Origin: the human T2T-CHM13v2.0 reference genome, Homo sapiens
Length of the DNA stretch: 64,000 bases
Reading direction: 5' to 3'
NCBI GenBank assembly: GCA_009914755.4
Contig: CP068257.2
Span: forward strand, 7,296,001-7,360,000
Shown: piece after piece, positions 1-64,000 of the stretch
How positions within the stretch are numbered: position 1 is the stretch's first letter
Layout: the number at the start of each line of letters is the position of its first letter
Notes under the pieces: model-generated
The model's input: the letters and a program-made list of their open reading frames with translations, nothing else
Told to the model about the DNA's origin: nothing
The model's database searches: none
Translations under genes and position numbers: made by a program

Positions 1-2712
1 AGTAGAATGGAATGGAATGGAGTGGAATGGAATGGAATGGAATGCAGTGGAATTTAATGGAACGGAATCAACCCGAATGGAATGGAACGGAATGGAGTGG
101 AAAGGAATGGAATGGAATGGAATGGAATGGAATGGAATGGAATGGAATGGAATCAACCCAAGTGCAATGGAATGGAATGGAATGCAATGGTATCAACCCG
201 AGTGGAATGGAAAGGAAAGGAATGAAATGAAATGGAATGGAAAGGAATGGAATGGAATCAAACCGAATGGAATGGAATGGAATGGAATGGAAAGTAAAGA
301 ATGGAATGGAATGGAATGGATTGGTATGGAATGGTATGGAATCAACCCGAGTGGAATGGAATGGACAGGAATGGAATAGAATGGAATGGGATGGATTGGA
401 ATGCAATGGAATGGAAAGGAATGGTACGGAATGGAACGGAATGGAATAGAATGAACACGAATGGAATGGAATGGAAAGGAATGGATTGGAATGGAATGGA
501 ATGGAATCAACCCGAGTGGAACGGAATGTAATGAAATGGAGTGGAATGGAAAGGAATGGAATGGAATGGAATGAACACGAATGGAATGGAATGGAATGGA
601 ATGGAATGGAATGGAATGGTATGGAATCAACCCGAGTGGAATGGAATGGACAGGAATGGAATAGAATGGAATGGGATGGAATGGAATGCAATGGAATGGA
701 ATGGAATAGAAAGGAATGGTACGGAATGGAACGGAATGGAATAGAATGAACACGAATGGAATGGAATGGAAAGGAATGGATTGGAATGGAATGGAATGGA
801 ATCAACCCGAGTGGAACGGAATGTAATGGAATGGAGTGGAATGGAATGGAATGGAATGGAATGGAATGGAATGGAATGTAATGCAATGGAATCAACACGA
901 ATGGAATGGAATGGCATGGAATGGAAGGGAATGGAATGAAATGGAATCAACCCTAGTGGAATGGAATGGAATGGAGTTTAATGGAATGGAATAGAATAGA
1001 TTGGTATGGAATCAACCGGAGAGGAATGGTATGGAATGGAATGCAATGGAATGGAATGCAATGCAACAAAATGGAATGGAATGGAATGGTATCAACACGA
1101 GTGGAAGGGAATGGAATGGAATGGAATCAACCGGAGTGGAATGGAATGGAATGGAGTGGAATGGAATGGAATGCAATGAAATGGAAAGGAACGGAATTTA
1201 ATCACCCCGAGTGGAATGGAATAGAATGGAATGGAAAGGAATGGAATCAACCCGAGTGGAATGGAATGGAATGGAATGGAATGGAATGGAATGGAATGGA
1301 ATGGAATCAACCTGAGTGGAATGGAATGGAATGGAATGGAATGGAATGGAATGGAATGGAATGGAATGGAATGAACACGAGTGGAATGGAATAGAATGAA
1401 ATGCAATGGAATGAAATGGAATGCAATGGAATGGAATGGAATGCAAGGCATTGGAATCAACTGGAATGGAATGGAATGCAATGGAATGGAATGGAATGCA
1501 ATGGAATCAACCAGAGTGGAAAGGAATAGAATGGAATGGATTATAATGCAATGGAATGGAATCAATCCTGGTGCAATGGAACGGAATGGCATGGAGTGGA
1601 ATGGAACGGAATGGAATGGAATGGAATGGAATGGAATGGAATGGAATGGAAAGGAATCAACCCGAAAGGAATGGAATGGAACGAAATGGAAAGGAATGGA
1701 ATGCAATGGATTGGAATGGAATGAAATGGATTCAACCCGAATTGAATGGAATGGAATGTTATATAATCAACACGAGTGGAATGAAATGAATGGAAAGAAA
1801 TGGAATGGAATGCAATGGAATGGAATGGAAAGGAATGGAATGGAATCAACCCGAATGGAATTGAATGGAAAGGAATGGAATGGAATGGATTAGAATGGAA
1901 TGGAATGGAATGGAATGGAATGGAATGGAGTGGAATGGAATGGAATGGAATCATCCCGAGTGGAATGGAATGGTATGGAATGCAATGGAATGGAATGGAA
2001 CAGAACGGAAAGGAATGGAATGGAATAGATTGAATCTGAGAGGAATTGACTGGAGTGGAATGGATGGAAATGGAATGCAAGGGATTCAACCCAGTTGAAT
2101 GTCATGGATTGGAAAGGAGTGGAATGGAATGGAATGGAAAGGAGTGGAATGGAATGGAATGGAATCAACCCGAATGGAATGGAACGGAATGGAATGGAAA
2201 GGAAAGGAATGGAATGGAATGGAATGGAATGGAATGGAATGGAATCAACCTGAATAGGATGGAATGGAATGGAATGGAATGGAATACAATGGAATGCTAT
2301 GGAATAAACCCGAGTGTAATGGAAATGCATGGAATGGAATGGAATGGAATGGAATGGAATGGAATCAACCCAAGTGCAATGGAATGGAATGGAATGCAAC
2401 GGAATCAACCCGAGTGGAATGGAATGGACAGGAATGGAATAGAATGGAATGGGATGGAATGGAATGCAACGGAATGGAAAGAATGGTATGGAATGGAACG
2501 GAATGGAATAGAATGAACACGAATGGAATGGAATGGAAAGGAATGGATTGGAATGGAATGGAATGGAATCAACCCGAGTGGAACGGAATGTAATGGAATG
2601 GAGTGGAATTGAATGGAGTGGAATGGAATGGAATGGAATCAACACGAATGGAATGGAATGGCATGGAATGGAAGGGAATGGAATGGAATGGAATCAACCC
2701 TAGTGGAATGGA

Positions 2713-4960
2713 ATGGAATGGAGTTTAATGGAATGGAATAGAATAGATTGGTATGGAATCAACCCGAGAGGAATGGTATGGAATGGAATGCAATGGAATG
2801 GAATGGAATGGAATAAAATGGAATGGAATGGAATGAAATCAACCCGAGTGGAATGGAATGGAATGGAATGCAATGGAATGAAGCGGAATATAATGCAATG
2901 GAATGGAAACATCCCGAGTGGAATGGAATGGTATGGAATGCAATGGAACGGAATGGAACAGAACGGAATGGAATGGAACGGAATAGATTGAATCAGAGAG
3001 GAATTGAATGCAGAGGAATGGATTGGAATGGAATGCAATGGATTCAACCCTAGTTGAATGTCATGGATTGGAAAAGAATGGAATGGAATGGAATGGAATG
3101 GAGTGGAATGGAATGGTGTGGAATCAACACGAATGGAAAGGAACGAAATGGAATGGAATGGAATGGAATGGAATGGAATGGAATGGAATAGAATGGAATG
3201 GAATGGAAACAACACGAATAGAATGGAACGGAATGGAATGGAATGCTGTGGAATGGAATGGAATGGAAAGGAATCAACCCCAGTGGAATGAAATGGAATG
3301 TAATGCAATGGAATGGAGCGAAATCAACCTGAGTCAAATGCAATGGAATGGAATGGAATGGAGTGGAATGGAATGGAATGGAATGGAATGGAACGGAATG
3401 GAATCCAATGGAATCAACTGGAATGGAATAGCACAGAATGGAATGGAATGGAATGGAATCAATCCGGGTGGAATGGAATGGAATGTATGGAGTGGAATGG
3501 AATGGAATGGAATGGAGTGGAATGGAATGGAATGGAAAGCAGTGGAATTTAATTGAAGGGAATCAACCCGAATGGAATGGAACGGAATGGAATGTAAAGG
3601 AATGGAATGGAATGGAATGGAATGGAATGGAATGGAATGGAATCAACCTGAATAGGATGGAATGGAATGGAATGGAATGGAATACAATGGAATGCTATGG
3701 AATAATCCCGAGTGTAATGGAAATGCATGGAATGGAATGGAATGGAATGGAATGGAATCAACCCAAGTGCAATGGAATGGAATGGAATGCAACGGAATCA
3801 ACCCAAGTGGAATGGAATGGACAGGAATGGAATAGAATGGAATGGGATGGAATGGAATGCAATGGAATGGAAAGGAATGGTACGGAATGGAACGGAATGG
3901 AACGGAATGGAATAGAATGAACACGAAAAGAATGGAATGGAAAGGAATGGATTGGAATGGAATGGAATGGAATCAACCCGAGTGGAACGGAATGTAATGG
4001 AATGGAGTGGAATGGAATGGAATGGAATGGAATGGAATCAACACGAATGGAATGAATGGAATGGAATGGAATGGAATGGAATGGAATGGAATGGAATCAA
4101 CCCTAGTGGAATGGAATCGAATGAAGTTTAATGGAATGGAATAGAATAGATTGGTATGGAATCAACCCGAGAGGAATGGTATGGAATGGAATGCAATGGA
4201 ATGGAATGGAATGGAATAAAATGGAACGGAATGGAATGGAATCAACACGAGTGGAAGGGAATGGAATGGAATGGAATCAAAAGGAGTGGAATGGAATGGA
4301 ATGGAGTGGAATGGAATGGAATGCAATGAAATGGAAAGGAACGGAATTTAATCAACCCGAGTGGAATGGAATAGAATGGAATGGAAAGGAATGCAATCAA
4401 CCCGAGAGGAATGGTATGGAATGGGATGCAATGCAATGGAATGGAATGGAATAGAATGGAATGCAATGGAATGGAATCAACCCGAGTGGAAGGGAATGGA
4501 ATGGAATGGAATCAACCGGATTGGAATGGAATGGAATGGAGTGGAATGGAATGAATGCAATGAAATGGAAAGGAATACTATGAAATCAACCCGAGTGTAA
4601 TGGAAATGAACGGAATGGAATGGAATGGAATGGAATGGAATCAAGCCAAGTGCAATGGAATGGAATAGAATGCAACAAAATCAACCTGAGTGGAATGGAA
4701 TAGAAAGGCATGCAATGGAATGGAATGGAAAGCAATGGAATGGAATCAACCGGACTGGAATGGAATGGAATCGAAAGGAATGAATGGAATGGAATGGAAT
4801 GGAAAGGTATGGATTCCACCCGAGTGGAATGGAACGGAATGGAATGGAATGGAGTGGAATGGAAGGCAATGAAATGGAATGGAAAGGAATGGAATGGAAT
4901 GGAATGGAATGCAACGGAACGGAATGGAATTGATTGGCATGGAATGAACCTGAATGGAAT
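2713..4960. repeat. Duplicated segment (copy 1 of a 9.09-9.12 kb-offset pair): chimeric A/P block, then Q-R-S-T-V-A'
   Basis: Anchors 2713 MEWSLMEWNRIDWYGINPRG...MKRNIMQWNGNIPSGMEWYGMQWNGMEQNGMEWNGID, 3058 MSWIGKE (the MNVMDWK sequence is present at 3058 but in the adjacent frame), 3313 MERNQPESNAMEWNG, 3438 S, 3937 V, 4131 A', 4690 MEWNRKACNG and 4839 MEWNGVEWKAMKW match 11806, 12147, 12411, 12541, 13045, 13250, 13804 and 13943 respectively. Confidence 0.72.
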
Positions 4961-5399
4961 AGAATGGAATGGAATGGAATGGAATGAAATGGAATGGAAT
5001 GGAATGGTATGGAATGGAATGGAAACAACACGAATGGAATGGAACGGAAAGGAATGGAATGGAATGCTGTGGAATGGAATGGAATGGAATGAAATAAACA
5101 CGAATAGAATGGAATGGAATGGAATGGAACGGAATGGAATGGAATGGAATGGAATTGAATGGAATGAAATGGAAAGGAACGGAATGGAATTAACCGAGGG
5201 GAACGGAATGGAATGGAAAGGAATCAATCCGAGTGGAATGAAATGGAATGTAATGCAATGGAATGGAGCAGAATCAACCTGACTCGAATGCAATGGAATG
5301 GAATGGATTGGAGTGGAATGGAACGGAAGGTAATGGAATGGAATGGAATGGAATGGAATGGAATGGAATGGAATGGAATCCAACGGATTCAACTGGAAT

Positions 5400-8300
5400 G
5401 GAATAGCATAGAATGGAATGGAATGGAATGAAATCAATCCGGTGGAATGGAATGGAATGTATGGAGTGGAATGGAATGGAATGGAGTGGAATGGAATGGA
5501 ATGGAATGCAGTGGAATTTAATGGAATGTAATCAACCCGAATGGAATGGAATGGAATGGAATGGAAAGGAGTGGAATGGAATGGAATGGAATGGAATGGA
5601 ATGGAATGGAATCAACCCAAATGGGATGGGATGGAATGGAATGGAATGGAATCAACCTGAATGGAATGGAATGGAATGGAATGGAAAGGAATGGAATGGA
5701 ATGGAATGGAATAGAATGGAATCAACCAGAATGGGATGGAATAGAATGGAATGGAATGGAATGGAAAGGAATCCTATTGAATCAACCCGAGTGTAATGGA
5801 AAAGAATGGAATGGAATGGAATGGAATGGAATGCAATGGAATGGAATCAAACCAAGTGCAATGGAATGGAATAGAATGCAACGGAACCAACCCGAGTGGA
5901 ATGGAATAGAAAGGCATGCAATGGAATGGAATGGAAAGCAGTGGAATGGAATCAACCCCACTGGAATGGAATGGAATGGAAAGGAATGAAGGGAATGGAA
6001 TGGAATGGGAAGGTATGGAATCAACCCGAATGGAATGGAATGGAATGGAATGGAATGGAATGGAATGGAGTCGAATGGAATGGAATGGAATGGAATGGAA
6101 TGGAGTGGAATGGAATGGAGTGGAATGGAAAGGAGTGGAATCGAGTGGAATGGAATGGAATGGAGTGGAATGGAAGGCAATGAAATTTTATGGAATGGAA
6201 TAGAAAGGAACGGAACAGAATGGAATTGAATGGCATGGAAAGGACCCGAATGCAATGGAATGGAATGGAATGGAATGGAATGGAATGGCATGGAATCAAC
6301 CCGAATGGAATGGAATGGAATGGAATGGAATGGAATGGAATGGAATGGCATGGAATCAACCCGAGTGGAATGGAATGGAAAGGAATTCAATGGAATGGAA
6401 AGGAATGCAATGGTATGGAATCAACCAGAGTGGAATATTATCGAATACAATGGAATGGAACGGAATGGAATGGAATAAAATGTAATGGAATGGAATGGAA
6501 TCAACCGGAGTGCAATGAAATGGAATGGAATAAAATGGAATGGAATGGAATTAAATGGAAAAGAACGGAATGGAATCAACACGAGTGGAATGGAATGGAA
6601 TGGAATGGAATCAATCCGAGTGGAATGGAATGGAATGGAATGCAATGGAATGAAACGGAATATAATGGAATGGAATGGAAACATCCCGAGTGGAATGGAA
6701 TGGTATGGAATGCAATGGAACGGAATGGAACGGAACGGAATGGAATGGAACGGAATAGATTGAATCAGAGAGGAATTGAATGGAGAGGAATGGAATGGAA
6801 TGGAATGCAATGGATTCAACTCTAGTTGAATATCATGGATTGGAAAGGAATGGAATGGAATGGAATGGAGTGGAATGGAATAGAATCAACTCGAGTGCAA
6901 TGGAATGTAATGGAATGGAGTGGAATGGAATGGAATGCAATGAAATGGAAAGGAATGCTATGGAATCAACCCGAGTGTAATGGAAATGAATGGAATGGAA
7001 TGGAATAGAAAGGAATGAATGGAAAGGAATGAAATGGAATGGAATGGTATGGAATCAACCCGAGTGGAATGGAATGGACTGGAATGGAATAGAATGGAAT
7101 GGAATCGAATGGAATGCAACGGAATCAACCCGAGTAGAATGGAATAGAAAGAAATGGAATGAAATGGAATGGAAAGGAATGGAATGGAATCAACACGAAT
7201 GGAATGGAATGGAATGGAAAGGAATGAATGGAATGGAATGGAATGGAATGGAATGGTAGGGAATCAACACGAGTGGAATGGAATGGAATGGAATGGAATG
7301 GAATGCTATGCAATCAACAGGAGTGTAATGGAAATGAATGGAATGGAATGGAATGGAATGGAATAGAATGGAATAAACCAGAATGGAATGGAATGGAATG
7401 GATTGGAATGGAATGGAATGGATTGGAATGCTATGCAATCAACAGGAGTGTAATGGAAATGAATGGAATGGAATGGAATGGAATGGAATAAACCCAAGTG
7501 CAATGGAATGGAATAGAATGCAATGGAATCAAAAAAAAGTGGAATGGAATAGAAAGGCATGCAATGGAATGGAATGGAAAGCAAAGGAATGGAATCAACC
7601 CGACTGGAATGGAATGGAATGGAAAGGAATGAAGGGAATGGAATGGAATGGAAAGGTATGGAATCAACTCGAGTGGAATGGAATGGAATGGAATGGAATG
7701 GAATGGAATGGAATGGAATGGAATGGAATGGAGTGGAATGGAAGGCAATGCCATGGAATGGAATGGAATGTAATGGAATGGAATGGAACGGAATGGAATT
7801 GAATGGCATGGAATGAACCCGACTGGAATGGAATGCAATGGAATGCAATGGAATGGAATGGAATGGAATGGAATGGAATGGAATGGAATGGAATCAACCA
7901 GAATGGAATGGAATGGAATGGAATGGAGTGGAATGTAATGGAATTGAATGGAATGGAATAGAATGGAATGGAAAGGAATCAACCCGAATTGAATGGAATG
8001 GAATGGAATGGAATGGAATGGAATGGAATGGAATGGAATGGAATGGAATGGAATCAACCCGAGTGGAATGGAATGGAATGGAATTGAATGGAATCAACCT
8101 AAATGGAATGGAATGGAATGGAATGGAAAGGAATGCAATGGAATGGAATGAAATGGAATGGAATAGAATGGAATCAACAAGAATGGGATGGAATAGAATG
8201 GAATGGAATGGAATGGAAAGGAATCCTATTGAATCAACCCGAGTGTAATGGAAAAGAATGGAATGGAATGGAATGGAATGGAATTCAATGGAATGGAATC

Positions 8301-10900
8301 AAACCAAGTGCAATGGAATGGAATAGAATGCAACGGAACCAACCCGAGTGGAATGGAATAGAAAGGCATGCAATGGAATGGAATGGAAAGCAGTGGAATG
8401 GAATCAACCCGACTGGAATGGAATGGAATGGAAAGGAATGAAGGGAATGGAATGGAATGGGAAGGTATGGAATCAACCCGAGTGGAATGGAATGGAATGG
8501 AATGGAATGGAATGGAGTGCAATGGAATGGAATGGAATGGAATGGAATGCAGTGGAATGGAATGGAGTGGAATGGAATGGAGTGGAATCGAGTGGAATGG
8601 AATGGAATGGAGTGGAATGGAAGGCAATGAAATTTTATGGAATGGAATAGAAAGCAGCGGAACAGAATGGAATTGAATGGCATGGAATGGACCCGAATGC
8701 AATGGAATGGAATGGAATGGAATGGAATGGAATGGAATGGAATGAAATGGAATGGAATCAACCCGAATGGAATGGAATGGAATGGAATTAAATGGAAAGG
8801 AATGGAATGGAATCAACACGAGTGGAATGGAATGGAATGGAATCAATCCGAGTGGAATGGAATGGAAAGAATGGAATGCAATGGAATGGAATGGAAAGGA
8901 ATGGAATGGAGTGGAATGGAAGGCAAGGCAATGGAATGGAATGGAATGGAACGGAATGGAATTCAATGGCATGGAATGAACTCGTCTGGAATGGAATGCA
9001 ATGGAATGGAATGGAATGGAAAGGAATGGAATGGAATGGAATGGAATCAACCCGAATGCAATGGAATGGAATGGAATGGAGTGGAATGGAATGGAATTGA
9101 ATGGAATGGAATGGAATGGAAAGGAATCAACCCGAATGGAATAGAATGGAATGGAATGGAATGGAATGGAATGGAATGGAATGGAATGGAATGGAATCAA
9201 CCCGAGTGGAATGGAATGGAATGGAATGGAGTTGAATGGAATGGAATTGAATGGAATGGAATGGAATGGAAAGGAATCAACCCGAATGGAATAGAATGGA
9301 ATGGAATGGAATGGAATGGAATGGAATGGAATGGAATCAACCCGAGTGGAATGGAATGGAATGGAATTCTATGGAATGGAATGGAATGGGATGGTATGGA
9401 ATCAACCTGAATGGAATATTATCGAATGAAATGGAATGGAACGGGACGGTATGGAAGCAACCCGAGTGGAATATTATCGAATGAAATGGAATGGAACGGA
9501 ATGTAATGGAATAAAATGTAATGGAATGGAATGGAATCAACCGGAGTGCAATGGAATGGAATGGAATAAAATGGAATGGAATGGAATTAAATGGAAAGGA
9601 ACGGAATGGAATCAACACGAGTGGAATGGAATGGAATGGAATGGAATGGAATGGAATGGAATGGAATCAATCCGAGTGGAATGGAATGGAATGGAATGCA
9701 ATGGAATGAAACGGAATATAATGGAATGGAATGGAAACATCCCGAGTGGAATGGAATGGTATGGAATGCAATGGAACGGAATGGAACAGAACGGAATGGA
9801 ATGGAACGGAATAGATTGAATCAGAGAGGAATTGAATGGAGAGGAATGGAATGGAATGGAATGCAATAGATTCAACTCTAGTTGAATATCATGGATTGGA
9901 AAGGAATGGAATGGAATGGAATGGAATGGAATGGAATGGAATGGAATGGAGTGGAATGGAATAGAATCAACTCGAGTGCAATGGAATGTAATGGAATGGA
10001 GTGGAATGGAATAGAATGCAATGAAATGGAAAGGAATGCTATGGAATCAACCCGAGTGTAATGGAAATGAATGGAATGGAATGGAATAGAAAGGAATGAA
10101 TGGAATGGAATGGAATGGAATGGAATGGAATGGAATGGAATGGTACGGAATCAACCCGAGTAGAATGGAATGGAAAGAAATGGAATGAAATGGAATGGAA
10201 AGGAATGGAATGGAATCAACACGAATGGAATGGAATGGAATGGAAAGGAATGAATGCAATGGAATGGAATGGAATGGAATGGTAGGGAATCAACCCGAGT
10301 GGAATGGAATGGAATGGAATGGAATGGAATGGAATGGAATGGAATACAGCCGAATGGGATGGAATGCAATGGAATGGAATGGAATGGAATAGAATCAACC
10401 CGAATGGAATGGAACGGAATGGAATGAAAAGGAATGGAATGGAAAGGAATGGAATGGAATAGAATGGAATAAACCAGAATGGAATGGAATGGAATGGATT
10501 GGAATGGAATGGAATGCTATGCAATCAACAGGAGTGTAATGGAAATGAATGGAATGGAATGGAATGGAATGGAATGGAATGGAATGGAATGGAATAAACC
10601 CAAGTGCAATGGAATGGAATAGAATGCAACGGAATCAACCCAAGTGGAATGGAATAGAAAGGCATGCAATGGAATGGAATGGAAAGCAAAGGAATGGAAT
10701 GAACCCGACTGGAATGGAATGGAATGGAAAGGAATGAAGGGAATGAAATGGAATGGAAAGGTATGGAATCAACTCGAGTGGAATGGAATTGAATGGAATG
10801 GAATGGAATGGAATGGAATGGAATGGAATGGAAACAACATGAATAGAATGGAACGGAATGGAATGGAATGCTGTGGAATGGAATGGAATGGAAAGGAATC
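5400..10900. repeat. Type II (D) domain containing an internal tandem duplication of ~2.45-3.1 kb
   Basis: Anchors 5796, 5896 (MEWNRKACNG...AVEWNQP[HD]WNG) and 6190 (MEWNRK[EQ]RNRMELNG) recur at 8248, 8348 and 8637, at offsets 2452 and 2447. Anchors 6485, 6826, ~7128 and 7169 recur at 9521, ~9880, ~10148 and 10195, at an offset of ~3030. The same block family recurs at 14537-16030 (offset 6729 from 7838-8650) and at 23950-25400 (a further 9372). Confidence 0.55.
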
Positions 10901-11805
10901 AACCCGAGTGGAATGAAATGGAATAGAATGCTGTGGAATGGAATGGAATGGATAGGAATCAACCCGAGTGGAATGAAATGGAATGTAATGCAATGGAATG
11001 GAGCGGAATCAACCTGAGTCAAAGGCAATGGAATGGAATGGAATGGAGTGGAATGGAATGGAATGGAATGGAATGGAAATTAATGGAATGGAATGGAACG
11101 GAATGGAATCCAATGGAATCAACTGGAATGGAATAGCACAGAATGGAATGGAATGGAATGGAATCACTCCGGGTGGAATGGAATGGAATGTATGACGTGG
11201 AATGGAATGGAATGGAGTGGAATGGAATGGAATGGAATGCAGTGGAAATTAAAGGAACGGAATCAACCCGAATGGAATGGAACGGAATGGAATGGAAAGG
11301 AAAGGAATGGAATGGAATGGAATGGAATGGAATGGAATGGAATCAACCTGAATAGGATGGAATGGAATGGAATGGAATGGAATACAATGGAATGCTATGG
11401 AATAAACCCGAGTGTAATGGAAATGCATGGAATGGAATGGAATGGAATGGAATGGAATGGAATGGAATCAACCCAAGTGCAATGGAATGGAATGGAATGC
11501 AACGGAATCAACCCGAGTGGAATGGAATGGACAGGAATGGAATAGAATGGAATGGGATGGAATGGAATGCAACGGAATGGAAAGAATGGTACGGAATGGA
11601 ACGGAATGGAATAGAATGAACACGAATGGAATGGAATGGAAAGGAATGGATTGGAATGGAATGGAATGGAATCAACCCGAGTGGAACGGAATGTAATGGA
11701 ATGGAGTGGAATGGAATGGAATGGAATGGAATCAACACGAATGTAATGGAATGGCATGGAATGGAAGGGAATGGAATGGAATGGAATCAACCCTAGTGGA
11801 ATGGA

Positions 11806-14064
11806 ATGGAATGGAGTTTAATGGAATGGAATAGAATAGATTGGTATGGAATCAACCCGAGAGGAATGGTATGGAATGGAATGCAATGGAATGGAATGGA
11901 ATGGAATAAAATGGAATGGAATGGAATGAAATCAACCCGAGTGGAATGGAATGGAATGGAATGCAATGGAATGAAGCGGAATATAATGCAATGGAATGGA
12001 AACATCCCGAGTGGAATGGAATGGTATGGAATGCAATGGAACGGAATGGAACAGAACGGAATGCAATGGAACGGAATAGATTGAATCAGAGAGGAATTGA
12101 ATGCAGAGGAATGGATTGGAATGGAATGCAATGGATTCAACCCTAGTTGAATGTCATGGATTGGAAAAGAATGGAATGGAATGGAATGGAATGGAATGGA
12201 GTGGAATGGAATGGTGTGGAATCAACACGAATGGAAAGGAACGAAATGGAATGGAATGGAATGGAATGGAAACAAAACGAATGGAATGGAACGGAATGGA
12301 ATGGAAACAACACGAATAGAATGGAACGGAATGGAATGGAATGCTGTGGAATGGAATGGAATGGAAAGGAATCAACCCCAGTGGAATGAAATGGAATGTA
12401 ATGCAATGGAATGGAGCGAAATCAACCTGAGTCAAATGCAATGGAATGGAATGGATTGGAGTGGAATGGAATGGAATGGAATGGAATGGAATGGAATGGA
12501 ATGGAATCCAATGGAATCAACTGGAATGGAATAGCACAGAATGGAATGGAATGGAATGGAATCAATCCGGGTGGAATGGAATGGAATGTATGGAGTGGAA
12601 TGGAATGGAATGGAATGGAGTGGAATGGAATGGAAAGGAATGCAGTGGAATTTAATGGAAGGGAATCAACCCGAATGGAATGGAACGGAATGGAATGGAA
12701 AGGAATGGAATGGAATGGAATGGAATGGAATGGAATGGAATGGAATCAACCTGAATAGGATGGAATGGAATGGAATGGAATGGAATACAATGGAATGCTA
12801 TGGAATAAACCCGAGTGTAATGGAAATGCATGGAATGGAATGGAATGGAATGGAATGGAATGGAATCAACCCAAGTGCAATGGAATGGAATGGAATGCAA
12901 CGGAATCAACCCAAGTGGAATGGAATGGACAGGAATGGAATAGAATGGAATGGGATGGAATGGAATGCAATGGAATGGAAAGGAATGGTACGGAATGGAA
13001 CGGAATGGAACGGAATGGAATAGAATGAACACGAAAAGAATGGAATGGAAAGGAATGGATTGGAATGGAATGGAATGGAATCAACCCGAGTGGAACGGAA
13101 TGTAATGGAATGGAGTGGAGTGGAATGGAATGGAATGGAATGGAATCAACACGAATGGAATGGAATGGCATGGAATGGAATGGAATGGAATGGAATGGAA
13201 TGGAATGGAATGGAATCAACCCTAGTGGAATGGAATCGAATGGAGTTTAATGGAATGGAATAGAATAGATTGGTATGGAATCAACCCGAGAGGAATGGTA
13301 TGGAATGGAATGCAATGGAATGGAATGGAATGGAATAAAATGGAACGGAATGGAATGGAATCAACGCGAGTGGAAGGGAATGGAATGGAATGGAATCAAA
13401 AGGAGTGGAATGGAATGGAATGGAGTGGAATGGAATGGAATGCAATGAAATGGAAAGGAACGGAATTTAATCAACCCGAGTGGAATGGAATAGAATGGAA
13501 TGGAAAGGAATGCAATCAACCCGAGAGGAATGGTATGGAATGGGATGCAATGCAATGGAATGGAATGGAATAGAATGGAATGCAATGGAATGGAATCAAC
13601 CCGAGTGGAAGGGAATGGAATGGAATGGAATCAACCGGATTGGAATGGAATGGAATGGAGTGGAATGGAATGAATGCAATGAAATGGAAAGGAATACTAT
13701 GAAATCAACCCGAGTGTAATGGAAATGAACGGAATGGAATGGAATGGAATGGAATCAAGCCAAGTGCAATGGAATGGAATAGAATGCAACAAAATCAACC
13801 CGAGTGGAATGGAATAGAAAGGCATGCAATGGAATGGAATGGAAAGCAATGGAATGGAATCAACCCGACTGGAATGGAATGGAATCGAAAGGAATGAATG
13901 GAATGGAATGGAATGGAAAGGTATGGATTCAACCCGAGTGGAATGGAATGGAATGGAGTGGAATGGAAGGCAATGAAATGGAATGGAAAGGAATGGAATG
14001 GAATGGAATGGAATGCAACGGAACGGAATGGAATTGAATGGCATGGAATGAACCCGAATGGAAT
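11806..14064. repeat. Duplicated segment (copy 2 of the 9.1 kb-offset pair)
   Basis: Offsets to copy 1 are 9093 (2713 to 11806), 9103 (3438 to 12541), 9119 (4131 to 13250), 9114 (4690 to 13804) and 9104 (4839 to 13943). The two copies diverge after ~4960 and ~14064. Confidence 0.72.
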
Positions 14065-14536
14065 AGAATGGAATGGAATGGAATGGAATGCAACGGAATC
14101 AACCCGAGTAGAATGGAATGGAAAGAAATGGAATGAAATGGATTGGAAAGGAATGGAATGGAATCAACACGAATGGAATGGAATGGAATGGAAAGGAATG
14201 AATGGAATGGAATGGAATGGTAGGGAATCAACACGAGTGGAATGGAATGGAATGGAATGGAATGGAATGCTATGCAATCAACAGGAGTGTAATGGAAATG
14301 AATGGAATGGAATGGAATGGAATGGAATGGAATAGAATGGAATAAACCAGAATGGAATGGAATGGAATGGATTGGAATGGAATGGAAGGGATTGGAATGC
14401 TATGCAATCAACAGGAGTGTAATGGAAATGAATAGAATGGAATGGAATGTAATGGAATGGAATGGAGTGGAATGGAAGGCAATGCCATGGAATGGAATGG
14501 AATGTAATGGAATGGAATGGAACGGAATGGAATTGA

Positions 14537-17500
14537 ATGGCATGGAATGAACCCGACTGGAATGGAATGCAATGGAATGGAATGGAATGGAATGGAATGG
14601 AATGGAATGGAATGGAATGGAATCAACCCGAATGGAATGGAATGGAATGGAATGGAGTGGAATGGAATGGAATTGAATGGAATGGAATAGAATGGAATGG
14701 AAAGGAATCAACCCGAATTGAATGGAATGGAATGGAATGGAATGGAATGGAATGGAATGGAATCGAATGGAATGGAATGGAATCAACCCGAGTGGAATGG
14801 AATGGAATGGAATGGAATGGAATCAACCTGAATGGAATGGAATGGAATGGAATGGAAAGGAATGGAATGGAATGGAATGGAATGGAATGGAATAGAATGG
14901 AATCAACAAGAATGGGATGGAATAGAATGGAATGGAATGGAATGGAAAGGAATCCTATTGAATCAACCCGAGTGTAATGGAAAAGAATGGAATGGAATGG
15001 AATGGAACGGAATGCAATGGAATGGAATCAAACCAAGTGCAATGGAATGGAATAGAATGCAACGGAACCAACCCGAGTGGAATGGAATAGAAAGGCATGC
15101 AATGGAATGGAATGGAAAGCAGTGGAATGGAATCAACCCGACTGGAATGGAATGGAATGGAAAGGAATGAAGGGAATGGAATGGAATGGGAAGGTATGGA
15201 ATCAACCCGAGTGGAATGGAATGGAATGGAATGGAATGGAATGGAATGGAGTGCAATGGAATGGAATGGAATGGAATGGAGTGGAATGGAATGGAGTGGA
15301 ATGGAATGGAGTGGAATCGAGTGGAATGGAATGGAATGGAGTGGAATGGAAGGCAATGAAATTTTATGGAATGGAATAGAAAGGAGCGGAACAGAATGGA
15401 ATTGAATGGCATGGAATGGACCCGAATGCAATGGAATGGAATGGAATGGAATGGAATGGAATGGAATGGAATCAACCCGAATGGAATGGAATGGAATGGA
15501 ATGGAATGGAATTAAATGGAAAGGAACGGAATGGAATCAACACGAGTGGAATGAAATGGAATGGAATGGAATGGAATGGAATGGAATGGAATGGAATCAA
15601 TCCGAGTGGAATGGAACGGAATGGAATGGAATGCAATGGAATGGAATGGAAAGGAATGGAATGGAGTGGAATGGAAGGCAAGGCAATGGAATGGAATGGA
15701 ATGGAACGGAATGGAATTCAATGGCATGGAATGAACCCGACTGGAATGGAATGCAATGGAATGGAATGGAATGGAATGGAATGGAATGGAATGGAATGGA
15801 ATCAACCCGAATGGAATGGAATGGAATGGAATGGAGTGGAATGGAATGGAATTGAATGGAATGGAATGGAATGGAAAGGAATCAACCCGAATGGAATAGA
15901 ATGGAATGGAAAGGAATGTAATGGAATGGAATGGAATGGAATGGAATGGAATGGAATGGAATGGAATGGAATCAACCCGAGTGGAATGGAATGGAATGGA
16001 ATTCAATGGAATGGAATGGAATGGGATGGTAAGTAATCAACCTGAGTGGAATATTATCGAATGAAATGGACTGGAATGGGACGGTATGGAATCAACCCGA
16101 GTGGAATATTATCGAATGAAATGGAATGGAACGGAATGGAATGGAATAAAATGTAATGGAATGGAATGGAATCAACCGGAGTGCAATGGAATAGAATGGA
16201 ATAAAATGGAATGGAATGGAATTAAATGGAAAGGAATGGAATGGAATCAACACGAGTGGAATGGAATGGAATGGAATGGAAGGGAATAGAATGGAATGGA
16301 ATGGAATCAACCGGAGTGCAATGGAATGGAATGGAATAAAATGGAATGGAATGGAATTAAATGGAAAGGAACGGAATGGAATCAACACGAGTGGAATGGA
16401 ATGGAATGGAATGGAATGGAATGGAATGGAATGGAATCAATCCGAGTGGAATGGAATGGAATGGAATGCAATGGAATGAAACGGAATATAATGGAATGGA
16501 ATGGAAACATCCCGAGTGGAATGGAATGGTATGGAATGCAATGGAACGGAATGGAACAGAACGGAATGGAATGGAATGGAATAGATTGAATCAGAGAGGA
16601 ATTGAATGGAGAGGAATGGAATGGAATGGAATGCAATGGATTCAACTCTAGTTGAATATCATGGATTGGAAAGGAATGGAATGGAATGGAATGGAAGGGA
16701 ATGGAATGGAATGGAGTGGAATGGAATAGAATCAACTCGAGTGCAATGGAATGTAATGGAATGGAGTGGAATGGAATGGAATGCAATGAAATGGAAAGGA
16801 ATGCTATGGAATCAACCCGAGTGTAATGGAAATGAATGGAATGGAATTGAATAGAAAGGAATGAATGGAATGGAATGGAATGGAATGGAATGGAATGGAA
16901 TGGAATGGTATGGAATCAACCCGAGTGGAATGGAAAGGACTGGAATGGAATAGAATGGAATGGAATGGAATGGAATGCAACGGAATCAACCCGAGTAGAA
17001 TGGAATGGAAAGAAATGGAATGAAATGGAATGGAAAGGAATGGAATGGAATCAACACGAATGGAATGGAATGGAATGGAAAGGAATGAATGCAATGGAAT
17101 GGAATGGAATGGAATGGTAGGGAATCAACCCGAGTGGAATGGAATGGAATGGAATGGAATTGAATGGAATGGAATCCAGCCGAATGGGATGGAATGCAAT
17201 GGAATGGAATGGAATAGAATCAACCCGAATGGAATGGAACGGAATGGAATGAAAAGGAATGGAATGGAAAGGAATGGAATGGAATAGAATGGAATAAACC
17301 AGAATGGAATGGAATGGAATGGATTGGAATGGAATGGAATGGAATGGAATGCTATGGAATCAACAGGAGTGTAATGGAAATGAATGGAATGGAAAGGAAT
17401 GGAATGGAATGGAATAAACCCAAGTGCAATGGAATGGAATAGAATGCAATGGAATCAACCCAAGTGGAATGGAATAGAAATGCATGCAATGGAATGGAAT

Positions 17501-20500
17501 GGAAAGCAAAGGAATGGAATCAACCCGACTGGAATGGAATGGAATGGAAAGGAATGAAGGGAATGGAATGGAATGGAATGGAAAGGTATGGAATCAAGTC
17601 GAGTGGAATGGAATGGAATGGAATGGAATGGAATGGAATGGAGTGGAATGGAAGGCAAGGCAATGGAATGGAATGGAATGGAATGGAACGGAACGGAATG
17701 GAATTGAATGGCATGGAATGAACCCGACTGGAATGGAATGCAATGGAATGGAATGGAATGGAATGGAATGGAATGGAATGGAATGGAATGGAATAGAATC
17801 AAATCGAATGGAATGGAATGGAATGGAGTGGAATGGAATGGAATTGAATGGAATGGAATGGAATGGAAAGGAATCAACCTGGATGGAATGGAATGGAATG
17901 GAATGGAATGGAAAGGAATCAACCCGAGTGGAATGGAATGGAATGGAATTCAATGGAATGAAATGGAATGGGATGGTATGGAATCAACCCGAGTGGAATA
18001 TTATCGAATGAAATGGAATGGAATGGGATGGTATGGAATCAACCCGAGTGGAATATTATCGAATTAAATGGAATGGAACGGAATGGAATGGAATAAAATG
18101 CAATGGAATGGAATGGAATCAACCAGAGTGGAATGGAATATAATGGAATGGAATGGAATTAAATCGAGAGGAACAGAATGGAATCAACACGAGTGGAATG
18201 GAATGGAATGGAATGGAATGGAATCAACCCGAGTGGAATGGAATGGAATGGAATGCAATGGAATGAAGCGGAATATAATGCAATGGAATGGAAACATCCC
18301 GAGTGGAATGGAATGGTATGGAATGCAACGGAACGGAATGGAACAGAACGGAATGGAATGGAACGGAATAGATTGAATCAGAAAGGAATTGAATGCAGAG
18401 GAATGGATTGGAATGGAATGCAATGGATTCAACCCTAGTTGAATGTCATGGATTGGAAAGGAATGGAATGGAACGGAATGGAATGGAATGGAGTGGAATG
18501 GAATGGAACGGAGTGGAATGAAATGGTGTGGAATCAACACGAATGGAAAGGAACGAAATGGAATGGAATGGAATGGAATGGAATGGAATGGAATGGAAAC
18601 AACACGAATAGAATGGAACGGAATAGAATGGAATGCTGTGGAATGGAATGGAATGGAAAGGAATCAACCCGAGTGGAATGAAATGGAATGTAATGCAATG
18701 GAATGGAGCGGAATCAACCTGAGTCAAATGCAATGGAATGGAATGGAATGGAGTGGAATGGAATGGAATGGAATGGAATGGAGTGGAATGGAATGGAATG
18801 GAATGGAATGGAATGGAATGGAATGGAACGGAATGGAATCCAATGGAATCAACTGGAATGGAATAGCACAGAATGGAATGGAATGGAATGGAATCAATCC
18901 GGGTGGAATGGAATGGAATGTATGGAGTGGAATGGAATGGAATGGAGTGGAATGGAATGGAATGGAATGCAGCGGAATTTAATGGAACGGAATCAACCCG
19001 AATGGAATGGAATGGAATGGAGTGGAAAGGAATGGAATGGAATGGAATGGAATGGAATGGAATGGAATGGAATGGAATCAACCTGAATAGGATGGAATGG
19101 AATGGAATGGAATGGAATGGAATACAATGGAATGCTATGGAATAAACCCGAGTGTAATGGAAATGCATGGAATGGAATGGAATGGAATGAAATGGAATGG
19201 AATGGAATGGAATCAACCCAAGTGCAATGGAATGGAATGGAATGCAATGGTATCAACCCGAGTGGAATGGAATGGAAAGGAATGAAATGAAATGGAATGG
19301 AAAGGAATGGAATGGAATCAACCCGAATGGAATGGAATGGAATGGAATGGAAAGTAAAGAATGGAATGGAATGGAATGGATTGGAATGGAATGGTATGGA
19401 ATCAACCCGAGTGGAATGGAATGGACAGGAATGGAATAGAATGGAATGGGATGGAATGGAATGCAATGGAATGGAAAGGAATGGTACGGAATGGAACGGA
19501 ATGGAATAGAATGAACACGAATGGAATGGAATGGAAAGGAATGGATTGGAATGGAATGGAATGGAATCAACCCGAGTGGAACGGAATGTAATGAAATGGA
19601 GTGGAATGGAAAGGAATGGAATGGAATGGAATGAACACGAATGGAATGGAATGGAATGGAATGGAATGGAATGGAATGGAATGGTATGGAATCAACCCGA
19701 GTGGAATGGAATGGACAGGAATGGAATAGAATGGAATGGGATGGAATGGAATGCAATGGAATGGAATGGAATAGAAAGGAATGGTACGGAATGGAACGGA
19801 ATGGAATAGAATGAACACGAATGGAATGGAATGGAAAGGAATGGATTGGAATGGAATGGAATGGAATCAACCCGAGTGGAACGGAATGTAATGGAATGGA
19901 GTGGAATGGAATGGAATGGAATGGAATGGAATGGAATGGAATCAACACGAATGGAATGGAATGGCATGGAATGGAAGGGAATGGAATGAAATGGAATCAA
20001 CCCTAGTGGAATGGAATGGAATGGAGTTTAATGGAATGGAATAGAATAGATTGGTATGGAATCAACCCGAGAGGAATGGTATGGAATGGAATGCAATGGA
20101 ATGGAATGGAATGCAACAAAATGGAATGGAATGGAATGGTATCAACCCGTGTGGAAGGGAATGGAATGGAATGGAATCAACCGGAGTGGAATGGAATGGA
20201 ATGGAGTGGAATGGAATGGAATGCAATGAAATGGAAAGGAACGGAATTTAATCACCCCGAGTGGAATGGAATAGAATGGAATGGAAAGGAATGGAATCAA
20301 CCCGAGTGGAATGGAATGGAATGGAATGGAATGGAATGCAATGGAATCAACCAGAGTGGAAAGGAATAGAATGGAATGGATTATAATGCAATGGAATGGA
20401 ATCAATCCTGGTGGAATGGAACGGAATGGCATGGAGTGGAATGGAACGGAATGGAATGGAATGGAATGGAATGGAATGGAATGGAATGGAAAGGAATCAA

Positions 20501-23500
20501 CCCGAAAGGAATGGAATGGAATGAAATGGAAAGGAATGGAATGCAATGGATTGGAATGGAATGAAATGGATTCAACCCGAATGGAATGGAATGGAATGGA
20601 ATGGAATGGAATGTTATATAATCAACACGAGTGGAATGAAATGAATGGAAAGAAATGGAATGGAATGCAATGGAATGGAATGGAATGGAATGGAATGGAA
20701 TCAACCCGAATGGAATTGAATGGAAAGGAATGGAATGGAATGGATTGGAATGGAATGGAATGGAATGGAATGGAATGGAGTGGAATGGAATGGAATGGAA
20801 TCATCCCGAGTGGAATGGAATGGTATGGAATGTAATGGAATGGAATGGAACAGAACGGAAAGGAATGGAATGGAATAGATTGAATCTGAGAGGAATTGAC
20901 TGGAGTGGAATGGATGGAAATGGAATGCAAGGGATTCAACCCAGTTGAATGTCATGGATTGGAAAGGAGTGGAATGGAATGGAATGGAAAGGTGTGGAAT
21001 GGAATGGAATGGAATCAACACGAATGGAATGGAACGGAATGGAATGGAATGGAATGGAATGGAATGGAATGGAAACAACACGAATGGAATGGAACGGAAC
21101 GGAATGCAATGGAATGCTGTGGAATGCAATGAAATAAACACGAATAGAATTGACCGGAATGGAACGGAATGGAATGGAATGGAATGGAATGCAGTGGAAT
21201 GGCATGAAATGGAAAGGAACGGAATGGAATTAACCCGAGTGGAATGGAATGGAATGGAAAGGAATCAACCCGAGTGGAATGAAATGGAATGTAATGCAAT
21301 GGAATGGAGCAGAATCAATCTGAGTCTAATGCAATGGAATGGAAGGGAATGGAGTGGAATGGAATGGAATGGAATGGAATGGAATGGAATGGAATGGAAC
21401 GGAATAGAATCCAATGGAATCAACTGGGATGGAATAGCATAGAATGGAATGGAATGGAATGAAATCAATCCGGGTAGAATGGAATGGAATGTATGGAGTG
21501 GAATGGAATGGAATGGAGTGGAATGGAATGGAATGGTATGGAATCAACCCGAGTGGAATGGAATTGAATGGAATTCAATGGAATGAAACGGAATATAATG
21601 GAATGGATTGGAAACATCCCGAATGGAATGGAATGGTATGGAATGCAATGGAAAAGAATGGAAAAGAACGGAATGCAATGGAACGGAATAAATTGAATCA
21701 GAGAGGAATTCAATGGAGAGGAATGGACTGCAATGGAATGCAATGGATTCAAACCTAGTTGAATATTATGGATTGGAAAGGAATGGAATGGAATGCAGTG
21801 GAATGGAATGGAGTGGAATCAACACGAATGGAATGGAACGGAATGGAATGGAATGGAATGGAATGGAATGGAATGGAATGGAACGGAATGGAATGGAAAA
21901 AACACGAATAGAATGGAACGGAATGGAATGGAATGCTGTGGAATGGAATGGAATGGAATGAAATAAACACGAATAGAATGGAATGGAATGGAATGCAATG
22001 GAATGGAATGGAATGGAATGGAGTGAAAGGAAAGGAACGGAATGCAATTAACCTGAGTGGAATTGAATGGAATGGAAAGGAATGAACCCGAGTGGAATGA
22101 AATGTAATGTAATGCAATGGAATGGAGCGGAATCAACCTGAGTGGAATGGAATGGAATGGAATGGAATGGAATGGAATGCAATGGAATGGAATGGAATGC
22201 AATGGAATGGAATGCAATGGAATGGAATCAACCCGAATGGAATGGAACGGAATGGAATGGAAAGGAATGGAATGGAATGGAATGGAATGGAATGGAATGG
22301 AATGGAATTGAATGGAATGGAATCATCCCGAATGGAATGGAATGGTATGGAATGCAATGGAATGGAATGGAACAGAACAGAAAGGAATGGAATGGAATAG
22401 ATTGAATCCGAGAGGAATTGACTGGAGTTGAATGGATTGGAATGGAATGCAAGGGATTCAACCCAGTTGAATGTCATGGATTGGAAAGACTGGAATGAAA
22501 TGGAATGGAAAGGAGTGGAATGGAATGGAATGAAATCAACACGAATGGAATGGAACGTAAAGGAATGGGATGGAATGGAATGGAATGGAATGGCAACAAC
22601 ACGAATGGAATGGAAAGGAACGGAATGGAATGGAATGCTGTGGAATGGAATGGAATGGAATGGAATGGAATGGAATGGAATAGAATCAAATCGAATGGAA
22701 TGGAATGGAATGGAATGGAGTGGAATGGAATGGAATTGAATGGAATGGAATGGAATGGAAAGGAATCAACCTGGATGGAATGGAATGGAATGGAATGGAA
22801 TGGAAAGGAATCAACCCGAGTGGAATGGAATGGAATGGAATTCAATGGAATGAAATGGAATGGGATGGTATGGAATCAACCCGAGTGGAATATTATCGAA
22901 TGAAATGGAATGGAATGGGATGGTATGGAATCAACCCGAGTGGAATATTATCGAATTAAATGGAATGGAACGGAATGGAATGGAATAAAATGCAATGGAA
23001 TGGAATGGAATCAACCAGAGTGGAATGGAATATAATGGAATGGAATGGAATTAAATCGAGAGGAACAGAATGGAATCAACACGAGTGGAATGGAATGGAA
23101 TGGAATGGAATGGAATCAACCCGAGTGGAATGGAATGGAATGGAATGCAATGGAATGAAGCGGAATATAATGCAATGGAATGGAAACATCCCGAGTGGAA
23201 TGGAATGGTATGGAATGCAACGGAACGGAATGGAACAGAACGGAATGGAATGGAACGGAATAGATTGAATCAGAAAGGAATTGAATGCAGAGGAATGGAT
23301 TGGAATGGAATGCAATGGATTCAACCCTAGTTGAATGTCATGGATTGGAAAGGAATGGAATGGAACGGAATGGAATGGAATGGAGTGGAATGGAATGGAA
23401 TGGAGTGGAATGAAATGGTGTGGAATCAACACGAATGGAAAGGAAAGAAATGGAATGGAATGGAATGGAATGGAATGGAATGGAATGGAAACAACACGAA

Positions 23501-23869
23501 TAGAATGGAACGGAATGGAATGGAATGCTGTGGAATGGAATGGAATGGAAAGGAATCAACCCGAGTGGAATGAAATGGAATGTAATGCAATGGAATGGAG
23601 CGGAATCAACCTGAGTCAAATGCAATGGAATGGAATGGAATGGAGTGGAATGGAATGGAATGGAATGGAATGGAGTGGAATGGAATGGAATGGAATGGAA
23701 TGGAATGGAATGGAATGGAATGGAACGGAATGGAATCCAATGGAATCAACTGGAATGGAATAGCACAGAATGGAATGGAATGGAATGGAATCAATCCGGG
23801 TGGAATGGAATGGAATGTATGGAGTGGAATGGAATGGAATGGAGTGGAATGGAATGGAATGGAATGCAG
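14537..23869. repeat. ~9.3 kb super-repeat, copy 1 (type II body + type I module + PQRS head)
   Basis: Collinear with 23870-33200 at an offset of 9372 shrinking to 9297. Anchors 14892/24264, 15077/24449, 16086/25433, 17449/26781, 18068/27390, 20016/29333, 22117/31414, 22960/32267 and 23770/33082 all agree. Sampled stretches of 60-150 bp are identical or differ by 1 base. Confidence 0.72.
18068..22960. repeat. HSat3 higher-order module 'type I', copy 1 (4892 bp), sub-block order P-Q-R-S-T-U-V-A-W-X-Y-Z
   Basis: Anchor peptides at fixed spacing: P MEWNGMEWNKMQWNGMESTRVEWNIMEWNGIKSRG at 18068, Q MNVMDWKGMEWNG at 18439, R MERNQPESNAMEWNG at 18703, S MEWNGMESIRVEWNGMYGVEWNG at 18873, A MEWSLMEWNRIDWYGIN at 20016, W MNVMDWKGVEWNGMERCG at 20945, X MEWNGMKSIRVEWNGMYGVEWNG...WYGINPSGMELNG at 21444, Y MERNGLQWNAMDSNLVE at 21713, Z MEWSGINLSGMEWNG at 22117, and the next P at 22960. 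Confidence 0.75.
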
Positions 23870-26800
23870 CGGAATTTAATGGAACGGAATCAACCCGAAT
23901 GGAATGGAACGGAATGGAGTGGAATGGAATGGAATGGAATGGAATGGAATGGAATGGAATGGAATGGAATGGAATGGAATGGAATCAACCCGAATGGAAT
24001 CGAATGGAATGGAATGGAGTGGAATGGAATGGAATTGAATGGAATGGAATAGAATGGAATGGAAAGGAATCAACCCGAATTGAATGGAATGGAATGGAAT
24101 GGAATGGAATGGAATGGAATGGAATCGAATGGAATGGAATGGAATCAACCCGAGTGGAATGGAATGGAATGGAATGGAATGGAATCAACCTGAATGGAAT
24201 GGAATGGAATGGAATGGAAAGGAATGGAATGGAATGGAATGGAATGGAATGGAATGGAATGGAATAGAATGGAATCAACAAGAATGGGATGGAATAGAAT
24301 GGAATGGAATGGAATGGAAAGGAATCCTATTGAATCAACCCGAGTGTAATGGAAAAGAATGGAATGGAATGGAATGGAACGGAATGCAATGGAATGGAAT
24401 CAAACCAAGTGCAATGGAATGGAATAGAATGCAACGGAACCAACCCGAGTGGAATGGAATAGAAAGGCATGCAATGGAATGGAATGGAAAGCAGTGGAAT
24501 GGAATCAACCCGACTGGAATGGAGTGGAATGGAAAGGAATGAAGGGAATGGAATGGAATGGGAAGGTATGGAATCAACCCGAGTGGAATGGAATGGAATG
24601 GAATGGAATGGAATGGAATGGAGTGCAATGGAATGGAATGGAATGGAATGGAGTGGAATGGAATGGAGTGGAATGGAATGGAGTGGAATCGAGTGGAATG
24701 GAATGGAATGGAGTGGAATGGAAGGCAATGAAATTTTATGGAATGGAATAGAAAGGAGCGGAACAGAATGGAATTGAATGGCATGGAATGGACCCGAATG
24801 CAATGGAATGGAATGGAATGGAATGGAATGGAATGGAATGGAATCAACCCGAATGGAATGGAATGGAATGGAATGGAATGGAATGGAATGGAATTAAATG
24901 GAAAGGAACGGAATGGAATCAACAAGAGTGGAATGGAATGGAATGTAATGGAATGGAATGGAATGGAATGGAATCAATCCGAGTGGAATGGAACGGAATG
25001 GAATGGAATGCAATGGAATGGAATGGAAAGGAATGGAATGGAGTGGAATGGAAGGCAAGGCAATGGAATGGAATGGAATGGAACGGAATGGAATTCAATG
25101 GCATGGAATGAACCCGACTGGAATGGAATGCAATGGAATGGAATGGAATGGAAAGGAATGGAATGGAATCAACCCGAATGGAATGGAATGGAATGGAATG
25201 GAGTGGAATGGAATGGAATTGAATGGAATGGAATGGAATGGAGAGGAATCAACCCGAATGGAATAGAATGGAATGGAATGGAATGGAATGGAATGGAATG
25301 GAATGGAATGGAATGGAATCAACCCGAGTGGAATGGAATGGAATGGAATTCAATGGAATGGAATGGAATGGGATGGTAAGGAATCAACCTGAGTGGAATA
25401 TTATCGAATGAAATGGATTGGAATGGGACGGTATGGAATCAACCCGAGTGGAATATTATCGAATGAAATGGAATGGAACGGAATGGAATGGAATAAAATG
25501 TAATGGAATGGAATGGAATCAACTGGAGTGCAATGGAATAGAATGGAATAAAATGGAATGGAATGGAATTAAATGGAAAGGAATGGAATGGAATCAACAC
25601 GAGTGGAATGGAATGGAATGGAATGGAAGGGAATAGAATGGAATGGAATGGAATCAACCGGAGTGCAATGGAATGGAATGGAATAAAATGGAATGGAATG
25701 GAATTAAATGGAAAGGAACGGAATGGAATCAACACGAGTGGAATGGAATGGAATGGAATGGAATGGAATGGAATGGAATGGAATCAATCCGAGTGGAATG
25801 GAATGGAATGGAATGCAATGGAATGAAACGGAATATAATGGAATGGAATGGAAACATCCCGAGTGGAATGGAATGGTATGGAATGCAATGGAACGGAATG
25901 GAACAGAACGGAATGGAATGGAATGGAATAGATTGAATCAGAGAGGAATTGAATGGAGAGGAATGGAATGGAATGGAATGCAATGGATTCAACTCTAGTT
26001 GAATATCATGGATTGGAAAGGAATGGAATGGAATGGAATGGAATGGAATGGAATGGAATGGAGTGGAATGGAATAGAATCAACTCGAGTGCAATGGAATG
26101 TAATGGAATGGAGTGGAATGGAATGGAATGCAATGAAATGGAAAGGAATGCTATGGAATCAACCCGAGTGTAATGGAAATGAATGGAATGGAATTGAATA
26201 GAAAGGAATGAATGGAATGGAATGGAATGGAATGGAATGGTATGGAATCAACCCGAGTGGAATGGAAAGGACTGGAATGGAATAGAATGGAATGGAATGG
26301 AATGGAATGCAACGGAATCAACCCGAGTAGAATGGAATGGAAAGAAATGGAATGAAATGGAATGGAAAGGAATGGAATGGAATCAACACGAATGGAATGG
26401 AATGGAATGGAAAGGAATGAATGCAATGGAATGGAATGGAATGGAATGGTAGGGAATCAACCCGAGTGGAATGGAATGGAATGGAATGGAATGGAATGGA
26501 ATGGAATGGAATCCAGCCGAATGGGATGGAATGCAATGGAATGGAATGGAATAGAATCAACCCGAATGGAATGGAACGGAATGGAATGAAAAGGAATGGA
26601 ATGGAAAGGAATGGAATGGAATAGAATGGAATAAACCAGAATGGAATGGAATGGAATGGATTGGAATGGAATGGAATGGAATGGAATGCTATGGAATCAA
26701 CAGGAGTGTAATGGAAATGAATGGAATGGAATGGAATGGAATGGAATAAACCCAAGTGCAATGGAATGGAATAGAATGCAATGGAATCAACCCAAGTGGA

Positions 26801-27390
26801 ATGGAATAGAAATGCATGCAATGGAATGGAATGGAAAGCAAAGGAATGGAATCAACCCGACTGGAATGGAATGGAATGGAAAGGAATGAAGGGAATGGAA
26901 TGGAATGGTATGGAAAGGTATGGAATCAAGTCGAGTGGAATGGAATGGAATGGAATGGAATGGAATGGAATGGAATGGAGTGGAATGGAAGGCAAGGCAA
27001 TGGAATGGAATGGAATGGAATGGAACGGAACGGAATGGAATTGAATGGCATGGAATGAACCCGACTGGAATGGAATGCAATGGAATGGAATGGAATGGAA
27101 TGGAATGGAATGGAATAGAATCAAATCGAATGGAATGGAATGGAATGGAGTGGAATGGAATGGAATTGAATGGAATGGAATGGAATGGAAAGGAATCAAC
27201 CTGGATGGAATGGAATGGAATGGAATGGAATGGAAAGGAATCAACCCGAGTGGAATGGAATGGAATGGAATTCAATGGAATGAAATGGAATGGGATGGTA
27301 TGGAATCAACCCGAGTGGAATATTATCGAATGAAATGGAATGGAATGGGATGGTATGGAATCAACCCGAGTGGAATATTATCGAATTAAA
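22960..27390. repeat. Hybrid unit (4430 bp): type I head P-Q-R-S (22960 to ~23900) joined to a type II body (~23900-27390)
   Basis: P 22960, Q 23331, R 23595 and S 23770 match type I. From ~23985 the sequence follows the type II order seen at 14537-18068: 24264 matches 14892, 24449 matches 15077, 25433 matches 16086, 26781 matches 17449, at offsets of 9372 down to 9332. The junction falls inside a pure (GGAAT)n run (MEWNGMEWNGMEWNG...) around 23900-23990. Confidence 0.65.
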
Positions 27391-30300
27391 TGGAATGGAA
27401 CGGAATGGAATGGAATAAAATGCAATGGAATGGAATGGAATCAACCAGAGTGGAATGGAATATAATGGAATGGAATGGAATTAAATCGAGAGGAACAGAA
27501 TGGAATCAACACGAGTGGAATGGAATGGAATGGAATGGAATGGAATCAACCCGAGTGGAATGGAATGGAATGGAATGCAATGGAATGAAGCGGAATATAA
27601 TGCAATGGAATGGAAACATCCCGAGTGGAATGGAATGGTATGGAATGCAACGGAACGGAATGGAACAGAACGGAATGGAATGGAACGGAATAGATTGAAT
27701 CAGAAAGGAATTGAATGCAGAGGAATGGATTGGAATGGAATGCAATGGATTCAACCCTAGTTGAATGTCATGGATTGGAAAGGAATGGAATGGAACGGAA
27801 TGGAATGGAATGGAGTGGAATGGAATGGAATGGAGTGGAATGAAATGGTGTGGAATCAATACGAATGGAAAGGAAAGAAATGGAATGGAATGGAATGGAA
27901 TGGAATGGAATGGAATGGAAACAACACGAATAGAATGGAACGGAATGGAATGGAATGCTGTGAAATGGAATGGAATGGAAAGGAATCAACCCGAGTGGAA
28001 TGAAATGGAATGTAATGCAATGGAATGGAGCAGAATCAACCTGAGTCAAATGCAATGGAATGGAATGGAATGGAGTGGAATGGAATGGAATGGAATGGAA
28101 TGGAGTGGAATGGAATGGAATGGAATGGAATGGAATGGAATGGAATGGAATGGAACGGAATGGAATCCAATGGAATCAACTGGAATGGAATAGCACAGAA
28201 TGGAATGGAATGGAATGGAATCAATCCGGGTGGAATGGAATGGAATGTATGGAGTGGAATGGAATGGAATGGAGTGGAATGGAATGGAATGGAATGCAGC
28301 GGAATTTAATGGAACGGAATCAACCCGAATGGAATGGAACGGAATGGAGTGGAAAGGAATGGAATGGAATGGAATGGAATGGAATGGAATCAACCTGAAT
28401 AGGATGGAATGGAATGGAATGGAATGGAATGGAATACAATGGAATGCTATGGAATAAACCCGAGTGTAATGGAAATGCATGGAATGGAATGGAATGGAAT
28501 GGAATGGAATGGAATGGAATCAACCCAAGTGCAATGGAATGGAATGGAATGCAATGGTATCAACCCGAGTGGAATGGAATGGAAAGGAATGAAATGAAAT
28601 GGAATGGAAAGGAATGGAATGGAATCAACCCGAATGGAATGGAATGGAATGGAATGGAAAGTAAAGAATGGAATGGAATGGAATGGATTGGAATGGAATG
28701 GTATGGAATCAACCCGAGTGGAATGGAATGGACAGGAATGGAATAGAATGGAATGGGATGGAATGGAATGCAATGGAATGGAAAGGAATGGTACGGAATG
28801 GAACGGAATGGAATAGAATGAACACGAATGGAATGGAATGGAAAGGAATGGATTGGAATGGAATGGAATGGAATCAACCCGAGTGGAACGGAATGTAATG
28901 AAATGGAGTGGAATGGAAAGGAATGGAATGGAATGGAATGAACACGAATGGAATGGAATGGAATGGAATGGAATGGAATGGAATGGTATGGAATCAACCC
29001 GAGTGGAATGGAATGGACAGGAATGGAATAGAATGGAATGGGATGGAATGGAATGCAATGGAATGGAATGGAATAGAAAGGAATGGTACGGAATGGAACG
29101 GAATGGAATAGAATGAACACGAATGGAATGGAATGGAAAGGAATGGATTGGAATGGAATGGAATGGAATCAACCCGAGTGGAACGGAATGTAATGGAATG
29201 GAGTGGAATGGAATGGAATGGAATGGAATGGAATGGAATGGAATGGAATGGAATGGAATCAACACGAATGGAATGGAATGGCATGGAATGGAAGGGAATG
29301 GAATGAAATGGAATCAACCCTAGTGGAATGGAATGGAATGGAGTTTAATGGAATGGAATAGAATAGATTGGTATGGAATCAACCCGAGAGGAATGGTATG
29401 GAATGGAATGCAATGGAATGGAATGGAATGCAACAAAATGGAATGGAATGGAATGGTATCAACCCGTGTGGAAGGGAATGGAATGGAATGGAATCAACCG
29501 GAGTGGAATGGAATGGAATGGAGTGGAATGGAATGGAATGCAATGAAATGGAAAGGAACGGAATTTAATCACCCCGAGTGGAATGGAATAGAATGGAATG
29601 GAAAGGAATGGAATCAACCCGAGTGGAATGGAATGGAATGGAATGGAATGGAATGCAATGGAATCAACCAGAGTGGAAAGGAATAGAATGGAATGGATTA
29701 TAATGCAATGGAATGGAATCAATCCTGGTGGAATGGAACGGAATGGCATGGAGTGGAATGGAACGGAATGGAATGGAATGGAATGGAATGGAATGGAATG
29801 GAAAGGAATCAACCCGAAAGGAATGGAATGGAATGAAATGGAAAGGAATGGAATGCAATGGATTGGAATGGAATGAAATGGATTCAAACCGAATGGAATG
29901 GAATGGAATGGAATGGAATGTTATATAATCAACACGAGTGGAATGAAATGAATGGAAAGAAATGGAATGGAATGCAATGGAATGGAATGGAATGGAATCA
30001 ACCCGAATGGAATTGAATGGAAAGGAATGGAATGGAATGGATTGGAATGGAATGGAATGGAATGGAATGGAATGGAGTGGAATGGAATGGAATGGAATCA
30101 TCCCGAGTGGAATGGAATGGTATGGAATGCAATGGAATGGAATGGAACAGAATGGAAAGGAATGGAATGGAATAGATTGAATCTGAGAGGAATTGACTGG
30201 AGTGGAATGGATGGAAATGGAATGCAAGGGATTCAACCCAGTTGAATGTCATGGATTGGAAAGGAGTGGAATGGAATGGAATGGAAAGGAGTGGAATGGA

Positions 30301-33200
30301 ATGGAATGGAATCAACACGAATGGAATGGAACGGAATGGAATGGAATGGAATGGAATGGAATGGAATGGAATGGAAACAACACGAATGGAATGGAACGGA
30401 ACGGAATGCAATGGAATGCTGTGGAATGCAATGAAATAAACACGAATAGAATGGACCGGAATGGAACGGAATGGAATGGAATGGAATGGAATGCAGTGGA
30501 ATGGCATGAAATGGAAAGGAACGGAATGGAATTAACCCGAGTGGAACGGAATGGAATGGAAAGGAATCAACCCGAGTGGAATGAAATGGAATGTAATGCA
30601 ATGGAATGGAGCAGAATCAATCTGAGTCTAATGCAATGGAATGGAAGGGAATGGAGTGGAATGGAATGGAATGGAATGGAATGGAATGGAATGGAATGGA
30701 ACGGAATAGAATCCAATGGAATCAACTGGGATGGAATAGCATAGAATGGAATGGAATGGAATGAAATCAATCCGGGTAGAATGGAATGGAATGTATGGAG
30801 TGGAATGGAATGGAATGGAGTGGAATGGAATGGAATGGTATGGAATCAACCCGAGTGGAATGGAATTGAATGGAATTCAATGGAATGAAACGGAATATAA
30901 TGGAATGGATTGGAAACATCCCGAATGGAATGGAATGGTATGGAATGCAATGGAACAGAATGGAAAAGAACGGAATGCAATGGAACGGAATAAATTGAAT
31001 CAGAGAGGAATTCAATGGAGAGGAATGGACTGCAATGGAATGCAATGGATTCAAACCTAGTTGAATGTTATAGATTGGAAAGGAATGGAATGGAATGCAG
31101 TGGAATGGAATGGAGTGGAATCAACACGAATGGAATGGAACGGAATGGAATGGAATGGAATGGAATGGAATGGAATGGAACGGAATGGAATGGAAAAAAC
31201 ACGAATAGAATGGAACGGAATGGAATGGAATGCTGTGGAATGGAATGGAATGGAATGAAATAAACACGAATAGAATGGAATGGAATGGAATGCAATGGAA
31301 TGGAATGGAATGGAATGGAGTGAAAGGAAAGGAACGGAATGCAATTAACCTGAGTGGAATTGAATGGAATGGAAAGGAATGAACCCGAGTGGAATGAAAT
31401 GTAATGTAATGCAATGGAATGGAGCGGAATCAACCTGAGTGGAATGGAATGGAATGGAATGGAATGGAATGGAATGGAATGGAATGCAATGGAATGGAAT
31501 GGAATGCAATGGAATGGAATGCAATGGAATGGAATCAACCCGAATGGAATGGAACGGAATGGAATGGAAAGGAATGGAATGGAATGGAATGGAATGGAAT
31601 GGAATGGAATTGAATGGAATGGAATCATCCCGAGTGGAATGGAATGGTATGGAATGCAATGGAATGGAATGGAACAGAACAGAAAGGAATGGAATGGAAT
31701 AGATTGAATCCGAGAGGAATTGACTGGAGTTGAATGGATTGGAATGGAATGCAAGGGATTCAACCCAGTTGAATGTCATGGATTGGAAAGAGTGGAATGA
31801 AATGGAATGGAAAGGAGTGGAATGGAATGGAATGAAATCAACACGAATGGAATGGAACGTAAAGGAATGGAATGGAATGGAATGGAATGGAATGGAATGG
31901 CAACAACACGAATGGAATGGAAAGGAACGGAATGGAATGGAATGCTGTGGAATGGAATGGAATGGAATGGAATGGAATGGAATAGAATCAAATCGAATGG
32001 AATGGAATGGAATGGAATGGAATGGAGTGGAATGGAATGGAATTGAATGGAATGGAATGGAATGGAAAGGAATCAACCTGGATGGAATGGAATGGAATGG
32101 AATGGAATGGAAAGGAATCAACCCGAGTGGAAGGGAATGGAATGGAATTCAATGGAATGAAATGGAATGGGATGGTATGGAATCAACCCGAGTGGAATAT
32201 TATCGAATGAAATGGAATGGAATGGGATGGTATGGAATCAACCCGAGTGGAATATTATCGAATTAAATGGAATGGAACGGAATGGAATGGAATAAAATGC
32301 AATGGAATGGAATGGAATCAACCAGAGTGGAATGGAATATAATGGAATGGAATGGAATTAAATCGAGAGGAACAGAATGGAATCAACACGAGTGGAATGG
32401 AATGGAATGGAATGGAATGGAATCAACCCGAGTGGAATGGAATGGAATGGAATGCAATGGAATGAAGCGGAATATAATGCAATGGAATGGAAACATCCCG
32501 AGTGGAATGGAATGGTATGGAATGCAACGGAACGGAATGGAACAGAACGGAATGGAATGGAACGGAATAGATTGAATCAGAAAGGAATTGAATGCAGAGG
32601 AATGGATTGGAATGGAATGCAATGGATTCAACCCTAGTTGAATGTCATGGATTGGAAAGGAATGGAATGGAACGGAATGGAATGGAATGGAGTGGAATGG
32701 AATGGAATGGAGTGGAATGAAATGGTGTGGAATCAACACGAATGGAAAGGAACGAAATGGAATGGAATGGAATGGAATGGAATGGAATGGAATGGAATGG
32801 AATGGAAACAACACGAATAGAATGGAACGGAATGGAATGGAATGCTGTGGAATGGAATGGAATGGAAAGGAATCAACCCGAGTGGAATGAAATGGAATGT
32901 AATGCAATGGAATGGAGCGGAATCAACCTGAGTCAAATGCAATGGAATGGAATGGAATGGAGTGGAATGGAATGGAATGGAATGGAATGGAGTGGAATGG
33001 AATGGAATGGAATGGAATGGAATGGAATGGAATGGAACGGAATGGAATCCAATGGAATCAACTGGAATGGAATAGCACAGAATGGAATGGAATGGAATGG
33101 AATCAATCCGGGTGGAATGGAATGGAATGTATGGAGTGGAATGGAATGGAATGGAGTGGAATGGAATGGAATGGAATGCAGCGGAATTTAATGGAACGGA
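23870..33200. repeat. ~9.3 kb super-repeat, copy 2
   Basis: See copy 1. Collinearity ends after the S block (23770 vs 33082). Downstream, copy 1 continues into type II (23985+), whereas copy 2 continues into the type I T-U-V-A blocks (33306+). Confidence 0.72.
27390..32267. repeat. HSat3 type I module, copy 2 (4877 bp)
   Basis: The same anchors in the same order: P 27390, Q 27761, R 28025, S 28200, A 29333, W 30242, X 30746, Y 31015, Z 31414, next P 32267. Offsets to copy 1 are 9322 (P), 9317 (A), 9297 (W), 9302 (X) and 9297 (Z). Nucleotide check: gaattaaatggaatggaacggaatggaatggaataaaatgcaatgg occurs at 18061 and at 27383. Confidence 0.78.
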
Positions 33201-36200
33201 ATCAAGCCGAATGGAATGGAACGGAATGGAGTGGAAAGGAATGGAATGGAATGGAATGGAATGGAATGGAATGGAATGGAATGGAATCAACCTGAATAGG
33301 ATGGAATGGAATGGAATGGAATGGAATGGAATACAATGGAATGCTATGGAATAAACCCGAGTGTAATGGAAATGCATGGAATGGAATGGAATGGAATGGA
33401 ATGGAATGGAATCAACCCAAGTGCAATGGAATGGAATGGAATGCAATGGTATCAACCCGAGTGGAATGGAATGGAAAGGAATGAAATGAAATGGAATGGA
33501 AAGGAATGGAATGGAATCAACCCGAATGGAATGGAATGGAATGGATTGGAAAGTAAAGAATGGAATGGAATGGAATGGATTGGAATGGAATGGTATGGAA
33601 TCAACCCGAGTGGAATGGAATGGACAGGAATGGAATAGAATGGAATGGGATGGAATGGAATGCAATGGAATGGAAAGGAATGGTACGGAATGGAACGGAA
33701 TGGAATAGAATGAACACGAATGGAATGGAATGGAAAGGAATGGATTGGAATGGAATGGAATGGAATCAACCCGAGTGGAACGGAATGTAATGAAATGGAG
33801 TGGAATGGAAAGGAATGGAATGGAATGGAATGAACACGAATGGAATGGAATGGAATGCAATGGAATGGAATGGAATGGAATGGAATGGAATGGTATGGAA
33901 TCAACCCGAGTGGAATGGAATGGACAGGAATGGAATAGAATGGAATGGGATGGAATGGAATGCAATGGAATGGAATGGAATAGAAAGGAATGGTACGGAA
34001 TGGAACGGAATGGAATAGAATGAACACGAATGGAATGGAATGGAAAGGAATGGATTGGAATGGAATGGAATGGAATCAACCCGAGTGGAACGGAATGTAA
34101 TGGAATGGAGTGGAATGGAATGGAATGGAATGGAATGGAATGGAATGGAATGGAATGGAATCAACACGAATGGAATGGAATGGCATGGAATGGAAGGGAA
34201 TGGAATGAAATGGAATCAACCCTAGTGGAATGGAATGGAATGGAGTTTAATGGAATGGAATAGAATAGATTGGTATGGAATCAACCCGAGAGGAATGGTA
34301 TGGAATGGAATGCAATGGAATGGAATGGAATGCAACAAAATGGAATGGAATGGAATGGTATCAACCCGTGTGGAAGGGAATGGAATGGAATGGAATCAAC
34401 CGGAGTGGAATGGAATGGAATGGAGTGGAATGGAATGGAATGCAATGAAATGGAAAGGAACGGAATTTAATCACCCCGAGTGGAATGGAATAGAATGGAA
34501 TGGAAAGGAATGGAATCAACCCGAGTGGAATGGAATGGAATGGAATGGAATGGAATGCAATGGAATCAACCAGAGTGGAAAGGAATAGAATGGAATGGAT
34601 TATAATGCAATGGAATGGAATCAATCCTGGTGGAATGGAACGGAATGGCATGGAGTGGAATGGAACGGAATGGAATGGAATGGAATGGAATGGAATGGAA
34701 TGGAATGGAAAGGAATCAACCCGAAAGGAATGGAATGGAATGAAATGGAAAGGAATGGAATGCAATGGATTGGAATGGAATGAAATGGATTCAACCCGAA
34801 TGGAATGGAATGGAATGGAATGGAATGTTATATAATCAACACGAGTGGAATGAAATGAATGGAAAGAAATGGAATGGAATGCAATGGAATGGAATGGAAT
34901 GGAATGGAATGGAATGGAATGGAATCAACCCGAATGGAATTGAATGGAAAGGAATGGAATGGAATGGATTGGAATGGAATGGAATGGAATGGAATGGAAT
35001 GGAGTGGAATGGAATGGAATGGAATCATCCCGAGTGGAATGGAATGGTATGGAATGCAATGGAATGGAATGGAACAGAATGGAAAGGAATGGAATGGAAT
35101 AGATTGAATCTGAGAGGAATTGACTGGAGTGGAATGGATGGAAATGGAATGCAAGGGATTCAACCCAGTTGAATGTCATGGATTGGAAAGGAGTGGAATG
35201 GAATGGAATGGAAAGGAGTGGAATGGAATGGAATGGAATCAACACGAATGGAATGGAACGGAATGGAATGGAATGGAATGGAATGGAATGGAATGGAAAC
35301 AACACGAATGGAATGGAACGGAACGGAATGCAATGGAATGCTGTGGAATGCAATGAAATAAACACGAATAGAATGGACCGGAATGGAACGGAATGGAATG
35401 GAATGGAATGGAATGCAGTGGAATGGCATGAAATGGAAAGGAACGGAATGGAATTAACCCAAGTGGAACGGAATGGAATGGAAAGGAATCAACCCGAGTG
35501 GAATGAAATGGAATGGAATGCAATGGAATGGAGCAGAATCAATCTGAGTCTAATGCAATGGAATGGAAGGGAATGGAGTGGAATGGAATGGAATGGAATG
35601 GAATGGAATGGAATGGAATGGAACGGAATAGAATCCAATGGAATCAACTGGGATGGAATAGCATAGAATGGAATGGAATGGAATGAAATCAATCCGGGTA
35701 GAATGGAATGGAATGTATGGAGTGGAATGGAATGGAATGGAGTGGAATGGAATGGAATGGTATGGAATCAACCCGAGTGGAATGGAATTGAATGGAATTC
35801 AATGGAATGAAACGGAATATAATGGAATGGATTGGAAACATCCCGAATGGAATGGAATGGTATGGAATGCAATGGAACAGAATGGAAAAGAACGGAATGC
35901 AATGGAACGGAATAGATTGAATCAGAGAGGAATTCAATGGAGAGGAATGGACTGCAATGGAATGCAATGGATTCAAACCTAGTTGAATGTTATGGATTGG
36001 AAAGGAATGGAATGGAATGCAGTGGAATGGAATGGAGTGGAATCAACACGAATGGAATGGAACGGAATGGAATGGAATGGAATGGAATGGAATGGAATGG
36101 AATGGAACGGAATGGAATGGAAAAAACAAGAATAGAATGGAAAGGAATGGAATGGAATGCTGTGGAATGGAATGGAATGGAATGAAATAAACACGAATAG

Positions 36201-36950
36201 AATGGAATGGAATGGAATGCAATGGAATGGAATGGAATGGAATGGAGTGAAAGGAAAGGAACGGAATGCAATTAACCTGAGTGGAATTGAATGGAATGGA
36301 AAGGAATGAACCCGAGTGGAATGAAATGTAATGTAATGCAATGGAATGGAGCGGAATCAACCTGAGTGGAATGGAATGGACTGGAATGGAATGGAATGGA
36401 ATGGAATGGAATGGAATGGAATGCAATGGAATGGAATGCAATGGAATGGAATCAACCCGAATGGAATGGAACGAAATGGAATGGAAAGGAATGGAATGGA
36501 ATGGAATGGAATGGAATGGAATTGAATGGAATGGAATCATCCCGAGTGGAATGGAATGGTATGGAATGCAATGGAATGGAATGGAACAGAACAGAAAGGA
36601 ATGGAATGGAATAGATTGAATCCGAGAGGAATTCACTGGAGTTGAATGGATTGGAATGGAATGCAAGGGATTCAACCCAGTTGAATGTCATGGATTGGAA
36701 AGAGTGGAATGAAATGGAATGGAAAGGAGTGTAATGGAATGGAATGAAATCAACACGAATGGAATGGAACGTAAAGGAATGGAATGGAATGGAATGGAAT
36801 GGAATGGCAACAACACGAATGGAATGGAAAGGAAGGGAATGGAATGGAATGCTGTGGAATGGAATGGAATGGAATGAAATAATCACGAATAGAATGGAAC
36901 GGAATTGAACGGAATGGAATGGAATGGAATGGAATGGAATGGAATGGAAA
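32267..36950. repeat. HSat3 type I module, copy 3 (3' end diverges after the Z block, ~36.7-36.95 kb)
   Basis: Anchors P 32267, Q 32638, R 32912, S 33082, A 34235, W 35169, X 35668, Y 35937, Z 36341. It lies directly in tandem with copy 2. Beyond about 36.9 kb the sequence no longer follows the type I order. Confidence 0.65.
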
Positions 36951-38990
36951 GGAATGGAGTGGAATGGAGTAAACACCAGTGGAATGAAATGGAATCAAAT
37001 GAAATAGAATGGAATGGAATGGAATGGAATGGAATGGAATGGAATGGAATGGAATGAACCCGAATGGAATGGAATGGAATGGAATGGAATGGAATGGAAT
37101 GAAATCAACCCAAGTGGAATGGAACGGAATGGAATGCAATTGAATGGAATGGAAATGAATGGAATCAACTGTAATGGAATTAAGTGGAATGGAATAGAGT
37201 GGAATGGAATGGAATGCCATGGAATCAACCCGAGTTAAATGCAATGAAATGTAATGGAATGGAATGGAATGCAATGGAATGGAATGGAATCAACTCGAGT
37301 GGAGTGGAATAAAATGGAATGGAATGGAATGGAATCCACCCGAGTGGAATGGAATGGAATGGAATGGAATGGAATGGAATGGAATCAACCCGAGAGGAAT
37401 AAAACGGAATAGAATGGAATGGAATCAACCCGAGAGGAACGGAATGGAATGCAATGGAATGGCATCAACCCGAGTGGAATGGAATGGAAAGGAATGGAAT
37501 GGAACAGAACGGAATGCAATGGAATCACCTGGAATGGAATAGAATGGATTGGAATGGAATGGAATGGAATGGTATGGAATCAACCAGAGTGGAATAGTAT
37601 GGAATGGAATGGAATGGAATGCCATAAAATGGAATGTAATGCAATGGAATCCACCCGAGTGGAATTGAATGGAATGGAAGGGAAGGGAACGGAATCTAAT
37701 GATTTTAACCCGAGTGGAATGGAATGGAATGGAAGGAATGGAATCAACCCGAGTGGAATGAAATGGAATGTAATGCAATGGAATGGAGAGGAAAAAACTC
37801 GAATGGAATAGAATGGAATGGAATGGACTGCAATGGAATGGAACGGAATGGAATCCAATGGAAACATCTGGAAAGGAATGGAATGGAATGGAATGGAGTG
37901 GAATGGAATCAATCCGGGTGGAATGGAATGGAATCTAAAGGAGTAGAATGGAATGGAATGGAATGGAATGGAATGGAACGGAATGGAACGAAATGGATTT
38001 GAATGGCATGGAATGAACCCGAAAGGAATGGAATGGAATGGAATGGAATAGAATGGAATGGAATGAAATGGAATAGAAACAACTGGAGTGGAATGGAATG
38101 TAATGGAATGGAGTGGAATGGAATGGAATTGAATGGAATGGAATGCGATGGAATGGAATCAACCCGATTGGAATGGAATGGAATGGAAAGGAATGGAATG
38201 GAATCAACCAGAGTGGAATGGAATGGAATGGAATGCAATGGAATTGAACAGAATACAATGGAATTGAATGGAGTCATCCCGAGTGGAATGGGATTGTATG
38301 CAATGCAACGGAATGGAATGGAACAGAACGGAATGGAATGGAATCAATAGATTGAATCCGAGTGGAATTGAATGGAATGGAATGGATTGGAATGGAATGG
38401 AATGGATTGGAATGGAAAGCAATGGTTTCAAACCGATTGGAATGTCATGGATTGCAATGGAGTGGAATGGAATGGAATGGAAAGGAATGGACTGGAATGG
38501 AGGAAACACCAGTGGAATGAAAGGGAATGGAATGAAATAGAATGGAATGGAATGGAATGGAATGAACCCGAATGGAATGGAATGGAATGGAAAGAAATCA
38601 ACCCGAGTGGAATGGAACGGATTGGAATGCAATTAAATGGAATGGAAAGGAATGGAAATAAAACGAATGGAATGGAACGGAATGGAAAGGAATGGAATGG
38701 AATGGAATGGAAACAACACGAATGGAATGGAACGGAACGGAATGGAATGGAATGCTGTGGAATGGAATGGAATGGAATGAAATAAACACGAATAGAATGG
38801 AACGGAATGGAATTAACCCGAGTGGAACGGAATGGAATGGAATGGAATGGAATGGAATCCAGCCGAATGGGATGGATTGCAATGGAATGGAATGGAATGG
38901 AATAGAATCAACCCGAATGGAATGGAACGGAATGGAATGAAAAGGAATGGAATGGAAAGGAATGGAATGGAATAGAATGGAATAAACCAG
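36950..38990. repeat. Divergent HSat3 segment lacking the named type I/II anchors, with an internal ~1.5 kb duplication
   Basis: None of the P...Z or D anchors occur in this segment. ggaatggag[t/g]aaacaccagtggaatgaaa[t/g]ggaat...gaaatagaatggaatggaatgg occurs at 36961 and again at 38501 (offset 1540). MEWNEPEWNGMEW[NK][GE]...INPSGMER[NI]GMQLNGME occurs at 37053 and ~38552. Confidence 0.5.
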
Positions 38991-39770
38991 AATGGAATGG
39001 AATGGAATGGATTGGAATGGAATGGAATGGAATGGAATGCTATGGAATCAACAGGAGGGTAATGGAAATGAATGGAATGGAATGGAATGGAATGGAATAA
39101 ACCCAAGTGCAATGGAATGGAATAGAATGCAATGGAATCAACCCAAGTGGAATGGAATAGAAAGGCATGCAATGGAATGGAATGGAAAGCAAAGGAATGG
39201 AATCAACCAGACTGGAATGGAATGGAATGGAAAGGAATGAAGGGAATGGAATGGAATGGAAAGGTATGGAATCAACTCGAGTGGAATGGAATGGAATGGA
39301 ATGGAATGGAATGGAATGGAATGGAATGGAATGGAGTGGAATGGAAGGCAAGGCAATGGAATGGAATGGAATGGAATGGAACGGAACGGAATGGATTTGA
39401 ATGGCATAGAATGAACCCGACTGGAATGGAATGCAATGGAATGGAATGGAATGGAATGGAATGGAATGGAATGGAATGGAAAAGAATCAAATCGAATGGA
39501 ATGGAATGGAATGGAATGGAGTGGAATGGAATGGAATTGAATGGAATGGAATGGAATGGAAAGGAATCAACCCGGATGGAATGGAATGGAATGGAATGGA
39601 ATGGAATGGAATGGAATGGAATCAAACCGAGTGGAATGGAATGGAATGGAATTCAATGGAATGAAATGGAATGGGATGGTATGGAATCAACCCGAGTGGA
39701 ATATTATCGAATGAAATGGAATGGAATGGGATGGTATGGAATCAACCCGAGTGGAATATTATCGAATTAA

Positions 39771-42700
39771 ATGGAATGGAACGGAATGGAATGGAATAAA
39801 ATGCAATGGAATGGAATGGAATCAACCAGAGTGGAATGGAATATAATGGAATGGAATGGAATTAAATCGAGAGGAACAGAATGGAATCAACACGAGTGGA
39901 ATGGAATGGAATGGAATGGAATGGAATCAACCCGAGTGGAATGGAATGCAATGGAATGAAGCGGAATATAATGCAATGGAATGGAAACATCCCGAGTGGA
40001 ATGGAATGGTATGGAATGCAACGGAATGGAATGGAACAGAACGGAATGGAATGGAACGGAATAGATTGAATCAGAGAGGAATTGAATGCAGAGGAATGGA
40101 TTGGAATGGAATGCAATGGATTCAACCCTAGTTGAATGTCATGGATTGGAAAGGAATGGAATGGAACGGAATGGAATGGAATGGAGTGGAATGAAATGGT
40201 GTGGAATCAACACGAATGGAAAGGAACGAAATGGAATGGAATGGAATGGAATGGAATGGAATGGAATGGAATGGAATGGAATGGAAACAACACGAATAGA
40301 ATGGAACGGAATGGAATGGAATGCTGTGGAATGGAATGGAATGGAAAGGAATCAACCCGAGTGGAATGAAATGGAATGTAATGCAATGGAATGGAGCGGA
40401 ATCAACCTGAGTCAAATGAAATGGAATGGAGTGGAATGGAGTGGAATGGAATGGAATGGAATGGAATGGAATGGAATGGAACGGAATGGAATCCAATGGA
40501 ATCAACTGGAATGGAATAGCACAGAATGGAATGGAATGGAATGGAATCAATCCGGGTGGAATGGAATGGAATGTATGGAGTGGAATGGAATGGAATGGAG
40601 TGGAATGGAATGGAATGGAATGCAGCGGAATTTAATGGAACGGAATCAACCCGAATGGAATGGAACGGAATGGAGTGGAAAGGAATGGAATGGAATGGAA
40701 TGGAATGGAATGGAATGGAATCAACCTGAATAGGATGGAATGGAATGGAATGGAATGGAATACAATGGAATGCTATGGAATAAACACGAGTGTAATGGAA
40801 ATGCATGGAATGGAATGGAATGGAATGGAATGGAATCAACCCAAGTGCAATGGAATGGAATGGAATGCAATGGTATCAACCCGAGTGGAATGGAATGGAA
40901 AGGAATGAAATGAAATGGAATGGAAAGGAATGGAATGGAATCAACCCGAATGGAATGGAATGGAATGGAATGGAATGGAAAGTAAAGAATGGAATGGAAT
41001 GGAATGGATTGGAATGGAATGGTATGGAATCAACCCGAGTGGAATGGAATGGACAGGAATGGAATAGAATGGAATGGGATGGAATGGAATGCAATGGAAT
41101 GGAAAGGAATAGTACGGAATGGAACGGAATGGAATAGAATGAACACGAACGGAATGGAATGGAAAGGAATGGATTGGAATGGAATGGAATGGAATCAACC
41201 CGAGTGGAACGGAGTGTAATGAAATGGAGAGGAAAGGAAAGGAATGGAATGGAATGGAATAAACACGAATGGAATGGAATGGAATGGAATGGAATGGAAT
41301 GGAATGGAATGGTATGGAATCAACCCGAGTGGAATGGAATGGACAGGAATGGAATAGAATGGAATGGGATGGAATGGAATGCAATGGAATGGAATGGAAT
41401 AGAAAGGAATGGTACGGAATGGAACGGAATGGAATAGAATGAACACGAATGGAATGGAATGGAAAGGAATGGATTGGAATGGAATGGAATGGAATCAACC
41501 CGAGTGGAACGGAATGTAATGGAATGGAGTGGAATGGAATGGAATGGAATGGAATGGAATGGAATGGAATCAACACGAATGGAATGGAATGGCATGGAAT
41601 GGAAGGGAATGGAATGAAATGGAATCAACCCTAGTGGAATGGAATGGAATGGAGTTTAATGGAATGGTATAGAATAGATTGGTATGGAATCAACCCGAGA
41701 GGAATGGTATGGAATGGAATGCAATGGAATGGAATGGAATGCAACAAAATGGAATGGAATGGAATGGTATCAACCCGAGTGGAAGGGAATGGAATGGAAT
41801 GGAATCAACCGGAGTGGAATGGAATGGAATGGAGTGGAATGGAATGGAATGCAATGAAATGGAAAGGAACGGAATTTAATCACCCCGAGTGGAATGGAAT
41901 AGAATGGAATGGAAAGGAATGGAATCAACCCGAGTGGAATGGAATGGAATGGAATGGAATGGAATGGAATGGAATGGAATGGAATCAACCTGAGTGGAAT
42001 GGAATGGAATGGAATGGAATGGAATGGAATGAACACGAGTGGAATGGAATAGAATGAAATGCAATGGAATGAAATGGAATGCAATGGAATGGAATGGAAT
42101 GCAAGGCATTGGAATCAACTGGAATGGAATGGAATGCAATGGAATGGAATGGAATGCAATGGAATCAACCAGAGTGGAAAGGAATAGAATGGAATGGATT
42201 ATAATGCAATGGAATGGAATCAATCCTGGTGGAATGGAACGGAATGGCATGGAGTGGAATGGAACGGAATGGAATGGAATGGAATGGAATGGAATGGAAT
42301 GGAATGGAAAGGAATCAACCCGAAAGGAATGGAATGGAATGAAATGGAAAGGAATGGAATGCAATGGATTGGAATGGAATGAAATGGATTCAACCCGAAT
42401 GGAATGGAATGGAATGGAATGGAATGTTATATAATCAACACGAGTGGAATGAAATGAATGGAAAGAAATGGAATGGAATGCAATGGAATGGAATGGAATG
42501 GAATGGAATGGAATCAACCCGAATGGAATTGAATGGAAAGGAATGGAATGGAATGGATTGGAATGGAATGGAATGGAATGGAATGGAATGGAGTGGAATG
42601 GAATGGAATGGAATCATCCCGAGTGGAATGGAATGGTATGGAATGCAATGGAATGGAATGGAACAGAACGGAAAGGAATGGAATGGAATAGATTGAATCT

Positions 42701-44560
42701 GAGAGGAATTGACTGGAGTGGAATGGATGGAAATGGAATGCAAGGGATTCAACCCAGTTGAATGTCATGGATCGGAAAGGAGTGGAATGGAATGGAATGG
42801 AAAGGAGTGGAATGGAATGGAATGGAATCAACACGAATGGAATGGAACGGAATGGAATGGAATGGAATGGAATGGAATGGAATGGAATGGAATGGAATGG
42901 AATTGAATGGAATGGAAACAACACGAATGGAATGGAACGGAACGGAATGCAATGGAATGCTGTGGAATGCAATGAAATAAACACGAATAGAATGGACCGG
43001 AATGGAACGGAATGGAATGGAATGGAATGGAATGCAGTGGAATGGCATGAAATGGAAAGGAACGGAATGGAATTAACCCGAGTGGAACGGAATGGAATGG
43101 AAAGGAATAAACCCGAGTGGAATGAAATGGAATGTAATGCAATGGAATGGAGCAGAATCAATCTGAGTCTAATGCAATGGAATGGAAGGGAATGGAGTGG
43201 AATGGAATGGAATGGAATGGAATGGAATGGAATGGAATGGAACGGAATAGAATCCAATGGAATCAACTGGGATGGAATAGCATAGAATGGAATGGAATGG
43301 AATGAAATCAATCCGGGTAGAATGGAATGGAATGTATGGAGTGGAATGGAATGGAATGGAGTGGAATGGAATGGAATGGTATGGAATCAACCCGAGTGGA
43401 ATGGAATTGAATGGAATTCAATGGAATGAAACGGAATATAATGGAATGGATTGGAAACATCCCGAATGGAATGGTATGGAATACAATGGAATAGAATGGA
43501 AAAGAACGGAATGCAATGGAACGGAATAGATTGAATCAGAGAGGAATTCAATGGAGAGGAATGGACTGCAATGGAATGCAATGGATTCAAACCTAGTTGA
43601 ATGTTATGGATTGGAAAGGAATGGAATGGAATGCAGTGGAATGGAATGGAGTGGAATCAACACGAATGGAATGGAACGGAATGGAATGGAATGGAATGGA
43701 ATGGAATGGAATGGAACGGAATGGAATGGAAAAAACACGAATAGAATGGAACGGAATGGAATGGAATGCTGTGGAATGGAATGGAATGGAATGAAATAAA
43801 CACGAATAGAATGGAATGGAATGGAATGCAATGGAATGGAATGGAATGGAATGGAGTGAAAGGAAAGGAACGGAATGCAATTAACCTGAGTGGTATTGAA
43901 TGGAATGGAAAGGAATGAACCCGAGTGGAATGAAATGTAATGTAATGCAATGGAATGGAGCGGAATCAACCTGAGTGGAATGGAATGGAATGGAATGGAA
44001 TGGAATGGAATGGAATGGAATGCAATGGAATGGAATGGAATGCAATGGAATGGAATGCAATGGAATGGAATCAACCCGAATGGAATGGAACGGAATGGAA
44101 TGGAAAGGAATGGAATGGAATGGAATGGAATGGAATGGAATGGAATGGAATGGAATCATCCCGAGTGGAATGGAATGGTATGGAATGCAATGGAATGGAA
44201 TGGAACAGAACAGAAAGGAATGGAATGGAATAGATTGAATCCGAGAGGAATTGACTGGAGTTGAATGGATTCGAATGGAATGCAAGGGATTCAACCCAGT
44301 TGAATGTCATGGATTGGAAAGGAGTGGAATGAAATGGAATGGAAAGGAGTGGAATGGAATGGAATGGAATCAACACGAATGGAATGGAACGTAAAGGAAT
44401 GGAATGGAATGGAATGGAATGGAATGGAATGGAATGGCAACAACACGAATGGAATGGAAAGGAACGGAATGGAATGGAATGCTGTGGAATGGAATGGAAT
44501 GGAATGAAATAATCACGAATAGAATGGAACGGAATTGAACGGAATGGAATGGAATGGAAT
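39771..44560. repeat. HSat3 type I module, copy 4 (its A block carries an extra ~180 bp pure-pentamer stretch, as in the copy at 966-1394)
   Basis: Anchors P 39771, Q-like 40136, S 40526, A 41644 (long version MEWSLMEWYRIDWYGIN...MEWNEHEWNGIE), W 42758, X 43287, Y 43551, Z 43950, and a tail at 44304 matching 22428 and 36680. Confidence 0.65.
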
Positions 44561-47299
44561 GGAATGGAATAGCATGAAATGGAAAGGAACGAAATGGAAT
44601 TAACCCTAGTGGAACGGAATGGAATGGAAAGGAATCAACCCGAGTGGAATGAAAGGGAATATAATGCAATGGAATGTAGCGGAATGAACCTGAGTCTAAT
44701 GCAATGGAATGGAATGGAATGGAGTGGAATGGAATGGAACGGAATGGAATGGAATGGAATGGAATGGAACGGAATGGAATCCAATGGAATCAACTGGGAT
44801 GGAATAGCATAGAATGGAATGGAATGGAATGGAATCAATCCGAGTGCAATGGAATGGAATGTATGGAGTGGAATGGAATGGAATGCAGTGAAATGGAATG
44901 GAATGGAATCAAACCGAATGGAATGGAACGGAATGGAATGGAATGGAAAGGAATGGAATGGAATGGAATGGTATGGAATGGAATGGAATGGAATGGAATG
45001 GAATGGAATAGAATCAACCCGAATGGGATGGAATGGAATGGAATGGAAGGGAATGCAATGGAATGCAATGGAATGCTATGGAATCATCCCGAGTGTAATG
45101 GAAATGCATGGAATGGAATGGAATGGAATGGAATGGAATGGAATGGAATGGAATCAACCCAAGTGCAATGGAATGGAATGGAATGCAACGGAATCAACCC
45201 GAGTGGAATGGAATGGAATGGAATGGAATGGAATGGAATGGAATGGAATGGAAAGGTATGAATGGAATGGAATGGAATGGAATGGAAACAGCACGAATGG
45301 AATGGCATGGAATGTAATGTAATGTAATGGAATGGAATGGAATGGAATGGAATGGAATGGAATGGAATGGCATGGAATCAACCCGAGTGGAATGGAATGG
45401 AATGGAGTTTAATGGAATGGAATAGAATAGATTGGTACGGAATCAACCCGTGAGGAATGGTATGGAATGGAATGCAATGGAATGGAATGGAATGGAATAA
45501 AATGGAATGGAATGGAATGGAATGGAATCAACCCGAGTGGAAGGGAATGGAATGGAACAGAACCAACCGGAGTGGAATGGAATTGAATGGAGTGGAATGG
45601 ACTGGACTGCAATGAAATGGAAAGGAACGGAATGGAATCAACCCGGGTAGAATGGAATAGAGTGGAATGGAATGGAATGGAATAAACCCAACTGGAATGG
45701 TATGGAATGGAATGGAATGGAATTAACACGAGTGGAATGGAATGGAATGGATTGCAATGGAATCAACAGGAGTGGAATGGTATAGAATGGAACGGATTAT
45801 AATGCAATGGAATGGAATCAATCCTGATGGAATGGAACGGAATGGCATAGAGTGGAATGGAATGGAATTGAATGGAATGGAATGGAATGGAATGGAATCA
45901 TCCCAAAAGGAATGGAACGGAATGAAATGGAAAGGAATGGAATGCAATGGATTTGAATGGAATGAAATGGATTCAACCCGAATGGAATGGAATGGAATGG
46001 AATGTTGTGGAATCAACACGAGTGGAATGAAATGAATGGATTGGAATGCAATGGAACGGAATGGAATGGAATCAACCTGAATGGAAAGGAACGGAATGGA
46101 ATGGAAAGGAATGAAATGGAATGGAATGGAATGGAATGGAATGGAATGGAATCATCCCGAGTGGAATGGAATGGTATGAAATGCAGTGGAATGGATTGGA
46201 ACAGAACGGAAAGGAATGGAATGTAATAGATTGAATCCGAGAGGAATTGTCTGGAGTGGAAAGGATTGGAATGGAATGCAAGGGATTCAACCCAGTTGAA
46301 TGTCATGTATTGGAAAGGAGTGGAATGGAATGGAATGGAAAGGAGTGGAATGGAATGGAATGCAATCAACACGAATGGAATGGAACGGAAAGGAATGGAA
46401 TGGAATGGAATGGAAACAACACGAATGGAATGGAACGGAACGGAATGCAATGGAATGCTGTGGAATGGAATGGAATGGAATGAAATAAACACGAATAGAA
46501 TGGAACGGAATGGAACGGAATGGAATGGAATGGAATGGAATGGAATGGAATGGAATGACATGAAATGGAAAGGAATGGCATGGAATCAACCCGAGTGAAA
46601 TGAAATGGAATGTAATGCAATGGAATGGAGCGGAATCAACCTGAGTCTAATGCAATGGAATGGAATGGAATGGAGTGGAATGGAATGGAATGGAATGGAA
46701 AGGAATGAATGGAATGGAATTAAATGGAATAGAATGGAATCAGCACGAATGGAATGGAATGGCATGGAATGGAATGGAATGGAATGGAAAGGATCGGAAT
46801 GGAATCAACCCGAGTAGAATGGAATAGAATGGAATGGAATGGAATGGAATCAACCCGAATGGAATGGAATGGAATGGAATGGAATGGAATGGAATGGAAT
46901 GGAATGAACACGAGTGGAATGGAATAGAATGGAATGCAATTGAATGGAATGGAATGCAAGGCATTGGAATCAACTGGAATGGAATGGAATGGATTGCAAT
47001 GGAACGAACCGGAGTGGAATCGAATAGAATGGAATGGATTATAATGCAATGGAATGGAATCAATCCTGGTGGAATGGAACAGAATGGCATGGAGTGGAAT
47101 GGAATGGAATGGAATGGAATGGAATGGAATGGAATGGAATGGAATCAACCCGAAAGGAATGGAATGGAATGAAATGGAAAGGAATGGAATGCAATGAGTT
47201 GGAATGGAATGAAATGTATTCAACCAGAATGGAATGGAATGGAATGTTATGGAATCAACACGAATGGAATGAAATGAATGGAATGGAATGGAATGGAAT

Positions 47300-48340
47300 G
47301 CAATGGAATGGAATGGAATGGAATCAACCCAAATGAAATGGAACGGAATGGAATGGAAAGGAATGGAATGGAATGGAATGGAATGGAATGGAATCATCTC
47401 GAGTGGAATGGAATGGTATGGAATGCAATGGAATGGAATGGAACAGAACGGAAAGGAATGGAATGGAATAGATGGAATACGAGAAGAATTGACTGGAGTG
47501 GAATGGATTAGAATGCAATGCAAGGGATTCAACCCAGTTGAATGTCATGGATTGGAAAGCACTGGAATGGAATGGAGTGGAAAGTAGTGGAATGGAATGG
47601 AATGCAATGAACACGAATGGAATGGAATGGAAAGGAATGGAATGGAATGGAACGGAATGCAATGGAATGGAATGGAATGGAATCAACACGAATGGAATGG
47701 AACAGAATGGAATGGAAAGGAATGGAATGGAATGGAATGGAATGGAATGGAATCATCCAGAGTAGAAGGGAATGGTATGCAATGCAATGGAATGGAATGG
47801 AACAAAAAGGAAAGGAATGGAATGGAATAGGTTGAATCCGAGAGGAATTTACTGGAGTGGAATGGATTGGAATGGAATGCAAGGGATTCAACCCAGTTGA
47901 ATGTCATGGATTGGAAAGGAGTGGAATGGAATGGAATGGAAAGGAGTGGAATGGAATGGAATGCAATCAACACGAATGGAATGGAAAGGAACGGAAAGGA
48001 ATGGAATGGAATGGAATGGAATGGAATGGAATGGAATGGAAACAACACGAATGGAATGGAACGGAACGGAATGGAATGAAATGCTATAGAATGGAATGGA
48101 GTGGAATGAAATAAACACGAATAGAATGGAACGGAATGGAACGGAATGGAATGGAATGGAATCAACAGGACGGTAATGGAATGGAATGGAATGGAATGGA
48201 ATGGAATGGAATGGAACGGAACGGAATCACCCTGAGTGTAATGGAAGGGAATTGAATGGATTGGAATCAACGGCAGTGGAATGGAAAGGAATGGAATGGA
48301 ATGGAAGGCAGTGGAATTAACTGGAATGGAAAGGAATGCA
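47300..48340. repeat. Block X (copy 1 of a pair)
   Basis: Matches 51850-53160. gaaagcactggaatgg occurs at 47555 and 52101, offset 4546. MSWIGKEWNGMEWKGVEWNGMQS[TK]RMEW occurs at 47901 and 52697, offset 4796. aataaacacgaatagaatggaacggaatggaacgg occurs at 48107 and 52903. ggaatcaccctgagtgtaatggaagggaattgaatggattggaatcaacgg occurs at 48226 and 53051. Confidence 0.6.
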
Positions 48341-51300
48341 ATGGAATAGAATGGAATGGAAGGCATTGGAATCACCTGGAATGGAATGGAATGGGATGGA
48401 ATGGAATGGAATAGAATCATTCCTTGTGTAATGGAATGGAATGTAATGGAGTGGAATGTAATGGAATGGTGTGGAATGGAATGGAATGGAATGGAATGGA
48501 ATCAAACCAAATGCAATGTAAAGGAATGAAATGGAACGGAATGGAATGGAATGGAATTTAATGAAATGGAATGGAATCAACCAGAAGGGAATGGTATGGA
48601 ATGGAATGGAATGGAATGGAATGGAATGGAATCAAACCAAGTGGAATGGAATGGAATGGAATGCAACGGAATCAACCGGAATGGAATGGAATGGAAAGGA
48701 ATGGAATGGAATGGTATGAAATCAACCGAGTGTAATGGAACGGAATGTAATGGAAGGGAATGGAATCAACCCGAATGGAATGGAACTGAAAGGAATGGAA
48801 TGGAATGCAATGGAATCAACCCTAGTGGAATGCAAAGGAATGGAATGGAAAGGAATGGAATGGAACGGAATGGAACGGAACGTAATGGAATGGAATGGAG
48901 TGGAATCACCACCAATGGAATGAAATGGAATGGAATGGAATGCAATGGAATGGAATCTAATGGTATCAACCCGAGTGGAAGGGAATGGAATGGAATGGAA
49001 TGGAATGGAATGGAATGGAATGGAATGGAATAGTATGGAAACTACCCTGGTGGAATGGTATTGAATGGAATGGAATGGAAAGGAACGGAATAGAATAAAA
49101 TGGAAAGGAATGGAATGGAAGCAACCAGAGTGAAATGGAATGGAATGGAATGGAATGGATTGGAATGGAATGGAATGGGATGGAATGAAATCAACCCGAG
49201 AGGAATGGAATGGAATGCAAAGAATCAATTGGAGGGGAATGCAATGTAATTTAATGGAAAGAAATGGAATGGAATCAACCCGAGTGGAGTGGAATAAAAT
49301 GGAATGGAATGGAATGTAATCAACCCGAGTGTAACGGAGTGGAATGGAATGGAATGGAATCAAACCGAGTGGAATGGAATGGAATGGAATGGAATGGAAT
49401 GGAATGGTATGGAATCAACCCGAATGGAATAGTATGGAATGGAATGGAATGGAATGGAACGGAATGGAATGGAATAAAATGGAATAGAATGGAATGGAAT
49501 CAACCCAAGTGAAATGGAATGGAAAGGAATGGAATGGAATCAACCAGAGTGGAATGGAATGGAATGGAATGGAAGGGAATGGAATCTAAAGGAATCAACC
49601 TGAATGGAATGGAATGGAATGGAAACACCAGAGTGGAAAGAAGTGGAATGGAATCCAATGGAATGGAAATAAACCAACACGAGTGGAATGGAATGGAATG
49701 GGAAGGAATGGAATGCAATGGAATGCTATGGTGTGGAATGGAGTCAAACCGAGAGGAATATAATGGAATGGATTTTAATGGAATGGAATGGAATGCAATG
49801 GAACGGAATGGAATGGAATCAACCGTGTGTAATGGAATGGAATGGAATGGAAAGGAATGGAATGGAATGCAATGGAATGGAATGGAATGGAAAGGAATGG
49901 AATGGAATGGAATGGAATCTACTCGATTGGAATGAAATGGAATCAACCCGAGTGGAATGGAATGGAATGCAATAGAATGGAATGGAACGGTATGGAATGG
50001 AACAGAATGGAATGGAGTCACCTCGAGGGGAAAGGAATGGAATGGAATGGGAAGGAAAGGAATGCAATGGAATGCAATGGTATGGAATGGAGTCAAACCG
50101 AGAGGAATGATATAGAATGGAATTGAATTGAATGGAATGGAATGGAATGGAATGGAATCAACCGTGTGGAATGAAATGGAATGGAATGGAAAGGAATGGA
50201 ATGGAATGGAATGGAATGAAATGGAATGGAATGGAATGCAATGGAATCAACTCGATTGGAATGGAATGGAATGGAATGGAACGGTATGGAATGGAACAGA
50301 ATGGAATGGAGTCACCTCGAGGGGAAAGGAATGGAATGAAAAGGAATGGAATGGAATGGGAAGGAATGGAATGCAATGGAATGCAATGGTATGGAATGGA
50401 GTCAAACAGAGAGGAATGATATGGAATGGAATTGAATTGAATGGAATGGAATGGAATGGAATGGAATGGAATCAACCGTGTGGAATGAAATGGAATGGAA
50501 TGGAAAGGAATGGAATGGAATGGAATGGAATGGAATGGAATGGAATGGAATGGAATGGAATGAAATGGAATGGAATGGAATGCAATGGAATCAACTCGAT
50601 TGGAATGGAATGGAATGGAATAGAACGGTATGGAATGGAACAGAATGGAATGGAGTCACCTCGAGGGGAAAGGAATGGAATGAAAAGGAATGGAATGGAA
50701 AGGGAAGGAATGGAATGTAATGGAATGCAATGGTATGCAATGGAGTCAAACCGAGAGGAATGATATGGAATGGAATGGAATGGAATGGAATGGAATGGAA
50801 TGGAATCAAAAGTGTGGAATGGAATTTAATGGAATGGAATGGAATGGAATGGAATGAAATGGAATGGAATGGAATGCAATGGAATCAACTCGATTGGAAT
50901 GGAATGGAATGGAATGGAACGGAATCAACCTGAGTGGAATGGAATGGAATGGAGTGGAATGAATGGAATGCAATGGAAAGGAAACTAATGTAATGGAATT
51001 GAAACAACCCGACTGGAATGGAATGCAGTGGAATGGAATGGAATGGAATGGAATGAAATCAATCCGGTTTCAATGGAATGGAATGGAATGGAGTGGAATA
51101 GAATGGAATGGAGTGGAATGGACTGGAATGGAATGAAATGAAATGGAATGGAATGGAACGGAATATACCCGAATGGAATGTAATGGAATGGAAAGAAATG
51201 GAATCAACAAGCGTGGAATGCAATGGATTGGAATGGAATTGAATGGAATGGAACGGAATCAACACGAGTGGAATGGAATGGAATGGAATGGAAAGGAATG

Positions 51301-51900
51301 GAATGGAATGGAATGAAATGGAATGGAATCAACCCTAGTGGAATGCAATGGAACGGAAAGGAATGGAATGGAATGGAATAAAATGGATAGGAATGGAATG
51401 GCATCAACCCCAGTGAAATGCAATGGAATGGAATGCAATGGAACCAACACGAGTGGAATGGAATGCAATGCAATGGAACGGAATGGATTCAATCCAAGTG
51501 GAATGGAAAGGAATGGAATGGAATGGAATGGAATGGAATGGAATGGAATGGACTCAACTGGAATGGAATGGAATGGAATGGAATGGAATGGAATGGAATG
51601 AATGGAATCAACATGAGTGGAATGGAATGGAATGTAATGGAATGGAATGGAATGAATGGAATCAACATGAGCGGAATGGAATGGAATGGATTGGAATGGA
51701 ATGAAAATAATTGAATGGAATGTAAGCAACCTGAGCGGAATGGAATGCAAAGGAATTGAAAGGAATGAAAGGAATGGAATTAACTCGAGTGGAATGGAAA
51801 GGAATGGAATGGAATGGAATGGAATGGAATGGAATGGAATGGAATGGATTGGAATGGAAAGCAATTCAACGGAATGGATGCAACCAGAATGGAATGGAAT
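48340..51900. repeat. Block Y (copy 1 of a pair, 6.1 kb offset decreasing to 5.6 kb)
   Basis: Peptide anchors 48551/54665 (offset 6114), 49264/55413 (6149), 49742/55927 (6185), 51059/56655 (5596) and 51701/57332 (5631). The offset drops because copy 1 carries two more ~330 bp sub-repeats. Confidence 0.65.
49700..50800. repeat. Short tandem sub-repeat, ~310-370 bp period, about 4 copies (2 copies in the paralogue at 55900-56320)
   Basis: gagtcaaaccgagaggaat[a/g]atatggaatgg occurs at 49742, 50092, 50401 and 50745, and in the paralogue at 55927 and 56296. ORFs 49842-50126 and 50132-50419 (+ strand, from the ORF track) share near-identical peptides of the form ...MESPRGER.GMKRNGMEWEGMECNGMQWYGMESNREE. 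Confidence 0.6.
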
Positions 51901-53160
51901 GGAATGGAATGGAATGGAATGGAATGGAATGGAATGGAATCATCCCGAGTGGAATGGAATGGTATTGAATGCAATGGAATGGAATGGAACAGAACGGAAA
52001 GGAATGGAATGGAATAGATGGATTACGAGAGGAATTGACTGGAGTGGAATGGATTGGAATGGAATGCAAGGGATTCAACCCAGTTGAATGTCATGGATTG
52101 GAAAGCACTGGAATGGAATGGAATGGAAAGTAGTGGAATGGAATGGAATGCAATCAACACGAATGGAATGGAACGGAAAGGAATGGAATGGAATGGAATG
52201 CAATGGAATGGAATGGAAACAACACGAATGGAATGGAACGGAACGGAATGGAATGGAATGATGTGGAATGGAATGGATTGGAATGAAATAAACACGAATA
52301 GAATGGAACGGAATGGAACGGAATGGAATGGAATGGAATGGAATGGAATGGAATGGCATGAAAAGGTAAGGAACGGAATGGAATTAACCCGAGTGGAACG
52401 GAATGGAATGGAAAGGAATCAACCCGAGTGGAATGAAATGGAATGTAATGAAATGGAATGGAGCGGAATCACCCTGAGTCTAATGCAATGGAATGGAACG
52501 GAATGGAGTGGAATGGAATGGAATGGAATGGAATGGAATAGAATGGAATCATCCCGAGTGGAATGGAATGGTATGCAATGCAATGGAATGGAATGGAACA
52601 GAAAGGAAAGGAATGGAATGGAATAGGTTGAATCTGAGAGGAATTGACTGGAGTGGAATTGATTGGAATGGAATGCAAGGGATTCAACCCAGTTGAATGT
52701 CATGGATTGGAAAGGAGTGGAATGGAATGGAATGGAAAGGAGTGGAATGGAATGGAATGCAATCAAAACGAATGGAATGGAACGGAACGGAATGGAATGG
52801 AATGGAATGGAATGGAATGGAATGGAATGGAAACAAAACGAATGGAATGGAACGGAACGGAATGGAAAGGAATGCTGTGGAATGGAATGGAATGGAATGA
52901 AATAAACACGAATAGAATGGAACGGAATGGAACGGAATGGAATGGAATGGAATCAACAGGAGGGGAATGGGATGGAATGGAATGGAATGGAATGGAATGG
53001 AATGGAATGGGATGGAATGGAATGGAATGGAATGGAATGGAATGGAACGGAATCACCCTGAGTGTAATGGAAGGGAATTGAATGGATTGGAATCAACGGG
53101 AGTGGAATGGAAAGGAATGGAATGGAATGGAAGGCAATGGAATTAACTGGAATGGAAAGG
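51850..53160. repeat. Block X' (copy 2). It is followed by ~1.3 kb (53160-54440, block Z) that has no counterpart after copy 1.
   Basis: See block X. Copy 1 continues at 48341 with aatgcaatggaatagaatggaatggaaggcattggaatcacctgg, which reappears only at 54441. Confidence 0.6.
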
Positions 53161-54439
53161 AATGGAATGGAATGGAATGGAATGGAATGGAATGAACGGA
53201 ATCAACCTCAGTGGAATGGAATGCAACGGAATGGAATGGAATAGAATGCAATGGAAAAGAATTGAATGGAATGGAAACACCCCGAGTGGAATGGAATGCA
53301 ATGGAATGCAATGGAATGGAATGGAATTGAAAGTAATGGAATTCAACGGAATGGAATTAACTCGAGTGGAATGGAATGGAATGGAATGGAATGAAATGGA
53401 ATGGAATGGAAACAAATTCAACGGAATGGAATAAAACAGAATGGAATGGAATGGAATGGAATGGAATGGAATGGAATGGAATGGTATCAACCCGTGTGAA
53501 ATGGAATGGAATGGATTGGAATGGAATCAACCTGAGTGGAATGGAATGGAATGGAAAGGAATGGAATGGAATCAACCTGACTGGAATGGAATGGCATGTA
53601 AAGGAAAGAATGGAATTGAATCGTATGGAATGGTATGGAGTCAACCCGAGTGGAATGGAATGGAATGGAATGGAATGGAATGGAATGGAATAGAATGGAA
53701 TGGAACGGAATCAACCTGAGAGGAATGGAATGGATTGAAATGGAATGGAATGGTATGGAATCAACCCGAGTGGAACAGAATGGAATGGAATGGAATGGAA
53801 TACAATGGTATGGAATCAATCGGAGAGGAATGGAATGCAATGGAATGGAATGGAATCAACCAGACTGGAATGGAACGGAATGGAATGGAATGGAATAGAA
53901 CGGAATGGAATGGAACGTAATGGAATGGAATGGAATCAACCCGAGTGGAATGGAATGGAACGGAATGCAATGGAATGGAATGGAATGGAACGGAACGGAA
54001 TTGAAAGGAATGGAATTGATTGAAACCGAATGGAATGGAATGGAATGGATTGGAAGGGAATGCAATGGAATGGAATAAACCCGAATGGAATGGAGTGGAG
54101 TGGAATGGAATGGAGTGGAAGGGAATGGAATGGAATGGAATTGAATGGAATGGAATCTACCCGAATGGAATGGAATTGCATGGAATGGAATGGAATGGAA
54201 TGGTATGGAATCAACCCGAGTGGATTGGTATGGAATGGAAATGAATGAAACGGAATTGAATGGAATAAAATGGAATGGAATGGAATGGAATCAACACGAG
54301 TGAAATGGAATGGAATGGTATCAACCCGAGTGGAATGTAATGAAATGGAATGGAAGGAAATGGAATGGAATGGAATCAACCCGAGTGGAAAGGAGTAAAA
54401 TGGAATGGAATGCAATCAAACCGAGTGAAATGGAATGGA

Positions 54440-57400
54440 ATGCAATGCAATGGAATAGAATGGAATGGAAGGCATTGGAATCACCTGGAATGGAATGGAA
54501 TGGGATGGAATGGAATGGAATAGAATCATTCCTTGTGTAATGGAATGGAATGTAATGGAGTGGAATGTAATAGAATGGTGTGGAATGGAATGGAATGGAA
54601 TGGAATGGAATGGAATCAAACCAAATGCAATGTAAAGGAATGAAATGGAACGGAATGGAATGGAATGAAATTTAATGAAATGGAATGGAATCAACCAGAA
54701 GGGAATGGTATGGAATGGAATGGAATGGAATGGAATGGAATGGAATGGAATGGAATCAAACCAAGTGGAATGGAATGGAATGGAATGGAATGCAACGGAA
54801 TCAACCGGAGTGGAATGGAATGGAAAGGAATGGGATGGAATGGTATGGAATCAACCGAGTGTAATGGAACGGAATGTAATGGAAGGGAATGGAATCAACC
54901 CGAATGGAATGGAACTGAAAGGAATGGAATGGAATGCAATGGAATCAACCCTAATGGAATGCAAAGGAATGGAATGGAAAGGAATGGAATGGAACGGAAT
55001 GGAACGGAACGGAATGGAATGGAATGGAGTGGAATCACCACCAATGGAATGAAATGGAATGGAATGAAATGCAATTGAATGGAATTTAATGGTATCAACC
55101 CGAGTGGAAGGGAATGGAATGGAATGGAATGGAATGGAATAGTATGGAAACTACCCTGGTGGAATGGTATTGAATGGAATGGAATGGAAAGGAACGGAAT
55201 AGAATAAAATGGAAAGGAATGGAATGGAAGCAACCAGAGTGAAATGGAATGGAATTGAATGGAACGGAACGGAATGGAATGGAATGGAATGGAATGGAAT
55301 GGAATGGAATGGGATGGAATGGAATGGGATGGAATGAAATCAACCCGAGAGGAATGGAATGGAATGCAAAGAATCAATTGGAGGGGAATGCAATGTAATT
55401 TAATGGAATGAAATGGAATGGAATCAACCCGAGTGGACTAGAATAAAATGGAATGGAATGGAATGTAATCAACCCGAGTGTAACGGAGTGGAATGGAATG
55501 GAATGGAATCAAACCGAGTGGAATGGAATGGAATGGAATGGAATGGAATGGAATGGAATGGAATGGTATGGAAACAACCCGACTGGAATAGTATGGAATG
55601 GAATGGAATGGAAAGGAATGGAATGGAATAAAATGGAATAGAATGGAATGGAATCAACCCAAGTGAAATGGAAAGGAAAGGAATGGAATGGAATCAACCA
55701 GAATGGAATGGAATGGAATGGAATGGAATGGAATGGAATGGAATGCAAGGGAATGGAATCTAAAGGAATCAACCTGAGTGGAATGGAATGGAATGGAATG
55801 GAATGGAAACACCCAAGTGGAAAGAAATGGAATCGAATCCAATGGAATGGAAATGAACCAACACGAGTGGAATGGAATGGAATGGGAAGGAATGGAATGC
55901 AATGGAATGCTATGGTGTGGAATGGAGTCAAACCAAGAGGAATATAATGGAATGGATTTTAATGGAATGGAATGGAATGCAATGGAATGGAATGGAATGG
56001 AATCAACCGTGTGGAATGGAATGGAATGGAATGGAAAGGAAAGGAATGGAATGGAATGGAATGGAATGGAAAGGAATGGAATGGAATGGAATGGAATGGA
56101 ATGGAATCTACTCGATTGGAATGGAATGGAATCAACCCGAGTGGAATGGAATGGAATGCAATGGAATGGAATGGAACGGTATGGAATGGAACAGAATGGA
56201 ATGGAGTCCCCTCGAGGGGAAAGGAGTGGAATGAAAAGGAATGGAATGGAATGGGAAGGAATGGAATGCAATGGAATGCAATGGTATGGAATGGAGTCAA
56301 ACCGAGAGGAATGATATGGAATGGAATTGAATGGAATGGAATGGAATGGAATGGAATGGAATAGAATGGAATGGAAACAACCGTGTGGAATGAAATGGAA
56401 TGGAATGGAAAAGAATGGAATGGAATGGAATGGAATGGAATGAAATGGAATGGAATGGAATGCAATGGAATCAACTCGATTGGAATGGAATGGAATGGAA
56501 TGGAATGGAACGGAATCAACCTGAGTGGAATGGAATGGAATGGAGTGGAATGAATGGAATGCAATGGAAAGGAAACTAATGTAATGGAATTGAAACAACC
56601 CGAGTGGAATGGAATGCAGTTTAATGGAATGGAATAGAATGGAATGGAATGGAATCAATCCGGTTTGAATGGAATGGAATGGAATGGAGTGGAATAGAAT
56701 GGAATGGAGGGGAATGGACTGGAATGGAATGAAATGAAATGGAATGGAATGGAACGGAATATACCCGAATGGAATGTAACGGAATGGAAAGAAATGGAAT
56801 CAACAAGAGTGGAATGCAATGGATTGGAATGGAATTGTATGGAATGGAACGGAATCAACACGAGTGGAATGGAATGGAATGGAATGGAAAGGAATGGAAT
56901 GGAATGGAATGGAATGGAATGAAATGGAATGGAATCAACCCTAGTGGAATGCAATGGAATGGAAAGGAATGGAATGGAATGGAATGGAATGGAATGGAAT
57001 GGAATGGAATGGAATGGAATAAAATGGATTGGAATGTAATGGCATCAACCCCAGTGAAATGGAATGGAATGGAATGCAATGGAACCAACCCGAGTGGAAT
57101 GGAATGCAATGCAATGCAACGGAATGGATTCAACCCAAGAGGAATGGAAAGGAATGGAATGGAATGGAATGGAATGGAATGGAATGCAATGGACTCAACT
57201 GGAATGGAATGGAATGGAATGGAATGGAATGGAATGAATGGAATCAACATCAGTGGAATGGAATGGAATGTAATGGAATGGAATGAATGGAATCAACGTG
57301 AGTGGAATGGAATGTAATGTAATGGAATGGAATGAAAATAATTGAATGGAATTTAAGCAACCTGAGCGGAATGGAATGCAAAGGAATTGAAAGGAATGAA

Positions 57401-57500
57401 ATGGAAAGCAATGGAATTCAAAGGAATGGAATTAACTCGAGAGGAATGGAAAGGAATGGAATGGAATGGAATGGAATGGATTGGACTGGAAAGAAATTCA
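54440..57500. repeat. Block Y' (copy 2)
   Basis: See block Y. Confidence 0.65.
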
Positions 57501-57599
57501 ACGGAATGGATTCAACCAGAATGGAATGGAATGGAATGGAATGGAATGCGATGGACTGGATTGGAATGGAATGGATTGGAATCAACTCGAGTTGAATGG

Positions 57600-60500
57600 A
57601 ATGGAATGGAATGGAATGGAATGGAAGGGAATGGAATGGAATGGAATGGAATCAACTGGAATGGAATGAATGGAATGGAATGGAATGGAAATGAATGGAA
57701 TGGAATGGAATCAACTAGAATGGAATGGAATGGAATGGAATGGAATGGAATGGAAAGCAATGGAATGGAATCAACCCGCATGGAATGGAATGGAATGGAA
57801 TGGTATCAAATGGAATGGAATGGAAAGGAATGGAATAGAATGGAATGGATTGGAATGGAATGGAATGGAATCAACCCGAGAGGAATGGAATGGAATGGAA
57901 CAGTGTTATCCCGAGTGGAATTAAATGGAATGGAATCAACCCGAGTGCAATGGAATGGAATGGAATGGAATGGAATGGATAGGAATGGAAAGGAATGGAA
58001 TGGAATGGAATGGAATGGAATGGAATGAACTGGAATGGAATGGAATGGAATGAAATCAAACAGAGTGGAATGGAATGGAATGGAAAAGAATGGAATCAAC
58101 TGGAATGGAATGAATTGGAATGGAATGGAATGGAATGAAATGGAATGGAATGGAATCAACCCGAGTGGAATGCAAAGGAATGGAAAGGAATGGAATGGAA
58201 TGGAATGCAATCAACCCTAGTGGAAATGAATGGAATGGCATCGAATGCAGTGGAATCAACTAGAATGGAATGGAATAGAATGGAATGGAATGGAACGGAA
58301 TCAACCTCTGTGGAATGGAATGGAATGGAATGGAATGAATGGAATGCAATGAATGGAAACTAATGGAATTGAATAGAAACAACGCCAGAGGAAGGGAATG
58401 CTTGTAATGCAATGGAATGGAATGGAATGGAATGGAATGGAATTCAACATAATGGAAGCAAACCAAGTGCAATGGAATGGAATGGAAAGCACTGAAATGT
58501 CATGGAATGGATTGGAATCAACCAGATTCCATTGCAATGGAATGGAATGGAACGGAAGGGAATGGAATGGGATGGAAAGGAATGGAATGAACTGGAATGG
58601 AATGGAATGGAAAGGAACGGAATATAATTGAATGGAATGGAATGGAATCAATCCAAGTGGAGTGGAATGGAATGGAACGGAAATGAATGGAATGGAATGG
58701 AACGTAATGGAATTAACTCGAGGTGAATGGAATGGAATGGGATGGAATGGAATGGAATCATCCCCAGTGAAAAGGAATGGAAAGGAATGGAATGGGATGG
58801 AATGGAATGGAATCATCCCCAGTGAAAAGGAATGGAAAGGAATGCAATGGAATGGAAAGGAATGCATTGGAATCAACTACAATTGAATGGAATGGAATGG
58901 AATGCATTGGAATCAACTGGAATGGAATGGAATGGAATGGAATGCATTGGAATCAACTGGAATAGAATGGAATGGAATGGAATGGAATGGAATGGAAAGG
59001 AACGGAATATAATTGAATGGAATGGAATGGAATCAATCCAAGTGGAGTGGAATGGAATGGAACGGAAATGAATGGAATGGAATGGAACGTAATGGAATTA
59101 ACTCGAGGTGAATGGAATGGAATGGGATGGAATGGAATGGAATCATCCCCAGTGAAAAGGAATGGAAAGGAATGGAATGGGATGGAATGGAATGGAATAA
59201 TCCCCAGTGAAAAGGAATGGAAAGGAATGCAATGGAATGGAATGGAATGCATTGGAATCAACTAGAATTGAATGGAATGGAATGGAATGCATTGGAATCA
59301 ACTGGAATGGAATGGAATGGAATGGAATGCATTGGAATCAACTGGAATAGAATGGAATGGAATGCAATGGAATGGAATGGAATGGAATGGAATGGAATGG
59401 AATGGAACGAAATCAATCCGGGTTGAATGGAATGGAATGGAATGGAGTGGAATGGAACACAATGGAGTGGAATGGAATGGAATGGAAAAGAATGGAGTCA
59501 AACCGAATGGAATGGAATGGAATGGTATGGAATGGAATGGAATGGAATGGAATGGAATGGAATGCAACGGAATGCTATGGAATCAACCCGAGTGGAATGG
59601 AAATGAATGGAATGGAATGGATTCAACCAAGTGGAATGGAATGGAATGGAATGCAACGGAATCAACCCAAGTGGAATGGAATGGAAAGGAATGGAATGGA
59701 AAGGAATGGAATGGAATGGAATGGAAAGGAATGGAAAGGAATCAACCAAAGAGGAAAGGAATGGAATGGAATCAACCCTTGTGTAAAGGAATGGAATGGA
59801 ATTGAAAGTAATGGAATGGAATAGTATAGAATCAAACGGAGTGGAATGGTATGGAATGGAATGGAATGGAACGGAATGGACTGGAATAAAATGGAATGGA
59901 ATGGAATGGAATCAACCCCACGGAAATAGAATGGAATATAATGGAATGGAATAAACCCGAGTAGAATAGAATGGAATGGAATGGAATGGAATGGAATGGA
60001 ATGAAATGGAATGTCATGGAATGGAATGCAATGGAATGTCATGGAATGGAATGGAATGGAATGGAATTAACCAGAGTGGAATGGAACTGAATGGAATGGA
60101 ATGGAATGGGATGCAATGGAATGGAATGGAATGGAATGGAATGGAATCAACCCGAGTGTAATGGAACGGAATGGAATGGAATGGAATGGAATGGAATGGA
60201 ATGGAATGGAATGGAATGGAATGGAATGGAAAGGAATGGCATGGAATGGAATGGAATGCAATCTGCCTGAGTGGAATGGAATGTAATGGAATGCAATGGA
60301 ATGGAATGGAAAGTAATGGAACGGAAAAGAATGGATTGGAATAAAATGGAATGAACCTGAATGGAATGGAAGGAATGAACGCGAATGGAATGGAATTGAA
60401 TGGAACGGATTGGAATGGAATGGAATGGAATGGAATCAAACCAAGTGGAAAGGAATGGAATGGAATGGAGTGGAATGGAAAGGAATTGAATGGAATGGAA

Positions 60501-61200
60501 TAGAATGGAATGGAATGGAATGGAATCAATCGGAATGGAATGGAATGGAATGGAATGGAAAGGAATGGAATGCTATGGAATCAACCCGAGTGTAATGTAA
60601 ATGAATGGAATGGAATGGAATGGAATTGAAAGGAATGGAATGGAATGGAATAGAATGGAATCAACCAGAATGGGATGGAAAGGAATGGAATGGAATGGAA
60701 TGGAATGCTATGGAATCAACCCGAGTGTAATGGAAATGAAAGGAATGGAATGGAATGGAAAGGAATGGAATGGAATGGAATCAACCCAAGTGCAATGGAA
60801 TGGAATAGAATGCAAAGGAATCAACCCGAGTGGAATAGAATAGAAAGGCATGCAATGGAATGGAATGGAAAGCAACAGAATGGAATCAACCCGACTGCAA
60901 TGGAATGGAATGGAAAGGAATGAAGGGAATGGAATGGAATTGAAAGGTATGGAATCAACCCGAATGGAATGGAATGGAATGGAATGGATTGGAGTGGAAT
61001 GGAGTGGAATGGAAAGCAATGCAATGGAATGGAATGGATTAGAATGGAATGGAAAGGAATGGAATTGAATGGCATGGAATGAACCCGAATTCAATGGAAT
61101 GGAATGGAATGGAATGGAATGGAATGGAATGGAATAGAATCAAATCGAGTGGAATGGAATGTAATGGAATTGGGTGGAATGGAATGGAATTGAATGGAAT
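57600..61200. repeat. 3.58-3.60 kb higher-order repeat, copy 1
   Basis: tcaacctctgtgg occurs at 58301 and 61904 (offset 3603). aacgccagaggaagggaatgctt[g/a]taatgc occurs at 58381 and 61984 (3603). The next block is 3598 apart because copy 2 has one fewer GGAAT. ORF pairs 58632/62230 (3598), 59017/62610 (3593) and 59976/63573 (3597) agree. aatgaacctgaatggaatggaaggaatgaacgcgaatgg occurs at 60351 and 63933 (3582). Compared stretches differ by about 1 base per 100-150 bp. Confidence 0.75.
58632..59400. repeat. Nested ~385 bp tandem duplication inside the 3.6 kb unit (mirrored at 62230-63000)
   Basis: ORFs 58632 and 59017 encode the same peptide up to the final residues (MEWNGINPSGVEWNGTEMNGMEWNVMELTRGEWNGMGWNGMESSPVKRNGKEWNGMEWNGIIPSEKEWKGMQWNG[KM]ECIGIN, 385 bp apart). 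ORFs 58832 and 59217 are near-identical. The motif catccccagtgaaaaggaatggaaaggaatg occurs twice per copy. Confidence 0.65.
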
Positions 61201-64000
61201 GGAATGGAATGGAATGGAATGGAAGGGAATGGAATGGAATGGAATGTAATCAACTGGAATGGAATGAATGGAATGGAATGGAATGGAAATGAATGGAATG
61301 GAATGGAATCAACTAGAATGGAATGGAATGGAATGGAATGGAATGGAAAGCAATGGAATGGAATCAACCCGCATGGAATGGAATGGAATGGAATGGTATC
61401 AAATGGAATGGAATGGAATGGAATGGAATAGAATGGAATGGATTGGAATGGAATGGAATGGAATCAACCCGAGAGGAATGGAATGGAATGGAACAGTGTT
61501 ATCCCGAGTGGAATTAAATGGAATGGAATCAACCCGAGTGCAATGGAATGGAATGGAATGGAATGGAATGGATAGGAATGGAAAGGAATGGAATGGAATG
61601 GAATGGAATGGAATGGAATGGAATGGAATGAACTGGAATGGAATGGAATGGAATGAAATCAAACAGAGTGGAATGGAATGGAATGGAAAAGAATGGAATC
61701 AACTGGAATGGAATGAATTGGAATGGAATGGAATGGAATGAAATGGAATGGAATGGAATCAACCCGAGTGGAATGCAAAGGAATGGAAAGGAATGGAATG
61801 GAATGGAATGCAATCAACCCTAGTGGAAAGGAATGGAATGGCATCGAATGCAGTGGAATCAACTAGAATGGAATGGAATAGAATGGAATGGAATGGAACG
61901 GAATCAACCTCTGTGGAATGGAATGGAATGGAATGGAATGAATGGAATGCAATGAATGGAAACTAATGGAATTGAATAGAAACAACGCCAGAGGAAGGGA
62001 ATGCTTATAATGCAATGGAATGGAATGGAATGGAATGGAATTCAACATAATGGAAACAAACCAAGTGCAATGGAATGGAATGGAAAGCACTGAAATGTAA
62101 TGGAATGGATTGGAATCAACCAGATTCCATTGCAATGGAATGGAATGGAACGGAAGGGAATGGAATGGGATGGAAAGGAATGGAATGAACTGGAATGGAA
62201 TGGAATGGAAAGGAACGGAATATAATTGAATGGAATGGAATGGAATCAATCCAAGTGGAGTGGAATGGAATGGAACGGAAATGAATGGAATGGAATGGAA
62301 CGTAATGGAATTAACTCGAGGTGAATGGAATGGAATGGGATGGAATGGAATGGAATCATCCCCAGTGAAAAGGAATGGAAAGGAATGGAATGGGATGGAA
62401 TGGAATGGAATCATCCCCAGTGAAAAGGAATGGAAAGGAATGCAATGGAATGGAAAGGAATGCATTGGAATCAACTACAATTGAATGGAATGGAATGGAA
62501 TGCATTGGAATCAACTGGAATGGAATGGAATGGAATGGAATGCATTGGAATCAACTGGAATAGAATGGAATGGAATGGAATGGAATGGAAAGGAACGGAA
62601 TATAATTGAATGGAATGGAATGGAATCAATCCAAGTGGAGTGGAATGGAATGGAACGGAAATGAATGGAATGGAATGGAACGTAATGGAATTAACTCGAG
62701 GTGAATGGAATGGAATGGGATGGAATGGAATGGAATCATCCCCAGTGAAAAGGAATGGAAAGGAATGGAATGGGATGGAATGGAATGGAATAATCCCCAG
62801 TGAAAAGGAATGGAAAGGAATGCAATGGAATGGAATGGAATGCATTGGAATCAACTAGAATTGAATGGAATGGAATGGAATGCATTGGAATCAACTGGAA
62901 TGGAATGGAATGGAATGGAATGCATTGGAATCAACTGGAATAGAATGGAATGGAATGCAATGGAATGGAATGGAATGGAATGGAATGGAATGGAATGGAA
63001 TGGAACGAAATCAATCCGGGTTGAATGGAATGGAATGGAATGGAGTGGAATGGAACACAACGGAGTGGAATGGAATGGAATGGAAAAGAATGGAGTCAAA
63101 CCGAATGGAATGGAATGGAATGGTATGGAATGGAATGGAATGGAATGTAATGGAATGGAATGGAATGCAACGGAATGCTATGGAATCAACCCGAGTGGAA
63201 TGGAAATGAATGGAATGGAATGGATTCAACCAAGTGGAATGGAATGGAATGGAATGCAACGGAATCAACCCAAGTGGAATGGAATGGAAAGGAATGGAAT
63301 GGAAAGGAATGGAATGGAATGGAATGGAAAGGAATGGAAAGGAATCAACCAAAGAGGAAAGGAATGGAATGGAATCAACCCTTGTGTAAAGGAATGGAAT
63401 GGAATTGAAAGTAATGGAATGGAATAGTATAGTATCAAACGGAGTGGAATGGTATGGAATGGAATGGAATGGAACGGAATGGACTGGAATAAATGGAATG
63501 GAATGGAATGGAATCAACCCCACGGAAATAGAATGGAATATAATGGAATGGAATAAACCCGAGTAGAACAGAATGGAATGGAATGGAATGGAATGGAATG
63601 AAATGGAATGTCATGGAATGGAATGCAATGGAATGTCATGGAATGGAATGGAATGGAATGGAATCAACCAGAGTGGAATGGAACTGAATGGAATGGAATG
63701 GAATGGAATGGGATGCAATGGAATGGAATGGAATGGAATGGAATCAACCCGAGTGTAATGGAACGGAATGGAATGGAATGGAATGGAATGGAATGGAATG
63801 GAATGGAATGGAAAGGAATGGCATGGAATGGAATGGAATGCAATCAGCCTGAGTGGAATGGAATGTAATGGAATGCAATGGAATGGAATGGAAAGTAATG
63901 GAACGGAAAAGAATGGATTGGAATAAAATGGAATGAACCTGAATGGAATGGAAGGAATGAACGCGAATGGAATGGAATTGAATGGAACGGATTGGAATGG
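61200..64000. repeat. 3.58-3.60 kb higher-order repeat, copy 2 (truncated by the window end)
   Basis: See copy 1. Confidence 0.75.

What the first reader, a model, noticed from the sequence alone, without database searches (positions are those of the whole stretch)
14537..33200. Two tandem copies of a ~9.3 kb HSat3 super-repeat
Every landmark between 14.5 and 23.9 kb recurs in the same order 9297-9372 bp downstream (for example 18061 to 27383, 20016 to 29333, 22117 to 31414, 23770 to 33082). The compared stretches are identical or differ by 1 base. A sequence-defined repeat unit this long is a true higher-order repeat, and it indicates recent homogenisation.
Basis: seen in the sequence. Interest (0 to 1): 0.55.

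Follow-up and report, generated by a model that had tools for sequence, protein, structure and literature searches.

The report
Nested tandem duplications inside HSat3 satellite
Two adjacent, nearly identical 9.3 kb copies really are present in this GGAAT-type (HSat3-like) satellite, but they are a one-off local duplication layered on an equally young 4.9 kb duplication, which is ordinary behaviour for this kind of DNA and not an array-wide higher-order repeat.

Summary
Window 14,575-23,923 and 23,937-33,235 are directly abutting, same-strand copies (9,349 and 9,299 bp). They differ by 31 substitutions in 9,214 aligned columns (99.66%) and about 27 indels, nearly all multiples of 5 bp. Non-homologous controls in the same satellite differ about 17-20 times more.

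There are just two copies, and no third in-phase copy on either side. The unit is a composite: A (3.2 kb) + B (4.9 kb) + the first 1.27 kb of a second B. In copy 2 that second B continues in full to about 36.87 kb. B2|B3 are as similar as the 9.3 kb pair, so the young block is 14.56-36.87 kb. Older A and B copies lie elsewhere, and other local periods occur (3.6, 6.1, 9.1 kb).

The new junction lies in the longest perfect (GGAAT)n tract of the window (66 bp). Both parental breakpoints lie in 50-53 bp tracts, and the 4.9 kb junction behaves likewise. The best explanation is two successive unequal exchanges (or template switches) within perfect pentamer tracts. This matches the "nested tandem repeats expanding hyper-locally" described for HSat2/3 in the T2T centromere work. 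It is an ordinary finding of low interest. The HSat3 subfamily and chromosome could not be assigned.

The parts
14575..23920 (+). Copy 1 of the ~9.3 kb duplicated segment (A1 + B1 + b). The true start lies somewhere in the shared tract 14,556-14,623.
   Evidence: Global alignment: 99.66% identity to copy 2 over 9,214 columns. Identity drops to background upstream of about 14,560.
23921..33237 (+). Copy 2 of the ~9.3 kb segment (A2 + B2 + first 1.27 kb of B3). The true end lies in the shared tract 33,233-33,287.
   Evidence: Identity drops to background downstream of about 33,240 when compared at the 9.3 kb offset.
23920..23985 (+). Novel junction of the 9.3 kb duplication: a perfect (GGAAT)13 tract. 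It is the longest perfect period-5 tract in the 64 kb window.
   Evidence: sequence left of it matches the distal parent (33.2 kb side) and sequence right of it matches the proximal parent (14.56 kb side); 66 bp, rank 1 of all tracts.
14571..14623 (+). Proximal parental breakpoint tract, (GGAAT)10 and 53 bp long. It sits just after the landmark GGCATGGAATGAACCCGACTGGAATGGAATGCAATGG (14,539-14,575).
33238..33287 (+). Distal parental breakpoint tract, (GGAAT)10 and 50 bp long, 1.27 kb into B3.
14575..17759 (+). Module A1 (3.2 kb).
   Evidence: A1 vs A2 has 10 mismatches in 3,115 columns; blast of A2 against the window.
17760..22655 (+). Module B1 (4.9 kb).
   Evidence: B1 vs B2 has 18 mismatches in 4,831 columns.
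22656..23920 (+). Module b: restart of B (first 1.27 kb), truncated by the 9.3 kb junction.
   Evidence: b vs B3-start 3/1,219 mismatches; b vs B1-start 4/1,219.
23937..27081 (+). Module A2.
27082..31957 (+). Module B2.
31958..36870 (+). Module B3, a full-length tandem copy of B2.
   Evidence: B2 vs B3 has 19 mismatches in 4,827 columns and 14 gap events (6.8 differences/kb).
31948..31983 (+). Junction of the 4.9 kb B|B duplication, in a perfect (GGAAT)7 tract. The same junction is present in copy 1 at 22,641-22,681.
   Evidence: (three-way comparison with the B3-end and A2-end parents).
38823..44506 (+). Older copy of A-tail + B (B4), separated from B3 by about 1.9 kb of sequence (36.9-38.8 kb) that has no close copy elsewhere in the window.
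   Evidence: 11.7 differences/kb to A-tail+B2. B4 carries 25 unique sites and is the outgroup in the site-pattern analysis.
122..2240 (+). Partial older B copy (B0). It is closest to B4, 40.7 kb away.
   Evidence: 21 mismatches in 2,079 columns to 40,805-42,903.
7701..10920 (+). Older copy of module A, called A(-1).
   Evidence: 30.7 differences/kb to A1.

Best explanation
The interval is a young, hyper-local expansion inside a GGAAT-pentamer (HSat3-type) satellite array. It was produced by two successive out-of-register exchanges.

The ancestral arrangement was ...A-B-(right flank), as still seen in the older copy A-tail+B4.

Step 1: a 4.9 kb tandem duplication produced A-B-B. Its crossover lay in a perfect (GGAAT)n tract at the start of B.

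Step 2: an exchange joined the perfect (GGAAT)n tract at the start of A to the one 1.27 kb into the second B. That duplicated the intervening 9.3 kb and gave A1-B1-b | A2-B2-B3.

The exchange was either unequal sister-chromatid or homologue crossing-over, or a replication template switch. The sequence cannot tell these apart.

Afterwards the copies accumulated about 0.34% substitutions, plus pentamer slippage indels concentrated in long perfect tracts.

Shown: the copy boundaries, the composite structure, the hybrid junctions, the tract context and the indel spectrum. Inferred: the order of the two steps (from structure only), the type of exchange, and the age. No sequence-specific function is implied. 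The 9.3 kb unit is a by-product of array turnover.
For: (1) The copies abut, lie on the same strand and are 99.66% identical, with sharp edges.
(2) The junction is a hybrid. It matches the distal parent up to GGAGT at 23,920 and the proximal parent from CAACCCGAAT at 23,986. The switch falls inside a perfect (GGAAT)13 tract.
(3) That 66 bp tract is the longest in the window, and the parental breakpoints lie in 53 and 50 bp tracts. Tracts of at least 45 bp cover only 5.7% of the window.
(4) The B|B junction is also a hybrid inside a perfect tract. It is present in both 9.3 kb copies (22,641-22,681 and 31,948-31,983), so it predates the 9.3 kb event.
(5) The proximal breakpoints of both duplications follow the same 37 nt landmark.
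(6) Differences/kb: 9.3 kb pair 6.6; B2|B3 6.8; older layers 11.7-32.7; non-homologous controls 111-131.
(7) Site patterns put B4 as outgroup and B1/B2/B3 as a near star: 10, 6 and 13 private sites, with 1 site shared by B1+B2 and 1 by B2+B3.
(8) 87% of indels lie in perfect period-5 tracts of at least 25 bp, against 18% of random positions. Sizes are 5, 10, 15 or 20 bp.
Against: Substitutions do not resolve the order of the two duplications, because B1, B2 and B3 form a near star. B1-B3 (27 mismatches) and B2-B3 (19) are not equal, as a strict clock on the simple model would predict. Six of the 31 mismatches cluster in 205 bp (scan P about 0.013), so something beyond uniform point mutation has acted, for example patchy conversion or a local hotspot. 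Only 64 kb is visible, so further 9.3 kb copies elsewhere in the array cannot be excluded. The junction was not found in any independent dataset, so assembly correctness is untested.
Confidence: 0.8

Rival explanations
1. The 9.3 kb unit is a genuine array-wide higher-order or nested repeat, and the window happens to show two well-preserved copies of many.
For: The two copies are far more alike than the background. An older pair, at a similar offset of 9.1-9.18 kb, lies just upstream: 2,104-6,413 vs 11,202-15,594.
Against: There is no in-phase third copy on either side. Flanks at the 9.3 kb offset are at background level, and global alignment of the neighbouring periods finds only off-phase modules. 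The window carries several other local periods: 4.9, 3.6, 6.1 and 3.0 kb. The older 9.1 kb pair has a different phase and content, and it runs across the left edge of copy 1. Searches of the paper library found no HSat3 unit of 9.3 or 4.9 kb.
Confidence: 0.1
2. Homogenisation without duplication: a long gene-conversion tract overwrote one pre-existing, diverged 9.3 kb unit with the sequence of its neighbour.
For: The mismatch cluster at 18,509-18,710 / 27,831-28,032 hints at some patchy exchange between paralogues.
Against: Conversion between old homologous units would leave flanks with 'old-layer' similarity at the same offset (about 12-33 differences/kb). The flanks here are at non-homologous background. 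The junction at 23.92 kb joins B-interior sequence to A-start sequence. That is a novel adjacency, not a converted boundary. A 9.3 kb conversion tract would be unusually long (own knowledge).
Confidence: 0.05
3. Assembly artefact: a false tandem duplication created when a long-read assembler mis-resolved the satellite.
For: Satellites are error-prone to assemble. The junction-spanning ORF and the junction DNA pattern were not found in any public collection searched.
Against: The copies differ by 31 substitutions and about 27 indels spread evenly over 9.3 kb. This level matches the neighbouring 4.9 kb duplication. False duplications are normally near-identical. The hybrid junction has the anatomy expected of a biological unequal exchange. 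The parental-boundary ORFs were also absent from the collections, so the absence of the junction is uninformative. Independent short contigs do reproduce the B module with 0-1 mismatch.
Confidence: 0.05

Closest known systems
Nested tandem repeats (NTRs) of HSat2/HSat3 arrays (T2T-CHM13 centromere study, 10.1101/2021.07.12.452052)
   Same: A multi-kb unit built from diverged (CATTC/GGAAT)n. It has no discrete monomers, is repeated head to tail, has a periodicity that differs from place to place within the array, and looks like a hyper-local expansion (one search compared).
   Different: Only two copies of the 9.3 kb unit and about 3.3 young copies of the 4.9 kb module are visible. Whether either period dominates any larger stretch of the array is unknown. 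No published unit of these lengths was found.
DYZ1 / HSat3A6, the ~3.6 kb HSat3 nested tandem repeat of Yq12 (10.1101/2022.12.01.518724; PMC4022460)
   Same: A pentamer-derived HSat3 multi-kb unit whose evolution is attributed to unequal exchange.
   Different: DYZ1 is a regular unit repeated thousands of times. The most common HSat3A6-specific 24-mer is absent from the window, even at up to 1 mismatch. The ~3.6 kb local period at 57.6-64 kb is therefore not shown to be DYZ1.
Alpha-satellite higher-order repeats
   Same: Units are much more similar to each other than their internal sub-repeats are to one another. They are thought to be generated and spread by unequal exchange.
   Different: HORs consist of an integer number of ~171 bp monomers and form long homogeneous arrays. 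Here the only regular period is 5 bp, internal landmarks are irregularly spaced (1.18 and 1.99 kb), and there are two copies.
Tandem segmental duplication by non-allelic homologous recombination / unequal sister-chromatid exchange (classical Smith-type model of satellite evolution; own knowledge)
   Same: Direct abutting copies, a hybrid junction, and breakpoints inside stretches of perfect shared sequence (50-66 bp).
   Different: The shared homology is simple-repeat sequence, not low-copy repeats. Replication slippage or template switching would give the same product and cannot be excluded.

Membership tests
Human satellite 3 (HSat3, classical satellite III) | Built on the pentamer (CATTC)n / (GGAAT)n | tested here: met
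   TRF finds one array of period 5 with 4,004 copies over 14,000-33,993, consensus GGAAT. GGAAT occurs about 100-118 times per kb across all 64 kb, on one strand only.
Human satellite 3 (HSat3, classical satellite III) | Pentamer runs interspersed with the decamer CAACCCGA(G/A)T (complement A(C/T)TCGGGTTG). This definition is from own knowledge of the classical literature. | tested here: met
   CAACCCGA occurs 243 times and CAACCCGAGT 155 times in 64 kb.
Human satellite 3 (HSat3, classical satellite III) | Not HSat2 (no ATCATCGAATGGAATCGAATGGAATC-type units or HSat2-specific 24-mers) | tested here: met
   There are 0 hits for the three HSat2 flagship 24-mers and 0 for HSat2-type motifs.
Human satellite 3 (HSat3, classical satellite III) | Assignable to one of the 11 HSat3 subfamilies by subfamily-specific 24-mers (Altemose 2014, PMC4022460) | tested here: inconclusive
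   None of the 11 most common HSat3 subfamily-specific 24-mers occurs exactly. At up to 1 mismatch the counts are 3A4 x5, 3B5 x3, 3B1 x2. The full 24-mer list held in the library is truncated within the HSat2 rows.
Human satellite 3 (HSat3, classical satellite III) | Human (or ape) pericentromeric or acrocentric chromosomal location | not testable with these tools
   No eukaryotic genome collection is available. Short public contigs matching module B carry no organism information usable here.
Higher-order repeat (HOR) in the alpha-satellite sense | Unit made of a discrete number of similar-length monomers | tested here: not met
   Only period 5 is detected up to 500 bp. Internal landmarks are irregularly spaced. 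The T2T authors distinguish NTRs from HORs on exactly this criterion.
Higher-order repeat (HOR) in the alpha-satellite sense | Many (at least 3) in-phase tandem copies forming a homogeneous array | tested here: not met
   There are two copies. The neighbouring periods on both sides are not in-phase copies.
Higher-order repeat (HOR) in the alpha-satellite sense | Inter-unit identity far above intra-unit identity | tested here: met
   6.6 differences/kb between units, against 131 per kb for A1 vs B1 within the unit.
Nested tandem repeat (NTR) of HSat2/3 | Multi-kb unit derived from a diverged simple repeat and repeated head to tail | tested here: met
   9.3 kb x2 abutting copies and 4.9 kb x2 abutting copies (B2|B3).
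Nested tandem repeat (NTR) of HSat2/3 | Periodicity may vary locally within one array | tested here: met
   Different dominant offsets occur in different parts of the window: 9.1/3.0 kb (0-14 kb), 9.3/4.9 kb (14.5-37 kb), 6.1 kb (48-57 kb) and 3.6 kb (57-64 kb).
Tandem duplication by unequal homologous exchange | Junction = distal end of the segment joined to its proximal start, with shared homology at both parental breakpoints | tested here: met
   Three-way comparisons for both junctions. The perfect tracts are 50-66 bp (9.3 kb event) and 22-41 bp (4.9 kb event).

The most novel reading that the evidence does not exclude
Long perfect (GGAAT)n tracts may be the preferred, reusable breakpoints that define where new multi-kb units are born in HSat3. 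Both young duplications here break in such tracts, and two of the breaks lie directly after the same 37 nt landmark. If so, the 14.5-36.9 kb block could be an actively expanding, possibly copy-number-polymorphic seed of a new nested repeat.
Probability: 0.25. Interest if true: 0.4.

Novelty: already known. Interest (0 to 1): 0.15.

Why it matters
It matters little by itself. It is a clean, base-resolved example of how classical satellite arrays turn over: stepwise local duplications whose breakpoints sit in the longest perfect simple-repeat tracts, followed by pentamer slippage. Such examples help calibrate models of satellite evolution. The junction k-mers could also serve as markers for structural polymorphism in an otherwise hard-to-map array. 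Nothing suggests a new element, gene or mechanism.

Tried and rejected
(1) Subfamily assignment with the Altemose 2014 flagship 24-mers gave 0 exact hits. The full list in the library is cut off within the HSat2 rows, so the subfamily and chromosome stay unassigned.

(2) The repeat finder was swamped by background. Every 300-mer matches about 2,000 in-register positions at 70-83% ungapped. It only showed that there are no inverted repeats.

(3) TRF sees only the 5 bp period.

(4) A first blast run used unsupported gap costs and returned nothing. It was rerun with valid costs.

(5) Exact-protein look-ups used artefactual satellite ORFs. A B-module ORF found two short public contigs. The junction and parental-boundary ORFs were not on record, and the cluster look-ups found nothing.

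(6) The junction DNA pattern was absent from metagenome contigs and genome contigs. A B-module landmark found one 2.5 kb metagenome contig that matches only over its last ~340 bp, which says nothing about long-range structure.

(7) Gene conversion as the cause of the mismatch cluster was considered. The six sites split 3:3 between the two copies, so no simple donor or one-sided tract fits.

(8) DYZ1 identity for the 3.6 kb period at the window end was considered and rejected on the HSat3A6 flagship 24-mer.

(9) A literature search for 9.3 kb or 4.9 kb HSat3 units found nothing relevant.
Full report
**What the window is.** All 64 kb is one-stranded GGAAT-pentamer satellite. GGAAT occurs about 100-118 times per kb, ATTCC is essentially absent, and GC is 0.40-0.42. 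TRF reports a single period-5 array over 14-34 kb and no longer period up to 500 bp. The classical satellite-3 decamer is abundant (CAACCCGA x243, CAACCCGAGT x155), and HSat2-type motifs are absent. No non-satellite insert is present: the largest gap between successive GGAA is 54 bp. The family label 'HSat3' is therefore supported by composition. The subfamily and chromosome are not assignable here. None of the 14 most common subfamily-specific 24-mers of Altemose et al. 2014 (PMC4022460, Table 1) occurs exactly, and the stored full list stops within the HSat2 rows.

**Checking the observation.** A 32-mer offset histogram has its largest peak at 9.3 kb. The matching k-mers form one continuous diagonal, 14,658-23,893 to 23,960-33,210. 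A global alignment that includes 1.5 kb of flank on each side shows 99-100% identity per 250 bp inside the interval. Identity falls abruptly to 88-93% of aligned columns, with many gaps, outside it.

Between 14,575-23,923 and 23,937-33,235 there are 9,214 aligned columns and 31 mismatches (99.66%; 16 transitions, 15 transversions; 10 touch a CpG). There are 30 gap runs totalling 220 bases, nearly all of 5, 10, 15 or 20 bp. The offset wanders between 9,297 and 9,382 because of these indels. On the same aligner the pair differs at 6.6 sites/kb, whereas non-homologous pairs from this window differ at 111-131 sites/kb.

**What is really there.** The window is a mosaic, and the 9.3 kb unit is composite.
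- It consists of module A (3.2 kb; A1 14,575-17,759, A2 23,937-27,081).
- Then comes module B (4.9 kb; B1 17,760-22,655, B2 27,082-31,957).
- Then comes a restart of B. In copy 1 this restart ('b', 22,656-23,920) is cut off after 1.27 kb by the junction with copy 2.
- In copy 2 the restart continues as a full third copy, B3 (31,958 to about 36,870).

B2 and B3 differ at 6.8 sites/kb, the same as the 9.3 kb pair.

Older layers surround it:

| Pair | Differences/kb |
|---|---|
| A-tail+B4 (38,823-44,506) vs A-tail+B2 | 11.7 |
| B0 (122-2,240) vs B4, 40.7 kb away | 13.5 |
| A(-1) (7,701-10,920) vs A1 | 30.7 |
| 2,104-6,413 vs 11,202-15,594, offset 9.1 kb | 32.7 |

The last pair runs across the left edge of copy 1. 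Other local periods occur further right: 6.1 kb (48.3-56.5 kb) and about 3.6 kb (57.6-64.0 kb). One period upstream and one period downstream of the pair there is no in-phase copy. Alignment finds only off-phase older modules.

**Junction anatomy.** The sequence at the copy 1|copy 2 boundary matches the distal parental site (about 33.2 kb, inside B3) up to '...AACGGAATGGAGT' at 23,920. It matches the proximal parental site (about 14.56 kb, start of A1) from 'CAACCCGAAT' at 23,986. The switch lies in a perfect (GGAAT)13 tract. At 66 bp it is the longest perfect period-5 tract in the window. The two parental sites carry 53 bp and 50 bp tracts, and tracts of at least 45 bp cover only 5.7% of the window.

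The older B|B junction has the same anatomy: a hybrid of the B-end and A-end|B-start parents, switching within a perfect (GGAAT)7 tract. It is present in both 9.3 kb copies (22,641-22,681 and 31,948-31,983), with no substitution differences around it. The proximal breakpoints of both events lie directly after the same 37 nt landmark, GGCATGGAATGAACCCGACTGGAATGGAATGCAATGG. That landmark recurs with 0-1 mismatch at 7,805, 14,539, 15,723, 17,710, 25,100, 27,047 and 39,403.

**Order and age.**
- Site patterns in a four-way alignment of B1-B4 were scored after excluding the boundary columns 17,785-17,805. They give B4 25 private sites, B3 13, B1 10 and B2 6. One site is shared by B1+B2 and one by B2+B3.
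- B4 is therefore the outgroup, and B1/B2/B3 form a near star. Substitutions do not order the two duplications.
- The order 4.9 kb first, 9.3 kb second is inferred from structure, because the B|B junction was copied by the 9.3 kb event.
- The divergence of 0.34% would correspond to roughly 3 million years at d/2mu, using a human-like germline rate of about 0.5e-9 per bp per year (own knowledge). It would be less if satellite rates are higher or if conversion from other paralogues added differences. This is inference only, and the species is not established.
- 'Recent' is right relative to the array, but not necessarily on a population timescale.

**Post-duplication change.** 87% of the indels lie in perfect period-5 tracts of at least 25 bp (median 44.5 bp), compared with 18% of random positions (median 9 bp). 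This is the signature of replication slippage. Six of the 31 mismatches cluster in 205 bp (18,509-18,710 / 27,831-28,032; scan-statistic P about 0.013). Relative to copy b, three are private to B1 and three to B2, so no simple conversion tract explains them. This remains unexplained.

**Outside evidence.** A 117-aa artefactual ORF that is identical in B1, B2 and B3 was found exactly on two short public contigs: NCBI GCA_030447215.1 (741 bp) and ENA ERZ28587898 (581 bp). Both match the B copies with 0-1 mismatch. The B module is therefore not peculiar to this assembly. ORFs spanning the new junction and both parental boundaries are not on record. A pattern diagnostic for the junction, which is unique in the window, is absent from the metagenome and prokaryotic-genome collections. 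A 2.5 kb metagenome contig found with a B landmark matches only over its last ~340 bp. These negatives are uninformative about the junction.

**Comparison with what is known.** The T2T centromere study states that HSat2/3 can be composed of multi-kb units. It names them nested tandem repeats, to distinguish them from HORs made of discrete monomers. [quoted passage not shown] The present block is an instance of exactly this behaviour. It fails two defining features of an HOR (discrete monomers; many in-phase copies) and meets those of an NTR and of a tandem duplication by unequal exchange. No published HSat3 unit of 9.3 or 4.9 kb was found in the library.

**Verdict.** The best explanation (confidence 0.8) is two nested, similarly young tandem duplications (4.9 kb, then 9.3 kb), created by out-of-register exchange or template switching inside long perfect (GGAAT)n tracts and followed by slippage and point mutation. 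The rivals are an array-wide 9.3 kb repeat (0.1), long-tract conversion (0.05) and assembly artefact (0.05). The kind of feature is already known, so interest is low (0.15). The only mildly novel reading is that long perfect pentamer tracts act as reusable birth sites of new units and that this block is an active, possibly polymorphic expansion seed (probability about 0.25).

Noticed in passing
window 57,592-64,000: A separate local ~3.6 kb period: 57,592-60,418 vs 61,190-64,000 has 15 mismatches in 2,791 columns plus 9 gap events, and it runs off the window end. Inside it lies a 330-385 bp local repeat (58,593-59,364 and 62,191-62,957). The length recalls DYZ1, but the HSat3A6 flagship 24-mer is absent.
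   Followed up: partly
window 2,104-6,413 vs 11,202-15,594: An older duplicated pair (32.7 differences/kb) at an offset of 9.1-9.18 kb. It runs across the left edge of the young 9.3 kb copy. The similar length but different phase and content is unexplained, and possibly coincidence.
   Followed up: partly
window 122-2,240 vs 40,805-42,903: A partial B copy at the window start is closest to B4, 40.7 kb away (21 mismatches in 2,079 columns), and not to the young B1-B3 (about 92% gapped identity). This hints at an older, longer-range duplication layer.
   Followed up: partly
window 48,322-50,281 vs 54,431-56,505: Another local pair, at a 6.1 kb offset (98.1% substitution identity, 15 gap events). 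50,343-51,940 vs 55,869-57,572 continues it at a 5.5-5.6 kb offset.
   Followed up: no
window 18,509-18,710 and 27,831-28,032: Six of the 31 substitutions between the 9.3 kb copies cluster in 205 bp (scan P about 0.013). Three are private to each copy relative to paralogue b, so there is no simple conversion donor.
   Followed up: yes
window 7,805; 14,539; 15,723; 17,710; 25,100; 27,047; 39,403: A recurrent 37 nt landmark, GGCATGGAATGAACCCGACTGGAATGGAATGCAATGG (0-1 mismatch), followed by a long perfect (GGAAT)n tract. It marks the starts of modules A and B and the proximal breakpoints of both young duplications.
   Followed up: yes
window-wide, e.g. 32,733-34,079 (- strand): The pentamer satellite yields many long artefactual ORFs (up to 448 aa; (GMEWN)n on + and (IPFHS)n on -). 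Gene callers have called such ORFs on public contigs, which made exact-protein look-ups usable as a sequence probe.
   Followed up: yes
L001 (NCBI GCA_030447215.1, 741 bp), L002 (ENA ERZ28587898, 581 bp): Short contigs in unrelated public assemblies reproduce window 29,217-29,957 and its paralogues with 0-1 mismatch. They are presumably host-derived or contaminant satellite DNA in those datasets. The organism of origin was not checked.
   Followed up: partly
window 36,870-38,823: About 1.9 kb between B3 and the older A-tail+B4 has no close copy (32-mer level) elsewhere in the window.
   Followed up: no

What the first reader, a model, noticed from the sequence alone, without database searches (positions are those of the whole stretch)
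18068..44560. A ~4.9 kb 'type I' module occurs four times with different neighbours, a footprint of unequal exchange
The ordered block series P-Q-R-S-T-U-V-A-W-X-Y-Z occurs at 18068-22960, 27390-32267, 32267-36950 and 39771-44560. Copies 2 and 3 are directly tandem. Copy 1 is followed by a hybrid unit, and copy 4 is preceded by a type II tail (38992-39771, matching 26641-27390). Between copies 3 and 4 lies a ~2 kb divergent insert. Copy 4 carries the long A-block variant also seen at 966-1394. One module sitting in different contexts indicates repeated unequal crossing-over or gene conversion within the array.
Basis: seen in the sequence. Interest (0 to 1): 0.5.

Follow-up and report, generated by a model that had tools for sequence, protein, structure and literature searches.

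The report
Satellite III array with kilobase repeats
The window is one uninterrupted stretch of primate satellite III DNA (GGAAT repeats) in which a 4.9 kb unit really does recur four to five times. This is the ordinary, already described "nested tandem repeat" structure of such satellites, shaped by unequal exchange, so it is not a new kind of element.

Summary
A ~4.9 kb "type I" module lies at 18068-22960, 27390-32267, 32267-36941 and 39771-44571, with a partial fifth copy at 1-~2250. Over the shared 4.6 kb, copies 1-3 are 99.4-99.6% identical at aligned bases and 97.3-98.0% if gap columns count. Copy 4 is 98.8-99.0% at aligned bases and 91.4-91.7% with gap columns, mostly because of one 190-bp indel. 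Out-of-register background is ~76-79%.

The whole 64 kb is single-strand (GGAAT)n with CAAC(C/A)CGAGT-type decamers, the published formula for human satellite III.

The neighbours are less independent than claimed:
- Copies 1 and 2 share both flanks, as parts of a duplicated 9.3 kb super-unit.
- Copies 3 and 4 share the same right-hand breakpoint plus 65 identical bases.
- A ~1.3 kb junction segment is 99-100% identical at four unit boundaries.

Exchange points lie inside perfect pentamer runs, and all indels among copies 1-3 are multiples of 5 bp. This fits unequal exchange plus slippage. Sequence alone cannot separate crossing-over from gene conversion or replication-based duplication.

Multi-kb nested repeats with locally varying period are already described for HSat2/3 in the T2T papers. 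Species, chromosome and subfamily could not be determined. Interest is low.

The parts
1..64000 (+). Uninterrupted satellite III-type array. The GGAAT-rich strand is the + strand. There is no inversion and no non-satellite insert.
   Evidence: TRF finds period 5 over 5-64000. GC skew is +0.62 to +0.68 in every 2 kb window. There are no minus-strand self hits. 54% of bases lie in exact GGAAT, there are 431 CAACNNGART decamers, and no 200-bp window has under 15% GGAAT cover.
1..2250 (+). Partial type I copy (c0), covering unit positions ~990-3000, cut by the window edge. It carries the long A-block variant.
   Evidence: Tiles match type I at 94-100%. In the 5-way alignment c0 is 96.8-97.0% identical to the others and shares the 190-bp segment with c4.
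14565..17745 (+). Type II body, earlier copy. It is the left part of the first 9.3 kb super-unit.
   Evidence: 97-100% identical to 23927-27067. The left boundary of high identity is at 14565, matching 23927.
17746..19090 (+). Junction segment J (~1.3 kb), made of the last ~320 bp of the preceding unit plus the first ~1010 bp of type I. It recurs at 22633-23990, 27068-28400 and 31934-33279.
   Evidence: Pairwise identity is 98.9-99.3% over 1317-1335 bp. Boundaries come from the 50-bp identity profiles.
18068..22960 (+). Type I copy 1.
22960..27390 (+). Hybrid unit (4.43 kb). It has a type I head (22960-~23990) joined to a type II body and tail. The switch is at ~23927-23998.
   Evidence: Over unit positions 1-2709 it is only 85.5% identical to type I overall.
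27390..32267 (+). Type I copy 2, used as the reference (4878 bp).
   Evidence: It has the fewest private substitutions, 4.
32267..36941 (+). Type I copy 3, directly tandem to copy 2. It leaves the copy 1/2 sequence at 36876 and shares 65 more bases with copy 4.
36942..38828 (+). Divergent satellite stretch between copies 3 and 4.
   Evidence: The best matches anywhere in the window are 81-88%. It is still pentameric.
38829..39771 (+). Type II tail preceding copy 4.
   Evidence: The alignment with 26483-27390 jumps from background to ~99% at 38829.
39771..44571 (+). Type I copy 4, the most diverged of the four. It leaves the copy 1/2 sequence at 44506.
   Evidence: It has 38 private substitutions, 17 of them clustered at unit positions 434-489.
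41948..42137 (+). 190-bp segment present in c4 and c0 and absent from c1-c3. Whether it is an insertion or a deletion is unresolved.
22633..22690 (+). Derived junction shared by copies 1 and 2 (also at 31934-31990). Type I sequence switches to type II-tail sequence inside a perfect (AATGG)n run.
44572..48200 (+). Older, fragmented type I-like relics at ~88-94% identity.

Best explanation
The window is a piece of a satellite III (HSat3-type) heterochromatic array from a human or another hominid genome. The ancestral (GGAAT)n pentamer, interrupted by CAAC(C/A)CGAGT-like decamers, has diverged enough that kilobase stretches are distinguishable. Those stretches have then been re-amplified as 'nested tandem repeats'.

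In the left 45 kb, two related units alternate as a 9.3 kb super-unit: type I (4.88 kb) and type II/hybrid (4.43 kb). They share a ~1.3 kb junction segment.

The present order is II-body, I, hybrid, I, I(truncated), divergent, II-tail, I(truncated), relics. It is best explained by a few rounds of out-of-register homologous exchange between misaligned repeats (sister chromatids or homologues). The exchange points lie in shared segments or perfect pentamer runs. Pentamer slippage then added the 5n-bp indels.

Shown: the copies, their identities, the shared breakpoints, the 5n indels and the single orientation. Inferred: the mechanism, the order of events, and the genomic origin.
For: Family.
- Period-5 array over the whole window.
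- GGAAT rotations dominate, and there are 431 CAACNNGART motifs, led by CAACCCGAGT with 155.
- This matches the published formula (GGAAT)n CAAC(C/A)CGAGT (PMC2241877, read).

Repeat structure.
- k-mer spacing peaks at 9.3, 4.9 and 4.4 kb.
- An 11.5 kb alignment at offset 9327.
- Copy identities of 99.4-99.6% for c1-c3 and 98.8-99.0% for c4, against a 76-79% background.

Mechanism.
- Every indel among c1-c3 is a multiple of 5 bp.
- The type I to type II-tail switch in c1 and c2 lies in a perfect (AATGG)n run.
- The hybrid's I/II switch lies in a ~70-bp stretch similar to both parents.
- c3 and c4 share a breakpoint.
- All copies are head-to-tail on one strand.
- The I-I tandem (c2-c3) is the product expected from exchange between the J segment ahead of a type I unit and the J segment ahead of a type II unit.

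Literature.
- HSat2/3 form multi-kb nested tandem repeats whose period varies within an array, with local recent expansions (bioRxiv 10.1101/2021.07.12.452052, main text and Fig. S10 legend).
- Unequal exchange is invoked for the HSat3 DYZ1 array (bioRxiv 10.1101/2022.12.01.518724).
- Unequal crossover or conversion is invoked for satellites in general (PMC4022460).
Against: - No reference genome was available, so species, chromosome and HSat3 subfamily are unconfirmed.
- None of the 14 'most common subfamily-specific 24-mers' of Altemose 2014 occurs exactly in the window.
- Informative substitutions among the four copies are almost absent, one 12|34 and one 14|23. The order of events is therefore weakly constrained.
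- Crossing-over, gene conversion and replication-based duplication leave the same static footprint.
- Read-level support for the assembly could not be examined.
Confidence: 0.85

Rival explanations
1. The pattern comes from gene conversion (non-reciprocal homogenisation) without copy-number change. Pre-existing diverged units were overwritten in patches by a type I donor. This would produce near-identical modules in different contexts, and the 1.3 kb junction segment common to type I and type II boundaries.
For: - The J segment is 99-100% identical at four boundaries, whichever unit precedes or follows it.
- The hybrid unit has a type I head on a type II body.
- c0 is a mosaic. One 500-bp tile is 100% identical to c2, while its A-block is c4-like.
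- c4 has a 55-bp patch holding 17 of its 38 private substitutions.
Against: - Conversion tracts of 4.6-9.3 kb would be unusually long.
- The 9.3 kb periodicity with both flanks shared and the I-I tandem are explained more simply by duplication.
- The two processes are not exclusive and probably both act.
Confidence: 0.3
2. The duplications arose by replication-based mechanisms rather than meiotic or mitotic crossing-over. Candidates are template switching, break-induced replication, or re-insertion of extrachromosomal circles.
For: - Junctions lie in short perfect pentamer runs, which provide microhomology.
- The divergent 1.9 kb stretch between c3 and c4 has no close donor in the window.
Against: Nothing in the sequence specifically requires this. 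There are no inverted segments or templated insertions typical of template switching, since no minus-strand matches were found. Extensive homology is available for ordinary homologous exchange.
Confidence: 0.15
3. Part of the arrangement is an assembly artefact of long-read assembly in a satellite. This could apply to the hybrid unit, the I-I tandem or the truncated ends.
For: Satellite arrays are error-prone to assemble, and no read data were available to me. The only outside sequence sharing a type I block was a short-read metagenome contig. It joins that block to an unrelated GGAGT-rich satellite, which shows how easily chimeras form.
Against: - The copies carry private substitutions and indels.
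- Junction types recur. The c1/c2 junction occurs twice, the c3/c4 junction twice, and J four times.
- The structure is internally consistent with a simple tree.
Confidence: 0.05
4. The 4.9 kb module is a mobile or composite element that inserted repeatedly into the satellite.
For: The same module appears next to several different sequences (the finding itself).
Against: - The module is itself pentamer satellite throughout.
- It is always in the same orientation and in register with neighbouring units.
- It has no terminal repeats or target-site duplications, and its ends are homology switch points inside pentamer runs.
- There are no Rfam hits.
- The ORFs are artefacts of a pentamer that has no stop codon in any frame.
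Confidence: 0.01

Closest known systems
Human satellite III (HSat3; classical satellite 3, (GGAAT)n/(CATTC)n with CAAC(C/A)CGAGT 'terminator' decamers)
   Same: The pentamer base unit, the decamer motif and its variants, the strand asymmetry, and the long uninterrupted array (formula from PMC2241877).
   Different: No exact match to the top diagnostic 24-mer of any of the 14 published HSat2/3 subfamilies. Subfamily, chromosome and even species (human or another ape) remain open.
Nested tandem repeats (NTRs) of HSat2/3 as defined in the T2T-CHM13 centromere study
   Same: - Multi-kb repeat units built from a diverged simple repeat.
- A period that differs between neighbouring sub-regions. Here it is 9.3/4.9/4.4 kb, then ~6.1 kb, then 3.6 kb.
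- Patches of recent local expansion.
   Different: The particular unit lengths of 4.88, 4.43 and 9.3 kb are not among the classical clone unit sizes listed by Altemose 2014 in Table S1, which run from 584 to 3564 bp. I could not check the T2T periodicity tables, which are figures.
DYZ1 (Y-chromosome HSat3A6, ~3.56 kb unit)
   Same: It is a pentamer-derived kilobase repeat evolving by unequal exchange. The right end of the window has a 3598-bp period.
   Different: The HSat3A6 diagnostic 24-mer is absent, with 0 hits at up to 1 mismatch. The module under study is 4.9 kb, not 3.6 kb.
Alpha-satellite higher-order repeats and their structural variants
   Same: Hierarchical repeats, hybrid and truncated units created by out-of-register exchange, and a young homogeneous core flanked by older, more diverged copies.
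   Different: There is no discrete ~171-bp monomer. The units have irregular length and are built from 5-bp repeats, which is why the T2T authors call them NTRs rather than HORs.

Membership tests
Human satellite III (HSat3) | Array derived from the pentamer GGAAT/CATTC | tested here: met
   TRF finds period 5 over 5-64000 with 73% matches. The five rotations of GGAAT are the top 5-mers, and 54% of bases lie in exact GGAAT.
Human satellite III (HSat3) | Runs of GGAAT separated by the CAAC(C/A)CGAGT-type decamer (formula in PMC2241877) | tested here: met
   431 CAACNNGART motifs, about one per 148 bp. Counts: CAACCCGAGT 155, CAACACGAAT 57, CAACCCGAAT 55, CAACACGAGT 29.
Human satellite III (HSat3) | Assignment to one of the 11 HSat3 subfamilies by subfamily-specific 24-mers (Altemose 2014) | tested here: inconclusive
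   Only the single most common 24-mer per subfamily was available (Table 1). None occurs exactly, and the hits at up to 1 mismatch are few and scattered (A4 5, B5 3, B1 2). The full 24-mer list is truncated in the held copy.
Human satellite III (HSat3) | Pericentromeric or acrocentric/Yq location in a human (hominid) genome | not testable with these tools
   No eukaryotic reference genome is searchable here. One metagenome contig shares 338 bp. There was no hit in the bacterial or archaeal genome contigs.
Nested tandem repeat (NTR) organisation of HSat2/3 | Kilobase-scale tandem periodicity superimposed on the simple repeat, without discrete monomers | tested here: met
   Spacing peaks at 9.3, 4.9 and 4.4 kb. 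Copies are 97-99.6% identical against a 76-79% background.
Nested tandem repeat (NTR) organisation of HSat2/3 | Periodicity varies locally within an array, with patches of recent expansion | tested here: met
   Dominant spacing is 9.3/4.9 kb in 14.5-37 kb, 6.1 kb in 48.3-57.5 kb, and 3.55-3.6 kb in 57.5-64 kb. See also the dot plot.
Human satellite II (HSat2) | HSat2-type diverged units and diagnostic 24-mers | tested here: not met
   Zero hits for the HSat2A1, 2A2 and 2B 24-mers, even at 2 mismatches.
DYZ1 / HSat3A6 | ~3.56 kb unit carrying HSat3A6-specific 24-mers | tested here: not met
   A 3598-bp period exists only at 57.6-63.8 kb. The HSat3A6 24-mer has 0 hits at up to 1 mismatch. The module in question is 4.9 kb.
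Transposable or composite element | Terminal repeats, target-site duplication, coding or structured-RNA content, variable orientation | tested here: not met
   The ends are homology switch points in pentamer runs. All copies have one orientation. There are no Rfam families. The ORFs are pentamer artefacts.

The most novel reading that the evidence does not exclude
The ~1.3 kb junction segment is kept 99-100% identical at four consecutive unit boundaries, while the unit bodies on either side are only ~85% alike. It could be a preferred recombination or conversion site, or a functionally constrained element such as a satellite III transcription or protein-binding module, that drives local expansion of an undescribed 4.9/9.3 kb HSat3 repeat variant. 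The evidence does not exclude this. However, the same pattern is expected from two or three recent neutral exchange events.
Probability: 0.05. Interest if true: 0.35.

Novelty: already known. Interest (0 to 1): 0.12.

Why it matters
The result is mainly a sanity check. The scan picked up a real, well-resolved example of how satellite III arrays are built: a pentamer, then kilobase units, then a 9.3 kb super-unit, with hybrid and truncated units marking exchange points inside perfect pentamer runs. Maps like this are useful for studying how heterochromatic arrays expand and for checking satellite assemblies. Both the architecture and the proposed mechanism are textbook and described in the T2T papers. 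Nothing here changes what is known.

Tried and rejected
- Whole-window self-BLAST with short words timed out. With permissive scoring it aligned everything to everything at ~76-79%, which was useful only as a background level.
- Subfamily assignment using the 14 published top 24-mers gave no exact hit. The full 24-mer list in the held supplement is cut after HSat2A1.
- I looked for the same module elsewhere. A 41-mer specific to type I gave one metagenome contig (L001) that shares only 338 bp and is otherwise a different, GGAGT-rich satellite. It gave nothing in the bacterial or archaeal genome contigs. A sensitive BLAST of L001 timed out.
- The Rfam scan found nothing.
- The ORF list shows 34 ORFs of at least 200 aa on both strands. 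I rejected these as coding because the pentamer has no stop codon in any frame.
- A heat-shock element scan (GAAnnTTCnnGAA) found none.
- I tried to order events from shared substitutions. There are only two informative substitutions, and they conflict. Shared indels in pentamer runs are prone to recurring independently.
- The polarity of the 190-bp indel could not be settled from the older relics.
- A mobile-element reading was rejected (see rival explanations).
Full report
**What the window is.**
- Tandem Repeats Finder reports one array of period 5 (consensus GAATG) from base 5 to base 64000.
- G+C is 0.40-0.42 and GC skew is +0.62 to +0.68 in every 2 kb window.
- No self-match on the opposite strand was found. 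The whole window is therefore one uninverted satellite with its GGAAT-rich strand on top.
- The five rotations of GGAAT are by far the commonest 5-mers, and 54% of bases lie in exact GGAAT.
- No 200-bp window drops below 15% GGAAT cover, so there is no transposon or unique insert.
- The runs are punctuated about every 148 bp by 431 CAACNNGART decamers: CAACCCGAGT 155, CAACACGAAT 57, CAACCCGAAT 55, CAACACGAGT 29.
- This is the published formula of human satellite III, (GGAAT)n CAAC(C/A)CGAGT (PMC2241877, read).
- HSat2 diagnostic 24-mers are absent even at two mismatches.

**Checking the observation.** With 27390-32267 as query, strict BLAST finds three matches:
- 18068-22960, at 97.6% over 4933 columns;
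- 32267-37120, at 96.2%;
- copy 4 in two pieces, 39771-42163 at 91.6% and 42792-44600 at 96.8%.

A MAFFT alignment restricted to the truly shared span (4580-4736 bp per copy) gives the following.

| Comparison | Substitutions | Identity at aligned bases | Indels | Identity counting gap columns |
|---|---|---|---|---|
| c1, c2, c3 among themselves | 18-26 | 99.43-99.60% | 7-13, all multiples of 5 bp | 97.3-98.0% |
| c4 against the others | 46-53 | 98.8-99.0% | 16-18, including one of 190 bp | 91.4-91.7% |

Counting each gap as one event, c4 is 98.5% identical to the others. Out-of-register alignments of this satellite give 76-79%, so the copies are far above chance.

- Copies 2 and 3 abut at 32267.
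- The unit after copy 1 is a hybrid.
- A type II tail precedes copy 4, but it starts at 38829 (matching 26483), not at 38992.
- 36942-38828 has no match better than 81-88%.
- The long A-block is a 190-bp segment (41948-42137). It is missing from copies 1-3 and present in a fifth, partial copy at the window start.

**Finer anatomy.** Tile mapping against a type I reference and a type II reference and a dot plot give this order:

| Coordinates | Content |
|---|---|
| 1-~2250 | partial type I copy (c0) |
| 2250-14500 | older mixed type I-like and type II-like pieces, with a 9.1 kb period (2104-5174 matches 11202-14267 at 95.7%) |
| 14565-17745 | type II body |
| 18068-22960 | copy 1 |
| 22960-27390 | hybrid unit |
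| 27390-32267 | copy 2 |
| 32267-36941 | copy 3 |
| 36942-38828 | divergent stretch |
| 38829-39771 | type II tail |
| 39771-44571 | copy 4 |
| 44572-~48200 | ~90% type I-like relics |
| 48400-57200 | separate domain with a period of ~6.1 kb |
| 57592-63836 | separate domain with a period of 3598 bp, 97.8% identical |

**The junction segment.** Type I and type II are themselves relatives, 85.5% identical over unit positions 1-2709. A ~1.3 kb segment J, made of the last ~320 bp of a unit plus the first ~1010 bp of the next, is 98.9-99.3% identical at 17746, 22633, 27068 and 31934. This holds whichever unit type lies on either side.

**How independent are the 'different neighbours'?**
- Copies 1 and 2 share both flanks. 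The stretch 14565-23990 is duplicated at 23927-33279, a 9.3 kb super-unit present twice.
- Copies 3 and 4 leave the copy 1/2 sequence at the same base (36876 and 44506). They run on identically for 65 bp, to 36941 and 44571, and only then fall to 71-80%.
- The 45-mer preceding that point occurs 14 times in the window. In 12 of these it is followed by AAATAAnCACGAATAGAATGG..., the continuation seen in copies 3 and 4.
- Only in copies 1 and 2 is it followed by type II-tail sequence, and that switch lies inside a perfect (AATGG)n run. The right end of copies 1 and 2 is therefore the derived junction.
- Together with the 190-bp character (c0 and c4 against c1-c3), the data fit a simple tree, ((c1,c2),c3),c4.
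- Private substitution counts are c2 4, c3 11, c1 12 and c4 38. Of the c4 substitutions, 17 lie in one 55-bp patch.
- Informative substitutions are almost nil.

**Mechanism.** Four features are what out-of-register homologous exchange between misaligned repeats predicts, with pentamer slippage superimposed:
- the head-to-tail, single-strand arrangement;
- exchange points in shared segments or perfect pentamer runs;
- a hybrid unit whose I/II switch lies in a ~70-bp stretch similar to both parents;
- indels that are strictly multiples of 5 bp.

An exchange between the J segment ahead of a type I unit and the J segment ahead of a type II unit yields exactly an I-I tandem such as copies 2-3. Gene conversion probably contributes: J is homogeneous, and c0 is a mosaic. 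Replication-based duplication cannot be excluded. A static sequence does not separate these. A mobile-element reading is rejected, and an assembly artefact is unlikely but untestable here.

**Comparison with what is known.**
- The T2T-CHM13 centromere study states that HSat2 and HSat3 can be organised in multi-kilobase units. It names these nested tandem repeats.
[quoted passage not shown] Its Fig. S10 legend describes local recent expansions and wide variation in NTR length within one HSat3B3 array.
- The T2T-Y study attributes HSat3/DYZ1 rearrangements to unequal exchange.
- Altemose 2014 cites unequal crossover or sequence conversion as the general mechanism.
- The unit sizes found here (4.88, 4.43 and 9.3 kb) are not among the classical clone sizes in that paper's Table S1, which run from 584 to 3564 bp.
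- None of the 14 top subfamily 24-mers matches exactly. With only one k-mer per subfamily available, this is inconclusive.
- I could not place the window on a chromosome or confirm the species.

**Outside sequences.** A type I-specific 41-mer occurs five times exactly in the window, once in each copy, and twice more with one mismatch in the older relatives. In public metagenome contigs it occurs once. That contig, L001, shares only 338 bp at 98.5% and is otherwise a GGAGT-rich, decamer-free satellite. There was no hit in the bacterial or archaeal genome contigs.

**Verdict.** The feature is an ordinary example of nested tandem repeat structure in satellite III DNA. It is already known in kind, and its interest is low.

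Noticed in passing
window 57592-63836: A separate repeat domain. 57592-60239 matches 61190-63836 at 97.8% with an offset of 3598 bp. The period is similar to the Y-chromosome DYZ1 unit, but the DYZ1/HSat3A6 diagnostic 24-mer is absent.
   Followed up: partly
window 48400-57200: Another local period of ~6.1 kb, shifting to ~5.6 kb, at 88-95% identity. For example, 48501 matches 54615 and 51001 matches 56592. This domain is unrelated at high identity to the type I and type II units.
   Followed up: partly
window 2104-5174 and 11202-14267: An older 9.1 kb-offset duplication at 95.7%. It consists of a type I-like stretch that is only ~91-96% identical to the young copies. Two further type II bodies lie between, at ~5250-7500 and ~7750-10750.
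   Followed up: partly
type I unit, e.g. 29961-30428 vs 31450-31954; 21960 vs 22662: Type I contains internal paralogy. Unit positions ~2570-3040 resemble ~4060-4530 at 92-94%. A 45-mer ending in GCTGTGG(AATGG)4AATG occurs twice per unit, ~700 bp apart. The nesting therefore has more than two levels.
   Followed up: partly
window 40205-40260 (copy 4, unit positions 434-489): 17 of copy 4's 38 private substitutions fall in one 55-bp patch. This suggests a small replaced or converted tract, or a local misalignment.
   Followed up: no
whole window: The density of CAACNNGART decamers falls from ~29-35 per 4 kb on the left to ~18-22 per 4 kb on the right. This parallels the change from young homogenised units to older or different domains.
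   Followed up: no
whole window: There are about 91 TEAD-like GGAATG sites per kb but no canonical heat-shock element (GAAnnTTCnnGAA or its complement). CpG count is 1119 against 1548 expected from base composition.
   Followed up: no
whole window, both strands: There are 34 mechanical ORFs of at least 200 aa (up to 448 aa), because GGAAT and ATTCC repeats have no stop codon in any frame. They are not evidence of genes.
   Followed up: partly
L001 1-2535 (metagenome contig ERZ1033813 NODE-7841): 338 bp at its end (2198-2535) match the type I block around unit position ~1930-2270 at 98.5%. The other 2.2 kb are a GGAGT-rich pentamer satellite without decamers. This is either a different genomic context for the block or a short-read chimera.
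   Followed up: partly
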